Below, piece by piece: positions 1 to 50,769 of a stretch of DNA of 50,769 bases. How positions within the stretch are numbered: position 1 is the stretch's first letter; each line of letters starts with the position of its first letter. This DNA is from an uncultured delta proteobacterium. GTDB lineage: Bacteria > Desulfobacterota > Binatia > UBA9968. The position numbers and the translations under genes are program-made. Under the pieces are notes generated by a model, which made no database searches, was not told the origin of the DNA, and saw only the letters and a program-made list of their open reading frames with translations. Location: the NCBI GenBank assembly GCA_963840855.1, contig CAWJBB010000076.1:1-50769 (forward strand), written 5' to 3'.

Positions 1-17
1 GAGTATCACCGCCATAC

Positions 18-1001
18 TTACTTGCTCCGACCGAAGAGCTTATCGACGAATCCGGCTTTTTTCATTTCGTCGACGAATCGGAGCTCGACGAAATCTTCAG
101 GTTTCGCTTTGGTTGCGCGTGGATCGGTGAGCGCCTGGATTTCAAGGGTTTGCCTTAGTCCTTCCAGCGTCGGGTAGGTGTCTTCTACCAAAAACTCGAC
201 ATTGGCCGCGTAGGCGGCGTCGAGCACGGCGCGGTTTACACCGCGAGTGTATTTTTGCGCGATCTTGATGGATTCTTCCTTGTGGGTTTTGTAATACCAT
301 CCCGCCTCGGCCAGCGACCAGACGAGCCGGCGCGCTTCATCGGGATTTTCCCTGATCCGCTTGCGCGTCGCCACGCTGCAATTGAACTGAAACGGCACCC
401 TGAGCTTGGCCATGTCGATGATCACTTTGAGGCCTGATCTCTCGGCTTGATTCTTTTCGCCTTCGCTCACAATGGTGAAATCCGTATGGCCGTTCATCGT
501 CGCCGACAGCCGCGCCGGGGCGCCGCCGATGGTCACCGCTTTGATGTCTTTGTAGGCTATTCCGGCTTTCGACAGCGCGAGCCTGATGGCGAAATCCGCC
601 GCGGTGCCTGGAATATGCACGGCCGCTGTTCTTCCTTTCAAGTCTTCCGGCGATTTGATGTTCGCGTTGCCGACGATGAAATAGGGCAGGGTGTTCACCT
701 GGCTCTGGATGATGGCGATATCCGCGCCGGCCAATTTTGCGTTGATCACCGCCGTCCCCACCGCGCCGCTGTAGCCCAGATCGCCCGCGACCAGACTCTG
801 GATCCCGCGCACGCTGCCGTCGATAAAGATCGTGTCGAGATCAAGGCCATGTTTCCTAAAGATACCCGCTTCTTTCGCGACCCAGTAGACGACCGACGAA
901 CTCGTGGAGTCGGAGATGTAGGCGATGTAGCTTTTGGCGTGAACGCTAGTAGCAGAGAACAGCATCAGCGCCGCAACGGCAACGGTTGAGATCAAATTCA
1001 T
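18..1001 (-). CDS. ABC transporter substrate-binding protein, SsuA/NMT1/THI5-like
   Basis: 327 aa; signal peptide (MNLISTVAVAALMLFSATSVHA); 'VAKEAGIFRKHGLD' and 'IKSPEDLKGRT' motifs typical of this family. Confidence 0.85.
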   Translation of the reverse strand: MNLISTVAVAALMLFSATSVHAKSYIAYISDSTSSSVVYWVAKEAGIFRKHGLDLDTIFIDGSVRGIQSLVAGDLGYSGAVGTAVINAKLAGADIAIIQSQVNTLPYFIVGNANIKSPEDLKGRTAAVHIPGTAADFAIRLALSKAGIAYKDIKAVTIGGAPARLSATMNGHTDFTIVSEGEKNQAERSGLKVIIDMAKLRVPFQFNCSVATRKRIRENPDEARRLVWSLAEAGWYYKTHKEESIKIAQKYTRGVNRAVLDAAYAANVEFLVEDTYPTLEGLRQTLEIQALTDPRATKAKPEDFVELRFVDEMKKAGFVDKLFGRSK

Positions 1002-1106
1002 TTGGGCTCCTTTGGTTCACTAATCAGACTGCAACGCTGACCGTTTACCGCGTCCTTGGATACGTGGCAAGGGCCGGCTCTATTTGCACGAAAGGCGTGA
1101 CTTCTG

Positions 1107-1135
1107 TTGACATCTGTCAGGGTGCTTTGATAGCG
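1107..1135 (+). promoter_or_regulatory. Possible sigma70 -35 (TTGACA) overlapped by the near-palindrome TGACA-TC-TGTCA in the divergent intergenic region
   Basis: TTGACA at 1107-1112; inverted repeat at 1108-1119; -10 element weak. Confidence 0.35.
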
Positions 1136-1165
1136 AAAATTCATACTGCATGGAGGATTCCAACA

Positions 1166-1930
1166 ATGGGCTTATTGGACGGTAAGGTGGTGATCGTTAC
1201 CGGCGGCGGGCATGGCATCGGCAAGGCCTATTGTCTAGGAATCGCGCGCGAAGGCGGCGCGGCGGTCGTGGCCGACATCGACGAGAAAGCAGCGCAAGGA
1301 GTCGCAAAAGCTATTCAAGACAGCGGCGGCAAAGCCCTGGCGACACGAGTCGACGTCGCGAACTTTGAAAGCTGCCAAGCGATGGCGCAGCAAACCCTGG
1401 ACGCTTACGGTAAGATCGATGGGTTGATCAATAATGCCGCCATTTTTATGAGCGTGCCCGCGGAGCGCGGCAGCTTGCAAACCATCACCGAGGCGGAATG
1501 GGACAAGATTATGGCGGTAAACGTCAAAGGACTCTGGTTGTGCGCCAAGGCGGTGGTGCCCGCGATGCAACATCGCAAAGAGGGAAGCATTGTCAATATT
1601 TCTTCCAACATGGCGTTTAACGGCGGCTTGGGCATGATGCACTATGTCGTTTCCAAAGCGGCGGTGATAGGATTCAGCCGCGTGCTTGCGCGGGAGATCG
1701 GCGGCGATAATATTCGGGTAAACACTTTGGCGCCGGGTGCGACTATGAGCGAAGAGAAACCGACCGACGAAGCGCTTGTGAATTACGAGCGAACTGCGTC
1801 TACGAGAATTCTCAAACGGATCGAGCAGCCGGAAGATTTGGTTGGCACGGCGCTATATCTATTGTCGGACTTGAGCAAGTTCGTCACCGGACAGGTGATT
1901 CTGGTGAACGGCGGGGCGGTGCTGCATTAA
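1166..1930 (+). CDS. Short-chain dehydrogenase/reductase (classical SDR)
   Basis: TGGGHGIG, NNAA, NISS and YVVSK motifs; GGAGG RBS at 1152-1156 supports ATG 1166 over the ORF-track start. Confidence 0.92.
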   Translation: MGLLDGKVVIVTGGGHGIGKAYCLGIAREGGAAVVADIDEKAAQGVAKAIQDSGGKALATRVDVANFESCQAMAQQTLDAYGKIDGLINNAAIFMSVPAERGSLQTITEAEWDKIMAVNVKGLWLCAKAVVPAMQHRKEGSIVNISSNMAFNGGLGMMHYVVSKAAVIGFSRVLAREIGGDNIRVNTLAPGATMSEEKPTDEALVNYERTASTRILKRIEQPEDLVGTALYLLSDLSKFVTGQVILVNGGAVLH

Positions 1931-2030
1931 GTAGGCAGTAGGCGCGAGGCAACAGGCAATAGTAAAAAAAATGGAATTCAGAACTCAGGATTAAGAAATT
2001 AACAATTCAAAAGCCAAAAACTAAAATTCC
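1931..2030. repeat. Degenerate heptamer arrays (AGGCAAN-type, then AATTCAG/AAATTCA-type)
   Basis: TAGGCAG TAGGCGC GAGGCAA CAGGCAA; then AATTCAG AACTCAG GATTAAG AAATTAA CAATTCA. Confidence 0.55.
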
Positions 2031-2048
2031 TAGACGGAGGCCATTGCC

Positions 2049-3131
2049 ATGGGATGGGTAGACGCAGACGCGCATGTCGTTGAAAGTCCGCTGACCTGGG
2101 ACTATCTGCTTCCTTCCGAACAAAAATTTCGCCCGCAGCTCTTTAAGCCGGAGGGCGATACACAAAAGGCCCACTGGGTCATCGACGGCAAGATTCGCGG
2201 GCTTTTCCGGTTCACCTTCAGCGCAGAAGATGTCGCGAAAAAATCCGCCGCCATCGGCCGGGAGATGACGACAACCATGGCAACCCGTGATCTTGCCGAT
2301 GTTGCGGCTCGGATCAAGCATATGGACGAGCTGGGCATCGATATTCAGGTGCTTTACCCAAGCATTTTTCTCGATCAGTGCACGGAGCGGGCCGACACCG
2401 ACGTCGCTCTTTGCGGCGCCTACAACCGCTGGATGGCGGACGTATGGCAGCAAAGCAAAGGACGCCTGCGCTGGATGGCGACGCTGCCGCTTCTCAGCAT
2501 GCCGGACGCGCTGGACCAGTTGAAGTTCGCCAAGGAGAACGGCGGCTGCGGCATCTTCATGCGCCCCCTCGAAGGCGCGCGGCAGATCAGCGATCCATAT
2601 TTCTATCCGCTATACGAGCAAGCCGAGAAGTTGAACTTTTGCATCGGCTTGCACCAAGCCAACGGCAGCGCAGCGGCTGTGGATATGATGGTCAATCCCG
2701 ACGGCAGCCGGGACTTTTTCAACCAGTATCGAATTTTTAACGTCGGCGCCTGTTTTCGCTTGATCAGTTCCGAAGTGCCAAAGAAGTTTTCCAAGCTCCG
2801 CTTTGGTTTCATTGAAACCGCCGCATCTTGGATGCCCTGGGTAATTTACGAATTGCGCCGCCGCTTGGAAACAGTGGACTGTAAATTGCCCGACGATCTA
2901 GTGGAGCGCTACGGTATCTTTGTGACCTGCCAGATCGGCGACGACGTGCCGTATTTGATCAAAAGCTGCATGGGCGAGAACACACTGATGATCGGTACGG
3001 ATTACGGCCATGCCGATTCATCGACGGAATTGGACGCGTTGGCGACGCTGAAGGACAGCGGCGGAATTACGGCCGCGATGCACAAGAAGATCGTGGAGGA
3101 CAATCCGCGGGTGTTCTACGGGCTGGCATAA
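2049..3131 (+). CDS. Amidohydrolase family protein (Amidohydro_2 type)
   Basis: DADAH, MDELGIDIQVLYPS, AYNRW and GTDYGH motifs; GGAGG RBS. Confidence 0.9.
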   Translation: MGWVDADAHVVESPLTWDYLLPSEQKFRPQLFKPEGDTQKAHWVIDGKIRGLFRFTFSAEDVAKKSAAIGREMTTTMATRDLADVAARIKHMDELGIDIQVLYPSIFLDQCTERADTDVALCGAYNRWMADVWQQSKGRLRWMATLPLLSMPDALDQLKFAKENGGCGIFMRPLEGARQISDPYFYPLYEQAEKLNFCIGLHQANGSAAAVDMMVNPDGSRDFFNQYRIFNVGACFRLISSEVPKKFSKLRFGFIETAASWMPWVIYELRRRLETVDCKLPDDLVERYGIFVTCQIGDDVPYLIKSCMGENTLMIGTDYGHADSSTELDALATLKDSGGITAAMHKKIVEDNPRVFYGLA

Positions 3132-3215
3132 GATCTGGGGAAAGTTCGATTTAATCACAAAGCGCACAGCGCGACGACGCCGCAGCCAAAATTGAGCCAG
3201 ACCTGAAAAAAGGAT

Positions 3216-3296
3216 TCACCACGAAGGCACGAAGTTCACGAAGTTTAAGAGCATAAATATCCGAACCCCTTCGTGTCCTTCGTGCCTTCGTGGTGA
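3216..3296. repeat. Inverted repeat built from CACGAAG units, between convergent genes
   Basis: Left arm TCACCACGAAGGCACGAAGTTCACGAAG; reverse complement of right arm TCACCACGAAGGCACGAAGGACACGAAG. Confidence 0.85.
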
Positions 3297-3334
3297 GGCC
3301 GTATTTTCTCGTCTACTCACCAGGCTCTTGTGAA

Positions 3335-4426
3335 TCATCGCAAGACACGCCCCAATTTAGCGAGTACTTCCTCGATGTCATCGAGTGAATTCTGCCGCGG
3401 CGAGCCGCCGAGGTGCGGGCTGACGATGACGTTGGGGAATTTGATCAGAGGGTCGTTGGCATCGCCGGGTTCTTCATAAAAGGTATCGAGGCCGTAGCCG
3501 CCGAGCCTTCCTGAGGCGAGCGCCTCTCGCAACGCTTCACGCTCCACAAGGCTGGGTTGCGACACGTTGATCAGAAACGCCCCCGGTTTGATGGCCGAAA
3601 ATTCGCGCGCGCCAATGAAGCCGACGGTCTCCGGACTGCGCGGCAAATGCAGGCTCACACAATCGGAAGTCGCGAGCAGTTGATCCAAACTTACATAGCG
3701 CGCCCGATATCGCCTCTCCACATCCACCGGCAGACGCGCGCGTTGCGTATAAACGATCTTCATGCCCAGGGCGATGGCGCGGAGCGCCAACTCTCTGCCG
3801 ATCTCACCCAGGCCGACGATGCCCAACTGCCTTTGGTAGAGCGTAACCATTCCCGGTATCCGCGCCCAGTTGCCGTTGGGAGTGTGCTCGCGATTGTAAG
3901 TCGTGGGCTCGTAGCCTGCGGCCTTGAGTTGCTCGATGCTGATCAGATTAGCGTTCCGTGTTATCTGGCGCGCCAGCGCGAGCATGAGCATCAAACCCTG
4001 TTCGGCTGTGGAAATATTCGCGCGTCGCCTGATGGTTAATATCTCAATTCCGGCGTTCTCACACGCGGCGTGGTCGATATTGCGCGTGGTTAAGCCATAT
4101 TTATGGACGACTCGGAGCGAGCCTCCCGACGCGGCGACTTCCTCCGCGCCCAATTTCAATTCTTCGACGACCGCGACGGTTGCGCCTGGGAGGTTCGCCC
4201 GGAGTTCGCCGTTATCATCGACCAGATGAACGTCAGCGGGATAAATATTCTGAACCGGAGCGCGCACTTTCTCGCACCAGCCGCGAAAGTCCGGAAGATC
4301 GTGCAAACAGAAATGGGCGAAGGCTTGGAATCGTTCCTGCGGCGCCGAGGGATCGAGGACGACCTGGATCAAGCGCAGAAAGGTGTCGTTTTCGACGACG
4401 AATTTTAGCTTCGGCGATGGGGGCAT
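3335..4426 (-). CDS. D-isomer-specific 2-hydroxyacid dehydrogenase family protein
   Basis: GIVGLGEIG, SLHLP, DTFYEEP and SPHLGG motifs. Confidence 0.85.
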   Translation of the reverse strand: MPPSPKLKFVVENDTFLRLIQVVLDPSAPQERFQAFAHFCLHDLPDFRGWCEKVRAPVQNIYPADVHLVDDNGELRANLPGATVAVVEELKLGAEEVAASGGSLRVVHKYGLTTRNIDHAACENAGIEILTIRRRANISTAEQGLMLMLALARQITRNANLISIEQLKAAGYEPTTYNREHTPNGNWARIPGMVTLYQRQLGIVGLGEIGRELALRAIALGMKIVYTQRARLPVDVERRYRARYVSLDQLLATSDCVSLHLPRSPETVGFIGAREFSAIKPGAFLINVSQPSLVEREALREALASGRLGGYGLDTFYEEPGDANDPLIKFPNVIVSPHLGGSPRQNSLDDIEEVLAKLGRVLR

Positions 4427-4430
4427 AATT

Positions 4431-4512
4431 CGCGTTCAAGGTTCAAGGGTTCAAAAGTTCAAGGGTTCAATCGGCTCTCCGACGTTGAACATTGAACCCT
4501 TGAACCTTGAAC
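4431..4512. repeat. GTTCAAN heptamer-array hairpin element
   Basis: (GTTCAA[A/G])n left arm, TCGG-CTCT-CCGA core, (TTGAAC)n right arm. Confidence 0.85.
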
Positions 4513-4518
4513 TATTTG

Positions 4519-5046
4519 CTAGGGCTCGGGATCGACCTGCAAGGCTTTCAAGAATCTCGTGAGCATGTTGTAGGCGCTTATGAGCATTGTCAGCTCGACG
4601 GTTTGCCGTTCGCTGAAATGTTTTCTGACCTCGGCAAAGACGTTGTCCGGCACCCTGATGTCACGTGTCATGGCGTCGCTATACGCGAGCAGGGAGCGCT
4701 GCTTGTCGGTGAATAAATTCGATGATTGCCAATCCGCGATGGCCGTGACCTGCTGCGGCGTCAGTCCTTCCTTTAACGCATACGCCGGGCCGTGGGCGCG
4801 CTGGACGTATTCCACGTCGTTTAGAATGGCGACGCGGATCACCGCCAGCTCGCGGCATTGGCCGTCGATTTCAGTGCCGTAGCGCACCGCTTGATTTAAG
4901 TCGAACCACGCGTTCGCCAGCGCCGGGCTATGTAGCATCAAGCGATAAATATTAATCAGCCGGCCGCCACGGGCGCCTTTGATCCTGGCGATCGATTCGG
5001 CAAGTTCTGGATGTTCTCTTTCTTCGATCAATTCTACGCGTGCCAT
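4519..5046 (-). CDS. Carboxymuconolactone decarboxylase (CMD/AhpD-like) family protein
   Basis: NIYRLMLHSP, RELAVIRVA, EYVQRAH and VELTMLISAYN motifs. Confidence 0.88.
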   Translation of the reverse strand: MARVELIEEREHPELAESIARIKGARGGRLINIYRLMLHSPALANAWFDLNQAVRYGTEIDGQCRELAVIRVAILNDVEYVQRAHGPAYALKEGLTPQQVTAIADWQSSNLFTDKQRSLLAYSDAMTRDIRVPDNVFAEVRKHFSERQTVELTMLISAYNMLTRFLKALQVDPEP

Positions 5047-5079
5047 ATATTTATTTTTACTGCTGCTTCTCCAGTTTGC

Positions 5080-5151
5080 GTAGCCCGGATGAAGCGCAGC
5101 GTAATCCGGGGTTTTCGGATCCCGGATTCCGTTTCACTTCATCCGGGCTAC
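5080..5151. repeat. GTAG-family REP doublet (REPIN-like)
   Basis: GTAGCCCGGATGAAGCGCAGCGTAATCCGGG (5080-5110) and an inverted copy (5121-5151). Confidence 0.85.
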
Positions 5152-5190
5152 AGTACTGCGATTAATTTTACGCGTGCCATAATCGGATCT

Positions 5191-5310
5191 AAATCCCCCC
5201 TAAGTCTCCCTTTTACAAAGTGGGATACTTGAAATGGACAATGTGCAAAGCATAGCAAGAGATCCAGGGTATTGCTCCCTCCCTTTGTAAAGGGAGGTTA
5301 GGAGGGATTT
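5191..5310. repeat. Inverted pair of AAATCCCYCCTAA..CTCCCTTT.CAAAG.GG palindromic repeats
   Basis: Left arm about 5191-5225; right arm about 5275-5310 is its imperfect reverse complement. Confidence 0.75.
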
Positions 5311-5337
5311 TCTGCATGCAATGTAAGTATGTTGGTT

Positions 5338-6795
5338 TCATTGTCGTTTTTCCAGGCGCAGCGAAAGATCGCCCCGGCGGATATAGACGCTGTTCTGGCG
5401 CGGGCGTTTGGTAAGTTCCGCAACTAGATTCAATACCCGATTCCCATTGCTTGCATAACTCCGCGCCGGCCCCGCCGCTTTCATTTTGTCCACGTCTTCT
5501 TTGCTGGAGAAGAACCGCAGCAAAACCTCCTCGTCGCTGACCCCCGGGCCGCCGTATTTGCGGCGCAAATCCTGGAGCGAATCGGTAGGGTGTGGCCGCT
5601 CGGCTATTTCCTTGGCGCGCGGGCGGTTTAGAATCTTGTCTTTGACGTTTGCATCCATGTACAGCGCGCCTTCTTTGCCCCATATTCCCATGGCGTATTC
5701 GATGGTCTGGTCGGTGACTTGTTTGTAGCGTTCGCCAATAATGACGTTGATGGCCGCCTGGCTGCCGACGAATTGCGATAGCGGCGTGACCATGATCGGG
5801 TAGCCGAACTCAGCGCGTACTTGCGCGGCTTCTTCCAGCGTCTGGTTGATTTTATCTTCCATGCCGACGCGGCGCAGTTGGTGGCGCAGGTTGGAAATCA
5901 TGCCGCCGGGAATCTGATGGACATATTGGGCGTAGTCGTATTCGGGTGTTTTGCCGATGGGCAGGTTTTCCTGCATGGCGCAGGCCGTAAAATGTTTCGC
6001 GACTTGGCGGAGCGGCTCTTCGTCAATCGATGTTTTGTAACCCAGGGCGCGCGCGTTCATCGCGACGTTGAACACGGACGGATTCGATGAGCCATCAGCG
6101 AGCGGGGGAATGGCCGTGTTGACGTTGACCATGCCGGCTTTGATGGCTTCCAAGCAACACAGCGTACCGAGTCCGGTCGTGCAGTGCGTGTGCAATTCCA
6201 CCGTCGTGCCGTTGGCGGCGTTGAGCACCGCGGGAGCCAGAGTTTTAGTGCGCTCGGGAGTGAGAATACCGCCGGGGTCCTTCAGAATAACGCGGTAGAC
6301 GTCCAAGGCAATTGCTTCCCGGGTCTTCTGCGCAAAATGCTCGTCGGTATGGCGCGGTGAGACGGTGTAGATCAGATTGATAATCGGTTTGATGCCGGCA
6401 TTCTTCGCTTGCTTGACGCGCCATGCCCAATCAGCGGGGTCGTTCCAGGAATCGGAAATGCGAACTTCCGTAACTCCCGCGTTCGCCATGCAGGTATCAT
6501 AAAGCTGATGGAGGGCGTCGGGATAAATGGCGAAGCCGCTGCGCGTGCCGTGGATAAGTCTCAGTGGTGTCTTCTTGAATTTCGGGATGACCAGCCGATA
6601 GCGCTCCCAGGGATTTTCCCGCAACTCTTTGATGCATTTCGGCAATTCCACGGGGCCGCCGAGCTCGATGGCCTCGAACCCAGCATCGTCCAATGGCTCG
6701 GCCACCGGCACCATCATGCCGGTCCTCATGTTGTAGGCCCAGAGGCTCTGCTGTCCATCGCGCAGCGTGGTATCGACAAATCGTACTTCGGTCAT
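5338..6795 (-). CDS. Pyruvate carboxylase subunit B / oxaloacetate decarboxylase alpha-like carboxyltransferase without a biotinyl domain
   Basis: DTTLRDGQQS, LKDPGG, HTHCTTG, HQIPGGMISNL and GYPIMVTPLSQFVG motifs; no AMKM biotin motif; alternative TTG start at 6816. Confidence 0.88.
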   Translation of the reverse strand: MTEVRFVDTTLRDGQQSLWAYNMRTGMMVPVAEPLDDAGFEAIELGGPVELPKCIKELRENPWERYRLVIPKFKKTPLRLIHGTRSGFAIYPDALHQLYDTCMANAGVTEVRISDSWNDPADWAWRVKQAKNAGIKPIINLIYTVSPRHTDEHFAQKTREAIALDVYRVILKDPGGILTPERTKTLAPAVLNAANGTTVELHTHCTTGLGTLCCLEAIKAGMVNVNTAIPPLADGSSNPSVFNVAMNARALGYKTSIDEEPLRQVAKHFTACAMQENLPIGKTPEYDYAQYVHQIPGGMISNLRHQLRRVGMEDKINQTLEEAAQVRAEFGYPIMVTPLSQFVGSQAAINVIIGERYKQVTDQTIEYAMGIWGKEGALYMDANVKDKILNRPRAKEIAERPHPTDSLQDLRRKYGGPGVSDEEVLLRFFSSKEDVDKMKAAGPARSYASNGNRVLNLVAELTKRPRQNSVYIRRGDLSLRLEKRQ

Positions 6796-6853
6796 CGTGC
6801 GGTCGGTATGCGGCAACGGGTTTTCAGATCGACGCGATGTTCGGCCGCGCGAC

Positions 6854-7855
6854 TCACTGTAGTTTTGGAAAAATCTCCTTGGACATCAGCTCCAGAGTTC
6901 GGCGCACGTCCGGCATGGGCAGGCCGCCGAAGTTGACCATGCAGATGACGTGGGTGACGCCGATCTTTTCGTAGTCCTTTAGAATTGCGACTGCATCCTC
7001 AGGACTGGTGAAGACGGCGAGTTTTTCTTTTTTTATGTTGTCCAAATCAAGAAGCCTAGATCCCGGACGCCGATATTTTTTCAGATAGTCAACAACGCGA
7101 TCAAAGTGCGGACGGGCTAACTTAACCGCATCTTCTTCGCCTCGTTGCAGACAAACGTGCAGAGCCACGATGATATCCGGAACTTCCTTATGGCCCGCCC
7201 GAAAATACGATTCCCTGAAGAGGTCATTCTTTTCCTTGACCTCGAGTATATTGCCTGATCGGGCAAAGGGAATGCCCATAATGGGAAGCCCGAGTTCGCC
7301 CGCCTTGATCAAGGTATCGTCGCTGGAGGCTGCCATCCAGGTCGGCGGCATCGGTTTCTGCAGCGGCTTCATATAGAGTGAGACATTGTCGAATTGATAG
7401 TATTTTCCTTGGTGGGAGAACTCGTCTTGTCTCCAGGCTTTAAGAATTACGGCCGTTGCTTCCCAAAATCTTTCCTTCGCTTCTTCTATGGTCATGCCGA
7501 AGGTCTTGAATTCCACCGGTGAGAAACCGCTGCCCAGCCCAAAATCTAACCGGCCACCGCAAAGATTATCCGCAAAGGCATACTCCTCGGCCAGGATGAG
7601 CGGATTGTGAAAGGCGGGAACCGCCACGGCAGGCCCTAGACGAATTTTCTTTGTTCGCTGTCCTAAGGCTGCGATTACCATGGGTGGAGAAACACAGGTG
7701 CCGTACCAGTAAAAGTGATGCTCGCCGAGCCAGAACGAGTCGAAGCCCAACTCCTCGGCCCATTCGGCCATGGTCAGAACTTCCTGGTAATAGCGCTGGT
7801 TCGAACGCCCCAGGTCCGGGTGATTGTCGCCAAAGACAAAGATACCGAACTTCAT
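6854..7855 (-). CDS. LLM-class (luciferase-like) flavin-dependent oxidoreductase
   Basis: MKFGIF, AEELGFDSFWLGEHH and GRLDFGLGSG motifs; GGAGG RBS before ATG 7855. Confidence 0.92.
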   Translation of the reverse strand: MKFGIFVFGDNHPDLGRSNQRYYQEVLTMAEWAEELGFDSFWLGEHHFYWYGTCVSPPMVIAALGQRTKKIRLGPAVAVPAFHNPLILAEEYAFADNLCGGRLDFGLGSGFSPVEFKTFGMTIEEAKERFWEATAVILKAWRQDEFSHQGKYYQFDNVSLYMKPLQKPMPPTWMAASSDDTLIKAGELGLPIMGIPFARSGNILEVKEKNDLFRESYFRAGHKEVPDIIVALHVCLQRGEEDAVKLARPHFDRVVDYLKKYRRPGSRLLDLDNIKKEKLAVFTSPEDAVAILKDYEKIGVTHVICMVNFGGLPMPDVRRTLELMSKEIFPKLQ

Positions 7856-8078
7856 CGCAAACTTCCTCCAGTGTTCGTCCTTATTATCCCATGGCGGCAA
7901 AAATATCCATCTCGCCGCTCGATCCGGAAAGTTCGGCGGCATTCAAAAGAGCCGATGCGGATTTCCTGGAAGATACGTCCCCATGGCGGGATTTAAGAGC
8001 CGCGGTTTTTTGTCGATATCAAAGATTGTCCAGGTCAGGAAATTTGCGACCCCGCAATCGCAGCCGTTGGAATACCTT

Positions 8079-9299
8079 ATGATTAAAAAAGTCAACGCTG
8101 AACAGTTGAAGCCCGGCATGTTCGTCCACGATTTTAATTGTGGTTGGCTGAATCACCCGTTTTTGCGCAACCGCGTGCTCCTGAAATGCGTTGCGGACAT
8201 CGAGCAAGTCCTCGAGCACCGCATCCGTGAAGTTTACATTGATACTGACCACGGCCTCGACGCCGATGATGCGCCCACTCAAGAATTCGTGGACGAAGGC
8301 ATTCAAACGGAGATCAACAAACTCGAACCCAAGAAGCCACGAGCCGGCGGCCCTGTGCCGCTGGGCGAAGAGCTCGGTAAAGCCAAGTTGCTGTTGGGCG
8401 AGTCCAAACAGCAAACCGAAATTTTGATGGACGCCGTCAGAGTGGGCAGGAAACTCGATCTGCCGCAGGTTGAGATTGTCGTGGAAAAAATGACGGAGTC
8501 CGTGCTGCGCAACAAGGACGCGCTAGTAAGCCTCGCCCGGATCAAAAACAAGGACGAATATACCTATCTTCATTCTCTTTCCGTGGCGGCGCTGTGTATT
8601 TCCTTCGGTCAGCACTTGAACTTGGAGCCCGGGCAAATCAAGGCTCTGGGCATCGGCGGGCTGTTGCACGATATCGGCAAGGTGAGAATGCCGCTTGGGG
8701 TGCTCAACAAGCCCGGCCCGTTGACCGAAAAAGAATTCGAGAGCATGAAAACCCATGTCGCGCACGGCTACCGCATCTTACAGGATACCACCGGCGTCGA
8801 CGATTTCTCGATCTGCGTGTGTCACCATCATCACGAGCGCTTGGACGGCACCGGCTACCCGGACGGATTGAAGGGTGACCAAATTAGCAAGTTCGGCCAG
8901 ATCGCAGCCATCGTCGATATCTATGACGCGCTGACATCGGAACGTTGCTACAAAGACGCGATGCCGCCCACCGACGCTCTAAAAAAACTATTCGAGTGGA
9001 GCGAGAGTTATCTCAACCGGAGCCTGGTGGAACAATTTATTATACACATGGGCATCTATCCCGTCGGTACGCTGGTCCGGCTGCGCAGCGGTTTTATCGG
9101 CGTCGTCGTCGGGCAGAGTGAACGAAGTTTACTCGATCCCGTGGTGCGGGCGGTCTTCGATACGAAACGAGACAAGCTCGTCACGCCTTTCGCGATCAAT
9201 CTGTCGAGCCGGCCGGCCGGACAGCGGCTGGATGAGATCATCGGTTGCGAAGCGCCCGATTCATGGAATTTCCAACCTGAGAACTACCTCGCGGCTTAG
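8079..9299 (+). CDS. HD-GYP domain cyclic di-nucleotide phosphodiesterase with a DUF3391-like N-terminus
   Basis: LKPGMFV N-terminus; YTYLHS, LLHDIGK, HHERLDGTGYP and DIYDALTS motifs. Confidence 0.92.
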   Translation: MIKKVNAEQLKPGMFVHDFNCGWLNHPFLRNRVLLKCVADIEQVLEHRIREVYIDTDHGLDADDAPTQEFVDEGIQTEINKLEPKKPRAGGPVPLGEELGKAKLLLGESKQQTEILMDAVRVGRKLDLPQVEIVVEKMTESVLRNKDALVSLARIKNKDEYTYLHSLSVAALCISFGQHLNLEPGQIKALGIGGLLHDIGKVRMPLGVLNKPGPLTEKEFESMKTHVAHGYRILQDTTGVDDFSICVCHHHHERLDGTGYPDGLKGDQISKFGQIAAIVDIYDALTSERCYKDAMPPTDALKKLFEWSESYLNRSLVEQFIIHMGIYPVGTLVRLRSGFIGVVVGQSERSLLDPVVRAVFDTKRDKLVTPFAINLSSRPAGQRLDEIIGCEAPDSWNFQPENYLAA

Positions 9300-9300
9300 G

Positions 9301-9386
9301 GCGCGTTCAAGGTTCAACGTTCAAAGTTCAACGTAGGGCAATTCGGACTGGATCTCCGAAACCTTGAACCTTGAACGTTGAACGCA
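9301..9386. repeat. GTTCAAN heptamer-array hairpin element
   Basis: GTTCAAG GTTCAAC GTTCAAA GTTCAAC ... TTCGG..CCGAA ... CTTGAAC CTTGAAC GTTGAAC. Confidence 0.85.
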
Positions 9387-9462
9387 CGATGTGCTTGACT
9401 CCTTCCTGTCTTGCACGCAAAGTGAGAAAAATCATTTCATAGGTAGCGCATCGGAGTCATTT

Positions 9463-10428
9463 GTGCTCGTCAACTGTGTCGCCTATAAAGATGGCCGCAA
9501 GCTCGCTGACATTTCGATTAACGAGATTCACCTCTTTGTCAACGAACATGACTGCTTTGTTTGGGTTGCCCTCCAGGATCCTGAACCGGCTGAGATCGAG
9601 GTGATGCAGCGCGAGTTCGGGTTGCACGAGCTGGCTGTAGAGGACACGCAGCACGGTCATCAGCGCCCTAAAGTAGAGGAGTACGGCGATTCGCTGTTCG
9701 TCGTACTTCATATGATCGAAGCGGAAGGCGAAGAGCTTGCCGTCGGCGAAGTCAATATTTTCGTCGGCGCCAACTATGTATTATCGGTGCGCCGCCGGGC
9801 GCGCCACGGCTTTACCGATGTGCGCGCGCGGTGCGAACGCGAACCGGAGCTCTTGCGCCACGGCGCGGGCTATGTGCTCTACGCCTTGATGGACGCGGTG
9901 GTGGATCGTTACTTTCCCATTCTCGATGGGCTTGAAACCGAATTGGAAGACATCGAAGAACGGATGTTCGCCAACCAGGCGACGCGCGCCAATATCGAGG
10001 CGCTTTACCAGCTCAAGCACAAACTTATGGTGCTCAAGCATGCCACCGAGCCGCTTATCGAAGCAATGGGACGGCTCCATGGCGGCCGCGTCGTGCCGCT
10101 GTGCGTCAGTCTGCAAGAATATTTCCGCGATGTCCACGATCATCTGGTCCGGCTCAATCAGTCCATTGACAGTCTACGGGAAATGCTTACGACGGCGACT
10201 TCGGTGAATTTATCTTTGATTACGATCCAGGAAAACGAGGTCGTCAAACGACTCGCGGCCTACGCCGCGCTTGTCGCTGTGCCGACGATGATCGCCGGAA
10301 TTTACGGCATGAACTTCCAGCATATGCCGGAGTTAAACTGGATCTACGGCTATCCTCTGGCTGTAATCTCAATGGCCGCCATCGACATTTATCTTTTCTA
10401 CCGTTTTCGCAAGGCGAAGTGGCTGTAG
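9463..10428 (+). CDS. corA: Magnesium/cobalt transporter CorA
   Basis: FGLHELAVED, HQRPKVEEY and GIYGMNF signature; two C-terminal TM helices; GTG start after GGAG. Confidence 0.93.
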   Translation: MLVNCVAYKDGRKLADISINEIHLFVNEHDCFVWVALQDPEPAEIEVMQREFGLHELAVEDTQHGHQRPKVEEYGDSLFVVLHMIEAEGEELAVGEVNIFVGANYVLSVRRRARHGFTDVRARCEREPELLRHGAGYVLYALMDAVVDRYFPILDGLETELEDIEERMFANQATRANIEALYQLKHKLMVLKHATEPLIEAMGRLHGGRVVPLCVSLQEYFRDVHDHLVRLNQSIDSLREMLTTATSVNLSLITIQENEVVKRLAAYAALVAVPTMIAGIYGMNFQHMPELNWIYGYPLAVISMAAIDIYLFYRFRKAKWL

Positions 10429-10459
10429 CGCTGGCGATGATTCCGGCATTAGGCTCTTG

Positions 10460-10751
10460 CTAACCTATCTTCGACCAGTTGGCCAAAGTTACGATCAGGC
10501 CCACCGCGCTTAGCCCGGCCATTATCAGATACATCCAAGTGAATCCGAAAAGATCCACGGCGCCGCCGGCGAGCAATCCGCCGACGCCGTAACTTAGCGG
10601 GTAGAGCCATGGCACGGCCCCGCCGTTCCATGGGCGCTTTTTCCATGGCCAGGGCGAGAATACGCGAAGTGCTGCCCGTAGCCGAAAAACTGGACGGCGC
10701 AGAGCAGACAAACGTGCGGCTGCAGATGGAATCGGAATTGGAATTTACCAC
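10460..10751 (-). pseudogene. Internally deleted, frameshifted MFS paralog remnant
   Basis: SDSICSRTFV/LCAVQFFGYGQH matches the N-terminus of the neighbouring MFS (SDSIWTRAFVLLCIVQFLGYAQH); it joins directly to LALAMEKAPMERRGRAMA/YPLSYGVGG, which matches its C-terminus. Confidence 0.75.
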
Positions 10752-10771
10752 CCTTTATTCTCCTTCGCCGA

Positions 10772-10890
10772 ATACCTCGCAGCTTGCTGCGAGGATGAAG
10801 GTGAGGAGAACCCTCCGTAGCCTTGGCGAAGGAGGGTTGAAGGGCTTCGAAGAATTTCGCAAAGATACCTCGGAGCTTTGCTCCGAGGAG
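10772..10890. repeat. Cluster of three short palindromes (REP-like)
   Basis: CCTCGCAGC-TT-GCTGCGAGG (10775-10794), CCCTCCGTAGCCTTGGCGAAGGAGGG (10811-10836), CCTCGGAGC-TTT-GCTCCGAGG (10868-10888). Confidence 0.8.
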
Positions 10891-10892
10891 CT

Positions 10893-12071
10893 TCATTTCA
10901 ACTTTCCGCGCCGCGTTAGAGCAAACAACAACCCGGCGGCTTGCAGCGCTGCCAGAGCGAGAAACATGGTCGCGTAACCTGCGGCTTCGACCATGGCGCC
11001 GATGAAAATCGAGCCGACGCCATAGGCGAGTGGATAGGAGAGAGAAAAAGTCGCCATGGCTTTGCCGCGCCGGTGCGGATCCGCGCGCTCCATGGCAAGG
11101 GCCAAGGTGGCCGAGCTGCCGATGGCGTTGCCGAGCATGTACAGCGCGCCGGACATCATGATGCCTGCCAAAGCTGTGACCATGACCACCAGCACCAGGG
11201 CGCACATTTGCAGCGCAAAGCCCAAGGCCACACAAACGCCGCGGCCGATGCGGTCCGAGGCGCCGCCCAGCAATGGCCGGGCGAGCAAGCTGGTAGCGCC
11301 GCTTACGACGAAATAAGCGCCGAGGTTTTCGATACCGATCGTGCCGGCATAAAGGACGATAAAGTTTATCACTGCGGGCCAAGTGATGTTGAGCCAAAAG
11401 AGCAGCCCCGATGGCAGCAGGATCTCCGGCTCGACAAAGCGGAAAAGTTCGCGCCACCATTTGGTGTCGTCCCGGGAACGGCGATGGGCAACCGGCGGCG
11501 TCTGCCGGGCCACGGCCCAGCCTGCTAATGCTCCCGCGAACGAGAAGAGCGCCGTCGCCGTGAACACCAAGCCGAATCCGCCCCAGCTTGCCGCGACCAG
11601 CCAAAGCGCGAGGGCTGGAAAAAAAATGTTGGAAGCACTCTGTACACCGCTGTAATAACCCGACGCTTCACCGCGTCGCGTTTCCGGTGACGTTCGGGCG
11701 AGCAGAGAATACCCGCCGGTGTTGAGCGCTGCCCAGCCAATGCCGCGTAGCCCGTTGGCGAGCATTGCGGCCTCGGCCAGCGGAATCAAGCAAAAAAAGA
11801 TGGTGACGCCTTGAAAGAGCAGCCCGGAGATCATTACGCCGGTTTCGCTCCAGCGGTCGGCCCAGTGGCCGACCGCTGGGCGAATCAAGACGCTGGTGGC
11901 GGCGAAACAGAAAAGCACCACGCCGACGATGAACGGCGAGCCGCCGAGTTGGGTCACGTAAAGCGGCAGAGCAGGCGACAACATGGCATGTTGCGCGTAG
12001 CCGAGGAACTGCACAATGCAGAGCAGCACGAAGGCGCGCGTCCAGATGGAGTCGGATTTTGTCGCTGTCAT
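10893..12071 (-). CDS. MFS transporter
   Basis: About 12 hydrophobic segments; GHWADRWS and GGASDRIGR motif-A loops; PETRRGEASG. Confidence 0.9.
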   Translation of the reverse strand: MTATKSDSIWTRAFVLLCIVQFLGYAQHAMLSPALPLYVTQLGGSPFIVGVVLFCFAATSVLIRPAVGHWADRWSETGVMISGLLFQGVTIFFCLIPLAEAAMLANGLRGIGWAALNTGGYSLLARTSPETRRGEASGYYSGVQSASNIFFPALALWLVAASWGGFGLVFTATALFSFAGALAGWAVARQTPPVAHRRSRDDTKWWRELFRFVEPEILLPSGLLFWLNITWPAVINFIVLYAGTIGIENLGAYFVVSGATSLLARPLLGGASDRIGRGVCVALGFALQMCALVLVVMVTALAGIMMSGALYMLGNAIGSSATLALAMERADPHRRGKAMATFSLSYPLAYGVGSIFIGAMVEAAGYATMFLALAALQAAGLLFALTRRGKLK

Positions 12072-12157
12072 GCGTTTGGAGATTGGCAAGCGGATTGAAC
12101 CGGCGCGGATCTTATGGTCACTAACCCGCGCTGCAATGAATAGCAAGGCTTGGTAGT

Positions 12158-12197
12158 GGAGTTTAAAGTTCCAGGTTCAGAGCTCAATGTCCGGAGT
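12158..12197. repeat. Solo left arm of the GTTCAAN heptamer family
   Basis: GGAGTTTAAAGTTCCAGGTTCAGAGCTCAATGTCCGGAGT. Confidence 0.6.
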
Positions 12198-12231
12198 AAA
12201 AAAAGGCCCGGTCTCTTGCGAGCCGGGCCTT
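12198..12231 (-). terminator. Rho-independent terminator after the cytochrome c gene
   Basis: Minus strand AAGGCCCGGCTC-GCAA-GAGACCGGGCC followed by T7. Confidence 0.85.
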
Positions 12232-12270
12232 CGAACGCGGAACAAACCGGTTGCGATCAAACTTCAGCGC

Positions 12271-12861
12271 CTACCTGAGCGAGGAGTAATACGCGGCCAG
12301 GGCGGCGAGATCGGCTCCGCTGAGCGGTTTCAGCATCGCTTTCTTTGCTTCATCGACCGCGGTGTCGTCTAACTTGCGTTTGTTATCTTTGAGAATCGCA
12401 AGCTGGATCTGGAGGTAGCCGCCGGGCTGTCCTTGAATCGCCGGGACGGCGCGAAAGGCATCGCCTTCGCCCTTCGACCCATGGCAAGCCGCGCACTGTG
12501 CGGCGAGCGCCGCGCCGCGCTTGACGGCGTCGGGGTCCGGCTTAGTCCTGGGCGGTTGCTTCTGTTGCACGGCGAAATAATCAGCGACCTCATCGAGACC
12601 AACTTGCAGCACGTATTTCGAGTACGGCTCCATTTCCGGTGACGGCCGTTTCCCCTCGGCGTAGTCTTTGATCGCCTTCTTGAAATAGCTGGGCGGCATG
12701 CCCGCGATGATCGGTATGGTATTCCCCGGACTGTTGCCCGCGAACCCGTGGCAGGCGCTGCAGACCATGGACTTCTGCGCGCCTGGAGAGTCCAGCGGGC
12801 CGGCAGCGGCGTCGAAAGTCGCAAATATGAGAGCGAGTGTAACAAGTAGATAAGTCAGCAT
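12271..12861 (-). CDS. fccA: Diheme cytochrome c (c4-like), probable cytochrome subunit of flavocytochrome c sulfide dehydrogenase
   Basis: Signal peptide; CSACH and CAACH haem motifs with downstream Met residues; directly follows the flavoprotein gene. Confidence 0.8.
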   Translation of the reverse strand: MLTYLLVTLALIFATFDAAAGPLDSPGAQKSMVCSACHGFAGNSPGNTIPIIAGMPPSYFKKAIKDYAEGKRPSPEMEPYSKYVLQVGLDEVADYFAVQQKQPPRTKPDPDAVKRGAALAAQCAACHGSKGEGDAFRAVPAIQGQPGGYLQIQLAILKDNKRKLDDTAVDEAKKAMLKPLSGADLAALAAYYSSLR

Positions 12862-12874
12862 GAATCCATCCTTT

Positions 12875-14119
12875 CTAACCCAAGACGTCATTCCAGATAC
12901 TGGTGCGCCAAACGAGCGAATTCTGGGCGGTGATTACGCTCTTGCCCGGCGTGAGCTTCTGTTCGATCTGCACGACTTTGCCGTTTTCGATCTTGTAGGC
13001 GTTCACCACCGCGATGGCTTCCCTGTCGTTGACCCAGCTGTAGCAGGTATTGCCCGGCGGGATTTGCGGCGGTTCTTTGCCGTTGAGGAGGCTCACCACC
13101 GCCGTGGCGCAGACCTTGCCCATGGCATTGGCCACGTTGCCGGACTTCGGCACCGGTAAGCCAATCGTGGAGTCGCCGACGACGTGAATGTTTTTGTGTT
13201 TCACCGATTCGTAAGTGACGTGATCGACTTCGCACCAGCGCTTGTCTCCGCCGACGAGGTCCGCCTCAACGGCGATGGCGCCGGCGCGCTGCGGCGGGAT
13301 GAGATTGATCACGTCGTACTTGACCTTGTCGCCGGCGTCGGTCGTAATTTCCTTTCCACTCACGTCGATCTTCTCGGCTTTCTGCGCAGGGCGGTAGTCG
13401 AGATTGGGATAGTCTTTGAATACCGCCTTGAACAGGCCCGTTTTCGACACGATATCCTTGTTGGCATCGAGGACGATCAGCTTCGCCTTCGGCTTTTTCG
13501 TCTGCAAATACCAGGCAATCATGCTGGCGCGTTCGTAGGGGCCCGGCGGGCAGCGGTATGCAACCGGCGGCACGGTCATGACCACCACGCCGCCATCGGC
13601 CATGGACTGAATTTGCTTGGCAAGCTGGACGGTTTGCGGCCCGGCTTTCCAGGCATGGAGCACAGTATCTTTCGCTTGGACCAACCCGTCGACTTGTTCC
13701 CACTGAAAATCGATGCCCGGCGACACGATCAAGCGGTCGTATTCGAGGGAGTCCTTGCCGACACGCACGCGCCTCTTGTCGGCATCGATGGCGGCAGCGG
13801 CTTCGTGGCGAATTTTGACGCCGTACTTTTTCAGCCCGTTGTAATTCATGGTCAAAGTCTTCAGCGACTCGACCCCGGCCAAAACGAGATTGCTGAACGG
13901 ACAAGAAACAAATTCCTTGTTCGGCTCAAGCAGTGTCAGTTCTATGGAAGGATCGGTGAGCCTGATGTACTTCGCCGCCGTCGCTCCGCCCCAACCACCG
14001 CCGATGACGATCACGCGGCGCTTGGCTTCGGCGGCGAAGCTGGGAAAGTTGCCGATACCCAGCGTGGCGACGCTGAGCCCTGAAACTTTGAGAAATTTTC
14101 TGCGGCTTATGTCATTCAT
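12875..14119 (-). CDS. fccB: Flavocytochrome c sulfide dehydrogenase flavoprotein subunit (FccB/SoxF)
   Basis: Tat signal SRRKFLK; VIGGGWGG; CPFSN; RCPPGPYERA; PKSG; NTCYS, i.e. the Cys positions expected for this family. Confidence 0.92.
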   Translation of the reverse strand: MNDISRRKFLKVSGLSVATLGIGNFPSFAAEAKRRVIVIGGGWGGATAAKYIRLTDPSIELTLLEPNKEFVSCPFSNLVLAGVESLKTLTMNYNGLKKYGVKIRHEAAAAIDADKRRVRVGKDSLEYDRLIVSPGIDFQWEQVDGLVQAKDTVLHAWKAGPQTVQLAKQIQSMADGGVVVMTVPPVAYRCPPGPYERASMIAWYLQTKKPKAKLIVLDANKDIVSKTGLFKAVFKDYPNLDYRPAQKAEKIDVSGKEITTDAGDKVKYDVINLIPPQRAGAIAVEADLVGGDKRWCEVDHVTYESVKHKNIHVVGDSTIGLPVPKSGNVANAMGKVCATAVVSLLNGKEPPQIPPGNTCYSWVNDREAIAVVNAYKIENGKVVQIEQKLTPGKSVITAQNSLVWRTSIWNDVLG

Positions 14120-16470
14120 GACTTGTTCCTTTCGTTTGGCTCTGAGCTTCCTAGAATAGCTGGCGAAAAAGCGCGTCTAACCAGATTGAGTGCCGAACCC
14201 GCGCGAAACCATTCAAGTTGCGCCGCGCTGAACGAGTGATCGAGCCACAGTGTTTCGGCTGTGCGATTCGGAGTCTTCACAACACACTTAACCGGCTTAC
14301 CGGGGGCCATATCCGCCAAGCCAACCAGACTGATACGGCTATCCTCGTGAATCTGTTCGTAGGCCGCCGGGTCGCAAAATTTCAGGGCCAAGAGTCCCTG
14401 TTTTTTCAAGTTCGACTCGTGGATGCGCGCGAAGCTGCGGGCGATGATCGCAGCGCCACCGAGTAGTCTCGGCGAGAGCGCCGCGTGTTCGCGGCTGCTG
14501 CCTTCCCCGTAGTTATGGTCACCGATGACGACCCATTTGATGCCTTGCGCCCTGTAGTACCTAGCGATTTTAGAGAATGCAAGTGTTTTTTCGCCCGTCA
14601 CGACGTTCTTCCCTTTGCCGGTATCACCGGTGAAAGCGTTGGCCGCGCCCATAAACAGATTGTCGCTGAATTTGTCCAGGTGGCCGCGCAAGCTCAGCCA
14701 CGGGCCGGCGGGGGAAATGTGGTCCGTGGTAGTCTTGCCCCGAGTCTTGATGAGAACCGGCAGATCGACAAAGTCCTTGCCGTCCCACGCCGGCCAAGGC
14801 TTCAGAACTTGCAGCCTTTCACTGCGTGGAGAGATCTCTACTTTTGTGTTCATGCTGTCTTCAGGAGGAGCGACATACAAACTGCGACCACGTTCAAAGC
14901 GCTTTTTGGGCACCTCGGGTGCTCGCTTGGGAGCCTTTAGCCGGAAGGACTTGCCGCCGGCGCCCTTGAGTGAATCGGTCAGCGGATTGAACGACAATTT
15001 TCCAGCCAAGGCGAAAGCAGTGACGATCTCCGGGCTCGCGATAAAGTTCATCGTCGAAGGGTGGCCGTCGTTTCGGCGCGGAAAGTTGCGGTTGTACGAC
15101 GTTACGATGGTATTAGGCTTGCCCGTCATCTCCTGAGCTCGACGCCATTGACCGATGCATGGGCCGCAGGCGTTGGCTAAGACCACGGCGCCGACGTCAT
15201 TGAGCGACTGCATCTGACCATCGCGCTCAATTGTGGCTCGAACCTGCTCGGATCCTGGCGTGACGAAAAAGGGCACGGCCGCTTTTGCGCCGTGGGTCTT
15301 TGCTTGCTCCGTGATATCCGCCGCGCGGCTCATGTCTTCGTAAGAGGAGTTGGTGCAACTGCCAATCAGCGCAGCGGAAATTTCGTCGCAGAATAAGTTG
15401 CTTGGATCGGCGATTTCACCGGCGAGCTGGGAGATTGGACGGGCGCGATCAGGCGTGTGTGGTCCGACGACATGGGGCTCGAGTTTGGCCAGATCCAGCC
15501 GGATTACGCGGGTGTAGAATTTCTCAGGATCGGCCTCGACTTCCTCGTCAGGCGCGAGCAGGTGGCGATACCTTTGAATGCTGGACACGAAGGCGCCGCG
15601 TCCCGTCGCCTTTAGATATGAAACCATGCGTTCATCGGCGGGAAACATCGAAGTCGTTGCGCCAATCTCCGCTCCCATATTGCAGATTGTGGCTTTGCCG
15701 GTGGCGCTAATGGTTCGGGCTCCCGGGCCGATGTACTCCACGATCGCATTGGTGGCGCCGCTGACGGTCAGCTCGCCGGCCACGTAAAGAATCACATCCT
15801 TTGGCGCGGTCCACCCGTTCAGTCGGCCGGTCAGGTAAACCGCGATGTGATTCGGATAGAGTAGTTCCCACGGCAGGCCGGCGATTACCTCGACGGCGTC
15901 GGCGCCGCCGACTCCGACGGCACATGCCCCAAGTCCGCCCGCGTTAGGCGTGTGCGAGTCAGTGCCAATAATCAACGCGCCGGGGAAGGCGTAATTTTCC
16001 AGCACGACCTGATGGATGATTCCCGCCCCGGGTTGCCAAAAACCTATCCCGTACTTGGCGGCGGCCGAGCGCAGGAAGTCATAAACCTCCCGGTTCTCTT
16101 CGAGGGAGTCGAGGAGATCGGCTTCTCCGGCAAGCCTCGCCTGGATCAAATGGTCGCAGTGAATCGTCGTTGGCACAGCGACTTTGTCGCGGCCGGTTTG
16201 CATGAACTGAAGCATCCCTGTTTGACCCAGCACGTCCTGGAAGACGACCCGATCGGGGCGAAGCGACAAGTAACTTCGGCCTGGTTCGAGCTCCTGGTTT
16301 TCAGAATCCTGGAGATGGCCGAGCAAAACCTTGTCGGCTAACGTTAACGGTTTGCGGAGTCGCCGGCGCGCGACCTCAAGATTGTGCGTCATCGTCTGGT
16401 AGATTTTCGCTGCCATCTCGGCAGTTGATTCGACACTAAACATGCTCAGGTATTTCTTGTGTATTCGCAT
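14116..16470 (-). CDS. acnA: Aconitate hydratase, mitochondrial-type AcnA family
   Basis: TIHCDHLI, GTDSHTPN, IGSCTNSSYED, ANACGPCIGQW, TTDHISPAG and GEGSSREHAA motifs; exact start uncertain (16470, 16443 or 16416). Confidence 0.93.
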   Translation of the reverse strand: MRIHKKYLSMFSVESTAEMAAKIYQTMTHNLEVARRRLRKPLTLADKVLLGHLQDSENQELEPGRSYLSLRPDRVVFQDVLGQTGMLQFMQTGRDKVAVPTTIHCDHLIQARLAGEADLLDSLEENREVYDFLRSAAAKYGIGFWQPGAGIIHQVVLENYAFPGALIIGTDSHTPNAGGLGACAVGVGGADAVEVIAGLPWELLYPNHIAVYLTGRLNGWTAPKDVILYVAGELTVSGATNAIVEYIGPGARTISATGKATICNMGAEIGATTSMFPADERMVSYLKATGRGAFVSSIQRYRHLLAPDEEVEADPEKFYTRVIRLDLAKLEPHVVGPHTPDRARPISQLAGEIADPSNLFCDEISAALIGSCTNSSYEDMSRAADITEQAKTHGAKAAVPFFVTPGSEQVRATIERDGQMQSLNDVGAVVLANACGPCIGQWRRAQEMTGKPNTIVTSYNRNFPRRNDGHPSTMNFIASPEIVTAFALAGKLSFNPLTDSLKGAGGKSFRLKAPKRAPEVPKKRFERGRSLYVAPPEDSMNTKVEISPRSERLQVLKPWPAWDGKDFVDLPVLIKTRGKTTTDHISPAGPWLSLRGHLDKFSDNLFMGAANAFTGDTGKGKNVVTGEKTLAFSKIARYYRAQGIKWVVIGDHNYGEGSSREHAALSPRLLGGAAIIARSFARIHESNLKKQGLLALKFCDPAAYEQIHEDSRISLVGLADMAPGKPVKCVVKTPNRTAETLWLDHSFSAAQLEWFRAGSALNLVRRAFSPAILGSSEPNERNKS

Positions 16471-16519
16471 GGATCATCCTTTCTCGCTCAATTTGGCTGA
16501 CTCACGGCACAGTCGCAAT

Positions 16520-16584
16520 GGGACTGCCGTCCCGATCGTGCAAAAATATCTTTGTCAACCGCGGGAAAGTGGGACTACAGTCCC
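16520..16584. promoter_or_regulatory. Two GGGAC-N4-GTCCC palindromes, candidate operators for the adjacent LuxR-type regulator
   Basis: GGGACTGCCGTCCC (16520-16533) and GGGACTACAGTCCC (16571-16584), starts 51 bp apart, upstream of the aconitase. Confidence 0.6.
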
Positions 16585-16594
16585 GGAGGGTGAG

Positions 16595-17668
16595 TCACTC
16601 GGGGTTTTTTCCGAAGCCGGCATCGCGGGCGAGGACGATGGCTTGGGCGCGAGTTTCGACTTTGAGTTTGGCGAAGATGCTGGTGATATGATTGCGCACG
16701 GTTTTCTCGCTTAGAGAAAGTTGCGCGGCGGCTTGGGTGTTGTCCAAGCCGCGTGCTATCAGTTCCATGAGTTCGCGCTCGCGTGGCGTGAGGTCGGCAA
16801 AGGCTGGACCGCCGATGACCTCTTTCGGCAGGAATGCCCGCACTTCGTCAAGCCAGCGTCGCCATGCCGATTCCTGCTCCAGCAAGATTTGATTGCGGCT
16901 GTCGAGCGGAACAAACCTCGCTCCCGGAATCAGACTGGCCATCAACCGGCCCTCATCGAACGGCACCCTTGCGTCCCCGGTTGAGTGCAAGATCAACGTC
17001 GGACAGGAGATCTTATGGGTGAGCGCGGCGACGTCGACTTGATAGAGAATACGGAGAATCCGCGCGGCGTTTTCCGGCGAGGTTGACATACGTTCCAGTT
17101 CGTTGAACCAACGATGCTGCTGGGGTGTGCCGTCGGGGATGAATTGAGTGGTGAAGAGCTGACGGAACGCAGGATTTTCTTTGCCCCAGCCCAGCTCGAT
17201 GAGCCGGGCCATGCTCTCGTCCAGTTCGCGCTGCTGCTGCGTGGTTTTTCGCTTCAAACGGCCGCGCGCGAAACCGCCGTGCAGGATCAAGTGACTGACC
17301 CGCTCCGGATGGCGCGCGGCGTAAGCGATGGCGACCGCTGCGCCGCCTAACATTCCGAGGAGTGGAAAACGTTTGACGCCGACCGCGTCCACCACGGCTT
17401 CCAGATCGCCCACCCAGGCGTCGAACGACTGTTTTGAAACATCCCAATCCGAGAGCCCGCAGCCGCGAACGTCGTAGCGGATAAACATGTGGTCGCGGGA
17501 AAGCTCAGTGAGCCAGCTGCGCCATACCGGGCTGTTCCAATCGAACTCTAGATGGGTGAGCCAGTTGGCGGCTTTGACGAGTGGTGGCCCATGCCCCGAT
17601 GTCGCGTAGGCGATACGCACCCCGTCGGCGGTTTTGCAGAAACGAATACGTTGATTGGAGCTTGTCAT
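16595..17668 (-). CDS. Alpha/beta-hydrolase fold fused to a LuxR-type HTH transcriptional regulator
   Basis: DGVRIAYA, NWLTHLEFDW and RYDVRGCGLSD motifs; C-terminal LTPRERE..LIARG...LSEKTVRNHITSIFAKL; start 17668 or TTG 17704. Confidence 0.9.
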   Translation of the reverse strand: MTSSNQRIRFCKTADGVRIAYATSGHGPPLVKAANWLTHLEFDWNSPVWRSWLTELSRDHMFIRYDVRGCGLSDWDVSKQSFDAWVGDLEAVVDAVGVKRFPLLGMLGGAAVAIAYAARHPERVSHLILHGGFARGRLKRKTTQQQRELDESMARLIELGWGKENPAFRQLFTTQFIPDGTPQQHRWFNELERMSTSPENAARILRILYQVDVAALTHKISCPTLILHSTGDARVPFDEGRLMASLIPGARFVPLDSRNQILLEQESAWRRWLDEVRAFLPKEVIGGPAFADLTPRERELMELIARGLDNTQAAAQLSLSEKTVRNHITSIFAKLKVETRAQAIVLARDAGFGKNPE

Positions 17669-17839
17669 CGGCAAGGGCTCCGACGAGATCGGATTAGATC
17701 GCAAAGCCTGGTTGCGGTCAACTTGCGCGACGAAGGCCGCAATTAATGCGCTTGAGAGAAATTTGACACTGATCCTCTACCAAGAAAACGGACGGGTTGA
17801 TTGACTGCGCCGAATTTATTAGATTTGTTGACAGCGTTT

Positions 17840-18379
17840 ATGGATTTCACTGAACTTTTCAAAGATGACGTCCGTATCGGCAGAAGAACATTTTTGCGGG
17901 TGATAACCGCGGTGCTCGCGTTCGTTGGCACCGCGAAGGATATTCTCTTCACCGCGAGAGCCGACGCGCAAAGCGTTGCTACGGGGCTGCCGTTGCCCGA
18001 CGAATTGATCGAAGCGACAATGAAGCGGTTGTTCGGCAACCGGACTCTCCAACCCGGTGCCGGCAAGATCAAGTTAGACCTGCCGCTCATCGCCGAAGAC
18101 GGCGGAAACGTCGCCGTGACTATCGAAAGCGACCTGCCCTTGGGTGGCGCGACGCACCTTAACCACATCTACATAATCTCAGACAAAAACCGCCGCCCCA
18201 TGCTGGCCAAGTTTACTTTCACGCCTGAGTCGGGCAAGGCTTTTGTTTCCACGAGCGTCCGTTTGGCGACAAGCACCGACGTGCGGGCGATTGCGGAGAT
18301 GAGCGATGGGACGCTTTATGCCGCCAGCAAGAACGTGCGGGTGACGATCAGCGGCTGCGATGTGCCGCCGCAAGGCTAA
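17840..18379 (+). CDS. soxY: SoxY-like sulfur carrier protein with an atypical C-terminus
   Basis: Tat-like GRRTFLR; PLIAEDGGNVAV, DKNRRP, VRLATSTDVRAIAE and VRVTISGC motifs; precedes soxZ. Confidence 0.85.
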   Translation: MDFTELFKDDVRIGRRTFLRVITAVLAFVGTAKDILFTARADAQSVATGLPLPDELIEATMKRLFGNRTLQPGAGKIKLDLPLIAEDGGNVAVTIESDLPLGGATHLNHIYIISDKNRRPMLAKFTFTPESGKAFVSTSVRLATSTDVRAIAEMSDGTLYAASKNVRVTISGCDVPPQG

Positions 18380-18390
18380 ATATGCTCGGC

Positions 18391-18435
18391 AGTTCAAATC
18401 GTTCAAGACGTTCAAGCGGTTCAAGTCGTTTAACC
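18391..18435. repeat. 9-mer array (GTTCAANNN) between soxY and soxZ
   Basis: GTTCAAATC GTTCAAGAC GTTCAAGCG GTTCAAGTC GTTTAACCC. Confidence 0.8.
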
Positions 18436-18474
18436 CTAAAACGGCGATCGGATGTTATTTGACGGGTTGAGGAT

Positions 18475-18807
18475 ATGGCGGAAGTAGGCAGAGTCAGCAT
18501 TCGTATTCCTTCCAGCATCAAGCAGGGCGACGTCGTTCGCGTGCGCGCGCTGGTGATTCATCCGATGGAAATCGTCCAGCGGGACAAGCAGGGAAAGATC
18601 ATCAGTAAGAACTACCATTTCATTCATTCGCTGGCCGTCGCCTTCAACGGCAAGGAAATCATGCGCGCGGAAACTACCCAGGCGATCAGCCAGAATCCGT
18701 CCTTTACGTTTCCGCTTAAAGTTGACAAACCGGGGAAGCTGACGATCACGTTTTCGGATACGACGGGGAAGAGTTACGAGGGCAGCGAGGAGATCAAGTT
18801 CGCTTAG
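18475..18807 (+). CDS. soxZ: Sulfur carrier protein SoxZ
   Basis: VRALVIHPME, HFI and AISQNPSFTF motifs; no signal peptide; GAGG RBS. Confidence 0.88.
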   Translation: MAEVGRVSIRIPSSIKQGDVVRVRALVIHPMEIVQRDKQGKIISKNYHFIHSLAVAFNGKEIMRAETTQAISQNPSFTFPLKVDKPGKLTITFSDTTGKSYEGSEEIKFA

Positions 18808-18854
18808 AGGCCCGCGCTATCATTCCCGCCACTGCACCGATTCCGGCTTCAATC

Positions 18855-20066
18855 ATGGTCTCCAGACCGATGACGTTCGGCGGTTTTCTCAGCGATCAGC
18901 AAGCGAGAATCTTTGGGCAACCTTGGCCCGTTATTCCATCGGCGTTGGTTATCGCCGCCCTCAATGTTTTCCTTTTCGCCTTCGACCGGCCGTGGACGGC
19001 GTCCGACGGCCTGCGCAACTGGGGAGATGCGTTGCTGCAAGTCATGGGCGTGATTAATCAACCCGATCTCCTGCCGCCGCTGCTTTACTCCGGTTCATTG
19101 CTGAATCTCGGTGTGATGCTCGGTGGCCTGGTGGCCGCGTTGTTGAGCCGGGAATTTGGCATTCGAACTGCGCCGCCAAAGGAACTTCTCAAAGCCACGT
19201 TCGGCGGTTTGCTCATGGGTTGCGGAGCTATGCTTTCCTTCGGCTGCAATATCGGCGGCTTCTTTAGCGCGCTATCGGCCCTGTCGGCGAGCGGCCTCTC
19301 CATGATGGCTGGGCTCTCCGTCGGGGCTTATTTCGGAACGCGTTACATCATTCGTGAACGGATCAAACTACTCGACACGGGTCAAACGGGGTTCCTCTCT
19401 CCCTGCGAGACGCCGACGCGGCCAGCCGTTGGTTCAACTGCTTTCCGGGTTCAGCCGGTGCTAGGAACTATCCTGCTACTGGCTCTAATCGGCGCCGCGT
19501 TCGTTTATCGACAGCTGGGGCATGTACCATTGGCCACGTTTCTTTTTTTCGGACTCGCTTTCGGTTTCGTTTTCCAGCGGTCGCGCTTCTGCTTCGTTAA
19601 CGCTTTTCGCGAGCCGTTTTTGAGCGGCGAAAGCCTGCACGCGCGGGCCGCTGCTCTAGCTCTGACGCTGAGCATGATTGGCTTCTCGATATTGAAGGCC
19701 ACAGATTTGAGAGACGCCTCCGAATGGGTTTTTCCTTCCTTCTGGTTTGGTTCATTTGTTGGCGGGACTCTTTTTGGGTTGGGCATGGTGCTGGGTGAAG
19801 GTTGCGGCGCCGGGTCGATCTGGCGCGCCGGTGAAGGTCACATCAAGCTTTGGGTGGCGCTTTTCTTCTTCGCGATTGGCGCGTCCCTTGCGAGGTTAGT
19901 GCTCGTGGGGTCGGATCTGATCAGCCATTTGGGTATGCCTGTCTTTCTGCCGAATATGATCGGATGGGCAAGCGCGCTGTGGAGTGTTGTGCTTTTCATG
20001 GTGATCTGGTATTTGCTCTCCGCCTGGAATGAACAACGCCGGAGCGCTGGCGTGATAAAGCTCTGA
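18855..20066 (+). CDS. YeeE/YedE family sulfur-compound transporter
   Basis: Very hydrophobic; GGLLMGCGA..SFGCNIGG, FQRSRFCF and GMVLGEGCGAG Cys motifs. Confidence 0.88.
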   Translation: MVSRPMTFGGFLSDQQARIFGQPWPVIPSALVIAALNVFLFAFDRPWTASDGLRNWGDALLQVMGVINQPDLLPPLLYSGSLLNLGVMLGGLVAALLSREFGIRTAPPKELLKATFGGLLMGCGAMLSFGCNIGGFFSALSALSASGLSMMAGLSVGAYFGTRYIIRERIKLLDTGQTGFLSPCETPTRPAVGSTAFRVQPVLGTILLLALIGAAFVYRQLGHVPLATFLFFGLAFGFVFQRSRFCFVNAFREPFLSGESLHARAAALALTLSMIGFSILKATDLRDASEWVFPSFWFGSFVGGTLFGLGMVLGEGCGAGSIWRAGEGHIKLWVALFFFAIGASLARLVLVGSDLISHLGMPVFLPNMIGWASALWSVVLFMVIWYLLSAWNEQRRSAGVIKL

Positions 20067-20082
20067 TCGTCAAGCAAAAGCA

Positions 20083-20766
20083 ATGAGAATCGCGGCATCG
20101 AAGCCAATTCGCTTCACCGTCAACGAAACAGCCGGCAAAGTTTCCGGCGTACTGCGCGCGCCGCATGGGGCCAACGCGTTGCTTGCGCTGGCCCACGGCG
20201 CGGGCGCCGGCATGCGCCACCATTTCATGGAAGACGTGGCCGACAAATTTGCCGGTCTCGGCATCGCCACGCTGCGCTACCAGTTTCTGTACATGGAGAA
20301 GGGAATTAAAAGGCCCGATAGTGAAGCGTTGCTGACTACAACGGTTCGCGCTGCCCTGGCCGCGGCGCGAGAACAGGGACCGGATCTGCCGCTCTTTGCC
20401 GGTGGCAAATCGATGGGTGGACGCATGACGTCCATCGCCGCCGCCAAAGGGTTCCTCGAAGGCGTCCGCGGGCTGGTTTTTTTCGGCTTCCCGCTGCATG
20501 CGGCGGGAAGGCCCGGCGCGGAGCGGGGTAAACATTTGTTTAACGTAAGAGCGCCCATGCTTTTTCTCCAGGGCTCGCGGGACAGCTTGGCCGATTTGCG
20601 CCTGCTCGAGCCGGTATGCAAGGGCCTCGGCAAAAAAGCCGAGCTGTTTGTCGTCGAAGGCGGCGATCATTCGTTTCACATGCTCAAAAGCTCGGGACGT
20701 TCGGACGACCAAGTGTTGGATGAAATAGTGAGCAAAGCGGCGGCGTGGATGAGAGGGCTTGCATAG
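20083..20766 (+). CDS. Alpha/beta hydrolase (KANL3/Tex30-like)
   Basis: AHGAGAGM, GGKSMGGRM nucleophile elbow, QGSRD and GDHSF motifs. Confidence 0.88.
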   Translation: MRIAASKPIRFTVNETAGKVSGVLRAPHGANALLALAHGAGAGMRHHFMEDVADKFAGLGIATLRYQFLYMEKGIKRPDSEALLTTTVRAALAAAREQGPDLPLFAGGKSMGGRMTSIAAAKGFLEGVRGLVFFGFPLHAAGRPGAERGKHLFNVRAPMLFLQGSRDSLADLRLLEPVCKGLGKKAELFVVEGGDHSFHMLKSSGRSDDQVLDEIVSKAAAWMRGLA

Positions 20767-20775
20767 GCCTCTGGC

Positions 20776-20933
20776 CGTTCAAAGTTCAATGTTCAAGGTT
20801 CAAAGTCCGCGCCTTCGGATTCGACCAATGCATGCGGTGGTGGACGCAACGTTTGCGGCAAAATGCTCAATCGCCGGAGAAGCGCGAGCCACGTTCGGAA
20901 AACCTTGAACTTTGAACCTTGAACCTCGAACTG
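20776..20933. repeat. GTTCAAN heptamer-array element with a spacer of about 90 bp
   Basis: Four GTTCAAN units on the left; CCTTGAAC TTTGAAC CTTGAAC CTCGAAC on the right. Confidence 0.8.
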
Positions 20934-20953
20934 GTATTTGTTCGATGTGATTC

Positions 20954-21442
20954 ATGTACCCCACGACTGAAAAGGAAGCGCTCGAGGCGCTGAAAGGCGA
21001 CGATGTTGAGCTAGCCGCCACCGCCGAGGCGATTCTCTGGCGCACTTGGTGCCGTTCGGCGAATTCTGAAATCGACAGAATTTTTCGCGCCGGTGTCGAT
21101 GCCATGCAAAATCGCCGGCTGGAAGACGCCGAGTCATTCTTCGCAACCGTCATTGACGCGGCGCCGGAGTTTGCCGAGGGCTGGAATAAGCGAGCGACGG
21201 TCCGCTACATGCGCGATAACTTTCACGGGTCGATCGCCGATTGCCAAGCGACTTTGGTGCGTAACCCAAACCATTTTGGCGCGGCGTCCGGTCAGGGACT
21301 TTGCCATCTGTCGCTGGGACAGTATCGTGAAGCCGCGATTTGTTTCCGCCGGGCGTTGGAGATTCATCCGCATTTGCACGGCGCGCGCCATAACCTGGCC
21401 CTCGCGGAAGCGGCAGGCGGAGGCAGCGGCTATCTGCATTAG
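20954..21442 (+). CDS. Tetratricopeptide repeat protein
   Basis: PEFAEGWNKRATVRY, NPNHFGA..GQGLC and AAICFRRALEIHP repeats. Confidence 0.85.
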   Translation: MYPTTEKEALEALKGDDVELAATAEAILWRTWCRSANSEIDRIFRAGVDAMQNRRLEDAESFFATVIDAAPEFAEGWNKRATVRYMRDNFHGSIADCQATLVRNPNHFGAASGQGLCHLSLGQYREAAICFRRALEIHPHLHGARHNLALAEAAGGGSGYLH

Positions 21443-21497
21443 TCGCCGGAGATGGCTGGGATTTGGTGCTGGCACCGGATATCAGGAAGCTGCGACT

Positions 21498-21537
21498 CTC
21501 CGGAGCTCCACACTCCGGACGTTGAACTTTGAACTCC
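21498..21537. repeat. Solo right arm of the GTTCAAN heptamer family
   Basis: Reverse complement reads GGAGTTCAAAGTTCAACGTCCGGAGTGTGGAGCTCCGGAG. Confidence 0.6.
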
Positions 21538-21541
21538 AATT

Positions 21542-21994
21542 ATGATGTCGAAAAAATGTAAATACGCGCTCAAAGCACTGATCTGCCTGGCAAAAGATTA
21601 TGGCGGCGGCAGCCTCTTTATTGACGATATTGCCAAGTCGGAGCATATACCAAAAAAATTTCTCGAATTGATTCTTCTCGATCTAAAACACGCGGGATAC
21701 GTGCGCAGCAAGCAGGGCGCAAAGGGGGGCTACCGACTGGTCCAGGATCCGAGCCAGATCAGCCTGGCGGAGATTTACCGGTTATTCGACGGCGCCATTG
21801 CGCTGGTGCCATGCGTGTCGCAGAAGTTTTACGAACAATGCGACGATTGTCCCGACGAGAAAACCTGCCGCCTCAAGAAAGTTTTCATCGACGTGCGCGA
21901 CAAAACCTACGAGTTGCTGTCGGGCATTACCATTGAATCTTTCCTGAGCCATCCCCAGTCGCGCAAGTTCTTGAGAAACAAGAGCAAAATTTAG
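21542..21994 (+). CDS. Rrf2 family transcriptional regulator with four C-terminal Cys
   Basis: YALKAL, IPKKFLELIL and SKQGAKGGYRL motifs; CVSQKFYEQCDDCPDEKTC. Confidence 0.92.
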   Translation: MMSKKCKYALKALICLAKDYGGGSLFIDDIAKSEHIPKKFLELILLDLKHAGYVRSKQGAKGGYRLVQDPSQISLAEIYRLFDGAIALVPCVSQKFYEQCDDCPDEKTCRLKKVFIDVRDKTYELLSGITIESFLSHPQSRKFLRNKSKI

Positions 21995-22019
21995 TGGCAA
22001 TTTTCTTGCTGCCGGGTGC

Positions 22020-22065
22020 TTGACAGAGCTGCGTTAATTTAATATCTAGTAATTCAATAGAGTTA
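22020..22065 (+). promoter_or_regulatory. Promoter with a probable Rrf2-type AT-rich operator upstream of the sulfate uptake operon
   Basis: TTGACA at 22020-22025; imperfect inverted repeat AATATCTA-GTAATTCAA-TAGAGTTA over the -10 region. Confidence 0.55.
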
Positions 22066-22127
22066 ATGGAATCACTCGCAATTTAGCTAACGTAGACGTT
22101 TTGAACCGTGCTGTAGAGGGTTCGAAG

Positions 22128-22496
22128 ATGACTCAACTGCAACGACCCGGATGGAAAATGGGAAGACTGCTTCAGGGCTTGTCGAGCCAGACCGATACCG
22201 AGGGTCCGGTTAGCGCAAAAACGGACGCGGCGGTTGTGCGGCTGATCGATTCTCCGCGCCGCGCGCCGGCTACGCCGATCGAACAGCGGCTGATATCCAC
22301 GCTCAGAGAAACCGAATCGGTTTCATTTGCGAGGCTCGTGAACGCGGTTTCGGCGGATCTTTATGCCGAAGAGTTACGCACGGGTGCCGGAGCCTTGGAC
22401 ATCGGATTGTTCGGCAGCCGCTTGTTTAATGGCGACGTCATTCGAGAGTTGAAAGCTGGGGATGGAATCTTGTGGAAAATAGGGGAACTAAAGTGA
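22128..22496 (+). CDS. Hypothetical protein (about 122 aa), first gene of the sulfate transporter operon
   Basis: GAGGG RBS; its stop overlaps the GTG start of sbp (GTGA). Confidence 0.6.
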
Positions 22497-23494
22497 CTTC
22501 TAAACAATTGAGTTTGCTACTAACAGGGCTCAGCCTCTTGTTGGCAGGTGAGATCTACGCGCAAAAGACGCTGCTCAACGTTTCCTACGATCCCACGCGG
22601 GAACTTTATAAGGAATTCAATCCAGCCTTTATCAAACACTGGCAGGCCAAGACGGGCGAATCGATTTCGTTCAAGCAAGCCCACGGCGGCTCCGGCTCCC
22701 AGGCACGGGCAGTGATCGACGGCCTTGAAGCGGACGTGGTGACGTTGGCTCTGGCTGGCGATGTCGACGCGATTGCGAACAAAGGGCTTCTTTCTGCCGA
22801 CTGGCAAAAGCGCCTGCCGTGGAACAGCGCGCCATACACATCGGCTATTGTATTCCTGGTGCGCAAAGGGAACCCCAAGGGCATTCGAGATTGGTCCGAT
22901 CTGGTAAAGGCGGGCATTTCCGTCATCACGCCGAACCCTAAGACCTCCGGCGGCGCCCGCTGGAATTACCTCGCGGCGTGGGGCTACGAGTTGGCCAGAA
23001 CGAAAAAGAACGAGTCGAAAGCGATGGAGTTCGTCACGGCGATATACAAAAACGTTCCCGTGCTCGACTCGGGGGCCCGCGGCTCGACAACTACTTTTGT
23101 AGAGCGCGGCATTGGCGACGCGTTCATCTCGTGGGAGAACGAGGCCTTTCTCGCGGTCAACGAGCTGGGCAAAGACAAGTTAGAGATCGTCGTGCCATCG
23201 ATAAGCATTTTGGCCGAACCGACTGTGGCGGTGGTCGACAAGGTCGTGGATAAGCGCAAGACCCGCGCCATAGCGCAGGCTTACCTGGAATATTTGTATT
23301 CACCCGAAGGGCAGGAGATTGTGGCTAAGCACTACTACCGGCCGCGGCTGTTGGAGACCGGTAAGAAGTACGCGAAGAACTTCGCCCAGGTGAAACTCTT
23401 TACGATCGATGAAGTCTTCGGCGGCTGGACGAAGGCTCACAAGCAGCATTTTGCCGATGGTGCCGTCTTCGATCAAATCTATCAGCAGAAATAG
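22493..23494 (+). CDS. sbp: Sulfate/thiosulfate ABC transporter substrate-binding protein
   Basis: [52 protein letters not shown] and WENEA motifs. Confidence 0.96.
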
Positions 23495-23513
23495 CTCGAT
23501 TAGAAACCCCGCC

Positions 23514-24344
23514 ATGATTCGAACTATCCGCCAGCACAGCATTCTTCCGGGATTTGGCCTGACGATGGGCTTCACCATTTTCTATCTGAGCCTGATCGTG
23601 CTGCTGCCGCTGGGCGCAGCTTTCTTGAAGACGTTTGCCATGGGCTGGACGGAATTCTGGGAAACGGTTACGGGGGCGCGTGCCTTGGCATCGTATCGTT
23701 TGAGCATCGGCGCCTCGTTGATCGCGGCCAGTATCAATAGCGTGCTGGGCTTGCTGGCGGCCTGGGTGCTGGTGCGTTACGAGTTTCCCGGCAAACGCAT
23801 CGTGGACGCGCTGATAGATCTGCCGTTTGCCCTGCCGACGGCGGTGGCCGGCATTACGCTGACCGCCATGTTCGCGGGCAACGGCTGGGTTGGGAGTTGG
23901 CTCGAGCCGCTGGGCATCAAGGTCGCTTTTACCTGGCTGGGTGTGGTAGTGGCCCTGACGTTCATCGGCTTGCCGTTCGTTGTCCGCACGGTCCAGCCGG
24001 TGCTGCAAGAATTGGATCCGGAAATCGAGGAGGCCGCGGCGACGTTGGGCGCGGGGCGCTGGCAATCCTTGAGGAGAGTCATATTTCCCGAACTATTGCC
24101 GGCGTTATTGACCGGCTTTGCGCTGGCTTTTGCGCGGGCGGTCGGTGAATACGGCTCAGTGGTCTTTATCTCGGGCAACATGCCAATGAAAACCGAGATC
24201 ACGCCGCTCCTGATCATCACCAAGCTCGCGCAGTACGATTACAGCGGGGCTACGGCGCTGGCGGTGGCTACGCTGACGATGTCCTTCGTCTTGCTGCTTT
24301 TCATCAACCTGCTCCAGTGGTGGAGCCGAACGAGATACGCATAA
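23514..24344 (+). CDS. cysT: Sulfate ABC transporter permease CysT
   Basis: [41 protein letters not shown] and GEYGSV motifs. Confidence 0.96.
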
Positions 24345-24399
24345 ACCGCATGGCACTCAATAGCGCAAGCAATGGAAATACCCGGAGGGGGCCACAGGC

Positions 24400-25242
24400 A
24401 TGAGCGAGCCGCGCTGGGTTCGCGCCATCCTGATTACCGTGGCGCTTCTGTTCTTGGGGCTTTTCCTGCTCTTGCCGTTGATCGTTGTGTTCAGCGAAGC
24501 TTTCAAGAAAGGCGTCGAAGTCTATCTGGAGTCCATCCGCGAACCGGATGCTACAGCCGCGATCCGATTGACGTTGACCGCGGCGGTCATCGCGGTACCG
24601 CTCAATTTGATTTTTGGCGTTTCCGCGGCCTGGGCCATCGCAAAATTTCAGTTCCCCGGCAAGAGTTTTCTCATTACATTGATCGATCTGCCCTTCTCCG
24701 TCTCGCCGGTCATCTCGGGACTTGTTTTTGTGTTGTTGTTCGGTCTTCAAGGCTGGCTCGGGCCGTGGCTTGCCGAACACGAAATCAAGATCATTTTCGC
24801 CGTGCCCGGAATCGTCCTGGCGACTATCTTCGTTACCTTTCCGTTTGTCGCGCGCGAGCTGATCCCGTTGATGCAGTCGCAGGGAAGTGAAGAAGAGGAA
24901 GCGGCGCAAACTTTGGGCGCCGGGGGCTGGCAGACGTTCTGGCGCGTGACTCTGCCTAATGTCAAATGGGGTCTCCTGTACGGCGTGATTCTGTGCAACG
25001 CGCGGGCGATGGGAGAGTTCGGGGCGGTTTCCGTGGTTTCCGGCCATATCCGCGGAGCCACCAATACCATCCCGCTCCACGCCGAGATCCTCTACAACGA
25101 ATACAACTCCGCGGCGGCTTTTGCCATGGCGTCGTTACTTACCATTCTGACGCTGGTGACGATCGCGCTCAAAGCGTGGATCGATCGGAAGTCGCAGATC
25201 GAAGTACGAGAAGTTCCAGAGCGAGCATGGGTGGAGGGATAG
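24400..25242 (+). CDS. cysW: Sulfate ABC transporter permease CysW
   Basis: [23 protein letters not shown] and [20 protein letters not shown] motifs. Confidence 0.96.
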
Positions 25243-25243
25243 C

Positions 25244-26305
25244 ATGAGCATCGAGATACGCGCCATCAGAAAAAGTTTTGGCAACTTCGCGGCGCTGAAG
25301 GACGTGAGTTTCAAGGTCGAAACCGGAGAGTTGGTGGCGCTCCTCGGGCCGTCCGGCTCCGGGAAAACCACGCTCCTCCGAATGATCGCCGGGATCGAGG
25401 TTCCCGATGGCCGCGATGGCGCGATTCTTATCCACAACGAAGATACAACGGCGTTCAGCGTCCGCGACCGCAGAGTCGGATTTGTATTTCAACACTATGC
25501 CTTATTCCGCCATATGACGATCTTCGAGAACGTCGCCTTCGGACTCAGGGTCCGCCCGCGCCGCGTGCGGCCGTCCGAGAAAGTAATCAAAGAAAAAGTG
25601 AATGAGCTCTTGAAGCTCGTGCAGTTGGATTGGCTCGGCGACCGCTTGCCGTCCCAACTTTCGGGCGGTCAGCGGCAGCGAATCGCGTTGGCGCGCGCTC
25701 TCGCGGTGGAGCCCAGCGTGCTGCTCCTGGACGAGCCCTTCGGGTCCCTCGACGCCAAGGTTCGAAAAGAGCTGCGCCAGTGGCTCAGGCGCTTTCACGA
25801 TGAGTTGAAAATCACCAGCGTCTTTGTCACGCACGATCAGGAGGAAGCCTTGGAGGTCGCCGACCGCGTGGTCTTGATGAACGAAGGCCGGGTCGAGCAG
25901 GTGGGCACGCCGGAGGAAGTCTATCATCACCCGGCCAATGCGTTCGTTTACAACTTTCTCGGCAACGTCAATCTTTTTCACAGCCGCGTCGAAGAGGGAA
26001 AAGTTTATCTCGGGGAAATGCCCATCGACTTGCCGGCTGAAAGCACGCCGGATGCCAAATCTGCTCTGGTGTTTGTCCGCCCGCACCTATTGGAAATCGA
26101 ACATCAACGCAACGGCGGCGACAACTTCCACGCCAAGGTGACCCATATCAACGCCGCCGGTCCTCTGGTCAAGGTCGATCTGGTTACTGACTGGGGAGAC
26201 CCGGTGCAGGTGGAGTTATCGCATGGAAAATACCTGTCTCTTGGTTTGAAGCGAGACGATGAGGTATTTGTGCGGCCCAGGGAAAGAAAGATTTTCCTTC
26301 AATAG
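25244..26305 (+). CDS. cysA: Sulfate ABC transporter ATP-binding protein CysA
   Basis: [26 protein letters not shown] and LLLDEPF motifs; TOBE-like C-terminus. Confidence 0.96.
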
Positions 26306-26373
26306 AAAAGAATCATCACGTGGGGCGACAGCGCGCGAAAGTAGACGCGCACTGCAATCCTCGCCCCCGCTAC

Positions 26374-26403
26374 TTGACCTTCCTGCCGAGCCCACCGTAT
26401 AAA
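26374..26403 (+). promoter_or_regulatory. sigma70-like promoter of the FMN reductase gene
   Basis: TTGACC-N18-TATAAA, followed by AGGAGG RBS. Confidence 0.55.
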
Positions 26404-26432
26404 GTGACGACCCATTTATCGCAGGAGGATGA

Positions 26433-26990
26433 ATGAGTATTCGGGTAGCGGGAATTGCCGGAAGTCTGAGAGCGGGTTCATTGAACAAGGGACTGCTGCG
26501 CGCGGCAGTGGAATCGGCGCCGGCGGTGATGGAAATCGCCATCTTCGATCGGCTTGGCGATATCCCGGCGTATAACGACGATGTCTTTGCCAAAGGCGAT
26601 CCCGAGCCGGTGGCCGACATGAAGGCATTCATCGGCGGCGCCGACGCGCTGCTGATCGCCACGCCGGAATACAATTACGGCGTGCCGGGTGTGCTCAAGA
26701 ACGCCATCGATTGGGCGTCGAGGCCCGCCGGAAAGTCAGTTCTTAACCGCAAACCTGCGGCGATCATGGGCTGTTCGCCGGGGCTTGGTGGCACCATTCG
26801 CGCGCAGCATGCGCTGCGGCAGAGCTTCGTTTTCACCGACACCTATGTCATGTCGCAGCCGGAGATCAAGATTCCCTCCGCGGCGCAGCTGTTTGACGAA
26901 ACGGGCAAATTGATCGATGAAAGCACGCGCCAGTATATAAGAAAATTTCTTGAGGCTTTCGTCGTTTGGATCGGCCGGTTCCAGGTTTAG
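26433..26990 (+). CDS. NAD(P)H-dependent FMN reductase (ChrR/SsuE-like flavodoxin fold)
   Basis: GSLRAGSLN and ATPEYNYGVPGVLKNAIDWASRP motifs. Confidence 0.92.
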   Translation: MSIRVAGIAGSLRAGSLNKGLLRAAVESAPAVMEIAIFDRLGDIPAYNDDVFAKGDPEPVADMKAFIGGADALLIATPEYNYGVPGVLKNAIDWASRPAGKSVLNRKPAAIMGCSPGLGGTIRAQHALRQSFVFTDTYVMSQPEIKIPSAAQLFDETGKLIDESTRQYIRKFLEAFVVWIGRFQV

Positions 26991-27072
26991 CAGCGCGGCT
27001 GAAGTATCCACATAGGCCATTGTCTGCCGATGGCCGGCGTTATTATAATTGCCCTCAACGTTCTTCTCGTCA

Positions 27073-27102
27073 TTGACACCGATAAAGGTCATCAGGTACT
27101 CT
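27073..27102 (+). promoter_or_regulatory. Possible sigma70 promoter of the first MBL gene
   Basis: TTGACA-N18-TACTCT. Confidence 0.4.
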
Positions 27103-27145
27103 CCACCGCAACGTGAAGTATCAATTACCAACCAGGGGGTTATCT

Positions 27146-28609
27146 ATGCTCAAGAGGTTTGCGTTGGTACTTGCATTCTTCGTGGTCGCGACGGGAGGCG
27201 CGCAGGCGGACACGGTTTTGCAGCGAGTAGGCGACGGCATCAACGTCGGCGAGATCAAGACGCTGCAGTTTACGGGCAATGGCATGATGTTCGAGTTCGG
27301 GCAGCACGCGACACCCACCGGCCCGCTGCCCAGGTTTTATTTGAAAAGTCTCACCCGCGATATCGACTTCAACAGCGCGGCCATGCGCGACGAGGTGGTG
27401 CGCACCCAGGGCGAAGACCCGCCACGGGGCGGCGGCGCGGGGCAACCGATCGTCGGAGAGCAGCGCCAGATTCAGCTTGTCCACGGAGACTACGCGTGGA
27501 ACGAAGCGGGAAAAGATATGGCGCCGAGGTTCTGGGAGGCCACCAACCGGCAGCACCAAATCTGGGTGACGCCGCAGGGATTCGTCCGTGCGGCCTTGGC
27601 GAACGAAGCCGCCACGAAGTCCCAAACCGTGGACGGTCGGAAAATGAACGTAATCTCGTTCACAATCAAGGGCAAGATGAAGGCCGACGCCTACGTGAAC
27701 GATGAGAACGTCATCGAAAGGATCGAGTCCTGGTATGGCAATCCCGTGGTCGGCGATACCAAGGTGGATACGCGCTTCGGCGGCTACCGTGATTTCGCGG
27801 GTATCAAGTTTCCCTCTAAGATCGTTCAGTACCAAGATGGAAACCCGGTGTTGGATTTAGACATCACCGCGGTCCGCGTAAACCTGCCAGTCAATATTCA
27901 AACCCCGGAAAACGTGCGTACCAATCCCACGCCGGTGAAAGTCGAGAAAGCGGCGGATGGCGTCTGGTACATTACCGGTGGCTCGCATCACAGCGTGCTG
28001 GTCGAAATGAAAGATTACCTCATCGTCATTGAAGGGCCGCAGGGCGATGAACGCTCCGCAGCGGTTATCGCCGAAGTGAAAAAGACCGTACCGGGTAAAC
28101 CGATCCGCTACCTGGTCAACACCCATCATCATTTCGACCACTCCAGCGGAGTGCGCGCTTTCGCGCTGGAGGGCGCAACCATCGTTACCCATGAAATCAA
28201 CCGGGCCTTTTTCGAGCGCGCGGCGGCGAATACGCGCAACTTTAGCCCCGACCGCCTGGCGAAATCCGGCAAAAAGCCTGTCTTCCAAGCCATGGGCGAC
28301 AATATGGTGTTGACCGACGGTGCGCGGTCGGTTGAACTGTACCAAATCGCTGGCAATCCCCATCACCAGGGATTGGTCATGGCGTACCTGCGAAAAGAAA
28401 AGATTCTCATCGAGGCGGACGCTTATACGCCGGGCCCAGTGGGTGCTGAGCCGCCGAAGGTGCCCAATCCTTTTTCGGTCAATCTTGAAGCTCAAGTGCG
28501 GCGCTTGAACATCGATGTAGATAGAATTCTGCCCTTGCACGGTAGAATGGTTCCCTACAGCGAACTCCTAGCGGCCATTGGCAAGAAGCCGGCGCCGGCA
28601 AAGAACTAA
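27146..28609 (+). CDS. Secreted metallo-beta-lactamase-fold hydrolase with a long N-terminal domain (paralog 1)
   Basis: Signal peptide; NTHHHFDHSSG (HxHxDH); EAD; LPLHG. Confidence 0.88.
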   Translation: MLKRFALVLAFFVVATGGAQADTVLQRVGDGINVGEIKTLQFTGNGMMFEFGQHATPTGPLPRFYLKSLTRDIDFNSAAMRDEVVRTQGEDPPRGGGAGQPIVGEQRQIQLVHGDYAWNEAGKDMAPRFWEATNRQHQIWVTPQGFVRAALANEAATKSQTVDGRKMNVISFTIKGKMKADAYVNDENVIERIESWYGNPVVGDTKVDTRFGGYRDFAGIKFPSKIVQYQDGNPVLDLDITAVRVNLPVNIQTPENVRTNPTPVKVEKAADGVWYITGGSHHSVLVEMKDYLIVIEGPQGDERSAAVIAEVKKTVPGKPIRYLVNTHHHFDHSSGVRAFALEGATIVTHEINRAFFERAAANTRNFSPDRLAKSGKKPVFQAMGDNMVLTDGARSVELYQIAGNPHHQGLVMAYLRKEKILIEADAYTPGPVGAEPPKVPNPFSVNLEAQVRRLNIDVDRILPLHGRMVPYSELLAAIGKKPAPAKN

Positions 28610-28620
28610 GTTTCAACGAG

Positions 28621-28661
28621 CAAAGCGCGAGGGCCGCCAAGACGGTGCTCGCCCTTTGTTT
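28621..28661 (+). terminator. Imperfect hairpin with a T-rich tail after MBL paralog 1
   Basis: CAAAGCGCGAGGGCCG-CCAAGA-CGGTGCTCGCCCTTTGTTT. Confidence 0.45.
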
Positions 28662-28746
28662 GACAGCAACATCCTAGTGCGATATTCACGCCGATTTAGA
28701 GAGCCGAGTTCTATTTCCGGCTTAACTCAACAAAAGGAGCCAGGGT

Positions 28747-30193
28747 ATGTTGAAGAAGCTTGTTATTGCGTTCGCGCTTTTCGCGCTCGTAGGTTTTAAG
28801 GTAGAGGCGCAGGAAACCGAGCTCCAGCAGATCGCCGACGCGCTGGATGTTTCGACGACCAAGACGTTTCAGTTCACCGCCAACGGCACATTCTTTTCGC
28901 TCGGCCAGAGCACCAGCCCTGCCGCGGCTTGGCCGCGGCAGTTCGTGAAGAGTTTGACGCGGGTCTATGATTTCACGGCCGGTGCGATGCGCGATGACTG
29001 GGTGCGCATGGCAGCTGAGACCCAGACGGTGGGACCGGAGCAACAAATCGTCAATGTAGTTAGCGGCGATCATGCCTGGAACGTGGCGGGCAAAGATACG
29101 GTGCCGAGGTTATGGGAGGTCAACGGACCGGGCCCATCAGATAGTGATCTCGCCTCATGGCATACTTCGCGCGGCGTTTGCCAACAATGCCGGCGTCACG
29201 AAGAAGACGATTGAAGGGCGGCAGATGACGGTGATTTCATTTACCGACAGGGGCAAACACAAGGTAGTTGCTTACGCCAACGACCAAAACGCCATCGAGC
29301 GTGTTGAATCTTGGTACGGCCATCCGGTCGTCGGCGATATTAAGGTTGTGACTTACTATGGACCTTATCGTGATTTCGCCGGCGTCAAGTTCCCGACCAA
29401 GATTATTCAATATCAGGACGACAAGCCGACTTTGGATGTGACGGTTACCGCCGTCAGAGCGAATCCGCCGGTGGATATCGAGGTTCCAGCCCATGTTCGT
29501 AGCGACCCGGTGCCAGTGAAATCTGAGAAGGCGGCGGATGGGGTTTGGTACATCACGGGCATTTCGGCCTACAGCGTGCTTATCGAGATGAAGGATTATC
29601 TCATCGTCGTCGAAGCGCCGCATGGCGAGCAGCGCTCCATTGCCGTGATGGCGGAAGTGAAAAAACTGGTGCCGAATAAGCCGATCAGGTATCTGGTCAA
29701 CACGCACCATCACTTTGACCATGCTGCCGGAATCCGCACGTACGCCGCCGAGGGTATCACGATCGTGACGCACGAATTGAACCGGCCATACTTCGAGCGT
29801 GCCGCGGCAAATTCTTGGAATCTGGCTCCTGACCGTCTAGCGAAGTCGAAAAAGAAGCCGGTCTTCCAAGCCATGGGCGACAACATGGTGTTGACCGACG
29901 GTACGCGTTCGGTGGAGCTCTACCAGGTCGGCGGCAACGCCCATCACGATGGGATCATCATGGCGTATCTGCGCAAAGAAAAAATTCTCATCGAAGCCGA
30001 TGTCTTCACTCCAGGCCCGGCGGGCGCGGAACCACCCAAAGTGCCGAATCCGTTCTCGGTCAACCTCGAGGCCAACGTCCGGCGCTTGAACATCGACGTC
30101 GATCGGATCCTGCCGATTCACGGCAGAATCGTTCCTTACAGCGAGCTGCTCGCGGCAATCGGCAAGAAGCCGGCGCCCGCGAAAAAAGAGTAG
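28747..30193 (+). CDS. Secreted MBL-fold hydrolase (paralog 2), split by a +1 frameshift near 29122
   Basis: ORFs 28747-29214 and 29072-30193 align end to end with paralog 1; removing one A gives WEVTDRAHQ versus WEATNRQHQ; NTHHHFDH motif intact. Confidence 0.85.
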
Positions 30194-30204
30194 TTTGATC
30201 ACAA

Positions 30205-30243
30205 CCAGGCGCGAGTGCGGCATTGGCACTCGCGCTTGGCTTA
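30205..30243 (+). terminator. Hairpin/terminator after MBL paralog 2
   Basis: CCAGGCGCGAGTGC-GGCATTG-GCACTCGCGCTTGG-CTT. Confidence 0.6.
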
Positions 30244-30261
30244 TAAGCTGCAATCTAGAAT

Positions 30262-30330
30262 TGGAGTGATGGAGCGCTGGAGTATTGGGAAACCCATCTC
30301 TCCAACGCTCCAGTCCTCCAATACTCCAAC
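30262..30330. repeat. Octamer (TGGAGTRN) array hairpin element
   Basis: TGGAGTGA TGGAGCGC TGGAGTAT TGG ... CTCCAACG CTCCAGTC CTCCAATA CTCCAAC. Confidence 0.8.
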
Positions 30331-30412
30331 CCCCCGCCTCGCTCTTGGCGCCCGAAGGCGGGGCGATCTAAGATGCTTTCGCAAATTGACGGTTTGGCAT
30401 AGGGAGAAGTGC

Positions 30413-31485
30413 ATGCCTTACGAAAATTATTCCGTGGTGGATTGCGATGGCCATATCGTCGAGTCGGTGCCGGAGATGGCGGAGTTCATGAGCAAACGGA
30501 TTCAAGACCACGCGCTCAAACCATCGCGCAATCGCCAGGGGGTGTTTCCGTCCCTCGACGGCATGCATTTCGCGCTCCACGATGAGAACGCCAAGACGAG
30601 AAAGCGCGTCACTGCCAGCGAATACCGGCCTGGATCGGGCGAAGACTGGGTCGCCTTTCTCGACCGCGCCAAGGTTGAGCGCACGGTGCTGTTCACCTCG
30701 GAAGGGCTTTCAGTGGGCTTCATTCAGATTCCCAAATATGCGGTCGAGATTTGCCGCGCTTACAACGATTACGTCTACAACCGTTTCGCCAAGGTCAGCG
30801 ACCGGCTGCGGCCGATGGCGCTCATTCCTATGCAGGATGTGCCGCCGCGGTGGCTGAGCTGCGCCGCGCGGTGCAGGATTTGGGCTTGCCCGGCGCGATG
30901 CTGCCGTCCTGTGGCTTGCCGCTGCACTTGGCCCATGAAAACTACTGGCCGATATATGAAGAAGCCGAAAAACTCGACGTGCCGGTTGCCTTACATGGCG
31001 GGGCGAATTGCCAAGGGGCCGGCTTGGAGACGTTCACCAATTTTACCGGATCTCATATACTGCACCACCCCATTCCCCTGATGGTGGGCATCGTCGGTTT
31101 TGTCTACCACGGTGTGCTGGACCGATTTCCCAATCTGCGCGTCGCCTTTATGGAAGGCGGCGTCGGCTGGCTCGCCTCGCTGCTCGACCGCGCCGAGCGC
31201 GATGAGAACTATTTCGACCCCGCGGACCAACCCGGCAACCGGTTGCGCGATTATTTGAAAAGCGGTCGCATCCTGCTCGGATGCGAAGGTAGCGAGCATT
31301 CGATTGGCTACCTGGCGCAGCGTGTGGGCGTGAAGTGCTTCGCCTATGCGTCGGACTATCCTCATGAAGTTGATCTGCCGGCGGCCATGCATGAAATCGA
31401 AGAAGTCGCGGAGCGTAACGATTTGAGCGTGGAAGACCGGCAAGCGATCTTGGCGGAAAACGCGAGGAGGTTCTTCAGACTCTAG
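30413..31485 (+). CDS. Amidohydrolase family protein, split by a frameshift near 30845
   Basis: DCDGH and AYNDY in one frame; AVAELRRAV, VALHGG, FMEGG and ASDYPH in the next. Confidence 0.85.
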
Positions 31486-31498
31486 CGTAAATGCTTGC

Positions 31499-31560
31499 GG
31501 TCTAGAGTCCAGAGTCTCGCGTCTTGCGTTAACATGAGACTCCAAACCCGAGACGAGACG
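31499..31560. repeat. Degenerate GAGTCNN heptamer inverted element
   Basis: GGTCTAG AGTCCAG AGTCTCG CGTC ... GAGACTC CAAACCC GAGAC GAGAC. Confidence 0.5.
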
Positions 31561-31577
31561 TTATAAGAAGGTATGCA

Positions 31578-32607
31578 ATGAGAAAATTGTCTTTGAGTTT
31601 GACGATTATCTTGGCTTGGTTCGTTGACGCTCATGCGCAGACGCCGTTCTATCAAGGCAAAACGATTACCATCATCGTGGGCTATCTAGCTGGCGATGGC
31701 TACGATATTTGGGCGCGGCTCTTGGCCGGGCATCTGGGCAAACATATTCCCGGAAATCCTAACATGATCGTGCAAAATATGCCCGGGGCCGGATCGATGA
31801 TCGCCGCTAACCAGCTTTACAACGTTAGCAAGCCCGACGGGCTGACTATGGCTTCGATCGGTCCGTCGCTCTATCTCGACCAACTCGTCGGCAAGAAGGA
31901 AGTTCAGTTCGATTGGGCAAAATTCGGCTGGGTCGGCTCCACGGAAAACACGCCGTGGCTCCTCTACATGAACAGTAACACGCCTTACAAGATCCATTGA
32001 CGACGTGCGCAAGGCAAAGGATGCTCCTAAATGTTCGGCCACGAGCACTGGCACGAGCGGTCACTTTATTCCCAAGCTGCTCGAAGAAGCCGTGGGCGCG
32101 AAATTCACCATCGTCATGGGCTATCAAGGCGGCGCGGAACAGGATTTGGCATTCGAGAGAGGGGAGGTGGTTTGCCGAGCTTTGAGCATCCCGACCTTTT
32201 TCGCGCGCGAACCTTTTACTACCTGGCGCAAGAACAACCTGGTGCGTATTTTGCTGCAGACCGGCCGCAAGCGCGACGAAAAAATGCCCAATGTCCCAAC
32301 GATTCACGAGCTGATGACCGAATATAAAACGCCGGAAAGCACGCGCAGCTTGGCAATCGCTCTATTGGCTTCCGGCGATCTCGGCAGGCCGTTTATCACT
32401 CCCCCAGGCATTCTCCCCGACCGGCTAAAAATTCTCCGCGAGGCATTCCGCAAAACCATGAGCGATCCGGCGTTTCTCGCCGAAGTCAAAGCAAGAAAGC
32501 TTGAGACCGATCCGGATTACGGCGAGCAACTCGAAGCCTTGGCCAAGCAAGCCGTTTCGCAGCCACGCGACATCGTCGAGCGGATGAAAAAACTTTTGAG
32601 TGAGTAA
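31578..32607 (+). CDS. Tripartite tricarboxylate transporter substrate-binding protein (TctC/Bug family), frameshift near 31992
   Basis: Signal peptide; FYQGKTITIIVG, IVQNMPGAGS and KPDGLT motifs; continues GYQGGAEQDLAFERGE; removing one base gives PYKSIDDVRKA. Confidence 0.85.
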
Positions 32608-32635
32608 CAATGGCAGGCCGCTCTGGAGGCCAGCT

Positions 32636-32670
32636 TTCAAAAAGTTCAAAGCGATCAAGTCGTTCAGAAT
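32636..32670. repeat. Short degenerate 9-mer GTTCAA array
   Basis: TTCAAAAA GTTCAAAGC GATCAAGTC GTTCAGAAT. Confidence 0.5.
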
Positions 32671-32808
32671 GATTCGCTGACGTATCGACGGCTTGATTTA
32701 CGACGTGAGCGTAGGAAATATTCAGACCGCGGGCGCTGCGCAGCAAACCCATGGTTCGAAGACCTAAATTGTTTTTGCTCTAAAACCATAGACGGAGGAA
32801 AACATCGT

Positions 32809-33576
32809 ATGCCATTGAAAGCGTCTCTAGATGCGCCCTACGGTTGGCGGGCGCGGGTTGGCTTAATTACTCCCAGCCCAGGTCACGAGAATAACGCCTA
32901 TGAATTCTATTTGATCGCTCCGGAAGGTGTCACGGTCTGTATGACATCGCTACGGGTCATGGGTCTGACGCAGGAACAGTACTCCGGCGCGCTCGGCCGG
33001 ATGGAAGCAGCCGTGGCCGAGATGGTGAGCCGCAAAGTCGATGCCATGGTGCAGGCGGGGGTGCCGCTGACCGTAACTCAGGGCTGGGATTATCACACCC
33101 AGCTTGCAGCGCAGGTGGCTAAGCTTACGAAAATTCCTTTTGCCACCGATATCGGTGCATGTATCGAGGCGATGCAATTCTTAGGCATGCGGCGGGTCGT
33201 GATGATCACACCGTTCGACGATGCAATGCACGAAAAATTGATCCGCTACGTTTCGAAAGCGGGTATTCAAGTGCTGGCGGCCCATTCCATAAGGCCGCCC
33301 GACGCCGAGGAGATAGCCCGCCACTACGACGTATCCACGGTTCCTTTGTCTGTGCCCTACCACGCAGCCAAGGCTCTTTTTCGCGCCACCGCCGGCGCCG
33401 ACGGGATCTGGATCACCGGGGCGCTAATGCCTAGCGTGGCGGTGATCCAGCCTCTCGAACAGGATCTTGAAGTGCCGGTGGTCACGAGCATGCAGGCGAT
33501 GGCTTGGGCCGGACTTCGGCTGGCCGGCGTCAAGGCGGAGGTCAGCGGCTATGGACGGCTGTTCCGGTATCTTTAA
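32809..33576 (+). CDS. Maleate isomerase / arylmalonate decarboxylase / Asp-Glu racemase superfamily protein
   Basis: YGWRARVGLITPS, VMITPF and LEQDLEVPVVTS..AMAW..LRLAG...GYGRL motifs; GGAGG RBS. Confidence 0.85.
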   Translation: MPLKASLDAPYGWRARVGLITPSPGHENNAYEFYLIAPEGVTVCMTSLRVMGLTQEQYSGALGRMEAAVAEMVSRKVDAMVQAGVPLTVTQGWDYHTQLAAQVAKLTKIPFATDIGACIEAMQFLGMRRVVMITPFDDAMHEKLIRYVSKAGIQVLAAHSIRPPDAEEIARHYDVSTVPLSVPYHAAKALFRATAGADGIWITGALMPSVAVIQPLEQDLEVPVVTSMQAMAWAGLRLAGVKAEVSGYGRLFRYL

Positions 33577-33672
33577 CGCCACGCGCTTTCGCGGTTTTGG
33601 GCCGCAAGCTGACTGCGTCGGCGGTCACATCATCCACACAGGGGTTAAGAGTTTATGATCCAGGGACCGCGA

Positions 33673-34776
33673 TTAGCTTGGGTCTGATCCGCCAGCTTTT
33701 GGAAAATTTAGTGCGTCGACTTCGAACTTTCTTAGCTCGGGCATGACTTGTTCGGCGAATAGCCTGAGCGAGTTCATCGCCTGGCGCTGCTCCATCATGC
33801 CGAAGGTGAATTCGCCGAGAAAAGTATCCGCGCCGGCGTCCGTCGCGATCTTTTGAATCTGCCGCACGACGGTTTCCGGCGATCCGCAGATGAACGATCC
33901 CTCGGCAATCGATCGCTCCATGTCCATCAACTCCTGTTTCCGTGCGCCGTCCAGAAGCGTGACAGCGCCGCCTTCGCCGTGACCGCCGTAGGTTCGGCGC
34001 CCGCCGCGCCGTTCCCAAAAATTGATCCAGTGACCTTCGCCCTCGTCCCGCGCCTGCTTGTCCGTCGCCGCTACGTAGATTTCCCGCATGAGTCCCATGT
34101 GCGGTTTCGGTCCCGAGGGTCTGTTTCTTTGATAGGCCTCGCGGTATTGGTCGAAGGCGGTTCTCGTTGCTTTCATGCCTGAAGGAACCCACTGAACCGT
34201 GCTGATACCCGTTGCGGCGGCTTCCTCGATGGAATCTTTGCTGCGGGTCGGCATCCAGAGCGGCGGGTGGGGCTTTTGCACGAGTGGTATGCTCAGCTCG
34301 GCGTTGTTGCATTTAAAAAATCGGCCTTCATAGCTATACGATGGATTCGCCCAGATGCCGCGGATGATGCGCAGCGCTTCCAGCGTCATTTGCCGCTTGT
34401 CATCCCAGGGCACGCCGTAAGCAGTAAAGGTAAAGGGGCCGATGCCGGCGCCGAAGCCACATTCCAAACGCCCCTCGGTCAAGTTGTCCAACAGCGCGAC
34501 TTCCTCCGCGACGCGAATCGGATTCCAGAGCGGCAACACGTAAACCAGAGGACCGATGCGAATTTGTTTGGTGCGTTGCGAGGCCGCGCCGAGAAAACTG
34601 CCGGGACTCGGACACTCGGAGAAGCCCATGTCGAAGTGGTGTTCGGCGACGAAATAAAAATCCATGCCCGCCTGGTCGGCAAACTCCAGTACTTCCAGAT
34701 GACTCTTGTAGAGGTCCACGTACGAGCGCGCCGGGTTATCGTGTTTCTGCATGTGGTCGAACAGTCCGAGTTTCAT
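33673..34776 (-). CDS. LLM-class flavin-dependent oxidoreductase
   Basis: MKLGLFDH, VAEHH, PIRVAEEVALLDNLTEGRLECGFGAG and LFAEQVMP motifs. Confidence 0.92.
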   Translation of the reverse strand: MKLGLFDHMQKHDNPARSYVDLYKSHLEVLEFADQAGMDFYFVAEHHFDMGFSECPSPGSFLGAASQRTKQIRIGPLVYVLPLWNPIRVAEEVALLDNLTEGRLECGFGAGIGPFTFTAYGVPWDDKRQMTLEALRIIRGIWANPSYSYEGRFFKCNNAELSIPLVQKPHPPLWMPTRSKDSIEEAAATGISTVQWVPSGMKATRTAFDQYREAYQRNRPSGPKPHMGLMREIYVAATDKQARDEGEGHWINFWERRGGRRTYGGHGEGGAVTLLDGARKQELMDMERSIAEGSFICGSPETVVRQIQKIATDAGADTFLGEFTFGMMEQRQAMNSLRLFAEQVMPELRKFEVDALNFPKAGGSDPS

Positions 34777-35102
34777 GCGATGTCCTTATTTCGTCATTTC
34801 TTTTTGAATTTCTTGCGGCGGCGAGTTGTCGAACATTTTTTCCAGCGCGAGCTTTTTGGCCTCGATGCCGTTTGGCGCTGGATCTCTTCACGGCACTTCT
34901 CATTGGATCGAACGGTTTCCGATAGATCATGATCGCGGGCTGGCTGTCAAGTTTCTTTAACTGGTAGCGGTTGACGCTCATCAACGGCGTGATATAGGTT
35001 CCTCTACGGGTTCCTGGAAGACTAATCGCTGCATGTTCGTCGTTGGAGAATCTAATCAAACCAGATAAGTAACTCACTTTACTTGCCAGTAGGGAGGGCA
35101 AT

Positions 35103-36677
35103 ATGATACGGCTCATGAAAACGAAAGTCGTCTTTGTAACTGTGTGCCTGCTGCTGTCGAGTATTTCACTGGCGCACAAAAGCCGTCGGAACAGCTCGGC
35201 AAAGTTTCGTTTCCGACTCTTGTGATGCCAAGGTGCAGGCTCAATTTGATCGAGCGGTGGCGATGCTGCACTCGTTCTGGTTTCAGCAAGGTGAAAAGGC
35301 TTTCCGCGACGTGCTGGAGCGCGATCCCAGTTGCGCTATCGCCATGGGGCATCGCCAGCGATTCTGATCGGCAACACTTTCGCTGGCGCCGCGACTGCAG
35401 AAAGATGCGCAAAAGGCGCGAGAAGCGATACAGCGCGGGCGCTTGACGGGGCTAAGACCGAACGGGAGCGTTTCTACATCGAGGCGATCGCGGAATATTA
35501 CGACTGGTTCAACGATCGCCATGGCTCGCGCATGAAGTCGCTTGCCGATGCGTTCGAGGTGTGGCGAAACGCTTTCCTAAGGATGACGAGGCGCAATCTT
35601 TACGCAATCTATCTCACCGCGACGCAATCGCCGACTGACAAAACTTTTTCCGATACCTTAAAAGCTGCCGAGATTCTTGAGATCCAGTTCAAAAAGCATC
35701 CTGATCATCTCGGTGTGGCGCACTATCTGATTCACAGTTACGACTACTCGCCGATCGCTGAGAAAGGTTTGATCGCGGCAAGACGCTATGCCGAATTGCG
35801 CGTCGGCGCCCACGCGCTGCATATGCCTTCGCATATCTTCACTCGCGTCGGCGCGTGGGAGGCCTCGGTGGCCACTAACAGGCGCTCGGCCGAGGTATCC
35901 AGGGCGGAAAAGGAGCGGCGGCGGGCTCCATGCGACGGACTACATGGTGTACGCCTACATGCAGTTGGCGCGCGACAATGATGCGAACCAGGCGCTGCAA
36001 GACGCTCGTCGCGTTGCGAACATCAACCCCAATAACCCAACTACTGCTTATGCGCTGGCGGCGATGCCAGCGCGAATTGCAATCGAGCGCGGCATGTGGA
36101 AGGAAGCGGCACAGCTTGAACTGCGCTCAAGCAAGGTTCCGCATACCGATGCAATGACGCAATTTGCCGCGCCGTCGGTGCGGCTCGCAGCGGTGACGCT
36201 GCCGCGGCTGAGAAGAGTGTGCAGGAACTAGGCGCGTATCGTTGATGGATTGAAGACCGCCAAGAACGATTACTGGGCGACGGAAGTGGAGGTGCAGCGT
36301 CTGAGCGCGGCTGCGTGGATCGCCTACGCGAAAGGCAACTCTGATGAAGCTCTCACGCTGATGCGTTCGGCGGCGGACTTGGAAGATAAAAGTGAGAAGC
36401 ATGCGGTGACTCCAGGCCGCCTCGTGCCTGCGCGTGAGCTCTGGGCGAGATGCTGCTGGAAATGAAGCGGCCGGCGGACGCGCTCAAAGAGTTCGAAGCG
36501 TCGGAAAAACATGATCCTAATCGCTTTCGTGGAATTTATGGCGCGGCGCGAGCGGCGGCCGAGTCCGGTGACGCCGCGAAAGCGAAGCGCTACTTCGCGC
36601 GATTGGTCGAGCTTGCCGGCAAAGGCGATCCGCGCCCGGAGATCGAGCAGGCGAAGGCGTTTCTAGCTAAGAACTGA
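35103..36677 (+). pseudogene. Secreted TPR-like protein with His-rich motifs, broken by many frameshifts (probably sequencing errors)
   Basis: Pieces in different frames give a signal peptide, LGKVSFP-SCDAKVQAQFDRAVAMLHSFWF, HPDHLGVAHYLIHSYD, HALHMPSHIFTRVG, HATDYMVYAYMQ, EKHAVTPG and PNRFRGIYGAARAA. Confidence 0.75.
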
Positions 36678-36761
36678 TCGATTAGCGTAGAGAAAAACCT
36701 CCTGCGAGAAGTGTCTTGCCCGTTAGACGGTTGAAAAACAATTTGTAAAGATATTTTTGCT

Positions 36762-37240
36762 TCAGATCCGGTCGGCGGGCCAGCCGTAAAGTTCGGCTGG
36801 ATTGTCCACGAGGATATGTTTGCGTGTTTCGTCATCCGGCGCCGCCGCGAGCAGAAAATCCAACAAGTCTCCATCGTTGGGCATGGGCACTCGCACGCCG
36901 CCATGGGGCCAGTTGCTGCCCCAGATGATATGATCTGGCCGTGTTTGGATGATTGCCGGATGACATCAACCATGTCGGCGTAATCGGGTGGGCCGGCTTT
37001 GGATAATTGATAGAAGCTGTAAAGATTGATCCAGGCGTGCGCTTCGTTCTTAATTATTCCAAGCAGCTCGTTGAGTTCACGATCAGCTGCATTTTGCTGT
37101 GGTTCGGCATGGGCGACATGATCGAAGACATAGGGAATCTTGAGCCACTCAAGAACGAGACAGCGCCGATACTTCGGCCGTCGATTGCGACATGAACTCG
37201 ACATGCCAATTGAAGCCCGCGTGCGTGTGACCATGCGCCG
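36762..37240 (-). pseudogene. 5'-truncated, diverged tandem copy of the adjacent LigI-like amidohydrolase
   Basis: Aligns with about 37308-37786; has both substitutions and single-base indels; begins right after an A16 run (37241-37256). Confidence 0.8.
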
Positions 37241-37307
37241 AAAAAAAAAAAAAAAATGTATGCCATCTACCAGACGTTGGAAACGACAAATCGAAGAGAT
37301 GTCTGCT

Positions 37308-38189
37308 TCAGAACGGGACAGGCCAGCCGTAAAGTTTGGCTGGATTGTCAACGAGAATAAGTTTGCGGGTCTCGTCATCGGGCGCTGCCGCAAGCAAAAA
37401 ATCCAACAAGTCTCCATCGTTGGGCATGGGCACGCGCACGCCGCCGTGGGGCCAGTTGCTGCCCCAGATGACATGATCTGGCCGTGTTTGGATGATTGCC
37501 CGGATGACATCAACCATGTCGGCGTAATCGGGTGGGCCGGCTTTGGATAATTGATAGAAGCTGTAAAGATTGATCCAGGCGTGCTCTTCGTTCTTAAATA
37601 TTCCAAGCAGCTCTTTGAATTCATGATCGGCGGCATTTTGATGTGGTTCGGCATGGGCGACATGATCGAAGACATAGGGAATCTTGAGCCCGCTCAAGAA
37701 CGAGACAGCGCCGATAACTTCGGCTGTCGATTGCGACATGAACTCGACATGCCAATTGAAGCCCGAGGTCCGTGTGACCATGCGCCTGGTTTCGTCAAAT
37801 GACATCCCGCCTCTGCCGTCGGATTTGATGCGAAAGCCGGTAAAGCCGCCGTCTTTCAGCTTCAACAGTTCCGCATCGCCAATGGCCGGATCGAGCAGCG
37901 CAAGACCTTTGAACCTGCCGTTCATGCGACTTAGAGCGTCGAGTGTGATTTGATTGTTGGTCCCATTGCCGCTGCCGGTGACGATCACCGCGCGTTCCAA
38001 ACCGAGGGTAAAATGAACTTTGAGATAGTCATCGAGGGTCGAATGGGGATCCGGATCATAGCCGCGCTCAGCGACTAGCGGGTAGCGATCAAAGGGGCCG
38101 TACACGTGCAGATGGGTATCGCAGGCGCCGGGCGGCGCTTTGAGATTGGGCGTTCGAGTGTCAGGGTTGGGTGGTTGTACGGGACGCAT
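37308..38189 (-). CDS. Amidohydrolase, LigI/lactonase-isomerase-like
   Basis: PPGACDTHLHVYGP, LGLERAVIV, FDHVAH, IWGSNWPH and LVDNPAKLYG motifs. Confidence 0.9.
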   Translation of the reverse strand: MRPVQPPNPDTRTPNLKAPPGACDTHLHVYGPFDRYPLVAERGYDPDPHSTLDDYLKVHFTLGLERAVIVTGSGNGTNNQITLDALSRMNGRFKGLALLDPAIGDAELLKLKDGGFTGFRIKSDGRGGMSFDETRRMVTRTSGFNWHVEFMSQSTAEVIGAVSFLSGLKIPYVFDHVAHAEPHQNAADHEFKELLGIFKNEEHAWINLYSFYQLSKAGPPDYADMVDVIRAIIQTRPDHVIWGSNWPHGGVRVPMPNDGDLLDFLLAAAPDDETRKLILVDNPAKLYGWPVPF

Positions 38190-38370
38190 GATTTATATGT
38201 TTCAATTAATGGGCGCGCATAACGCAAGGTTACTTTAATGCAAAACGGCATGAAATATCCAGTTGACTGCCCGCCCTTGACGGTTGTTCTCGCTTTGCCC
38301 TATTTTGCTCGATACGGGGTTTGCATGGCCGTTTTCATCATGTATTGTCGGCGCTGAAAGGAGATGACCT

Positions 38371-39540
38371 ATGGGCGCTTCGTCAAATGCATTGCAGCTA
38401 TTTTTGCTGACCGCCGATCGCTTGCTGCGCTGCCGTTGGGATGGCCGGTCGGAAAACACGGAGATTCTCAATAGCGCGCTGGATGGTGAAACGGTTCGAG
38501 AGATAGCGCGGGACCCGGTAAATCCAAACAAGCTCTATGCCGCTACGCTCACCGAGATTCACGTCAGCGAAGACGGCGGCGCGAGCTGGCAGTGGCTGCC
38601 GTCGGGCGGCATCGATTATCGCGACATCTGGTCGATGGCGGTTCATCCCACCCGGCCGGACGAGCTTTACGTCGGAACACTGCCCGCCGCCGTCTACGTC
38701 AGTGAAAACGGCGGCCGGTCGTTTCGCGAGCTGTCGGCGTTCCGCGATCTGCCCGACTATGGTAACTGGACATTTCCTCCTCCTCCGCATGTCGCCCATA
38801 TTCGCTGCATCACGCTCGACGCGCGGGTGCCGGACGAAATCATCGTCGGCGTCGAAGAGGGCGGTGTGGCGCGCAGCCGCGACCGCGGCGCTAGGTGGGA
38901 AGACATCTGCGGAGCTTCGAGCGCCGAGGCGTTTCCAAAGGTCAATGACCCTGCGGGTATTTTACCTTATGAGATGGGCAAACATGAAAATGGCCGCGTC
39001 TATCGCGACGTGCACTGGGTAACGCGTCATCCGGCGAAATTAGACACGCTTTTCGCAAGCACCGGTATCGGCACCTATCGCACCGACGACGGCGGCAAGC
39101 ATTGGGAAAAGTGCGAGTACGGCATGGGGCGCGCTTATGCCATTCCCATGGCGAATCATGTGTCGGCCCCTGACCGGATTTTTCTCGGCGCCGCGGAAAA
39201 CGGACCGACATCGTGGAAGGGCTACCGCACCGTGCGCGCCGGGCCGTACAATACGATCAAGTTCAGCCGCGATACTTCGGCCCAGAGCGGGGGAGCAAAA
39301 ACGCAAATCCTGCGCAGCGATGACGCCGGCAAGTCCTGGAACTTCTTAAAAAACGGCTTGCCCGCGGGCTACGAGCACATGACCTGTGGTTTTGCGGCGC
39401 ATCCAGAAGATGGTAATACGCTTTGCGTTGCCTACACCGATGGTTCTATTTACGCGAGCAACGACGCGGGAGAAAGTTGGCGGAAACTAGTCCTGTCGGC
39501 GCCGAAGCTTTACGGTGTGCGCTTGATGGCCGCCGCATAA
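38371..39540 (+). CDS. BNR/Asp-box repeat beta-propeller protein
   Basis: Six S/T-x-D-x-G-x-x-W/F boxes (SEDGGASW, SENGGRSF, SRDRGARW, TDDGGKHW, SDDAGKSW, SNDAGESW); no signal peptide. Confidence 0.88.
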   Translation: MGASSNALQLFLLTADRLLRCRWDGRSENTEILNSALDGETVREIARDPVNPNKLYAATLTEIHVSEDGGASWQWLPSGGIDYRDIWSMAVHPTRPDELYVGTLPAAVYVSENGGRSFRELSAFRDLPDYGNWTFPPPPHVAHIRCITLDARVPDEIIVGVEEGGVARSRDRGARWEDICGASSAEAFPKVNDPAGILPYEMGKHENGRVYRDVHWVTRHPAKLDTLFASTGIGTYRTDDGGKHWEKCEYGMGRAYAIPMANHVSAPDRIFLGAAENGPTSWKGYRTVRAGPYNTIKFSRDTSAQSGGAKTQILRSDDAGKSWNFLKNGLPAGYEHMTCGFAAHPEDGNTLCVAYTDGSIYASNDAGESWRKLVLSAPKLYGVRLMAAA

Positions 39541-39546
39541 TAGGCG

Positions 39547-39622
39547 CGCGTTTAAGCCGTTCAAACCGTTGAAACCTCCGGAATCGATTTGAACGTCTTG
39601 AACTACTTGAACGTTTTGAACT
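39547..39622. repeat. 9-mer GTTCAA array hairpin element
   Basis: GTTTAAGCC GTTCAAACC GTTGAAACC TCCGGA ... TTGAACGTC TTGAACTAC TTGAACGTT TTGAAC. Confidence 0.8.
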
Positions 39623-39640
39623 TTACCAAGTGTTATCATA

Positions 39641-41260
39641 ATGGCTGATCTGCTCTCTCAATTGCTGACTCTCGTCGATAAGGGCACCGTCGAACAGCGC
39701 TGCGCCGCGCTGTTGGTTCTGGGCGCCTTGAAGCTCCGAAGCGCCCCGGCGGCCAAGAGCGCGGCCGCCGCCCTGGATCATGCCAACCCGGTGGTCAAAG
39801 ACTTTGCGTTTCGTTACTTCGAGGAGACCGAGCTCAAGGATTCCGTAGCTACGTTCCTGAAGTTTCTCGACGACCGCGACAAAGAAATTCAAGAGCGCAC
39901 GGTTCGTTTGCTGATAAAGACCGGCGCGGCGGCGGTACAGCTATTGGTCAAAGCCGCACCTGGGGCCTCCCGGGTCTGGCAACTCAACGCCGCGCGGGTG
40001 CTCTGCGCCGCGCGCAACAAGGCGGCGCTCAAAGGTCTATTGCAAATGCTTTCGACCGGCAACGATGAATTCAATAAATCCGTCTGCGATCTGTTGACGC
40101 CGGTGGTGCGCGAGATGGAGTCCAAAGAGCAGGAACAATTTTACGGCGAAGTGTCGGATTTCGCGGCCGAGCTCGATATCAAACAGCAACGGTCGGCCAT
40201 GGTGTCGGCCATGCGGCTCTTGGGCCAGCTCGGGCGCGCGCCGGCGCGCCGCTGGCTGTTTAAGTTTGTCGGGCCGGAACAGCCCTCCGTTATTCGCTCC
40301 CATGCCCTGGTGGCGCTGCTGCGCTGTCTGCGCGATCAGGAAATTCGCAAAGACGAATACGCCAAGCTTTTCCCGCTCCTGGAAGAAGCTGAATTTTCCG
40401 AAGTCACGCGCTTGGCGCTGGAGCTGCTCGATGCCCATGAGCTGCCCGATGACGCCCGCGCGCTGCTGTCAAAGCTGATGCACAGCACGCATACGGACGT
40501 GCAAAAGTTTGCCCTGCGCAAGATGGGCGAGGTCGGTACGCCGGCAACGGTGCGCACGCTGGTGGAGCAGTTGGGGGACGCGGATTACCGCAAGCGCGAC
40601 GTGGCGGCGAGCTCGCTGCGCAAGATCCCTGAGGCGCGCGCCGCTTTAATTAAAGAACTGGTGGCCTGTGACGACGCAAGCAAAGCGTGGAGCATTGCCG
40701 AGTTGCTGCCCTCCTTCGAGGGCAAGTGGCGCCAAGATACAGTCGACGCCCTGTGGAAGCGTTTTGAAAAGGCGGTGACGGCCGAGGATCGCATTCAGGC
40801 GGCCTTTCTGCACGCGCTCAAAAAGGCCGACGAAGACGAAGCTTACCAGCGGCTGGCGGAGCAGGCCGGGCGGTTGATAAAAGCGAAAAAGTACAGAGAG
40901 TCGCTGGGATTTTTGGCGCCCCTTAAAGATTTCCGCGGGTTCAAACCCGAGCACCGGTTTTACCTGGCGCTGGCGCAGTTAAAGCTCCATGCCCACACGC
41001 TGGCCACCAACCGGCACCATCCCGCCCTGGAAGCGCTCTGCGAGCTTTATCGCAACTCGGCGTATCCGCTGTTTGAGACGCTGAAAAAAGAAAAGAGTCT
41101 TGCGCCCGAAGAATTGTTTGCGCTCGGATTCGGCCTGGTCGAGCGCACCGGGAACGAACGCGACCTGGGTCGAGACCTCTTGGAATTTGTTGCCACCAAG
41201 TTTCCGCGCAATAAACCCGGTAAGAGCGCTAAGAACAAACTAAAACTGCTCGGCAGCTAA
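39641..41260 (+). CDS. HEAT-repeat protein with a TPR-like C-terminus
   Basis: 539 aa, all-helical pattern; FLDDRDKEIQERTVRLL, MHSTHTDVQKFALRKMG and LGDADYRKRDVAASSL repeats. Confidence 0.8.
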   Translation: MADLLSQLLTLVDKGTVEQRCAALLVLGALKLRSAPAAKSAAAALDHANPVVKDFAFRYFEETELKDSVATFLKFLDDRDKEIQERTVRLLIKTGAAAVQLLVKAAPGASRVWQLNAARVLCAARNKAALKGLLQMLSTGNDEFNKSVCDLLTPVVREMESKEQEQFYGEVSDFAAELDIKQQRSAMVSAMRLLGQLGRAPARRWLFKFVGPEQPSVIRSHALVALLRCLRDQEIRKDEYAKLFPLLEEAEFSEVTRLALELLDAHELPDDARALLSKLMHSTHTDVQKFALRKMGEVGTPATVRTLVEQLGDADYRKRDVAASSLRKIPEARAALIKELVACDDASKAWSIAELLPSFEGKWRQDTVDALWKRFEKAVTAEDRIQAAFLHALKKADEDEAYQRLAEQAGRLIKAKKYRESLGFLAPLKDFRGFKPEHRFYLALAQLKLHAHTLATNRHHPALEALCELYRNSAYPLFETLKKEKSLAPEELFALGFGLVERTGNERDLGRDLLEFVATKFPRNKPGKSAKNKLKLLGS

Positions 41261-41280
41261 CGACGGCTGTGCCGTCGTTA
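41258..41280. terminator. Perfect hairpin at the HEAT gene stop, between convergent genes
   Basis: TAACGACGGC-TGT-GCCGTCGTTA. Confidence 0.55.
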
Positions 41281-41409
41281 GGTTCAGTTCAAGGTTCAAA
41301 GTCAAGTTCTCGGATCGGATTCGATGCGAACTTGCGAATGCTGTTCGAGAGCTTGAATCAAGTCGTGAGGGATAGGACTTTTGAACATTGAACTTTGAAC
41401 GTTGAACTG
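41281..41409. repeat. GTTCAAN heptamer-array element with a spacer of about 70 bp
   Basis: GTTCA GTTCAAG GTTCAAA ... TTTGAAC ATTGAAC TTTGAAC GTTGAAC. Confidence 0.8.
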
Positions 41410-41417
41410 CGCGGCGC

Positions 41418-42281
41418 CTAAGGGATTCGCCGGGCGAGCCAGTTGAGCGTCTCTTTACCGGCTTCTGCTTTGCCCTCGATCTTATCGCCTTCGACTTTGC
41501 CGGCGAGTTGATAACGGGTCGTTCCGAGGGTTAGGCCAAAGCTAATTTCATTGCCCCTGAGCGTCGGCTTTTCAACTATCATAGATTTGCCGGCGCCCGC
41601 TGCGGTGGCGTTGAGCATCTGATATTCCTGATCGAAGGTAATGCTTAGCTCTTGAGTTTTGCCCCCGGTGTCGAAAAACAGCCGCCACGATCCTTTGACC
41701 GCCGCCGGGACGATCCACAGATAAAGATAGGCCTTGTCTGTGCCGTTGGCTTCCACTTTCTCCGGAACCGTGAGCGTAATCATCCGGTCGGGACGCCACT
41801 CGTCCATGTAATAATCATGGGCCACCACCCGGGCGCCCGGTCGCAGCTCGGTCAGGACTTTGGATCGTAGCTTGGCCATAAAATCCGGCAGCACGTAGAG
41901 CATCAGCACGCTGGCCTTGCTGATGTCGGTCTTAAACATATCGCGCTCGAAAAACCGCGCGTGGTCAGCCACGCCCGCCTCTTTGGCGGTTTTGTTGCTC
42001 AGCGCGACGAGCCTAGGGTCGATGTCGACGCCGAAGCCGTTGGCTTTGTATTGTTTGGCCGCGGTGATGACGATCCGGCCATCGCCGGAGCCAAGATCGA
42101 CGACGAAATCATCGGCCGCGACGCCGGCGAGCTTGATCATTTCATCCACGACGATCTGCGGCGTTGGAACGTAAGGCAACTTGCTGAGTTCTTGGCCTCC
42201 GGCCGTGACGGCGGAGTAGAGAAGCAAGGCGACGATTAATGATGAACAGCCGATGATCGGCATTCGCGATTTTTTCGCCAT
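41418..42281 (-). CDS. Class I SAM-dependent methyltransferase with a signal peptide and a C-terminal beta domain
   Basis: PYVPTP, VDLGSGDGRIV, GVDID and LRPGARVVAHDY motifs; hydrophobic N-terminus. Confidence 0.88.
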   Translation of the reverse strand: MAKKSRMPIIGCSSLIVALLLYSAVTAGGQELSKLPYVPTPQIVVDEMIKLAGVAADDFVVDLGSGDGRIVITAAKQYKANGFGVDIDPRLVALSNKTAKEAGVADHARFFERDMFKTDISKASVLMLYVLPDFMAKLRSKVLTELRPGARVVAHDYYMDEWRPDRMITLTVPEKVEANGTDKAYLYLWIVPAAVKGSWRLFFDTGGKTQELSITFDQEYQMLNATAAGAGKSMIVEKPTLRGNEISFGLTLGTTRYQLAGKVEGDKIEGKAEAGKETLNWLARRIP

Positions 42282-42303
42282 GGTCCGTTTTCGATATTCT
42301 TCC

Positions 42304-43146
42304 TCACCATCGCGCGCCGGCGGTGAGTTCCCACCAGTTGCGATCCAGGTCGCTAAAGATGAAGCTGGTATTGCCGCCGGCTCGCTCCAAGTTCCCGACG
42401 TCCGTGATGCCGAGAGTTCGGCCCTCGGCGGCAAATTTGCCGTGGGCCTCCTCGACCTCGGCGGGGGAGCCCACCTCTAACGTAAACCGGTTAACCGGCG
42501 CGAGATATTGGCGCGGGCTGCGCTGCAAGACGACGATGTACCAAGGGGTCGAAGTATGTTTGATGTATTGAGCCTTGTTGAAACCGGCGGCGATTTGCAG
42601 GCCCAGGATCTCGGTGTAGAAACGGCGGCTCGCCTCCGTGTCATCGCACTGGAGAGTGCCGTGAGTGAACGCCTGCGGAATATAGCCGCGGCCGGAAAAG
42701 CGTTCGTTGGGGAGGGGTGTTTCCCAGTGGCCTGCCGTGTGCGAGCGGCCATGCAGCGCGCCGCCTGGATTGTAATATTCGATTTCCAGCGCATTGCCGC
42801 CGGGCTCCCGGAAATAGACCGAGTAAGCAAAGTGGGCCTGCTGCGGCTTGGTGATTTGCGTAAGGCGGTATTTTCCCTTGTTGGCTTCGAGATATTTCCA
42901 GGCGGCCTCGACTTCTTGGTGGCTGCCGACACGAAAGCCGTAATGGTTGTCGAAGGATTTCTCGGGAGCGTCGGGACCACCCTCGTGGACGACCAGGCGC
43001 CAGTCGGTATTGGGGTGTTTTACCGTCGCTTCGCCCGCGCTTTGCGCGATGACTTCCGCCGCTAACAGGTCGGTAAAAACCGGCAATGTTTCGGCCAGTG
43101 AGCGGCATTCGTAGTGGCCTTGGATCAGGCCCGTGGTCTTAAGCAT
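42304..43146 (-). CDS. Two-domain VOC (glyoxalase/bleomycin resistance/dioxygenase) family protein
   Basis: GHYEC, NHYGF and YFREPGGNALEIE; second domain THGTL..FYTEILGL..FSDLDRNWWE; GGAG RBS. Confidence 0.88.
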   Translation of the reverse strand: MLKTTGLIQGHYECRSLAETLPVFTDLLAAEVIAQSAGEATVKHPNTDWRLVVHEGGPDAPEKSFDNHYGFRVGSHQEVEAAWKYLEANKGKYRLTQITKPQQAHFAYSVYFREPGGNALEIEYYNPGGALHGRSHTAGHWETPLPNERFSGRGYIPQAFTHGTLQCDDTEASRRFYTEILGLQIAAGFNKAQYIKHTSTPWYIVVLQRSPRQYLAPVNRFTLEVGSPAEVEEAHGKFAAEGRTLGITDVGNLERAGGNTSFIFSDLDRNWWELTAGARW

Positions 43147-43355
43147 AGGACTCTCCGAATTCGGCAACGCCAAGCATCTCAACGGCGCGCGCCGGCGCTG
43201 CTAAAATCCCAATATCTCCCCAGGCGACGCAATGTCAACCGCCGCGCAATTGACGGATATCAAATCCGCAAATCAATCGGTTTGCGGGTCGGATGCGCGC
43301 CGTCATGGCATTTTTATCATCCTATGCTAATGTCGCGGAGGGAAAAGCATGTTCA

Positions 43356-44207
43356 ATGATTCGTGTTGTTGGCATAGTGGCGAAATACCAGGAGCCGAAA
43401 GCCGCAGAGATGGTGCGCTGGCTTATTCCCTGGTTGAAAAAGCGCAAACGCAAAGTGCTGGTGGAGAATGGGCTTGTGCGCGGCGGTGCCCAGTCATGCA
43501 CCAAAAAACAGCTGGCGGCGCGGGCCGACTTGATCATTTCGCTCGGCGGCGATGGGACGCTGCTCAATATCGCCCCGTTGGTGGAGCGGCCCGATGTGCC
43601 GATCCTGGGCGTGAATATGGGCGGCCTGGGATTTATTACGGAAGTTGCGGTGGATGAGCTCGAGGCGGTGCTCGCTAAGACCCTGGAGGGAGACTACGAA
43701 GTCGAACACCGCATGACTTTGGAAATCCGCGTTCAAAGCGATAAGGGCAAAGGCCATCGGTTTCGCATCCTCAACGACGCGGTTATCGCTAAAGGCGCGC
43801 GCAGCCGGATTATCGATCTGGAAACCTACGTCGGTGACGATTACCTCTGTACTTACCGGGCCGATGGTTTGATCATCTCTACACCCACGGGCTCCACCGC
43901 CTATACCCTGGCAGCGGGCGGGCCGATTCTCGAGCCCGCCTTGGGCGCGGTGATCCTCACTCCGATATGCGCGCACACGTTGACCAACCGGCCCATCGTC
44001 GTGCCGAGCAAGGCGGCGATCCGCGTGACGCTGCGCTCTTTCGGCGACACGGTGATTCTTGTCCCCGACGGACAGCCGGGCGCACGGCTCAATAATGGCG
44101 ACATCGTCGAAGCGCGGGATTGCGGCCTGCCGGTTTCGCTGATCAAGCTGCCGTCGCGGAGCTATTATGAGATTCTCCGCAATAAGCTCAAATGGGGAGA
44201 GCGCTAA
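43356..44207 (+). CDS. nadK: NAD(+)/NADH kinase
   Basis: SLGGDGTLL, GVNMGGLGF, LNDAV and DGLIISTPTGSTAYTLAAGGP motifs; upstream of recN. Confidence 0.96.
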   Translation: MIRVVGIVAKYQEPKAAEMVRWLIPWLKKRKRKVLVENGLVRGGAQSCTKKQLAARADLIISLGGDGTLLNIAPLVERPDVPILGVNMGGLGFITEVAVDELEAVLAKTLEGDYEVEHRMTLEIRVQSDKGKGHRFRILNDAVIAKGARSRIIDLETYVGDDYLCTYRADGLIISTPTGSTAYTLAAGGPILEPALGAVILTPICAHTLTNRPIVVPSKAAIRVTLRSFGDTVILVPDGQPGARLNNGDIVEARDCGLPVSLIKLPSRSYYEILRNKLKWGER

Positions 44208-44219
44208 AATCGCGGTCCT

Positions 44220-45929
44220 ATGCTGCGCGAGCTGCGAATTAAAAATTTTGCCGTCATTGACGAATTGGCGCTGGAGCTTGGGCCAGGCTTGAATATTCTT
44301 ACCGGCGAGACCGGTGCTGGGAAATCGATCATTTTAAACGCCCTTGGTTTGATCTCCGGAGACCGCGTTACCTCCGACGTCATTCGGCATAACCAGGAGG
44401 AAGCGAGCGTTGAAGCCTTGTTTGAAGCGGTGCCGCCGTCAGTCAAAGACAAACTCGGCGGCGCGGGCATCGAAGTGGACGACGATTTGATCATCAAGCG
44501 GGTCGTCAGCCGCACGGGGAAAAATCGAGTTTATCTAGGCGGTAGTCTCTGTCCGCTAAATTTGCTTTCGGAGATCGGCGCTTCAATAGTGCGTATTTAC
44601 GGCCAGCACGAGCACCACACGCTGCTCAAGCCCGAAAACCATGTCGAACTGCTCGACGCCTTTGGAGGGCTGGCCGCAGTCGTCCATTCCATGGGCGAAA
44701 AATTTTCGGCATTCGCGGCCGCGTGGGAAGCGCTGAAATGCGCCCGGGAAGAGCTCGAACGGCGCAAGAACGAACGGGGTTTGCTAGAAGCCAAAGTCGA
44801 GGAGATTGCCACTGCCCGTTTGCGGCCCGAGGAAGAAATGGAGCTGCGGGCAAAGAAAAATATTCTCATCCACGCCGAGAAACTCTACCAGGGATGCCGA
44901 GAGGGCGAAGAGCTGCTCTATGAAGGGGACAACGCCTTGGTGGCGCCTCTTGGACGATACGGCAACAAGCTGCGCGAGCTGGCGCAGATCGACAGCGCCT
45001 TGGCCGGTGCCGCAGAATTGGTGCAAGGCGCGCTGGCGCAACTGGAAGAGGCCAGTATGGAATTGCGCCGCTACGCCGAGAGGATGCACTTCGAGCCCGG
45101 CGCGCTCGAACAACTGGAAGACCGGCTGGCCGAAGTTCAGCGGCTCAAGCGAAAATATAATGCCGGCGTCGAGGATATCCTGCGCATGCAAGCGGAAGCT
45201 GAAGCAGAGCTAATGGCGCTGGACCGGGGCGAAGGGGAAATATCCGAGTTGGAACGCGCCTTCGAAACGGCGCGGCAAAAGGCTTGGCAGGCGGCCGGGG
45301 TTTTGTCGATGGAGCGGCAAAAGGTCGCCAAGCGCTTTAAGCGAGAGATGGAAAAAGAAGTCAAGACCCTGGGGATGCCGCAGACGGAGTTTGAGGTTCG
45401 ATTCCTGGAGCCGGAAGACAAAGAAGATGCCCCACCGTTCCATGTAGGAGGAAAGAGGATTTCAGCCAATGGCGTCGACGACGTCGAATTCTTTTTTTCG
45501 CCAAATCCCGGCGAGCCGCCCAAACCTCTCGCCAGGATTGCCTCTGGCGGCGAGCTTTCGCGTTTGATGCTGGCGATCAAATCGCTGGTCCTTGGTCCCG
45601 GTGATATTCCCACGCTTTTGTTCGATGAAGTGGACGCAGGCATCGGCGGCGGTGTGGCCGAGATCGTCGGCAAAAAGCTCAAAACAGTGGCCGCCGCACA
45701 CCAGGTAATTTGTGTCACGCATCTGCCGCAGATCGCGGCGCTGGCTGACTCCCATCACGCGGTCATTAAAGAGGTGGTCAAAGGGCACACTGTGACCAGA
45801 GTCAAAGAGCTTAACGACGAGGAGCGCGTCGATGAAGTTGCGCGCATGCTCGGCGGCATCAAAATCACCGACAAGACCCGCAAGCACGCCGAAGAGATGG
45901 TTAGGGGAAATATGAAGGCTGAAGTTTGA
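44220..45929 (+). CDS. recN: DNA repair protein RecN
   Basis: LTGETGAGKS, IYGQHEH, coiled coil, ASGGELSR, FDEVDAGIGG and VTHLPQIAA motifs. Confidence 0.97.
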   Translation: MLRELRIKNFAVIDELALELGPGLNILTGETGAGKSIILNALGLISGDRVTSDVIRHNQEEASVEALFEAVPPSVKDKLGGAGIEVDDDLIIKRVVSRTGKNRVYLGGSLCPLNLLSEIGASIVRIYGQHEHHTLLKPENHVELLDAFGGLAAVVHSMGEKFSAFAAAWEALKCAREELERRKNERGLLEAKVEEIATARLRPEEEMELRAKKNILIHAEKLYQGCREGEELLYEGDNALVAPLGRYGNKLRELAQIDSALAGAAELVQGALAQLEEASMELRRYAERMHFEPGALEQLEDRLAEVQRLKRKYNAGVEDILRMQAEAEAELMALDRGEGEISELERAFETARQKAWQAAGVLSMERQKVAKRFKREMEKEVKTLGMPQTEFEVRFLEPEDKEDAPPFHVGGKRISANGVDDVEFFFSPNPGEPPKPLARIASGGELSRLMLAIKSLVLGPGDIPTLLFDEVDAGIGGGVAEIVGKKLKTVAAAHQVICVTHLPQIAALADSHHAVIKEVVKGHTVTRVKELNDEERVDEVARMLGGIKITDKTRKHAEEMVRGNMKAEV

Positions 45930-46115
45930 GTACGACTAGCGACGGACGCTCAGTCTCCGAAGCGCGTGATTTTGCCTTCAACGTCTTATTGAAACCGTCG
46001 TCGACCGCCAAAGACCACACCCAAACTCAGCCCGCAGCGCATACGCAAGCTCTCATGCCTTCCTCTTGTCGAGGCGACGAAACCCTGTATTCTGGAAAAC
46101 GGAAACACTCTGTAG

Positions 46116-48167
46116 TTACTTCCGTTTGCGCCGCCCTTTTGCGGCTTTCTTGCTCACGCTCCGCAGCCCCCTATCCAAACTTAACTCTAGCCCGAACTGG
46201 CGAATCATACCCGTGTCGATCCGCTCCTCATCCTGGACCTCCAGCTTCCACGTCCCTTTTGCACTCTTTCCCGTATACGCAGCCAGTCCCGGAGCCACGA
46301 CGGCGTCATAGCTTCGCCGCAGATTCTGCGTCCGGCCGTCCTTCCGGTTGTGCAACACCACCGGCTGAGCTGCCATCGCGTCTGGAGGAATCAATTTCAC
46401 CACCAGATCGCCTATGTAGGTGTGCTCGATGTCAATGCTTACCAGAATCCCCGCCAACGCAGTCGTTTCCGTCACATCGAGTTCCACGGTCGCCGTCTGG
46501 AAGTCCACGATCGGCTCGGTGAACGACTTCTCGATCCGGACCGTCGCCGGACCGTCTGTGGACAACGCCAGCCGAACCGCGGTTTCCGCGTTCAGCCGCC
46601 CGAACCCGTATTTTTTGCTGTGCCCGTGGGCATCATAATTACCTCCCTGCGGATCGATCCGGTCGCACGCTCGCCTCAGGATCTCTTTCACTTCTTGCCG
46701 CCGCAGGGCTGGATTCCGGGCAATCACCAGTGCCGCCACTCCCGCCGCTCCCGGACACGCACTCGACGTTCCCCCAAATCCGTTCGTGTACTTCAGGTCC
46801 GTATCCCCGGCGGTCTGGCCGGTGTCCGGGTCCGGGTTGTAGCCAGCACGACCCGTCCGATCTACAGTCCAGATGCCCGGCGTCAGCGGCTCCGGCCTGC
46901 TTTCCGGCGGAAATCCGAAGTCGTTGCTCGGGAAGCAACAGAACACGGCGTCGCCAAAGTCGCTATACACGCTCCGCTTGCCGCGATCGTTGCACGCCGC
47001 CACCGCGAGCACCTTCTCATAGCTGGCGTAGCCGTCCAGATCTACACTTTCATTGCCATTGCCGGCGGCGAACAGAATGATACATCCCTTACCACCACGG
47101 CCGTTGTTGGCTGCATAGTCGATGGCTAACCGGATGTTGTCCGGTAAGGCAAACGACCGCAAATGCTGGGGATCGTCCGGCCGGAACCAGGGACCATCCG
47201 GAGGACCCCAACTATTGGAGATCACATCAGCCCCGTGATCGGCGGCCCAAACGAAGGCGTCCGCTAGTCGTTGTGAGTTCAGCGACAGTGGCATGCGCAG
47301 CGGCATCAGCCGCGCTTTGGGAGCCACGCCCGAGGCACCGAAGCGGCCGTCAGCGCATGCCACACCGGCGCAGGCGGTCCCATGATTGTCGTCGAATCCG
47401 GGACTCGGATCGTTGTCCGAACTCTGAAAGTCTTGCGCCGCGGTGATCTTTCCCGAACTGGAGAATTCCTCGTGCGCTAAATCGAAACCATCGTCGATCA
47501 CTGCGATCGTCACTCCTTCGCCCTGCGTCATTGCATGCCCCGCTTCAACATTGACACTCGCCGCGACCGTTTGCCCGTTGATCGTCGTGGTCTTTAAGTG
47601 CCACTGCTGAGCGAAGATGGTCCGAAGCATTGCCGGCTGCACGATCTCCGGATGGCAATACTCAACGTCTTCCCGCCGAAGGAGCGTGTTCGCGATGGTG
47701 AATACCTCCTGCCCAGTTCCTTCCGGCGCTTCCGCGAAAAACGCATTGGTGGCATAGGTGAGCTCGCGTTTGACCGTGAGTCCGGCCCGCTGCAGCACAT
47801 CCACGCAGTCCTCCCGATCCTCTTCGTCGCGGAATTTCACAAAGATGTTTTCGGTGTATACCACCGGTTCCTTCGACTGCGTCTCCACCAACACGCGACC
47901 CGAAAATCGCGTGTCTGGCGCTTTTTTTAATTCTTCGCGCACCGTTTTCACGGATACGCGTGCCCCCGGTCGCTTTCGGTAAACTTCCACTCCGGCATCG
48001 GGAAACTCCGCCACCACCTCCATGTCTTGTAACAACGCCATCTCCGGTCGAGGCACGGGACCGCTGCGGAATGACTGTTTGCTGCGCGTCCGAACCACGA
48101 TCATTTCTGGGTCTACTTCGTACCGAATCAATTTCCCTGTTTTACCGCCGTACCGTAGTTGTGGCAT
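46116..48167 (-). CDS. S8 family serine peptidase (kexin/furin-like) with a proprotein convertase P-domain
   Basis: VIDDG, HGTACAG, AAGNG and GTSSACP catalytic motifs; IEHTYIGDL...GTWKLEVQD P-domain. Confidence 0.92.
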   Translation of the reverse strand: MPQLRYGGKTGKLIRYEVDPEMIVVRTRSKQSFRSGPVPRPEMALLQDMEVVAEFPDAGVEVYRKRPGARVSVKTVREELKKAPDTRFSGRVLVETQSKEPVVYTENIFVKFRDEEDREDCVDVLQRAGLTVKRELTYATNAFFAEAPEGTGQEVFTIANTLLRREDVEYCHPEIVQPAMLRTIFAQQWHLKTTTINGQTVAASVNVEAGHAMTQGEGVTIAVIDDGFDLAHEEFSSSGKITAAQDFQSSDNDPSPGFDDNHGTACAGVACADGRFGASGVAPKARLMPLRMPLSLNSQRLADAFVWAADHGADVISNSWGPPDGPWFRPDDPQHLRSFALPDNIRLAIDYAANNGRGGKGCIILFAAGNGNESVDLDGYASYEKVLAVAACNDRGKRSVYSDFGDAVFCCFPSNDFGFPPESRPEPLTPGIWTVDRTGRAGYNPDPDTGQTAGDTDLKYTNGFGGTSSACPGAAGVAALVIARNPALRRQEVKEILRRACDRIDPQGGNYDAHGHSKKYGFGRLNAETAVRLALSTDGPATVRIEKSFTEPIVDFQTATVELDVTETTALAGILVSIDIEHTYIGDLVVKLIPPDAMAAQPVVLHNRKDGRTQNLRRSYDAVVAPGLAAYTGKSAKGTWKLEVQDEERIDTGMIRQFGLELSLDRGLRSVSKKAAKGRRKRK

Positions 48168-48596
48168 GACCTTCCGCCTCCTTTTCGTTGACTACATAAA
48201 TGATTATGACAATCACGGGAACTGCGACTCGCTCGTCCTGACTTACACTGGATGGGTGACCGTTTGCACTTGTACCACAGCTGGATCCCATAAAAAAACT
48301 TTTAGCGTAAGTCCAATATTAGATTCCGGTCTGTCCAACGAATCAGCCGGGCGCAATTGATATGCCAGCGCGTGATTGCATTCTTAGGATCAGCAGAAAG
48401 GGCCTGATTTGATTTGAAGAATTTGACTTTTTGTGACCGTGGGATGGAAGTGAAAACGGAGACACATTTGGATACACAGGTGTAAATAAAGTTCCCACAT
48501 AATTGACTGTCTGTTTACGGCGCTTTCACCTCAAAGAAGGCTGAAGTATAAAAAAGACTAGAACAGAACTTTGTTCGCCGAAGCGCGTGCCTCGGT

Positions 48597-49671
48597 CTAA
48601 TAGGTTGCTCCGTTGCAGTGAGGAATCGTCTGCGTCACTCTGTGAACTTCCTTCGCTACGAGATGATCGTTTTTGAAGTATTCCACCATGTAGCGGATGT
48701 TATACTCAAGAGGATGCTTGTGAGTTACTGACGCGGAACTTACGCATTTGTATTCGAATATCGTTCCTGCGTCCCAGACACCTTCATATTTAAAATTGAC
48801 TCTGCAGTATTCCCGCTCCCGATCTGTCCCTCGTCCGAGAACCCGGCAATGAGATTTATCATACTCTCGGCAAGCGTTTACGGTGTAGGACAGAGGAGAA
48901 GCGAGAAAACCTAGAGGGACGACGACTTCGCTCCTGGCTTCCGGCGGGCAGTATTCTATTTCCCTATCCGCACGCGTTCTGATGCGACATTTGGAATAGT
49001 CGGTCTTTACCTGAGTAATCGTCACAGGCGCTCTTGTGCGCAGCTGATCGCCCGCGATGCAGAGGTCGGTACCGGGAATATTCATTCCCTGAAGAACAAA
49101 ATGGTCAACTTCCGGATAATAGCCATTGTAAAGGCGGTAACGGTATTCGGGCGGCTCGGGAATCGGAGTGCTAGCGACCGAGGTTTTCGTCGGAGGGGAA
49201 GGTACTTTTCCACCACCCCCGATTTCTCCTTGTTTGCCAGAGGGCTGCCCCTGCGCGCCCGAGGAACTTCCCCCTATCCCTCCGGATCCCGCTCCTATAG
49301 CTGCTGAGCTGCCACCTCCGACTGAAAGCGTTCCACCATCGGGAGAAGACGCTCCTTCGGTGGTTGTAGAGGTCGATCCTCCGGTAGAGGCGGTTGCGTT
49401 TTCCCCAGCAGCAGTCGACGGATTTACCTGCTTCGTATTCTCCGGCCGAGAGGGTTTTTGCAGTCGTGAAATCGGGTTTCCCTGTCGGAGTGGACGAACC
49501 GGGCCATCCGGCGCTGAAGTCCCGTGATGGCTCCATCGAACTGGACAACAGATAGGTCTTTAAAGTTGGCTGTGGTAGGGCGCGAAGGAACGTTAGACTC
49601 CACTGCCACAAAACCAGCGTATGGATACCAATCGATATAAGCAGGAACCAACAAAGGTCAGGGGTTTTCAC
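48597..49671 (-). CDS. Hypothetical membrane-anchored protein: TM helix, Gly/Ser/Thr/Pro-rich linker, Cys-rich C-terminal domain; one frameshift near 49500-49560
   Basis: FLLISIGIHTLVLW anchor from the GTG at 49671; the frame of ORF 48597-49085 stays open upstream to about 49560 through a low-complexity linker. Confidence 0.6.
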
Positions 49672-50013
49672 GGCGCCGAAGCATCTTTCTCATGACGGTC
49701 GTTGGAGTCCCAGCTTGCGTTACGACTCTGTGGGGTTGCAGCGGAGTATAGTCCTGATTTGAATTCTATTTGCTTGAGCGCAGAGATAACTTTTTTGCCG
49801 ATGGCTTGTCAAACCATACTCCGCCGGAAGGACATTGGAATAACGGGCTCGTCCCTCAGCCGGCAAAAAAGCGGCGCAGAGAGCCACCAGCAAGAACCAT
49901 CGATGTAATATTCATGTGGAATTTTCCTTCATCAAGCGAAGTCAAACAAATGAATAACAAATGGCAATACGCAGGAAAACACTTTTCCTCTTCTTGCCCG
50001 TCTCCTTGGGCGT

Positions 50014-50044
50014 TTGACTTTTCACCCCCTAATTTGGATATTAT
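50014..50044 (+). promoter_or_regulatory. Possible promoter of the tRNA gene
   Basis: TTGACT followed by GATATT/TATTAT at 17-19 bp spacing. Confidence 0.35.
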
Positions 50045-50108
50045 CAGCAGCACTCGGCGGAAGAATTCGGTTCATCCCTCATTCTTTCGCCTTCAACTTT
50101 TCTCGCGT

Positions 50109-50184
<76 letters not shown>

Positions 50185-50346
50185 ATATTCTCAATGGGTT
50201 ATGGTCAACTGATCGCCCGGAAGATTCTCAATTGTAACTACTTTTGTAACCGAACCACCGTCGATCGTTGACTCTGTTCCGCCAGAAACTGCTCTCAGCA
50301 GAACCTCTCCCCATTCGATGTCCACTCATCCGCTGTGGCTCGCGCC

Positions 50347-50769
50347 TCACCGAATGATTTTGGTCGCCCGTGCCAGCACATTCGGCGGAATCGTCACGCC
50401 AATCTGCTTCGCTGTTTTGAGATTGATGACGAACTCGAACTTAATTGGTCGCTCCACAGGGAGATCCGCCGGCTTGGCCCCTTTCAAGATCTTGTCCACA
50501 TAAGTGGCGGCACGCCTGAACAGATCAGGGACGTCCGGTCCATAGGACATGAGGCCACCGGCCTCGACAGGCTGCCTATCCATGTGCATTGTGGGCAGCC
50601 GGTTCGCCGTCGCGAACTCCACGATACGTTTTTGGTTAACATGGATGGCCGGGTCCCTAACGGTCATAAGAGCTTGCGCCTTTGCCTTGCCAATGGTTGA
50701 GATTGCTTTCTCGAAATCATTGGCACTTTGCACTTCGAGGGCTTGAATCTGCACTTTCAATTCACCCGC
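50347..50769 (-). CDS. ABC transporter substrate-binding protein (ABC_sub_bind type), 3' part only; cut by the window edge
   Basis: AGGLMSYG, YVDKILKGAKPADLPVERP and VINLKTAKQIG motifs. Confidence 0.88.
   Translation of the reverse strand, partial: AGELKVQIQALEVQSANDFEKAISTIGKAKAQALMTVRDPAIHVNQKRIVEFATANRLPTMHMDRQPVEAGGLMSYGPDVPDLFRRAATYVDKILKGAKPADLPVERPIKFEFVINLKTAKQIGVTIPPNVLARATKIIR

Follow-up and report, generated by a model that had tools for sequence, protein, structure and literature searches.

A conserved fccAB-soxYZ-yeeE gene unit lacking Sox enzymes in an uncultured member of the Binatia and its probable role in carrying periplasmic sulfur into the cytoplasm

The window analyzed here, a 50,769-nucleotide stretch of DNA from a soil bacterium, belongs to a 7.1 Mb assembly of 93 contigs that is 94.17% complete with 8.27% contamination. 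Its minus strand carries fccA (12271-12891), which overlaps the end of fccB (12875-14119), a mitochondrial-type aconitase gene (14116-16470; TIGR01340, 1012.7 bits against a cut-off of 825), and a gene, divergent from soxY, whose product joins an alpha/beta-hydrolase to a LuxR-type HTH domain (16595-17704; PF00196 and PF00561). On the plus strand lie a soxY variant (17801-18379), soxZ (18475-18807), a gene for a yeeE-like channel of 403 aa (18855-20066), genes for an Abhydrolase_11 alpha/beta hydrolase without a signal peptide (20083-20766; PF20408, 171.7 bits) and a small TPR protein (20954-21442; TPR families), rrf2 (21542-21994), orf131 (22101-22496; no family matched in the search), sbp, cysT, cysW, and cysA (22472-26305), and genes for an FMN reductase (26433-26990; PF03358) and an exported MBL-fold protein (27113-28609; PF00753). 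Every gene named in the original prediction (fccB-fccA, soxY-soxZ-yeeE-hydrolase, TPR, Rrf2, an ORF, sbp-cysTWA, and the FMN reductase) was found where it had been placed, but the two genes between fccB and soxY had been skipped. Five of these genes, fccA-fccB and soxY-soxZ-yeeE, constitute the actual unit, hereafter called the module. The Abhydrolase_11 and TPR genes are accessory to it, and rrf2-orf131-sbp-cysT-cysW-cysA (21542-26305, plus strand) is a separate neighboring unit.

FccA contains a signal peptide and two CxxCH motifs (PF00034, 60.9 bits) and corresponds to the periplasmic dihaem cytochrome c partner in flavocytochrome c sulfide dehydrogenase (FCSD). The adjacent FccB matched the TAT signal model TIGR01409, and both FCSD-specific domains scored above their cut-offs (PF21706, 125.8 bits against 27; PF09242, 38.1 bits against 26). 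Its matches in the PDB included 5n1t_A (E 4.5e-97), 1fcd_A (1.4e-94), and 3vrd_B (3.4e-89), and the CPFSNLVL, RCPPGPYERAS, and TCYS stretches were identical or nearly so to those of 5n1t_A in the alignment. We take the cysteines in these stretches to be the covalent FAD attachment site and the redox-active pair of FCSD. Judged by its sequence, FccAB is a member of the flavocytochrome c sulfide dehydrogenases.

SoxY (PF13501, 116.1 bits) is TAT-exported and is the only one of SoxY and SoxZ that bears a TAT signal. Translation most likely begins at the ATG at 17840; the homologues in the database search were mostly 179 aa long. The soxZ gene follows 95 bp downstream, and its product exceeded the TIGR04490 cut-off (82.3 bits against 76) and matched PF08770 (81.7 bits). 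The genome contains one gene each for SoxY, SoxZ, and the Sulf_transp protein. The C-terminus of SoxY reads ISGCDVPPQG, with six residues after the carrier cysteine, in contrast to the GGCGG of canonical SoxY, and the score against TIGR04488 (SoxY_true_GGCGG) was 117.6 bits, below the cut-off of 125. The term "atypical SoxYZ" used in the original prediction was therefore apt for SoxY. A homologue search returned 489 clusters, and all of the 120 best listed ended in the same cysteine-plus-six-residue tail, which places SoxY in a large variant subfamily (SGCD[LV]PPxx). Our literature search found no published description of this subfamily. Sequences without "GGC" were set aside in a published survey of SoxY arms, and the extended-tail subfamily would thus have escaped it.

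Profile searches of the whole assembly returned no match to SoxA or SoxB. Six matches to SoxX were obtained, the best at 34.3 bits and none over the 61-bit cut-off, together with a single match to SoxC (43 bits against 420) and no above-cut-off match to DsrA. SoxB exceeded its cut-off in none of 41 relatives, including G012, a module holder with a 100% complete genome. The predicted lack of Sox enzymes thus applied to the whole assembly as well as the window, and no Sox pathway was found elsewhere in the genome. This absence is not absolute at 94% completeness and 8% contamination, and SoxYZ could in principle serve an ordinary Sox pathway encoded in the unassembled part. We consider this very unlikely in view of the SoxA, SoxB, and SoxC results, the sub-cut-off SoxX matches, the lack of SoxB among the relatives, and the non-GGCGG tail of all 120 listed homologues. 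These results support the view that fccAB-soxYZ-yeeE is a conserved unit working without SoxAX, SoxB, and SoxCD.

The channel gene starts 47 bp after soxZ, and its product matched PF04143 in two stretches (184.6 bits). Both these stretches and the PDB alignment showed that its two halves come in the opposite order to those of S. thermophila YeeE: in the match to 6leo_A (E 2.2e-22), residues 228-345 corresponded to chain residues 4-119 and residues 75-147 to chain residues 237-309. 

Cys131, Cys246, and Cys317 of the channel aligned with the 6leo_A cysteines that are the three YeeE/TsuA pore cysteines (numbering of the solved protein from PMC11582611), and they were kept in all 81 relatives. 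Cys184, in turn, was found in 13 of 14 B-class channel rows and in no rows of other classes. The best NCBIfam match was NF033796 (YedE/FdhT, selenium metabolism), collinear over residues 19-396, with a score below the cut-off (141.7 against 350 bits); the scores for the TsuA/YeeE-type families were also below theirs (NF052577, 119.1 against 400 bits; NF041049, 95.5 against 645 bits). As for a TusA-like partner (TsuB/YeeD) beside the channel, no TusA domain was found in the window, and the two TusA matches of the genome were both on contig C50. In the channel tree, a clade with a support of 100 held 13 YeeE rows, namely the B-class loci except L043. The extended SoxY tail was present in all 11 B-class loci of this clade in which soxY was found, and L043 encodes a SoxY with GGCGG and a channel outside the clade. 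The tail of SoxY and the clade of the channel thus change together. The SoxY tails that track the channel clade come in three forms, namely GGCGG, a cysteine with six residues after it, and a cysteine at the very end.

Among 80 YeeE-like loci fetched, FccB or SoxY/SoxZ was encoded in the flank of 68, and 10 of the other 12 end at a contig edge beside the gene, indicating that the grouping is far beyond chance. In B-class loci, fccB was less than 2.5 kb from yeeE in 10/13, soxZ less than 400 bp from yeeE in 12/13, and fccA adjoined fccB in 9/13 (38/48 in R-class loci). The two arms, fccA-fccB and soxY-soxZ-yeeE, stand back to back in G005, G012, G014, G017, and G024, and are 6.6 kb apart in G013. 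The family comprises 25 genomes, among which nine have SoxY, eight FccB, and six the YeeE orthologue, all six of which also have SoxY and FccB; in the three SoxY holders without a YeeE match, a contig ends at the locus. Neither FccB nor this YeeE was found in the 16 family genomes without SoxY. The genes thus co-occur in other genomes, as the original prediction had asked of the neighborhood. The module is patchy, since it was not found in the four genomes of the same genus. Because a second family of the same order has soxYZ-fccAB with the channel in none of its 11 genomes, SoxYZ, FccAB, and the channel are not strictly obligate partners. The Abhydrolase_11 gene followed yeeE in 8/13 B-class loci and in 0/67 R- or S-class loci, and the TPR gene was present in 8/13 B-class loci.

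R-class loci had fccB less than 400 bp downstream of yeeE in 35/48 cases. In 38/48 of them soxYZ was not found within the 8-kb flank, so that the channel and FccAB are evidently able to work without adjacent SoxYZ. The R-class operon of Rokubacteria encodes a PALP enzyme, an EF-G-like protein, a persulfide dioxygenase (PDO)-rhodanese, YeeE, FccB, FccA, TauE, and SoeBC-like and SoeA-like proteins. The S-class locus L075 encodes a PDO-rhodanese, PmpA/B-like proteins, YeeE, a beta-propeller protein, a SoxY-like, a SoxB-like, and a SoxZ-like protein, and a cytochrome c. Since B-class loci are related, shared synteny within that class is by itself weak evidence, and the genes might be neighbors by descent only, with no joint work. 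Linkage of the channel to FccAB or SoxYZ recurs, however, in three gene orders and in different phyla according to the record titles (Binatia, Rokubacteria/Methylomirabilota, and SAR324 with Gammaproteobacteria), which makes descent alone extremely unlikely.

The same contexts bear on whether the channel handles SoxY-bound sulfur at all. FccAB and SoxYZ could act in periplasmic detoxification only, buffering sulfide as protein-bound polysulfide, while the channel moves other species, such as thiosulfate or sulfite inward or sulfite or sulfide outward. The solved relative, named YeeE(TsuA) in its PDB entry, is described in PMC11582611 as a thiosulfate-uptake protein; moreover, the R-class operon includes TauE, an annotated sulfite exporter, and soxYZ is often not adjacent there. 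Such a division of labor nevertheless seems rather unlikely, given the 47 bp between soxZ and yeeE and their adjacency in 12/13 B-class loci, and given the joint change of SoxY tail and channel clade. A predicted complex of SoxY (residues 57-192), SoxZ, and the channel also hints faintly at a physical association: it scored 0.56 against 0.00 for the best control, with at least 56% of contacts common to the runs and a partner pLDDT of at least 82. Of 80 solved complexes, 58 pass the mark for such predictions, as do 2 of 110 mismatched pairs; those that pass with scores of 0.60 or below comprise only 7 of the solved complexes but both of the mismatched pairs.

Each product of the sulfate transporter genes exceeded its NCBIfam cut-off (Sbp, NF008022, 543.8 bits against 288; CysT, TIGR02139, 415.8 against 246.1; CysW, TIGR02140, 419.9 against 329.1; CysA, TIGR00968, 385.6 against 342.75). 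Rrf2 belongs to its superfamily (TIGR00738, 114.3 bits against 73.3), with all equivalogs below cut-off (CymR, 71.3 against 195; IscR, 61 against 207.55; NsrR, 37.4 against 182), and is likely the regulator of the sulfate ABC transporter; a search for its operator identified none. The original prediction had tied this transporter to the module. In G024, however, the rrf2-sbp-cysT unit and the module are on different contigs, the unit is missing in L031, L033, L038, and L039, and Sbp, the sole homologue in the genome, represents its only Sbp-type sulfate uptake system; the tie was thus not supported, and the Rrf2-sulfate transporter is regarded as an independent assimilatory unit. In the B-class loci L031, L033, and L038, the FMN reductase gene comes straight after the TPR gene with the MBL gene next, and in L039 the MBL gene follows the TPR gene. 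The FMN reductase and MBL-fold genes are syntenic neighbors in close relatives; no link to the module was found. The stop of the aconitase gene and the start of fccB share 4 bp, but the gene is missing between fccB and soxY in 12/13 B-class loci, with a two-frame C-terminal remnant in L038; it is an inserted passenger outside the module. The alpha/beta-hydrolase-LuxR gene had no counterpart in other B-class loci; it is lineage-specific and possibly a local regulator.

In the original prediction's reading, the module would scavenge sulfur for assimilation: sulfide oxidized by FccAB and carried by SoxYZ would enter through the channel and supply the synthesis of cysteine, methionine, and cofactors, with Rrf2 controlling both the module and the sulfate transporter. 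The rrf2-orf131-sbp-cysTWA genes adjoin the module in L037 as in the window, rrf2 follows it in L036 and L040, and Rrf2 is nearest to CymR, although below the cut-off. The genome also holds a cluster of TusA, DsrE, and TusA::MetE-like genes, with TusA and DsrE on C50, and a PALP enzyme comes first in the Rokubacterial operon. On the other side stand the loci in which the transporter is distant or missing. Sulfide can be assimilated directly and needs no prior oxidation, and the recurrent partners of the channel, PDO-rhodanese, TauE, and Soe-like proteins, lead to sulfate. Assimilation as the purpose of the module thus appears improbable.

Oxidation of sulfide to sulfate is instead indicated by the Rokubacterial operon partners and by the genome's own PDO, PDO-rhodanese, and Soe-like genes. 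A PDO-rhodanese-YgaP gene was found at C75:11569-12831, a PDO gene at C40:350946-351665 (with 67% identity to the one next to the module of G014), and SoeBC-like and SoeA-like genes at C40:371828-376205 (72-77% identical to those of G014), the SoeA-like gene being in two frames (841 + 121 aa). A 145-nt dispersed repeat common to the window contig, C40, and C75 places them in one organism. The PDO and Soe-like genes are unlinked to the module in this genome, which counts against the oxidative reading, as do the split SoeA-like gene and the finding of no TusA-like partner next to the channel.

We therefore favor the following route, which we regard as moderately probable. Periplasmic FccAB would oxidize sulfide and pass the electrons to c-type cytochromes, and the sulfane sulfur would stay bound, in persulfide or polysulfide form, to the one cysteine of the variant SoxY in its complex with SoxZ. 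The YeeE/YedE-type channel, whose gene directly follows soxZ, would then move the SoxY-held sulfur across the membrane, where cytoplasmic rhodanese and PDO would produce sulfite and a SoeABC-like enzyme sulfate, all without Sox enzymes. The sequences establish which genes are present, their conserved linkage, the unusual tail of the carrier, the retention of the pore cysteines, and the absence of SoxAX, SoxB, and SoxCD; the loading of SoxY by FccAB, the inward direction of the channel, and the role of PDO and Soe as the sulfur sink are inferred. Of the original prediction, the periplasm-to-cytoplasm relay remains the best fit to the gene contexts, but its proposed purpose, assimilation rather than oxidation, is less likely. 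A more specific version is possible but tentative, namely a self-contained relay of sulfane sulfur in place of the Sox enzymes: FccAB may persulfidate the six-residue-extended SoxY arm, which may dock on the YedE-architecture channel with its swapped halves and extra loop cysteine, and thiol-persulfide exchange may carry the sulfur across.

How periplasmically oxidized sulfur enters the cytoplasm is an open question in sulfur microbiology, and in our literature search genetic evidence for such import was found only for SoxT1A of one alphaproteobacterium. The module offers a minimal three-part test system of enzyme, carrier, and channel without other Sox proteins, and the SoxY tails tracking the channel clade provide a natural variant series. 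If the more specific relay version is correct, this would be the first periplasmic protein carrier feeding a YeeE-family channel, and a major overlooked sulfide-oxidation route in the groups that the record titles give as Binatia and Rokubacteria. Classical sulfur oxidizers are scarce in aerated soils. Across 10 studies, the window stretch was detected in DNA runs with the labels soil, bog, or plain metagenome and in RNA runs from soil and rhizosphere, and the route may accordingly matter for sulfide turnover in aerated soils. In four RNA-labeled soil and rhizosphere runs from three studies, each of the module genes was matched by short contigs with at least 92% identity, a slight hint of expression there, with DNA carry-over as another possible source.

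Several known systems resemble parts of the module. FccAB shares with FccAB/SoxEF (1FCD, 5N1T, 3VRD) the TAT-exported FAD subunit, the FCSD central and C-terminal domains, and the dihaem cytochrome c partner; here, in contrast, its partners are SoxYZ and a membrane channel, and the genomes have neither SoxAX nor SoxB. A soxF-encoded flavoprotein of the FCSD family reportedly stimulates Sox-dependent thiosulfate oxidation in vitro. This precedent and SoxT-type import are already in print, so that "undescribed", as the system had been called, holds for the gene combination and the SoxY tail only. Canonical SoxYZ (Paracoccus pantotrophus type, GGCGG arm) has the same SoxY and SoxZ folds, a TAT signal on SoxY only, and a single carrier cysteine near the C-terminus, and differs from the present pair in the SGCD[LV]PPxx arm, the sub-cut-off TIGR04488 score, and the missing SoxAX, SoxB, and SoxCD partners. 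According to PMC5336275, SoxY bears Sn chains usable by the Sox pathway. TsuA/YeeE of S. thermophila (PDB 6LEO; YeeE-YeeD, 8K1R) belongs to the same Pfam family and has counterparts of the three cysteines, whereas our channel is not collinear with it, scores below the family cut-offs, and has no adjacent TusA-like YeeD/TsuB gene.

A further precedent is SoxT1A of Hyphomicrobium denitrificans, which, as PMC11582611 describes, imports sulfur for cytoplasmic oxidation and links periplasmic Sox to cytoplasmic sHdr; the SoxT proteins treated there have 330-350 aa and were surveyed only in soxXABYZ organisms. [quoted passage not shown] Our channel also lies beside soxYZ, but with 403 aa, swapped halves, no SoxXAB, and linkage to FccAB and PDO/Soe instead of sHdr, it is set apart from SoxT by length and gene content. 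Finally, in the heterotrophic oxidation by SQR/FCSD, PDO, and rhodanese (with PmpAB-type small YeeE halves), sulfide is similarly converted to sulfane sulfur, from which PDO-rhodanese makes sulfite or thiosulfate, and R- and S-class loci encode PDO-rhodanese fusions next to the channel, while our genome encodes one elsewhere. The difference is that here a protein carrier, SoxYZ, would stand between the periplasmic enzyme and the channel.

The module begins on the minus strand with fccA (12271-12891), which encodes a signal peptide and two CxxCH motifs, and fccB (12875-14119), whose product carries a TAT signal and flavocytochrome c sulfide dehydrogenase domains. On the plus strand lie soxY (17801-18379), soxZ (18475-18807), and the gene for a 403-aa YeeE/YedE-family membrane protein (18855-20066; hereafter the channel), followed by an Abhydrolase_11 hydrolase gene (20083-20766). 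Genes for a TPR protein, Rrf2, orf131, sbp-cysT-cysW-cysA, and an FMN reductase come 3' of the hydrolase gene, in that order. Gene identities were taken from an ORF listing and family scans of the window, which recovered every gene named in the original prediction; the gene run described there stood for the named genes but had missed two between fccB and soxY, both on the minus strand. These encode a mitochondrial-type aconitase (14116-16470), the stop of which shares 4 bp (ATGA) with the fccB start, and an alpha/beta-hydrolase::LuxR fusion (16595-17704). A frameshifted C-terminal remnant of the aconitase, lying in two frames, was detected at the same spot in a relative (L038:6193-6688), indicating that the aconitase insert is ancestral to the window and L038 and is decaying in the latter. 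In the related genome G013, the module is interrupted by a 6.6-kb insert, and the aconitase and LuxR fusion of the window are an insert of this kind.

We read the module, with somewhat more confidence than doubt, as part of a relay that would take sulfide to sulfate. FccAB would oxidize sulfide in the periplasm, the resulting sulfane sulfur would be held on Cys186 of SoxY, and the channel is the putative importer of this SoxY-held sulfur; rhodanese and persulfide dioxygenase (PDO), followed by a Soe-like enzyme, would then complete the oxidation to sulfate. Individual parts of this relay have published support. The flavoprotein encoded by soxF reportedly enhances thiosulfate oxidation in vitro. 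SoxY(S)nZ species have been described and serve the Sox pathway (PMC5336275), and SoxT1A mutants are unable to oxidize sulfur though the sox genes are transcribed (PMC11582611).

The family set consisted of 24 other genomes and the window's own genome, and included the unpublished G009 and G015, both without the module. SoxY was present in 9 of these 25 genomes, FccB in 8, and a YeeE orthologue in 6. Co-occurrence of fccAB, soxYZ, and yeeE in other genomes, on which the original prediction depended, was borne out, as all six channel holders also had SoxY and FccB. In all SoxY holders without a channel match (G005, G007, and G019) the contig stops at the locus, and the 16 genomes without SoxY had none of the three proteins, G009 showing only a weak paralogue. 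SoxY, FccB, and the channel were all missing from four genomes of the same genus; the module is thus patchy. A back-to-back order, with fccB and fccA reading one way and soxY, soxZ, and yeeE the other, was found in G005, G012, G014, G017, and G024. In another family of the same order (f3, genus g23; L019, L020, and L011-L013), soxY-soxZ-fccA-fccB run in one direction, the SoxY tail is GGCG or GGC, and the YeeE-like channel was found in 0 of 11 genomes; this occurrence of soxYZ-fccAB without a channel was counted against the relay. That these genes are linked by synteny alone is most improbable.

The own assembly (7.1 Mb in 93 contigs, 94.17% complete and 8.27% contaminated; the window is all of contig C76) was searched for Sox enzymes. 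Profile searches gave no matches for SoxA or SoxB, and no SoxX above the cut-off of 61, the strongest of six weak cytochrome matches reaching 34.3 bits. The top SoxC match scored 43 bits against a cut-off of 420, and the top DsrA match 22.8 bits against 392.85. SoxY, SoxZ, and the Sulf_transp protein were each present in one copy. No SoxB passed the cut-off in 41 related genomes, where the top match (G031, 432.6 bits versus 550) lay beside a different SoxY. As far as an incomplete assembly can show, no complete Sox pathway was found elsewhere in the genome, in agreement with the original prediction. A hidden Sox pathway, for which such an assembly leaves some room, is very unlikely beside these results.

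Judged by its sequence, the window SoxY is a member of a distinct subfamily. It scored 117.6 bits with the SoxY_true_GGCGG model, slightly below the cut-off of 125, and its C-terminus reads ...VTISGCDVPPQG. Exactly six residues follow the cysteine in all 120 SoxY homologues listed of 489 clusters, and the commonest tails among the clusters listed were SGCDLPPQG and SGCDLPPQS. The string GCDLPP did not occur in the literature searched. A published survey of SoxY arm signatures removed sequences without 'GGC' (PMC11237559), and this filter would have excluded the extended-tail subfamily.

A collection scan with the channel alignment A1 gave 80 loci, which were sorted by gene order and identity into classes B, R, and S; because the classes were drawn from the pattern itself, their separation is descriptive and carries no weight as a test. 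Titles were mostly Binatia, 'Deltaproteobacteria' or Thermodesulfobacteriota in class B (13 loci), Rokubacteria/Methylomirabilota in class R (48 loci), and SAR324 and Gammaproteobacteria in class S (19 loci). FccB or SoxY/Z was present at 68 of the 80 loci; ten of the remaining 12 end beside the gene, and L085 and L087 have room yet carry neither. In class B, fccB lay within 2.5 kb in 10/13 loci and soxZ within 400 bp in 12/13, with Abhydrolase_11 in 8/13 and TPR in 8/13. The SoxY tail was extended in 11 of 12 B-class loci (L043, with GGCGG, was the exception), of the GGCGG type in 10/10 R-class loci (8 exact, plus SGCGG in L081 and SGCAA in L102), and ended on the cysteine (AAGGC) in 15 of 16 S-class loci. 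A FastTree phylogeny of 81 channel sequences grouped all B-class rows but L043 (13 rows) in one clade with 100* support, and L043 fell outside. Every locus of this clade in which a soxY was found (11/11) had the extended tail, although this match between tail and channel is a single event on the tree and is suggestive, nothing more.

In R-class operons the genes are ordered PALP enzyme, EF-G-like protein, persulfide dioxygenase::rhodanese, channel, fccB, fccA, TauE, SoeBC-like ferredoxin::NrfD fusion, and SoeA-like molybdopterin oxidoreductase; in some loci soxY-soxZ and a SoxB-like 5'-nucleotidase come next. Here, fccB was found at 39 of 48 loci (35 of them with fccB no more than 400 bp downstream of the channel gene) and fccA at 38. 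In class S, soxY and soxZ were each found at 13/19 loci and fccB at 1/19. The S-class locus L075 reads PDO::rhodanese, two small PmpA/B-like membrane proteins, channel, beta-propeller, SoxY-like, SoxB-like (418.2 bits versus 550), SoxZ-like, and cytochrome c. In the SAR324 and gammaproteobacterial loci (L075:5497-15978), this channel family is accompanied by another kind of Sox-like set, and S-class loci also carry DUF302, SCO1, and a thioredoxin-like protein. The R- and S-class contexts place the channel family repeatedly between periplasmic sulfur-oxidizing proteins and cytoplasmic enzymes that convert sulfane sulfur to sulfite and on to sulfate. Adjacent soxY and soxZ are missing from most R-class loci (present in just 10/48), which was also counted against the relay; periplasmic buffering, with the channel moving a different species, is an unlikely alternative reading of the module.

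A predicted complex bears on the same question. Mature SoxY (57-192) and SoxZ were submitted with the channel as partner, with a 12-row alignment each. The score was 0.56 (runs 0.53, 0.56, and 0.58; top of three controls 0.00), which is to be read against a mark reached by 58/80 solved complexes and 2/110 mismatched pairs, with 7/80 solved complexes and both passing mismatches at 0.60 or below. At least 56% of contacts agreed between runs, and partner pLDDT was at least 82. The predicted SoxY-SoxZ-channel complex lends weak support, a small plus, to the relay.

The own genome has the cytoplasmic parts of classes R and S, unlinked to the module: a PDO::rhodanese::YgaP gene (C75:11569-12831), a PDO gene (C40:350946-351665) whose product is 67% identical to the PDO beside the G014 module, an intact SoeBC-like gene (512 aa) together with a SoeA-like gene at C40:371828-376205, and an SQR-like gene on C46. 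In the SoeA-like molybdopterin oxidoreductase gene (G000:C40:371828-374648), two ORFs of 841 and 121 aa in different frames take the place of the single 943-945-aa ORF of relatives; the break is due to misassembly or marks a pseudogene. The unlinked PDO and Soe genes and the split SoeA-like gene were counted against the relay. A roughly 145-nt repeat dispersed through the own genome (window 10754-10897) resembles a MITE- or REP-like element; it had 49 further HSPs there, and those among the matches listed fall on 16 or more other contigs. Full-length HSPs were 89-100% identical, and the copies were mostly intergenic-looking. Since C76, C40, and C75 share this repeat, these contigs come from one organism despite the contamination figure.

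Assimilation of the sulfur is also unlikely, and two gene groups bear on it. A cluster at G000:C50:41578-44081 (L112:5579-8082) encodes a 200-aa TusA-domain protein, a DsrE-like protein, and a 506-aa TusA fused to a cobalamin-independent methionine-synthase-like domain (TusA::MetE-like), and may relay sulfur into the synthesis of methionine or homocysteine; no TusA-like gene adjoins the channel gene. The second group is the sulfate transporter, whose Sbp, CysT, CysW, and CysA all scored above curated cut-offs; the genome has no second Sbp gene. The window and L037 have the rrf2-(orf131)-sbp-cysT unit next after the module; in L036 and L040, rrf2 follows the module and the contig then ends. In L031, L033, and L038, the TPR gene is followed directly by the FMN reductase gene and in L039 by an MBL-fold gene, and G024 has the rrf2-sbp-cysT unit on another contig than the module. 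This placement indicates that Rrf2 travels with the sulfate transporter and that the pair is separable from the module. Linkage thus suggests an Rrf2-controlled transporter, as originally predicted, but its tie to the sulfur module was not supported. No Rrf2 operator was found in an inverted-repeat scan of 21400-22520 and two intergenic stretches that were read, where only short weak palindromes occurred. Between rrf2 and sbp, orf131 (22101-22496, plus strand) has no Pfam or NCBIfam match and is kept beside rrf2 in L037 (55% identity) and in G016 (L118; 51% identity).

At the edges of this region, the window, L031, and L033 share an MFS transporter gene downstream of fccA (in the window at 10893-12146, minus strand), and four to five paralogues stand in tandem in L033 (L033:1-4748). 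Two tandem paralogues on the plus strand (27113-28609 and about 28726-30193) encode exported, 498-aa MBL-fold proteins that are 72% identical over 358 aa, and their synteny with the module extends to L031, L033, L038, and L039. A SoxH-related identity for the MBL-fold protein was too faint to use (36.9 bits versus a cut-off of 280).

Metagenome runs from 10 studies contained the stretch; the labels on the DNA runs were soil, bog or plain metagenome. Four metatranscriptomic-labelled runs from three studies gave contigs of 151-368 nt, at least 92% identical, that hit fccA/fccB, the aconitase, the LuxR fusion, soxY, soxZ, the channel, and the hydrolase; as such libraries may contain DNA, this is only a hint of expression.

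No description of the module was found in the literature searched, although supplementary gene tables may mention it, and neither 'sox' nor 'thiosulfate' occurs in the available part of the Binatota genome paper (PMC8262859). Every component comes from a known family, and the concept of a YeeE-type importer acting behind periplasmic sulfur oxidation has been published. The novel elements are the combination free of Sox enzymes, the extended-arm SoxY subfamily, and a swapped-half channel with an extra cysteine. The best solved-structure match of the channel was S. thermophila YeeE (6leo_A, E 2.2e-22), with residues 228-345 of the query aligned to 4-119 of the chain and 75-147 to 237-309. The half swap was also visible in Pfam matches, and the sole collinear model was YedE/FdhT (141.7 bits versus a cut-off of 350). 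Cys184, the fourth cysteine, lies in the central loop and was found in B-class rows only (13/14). The window channel and S. thermophila YeeE differ in the order of their halves but have three cysteines in common, Cys131, Cys246, and Cys317 of the channel, which are invariant in 81/81 relatives.
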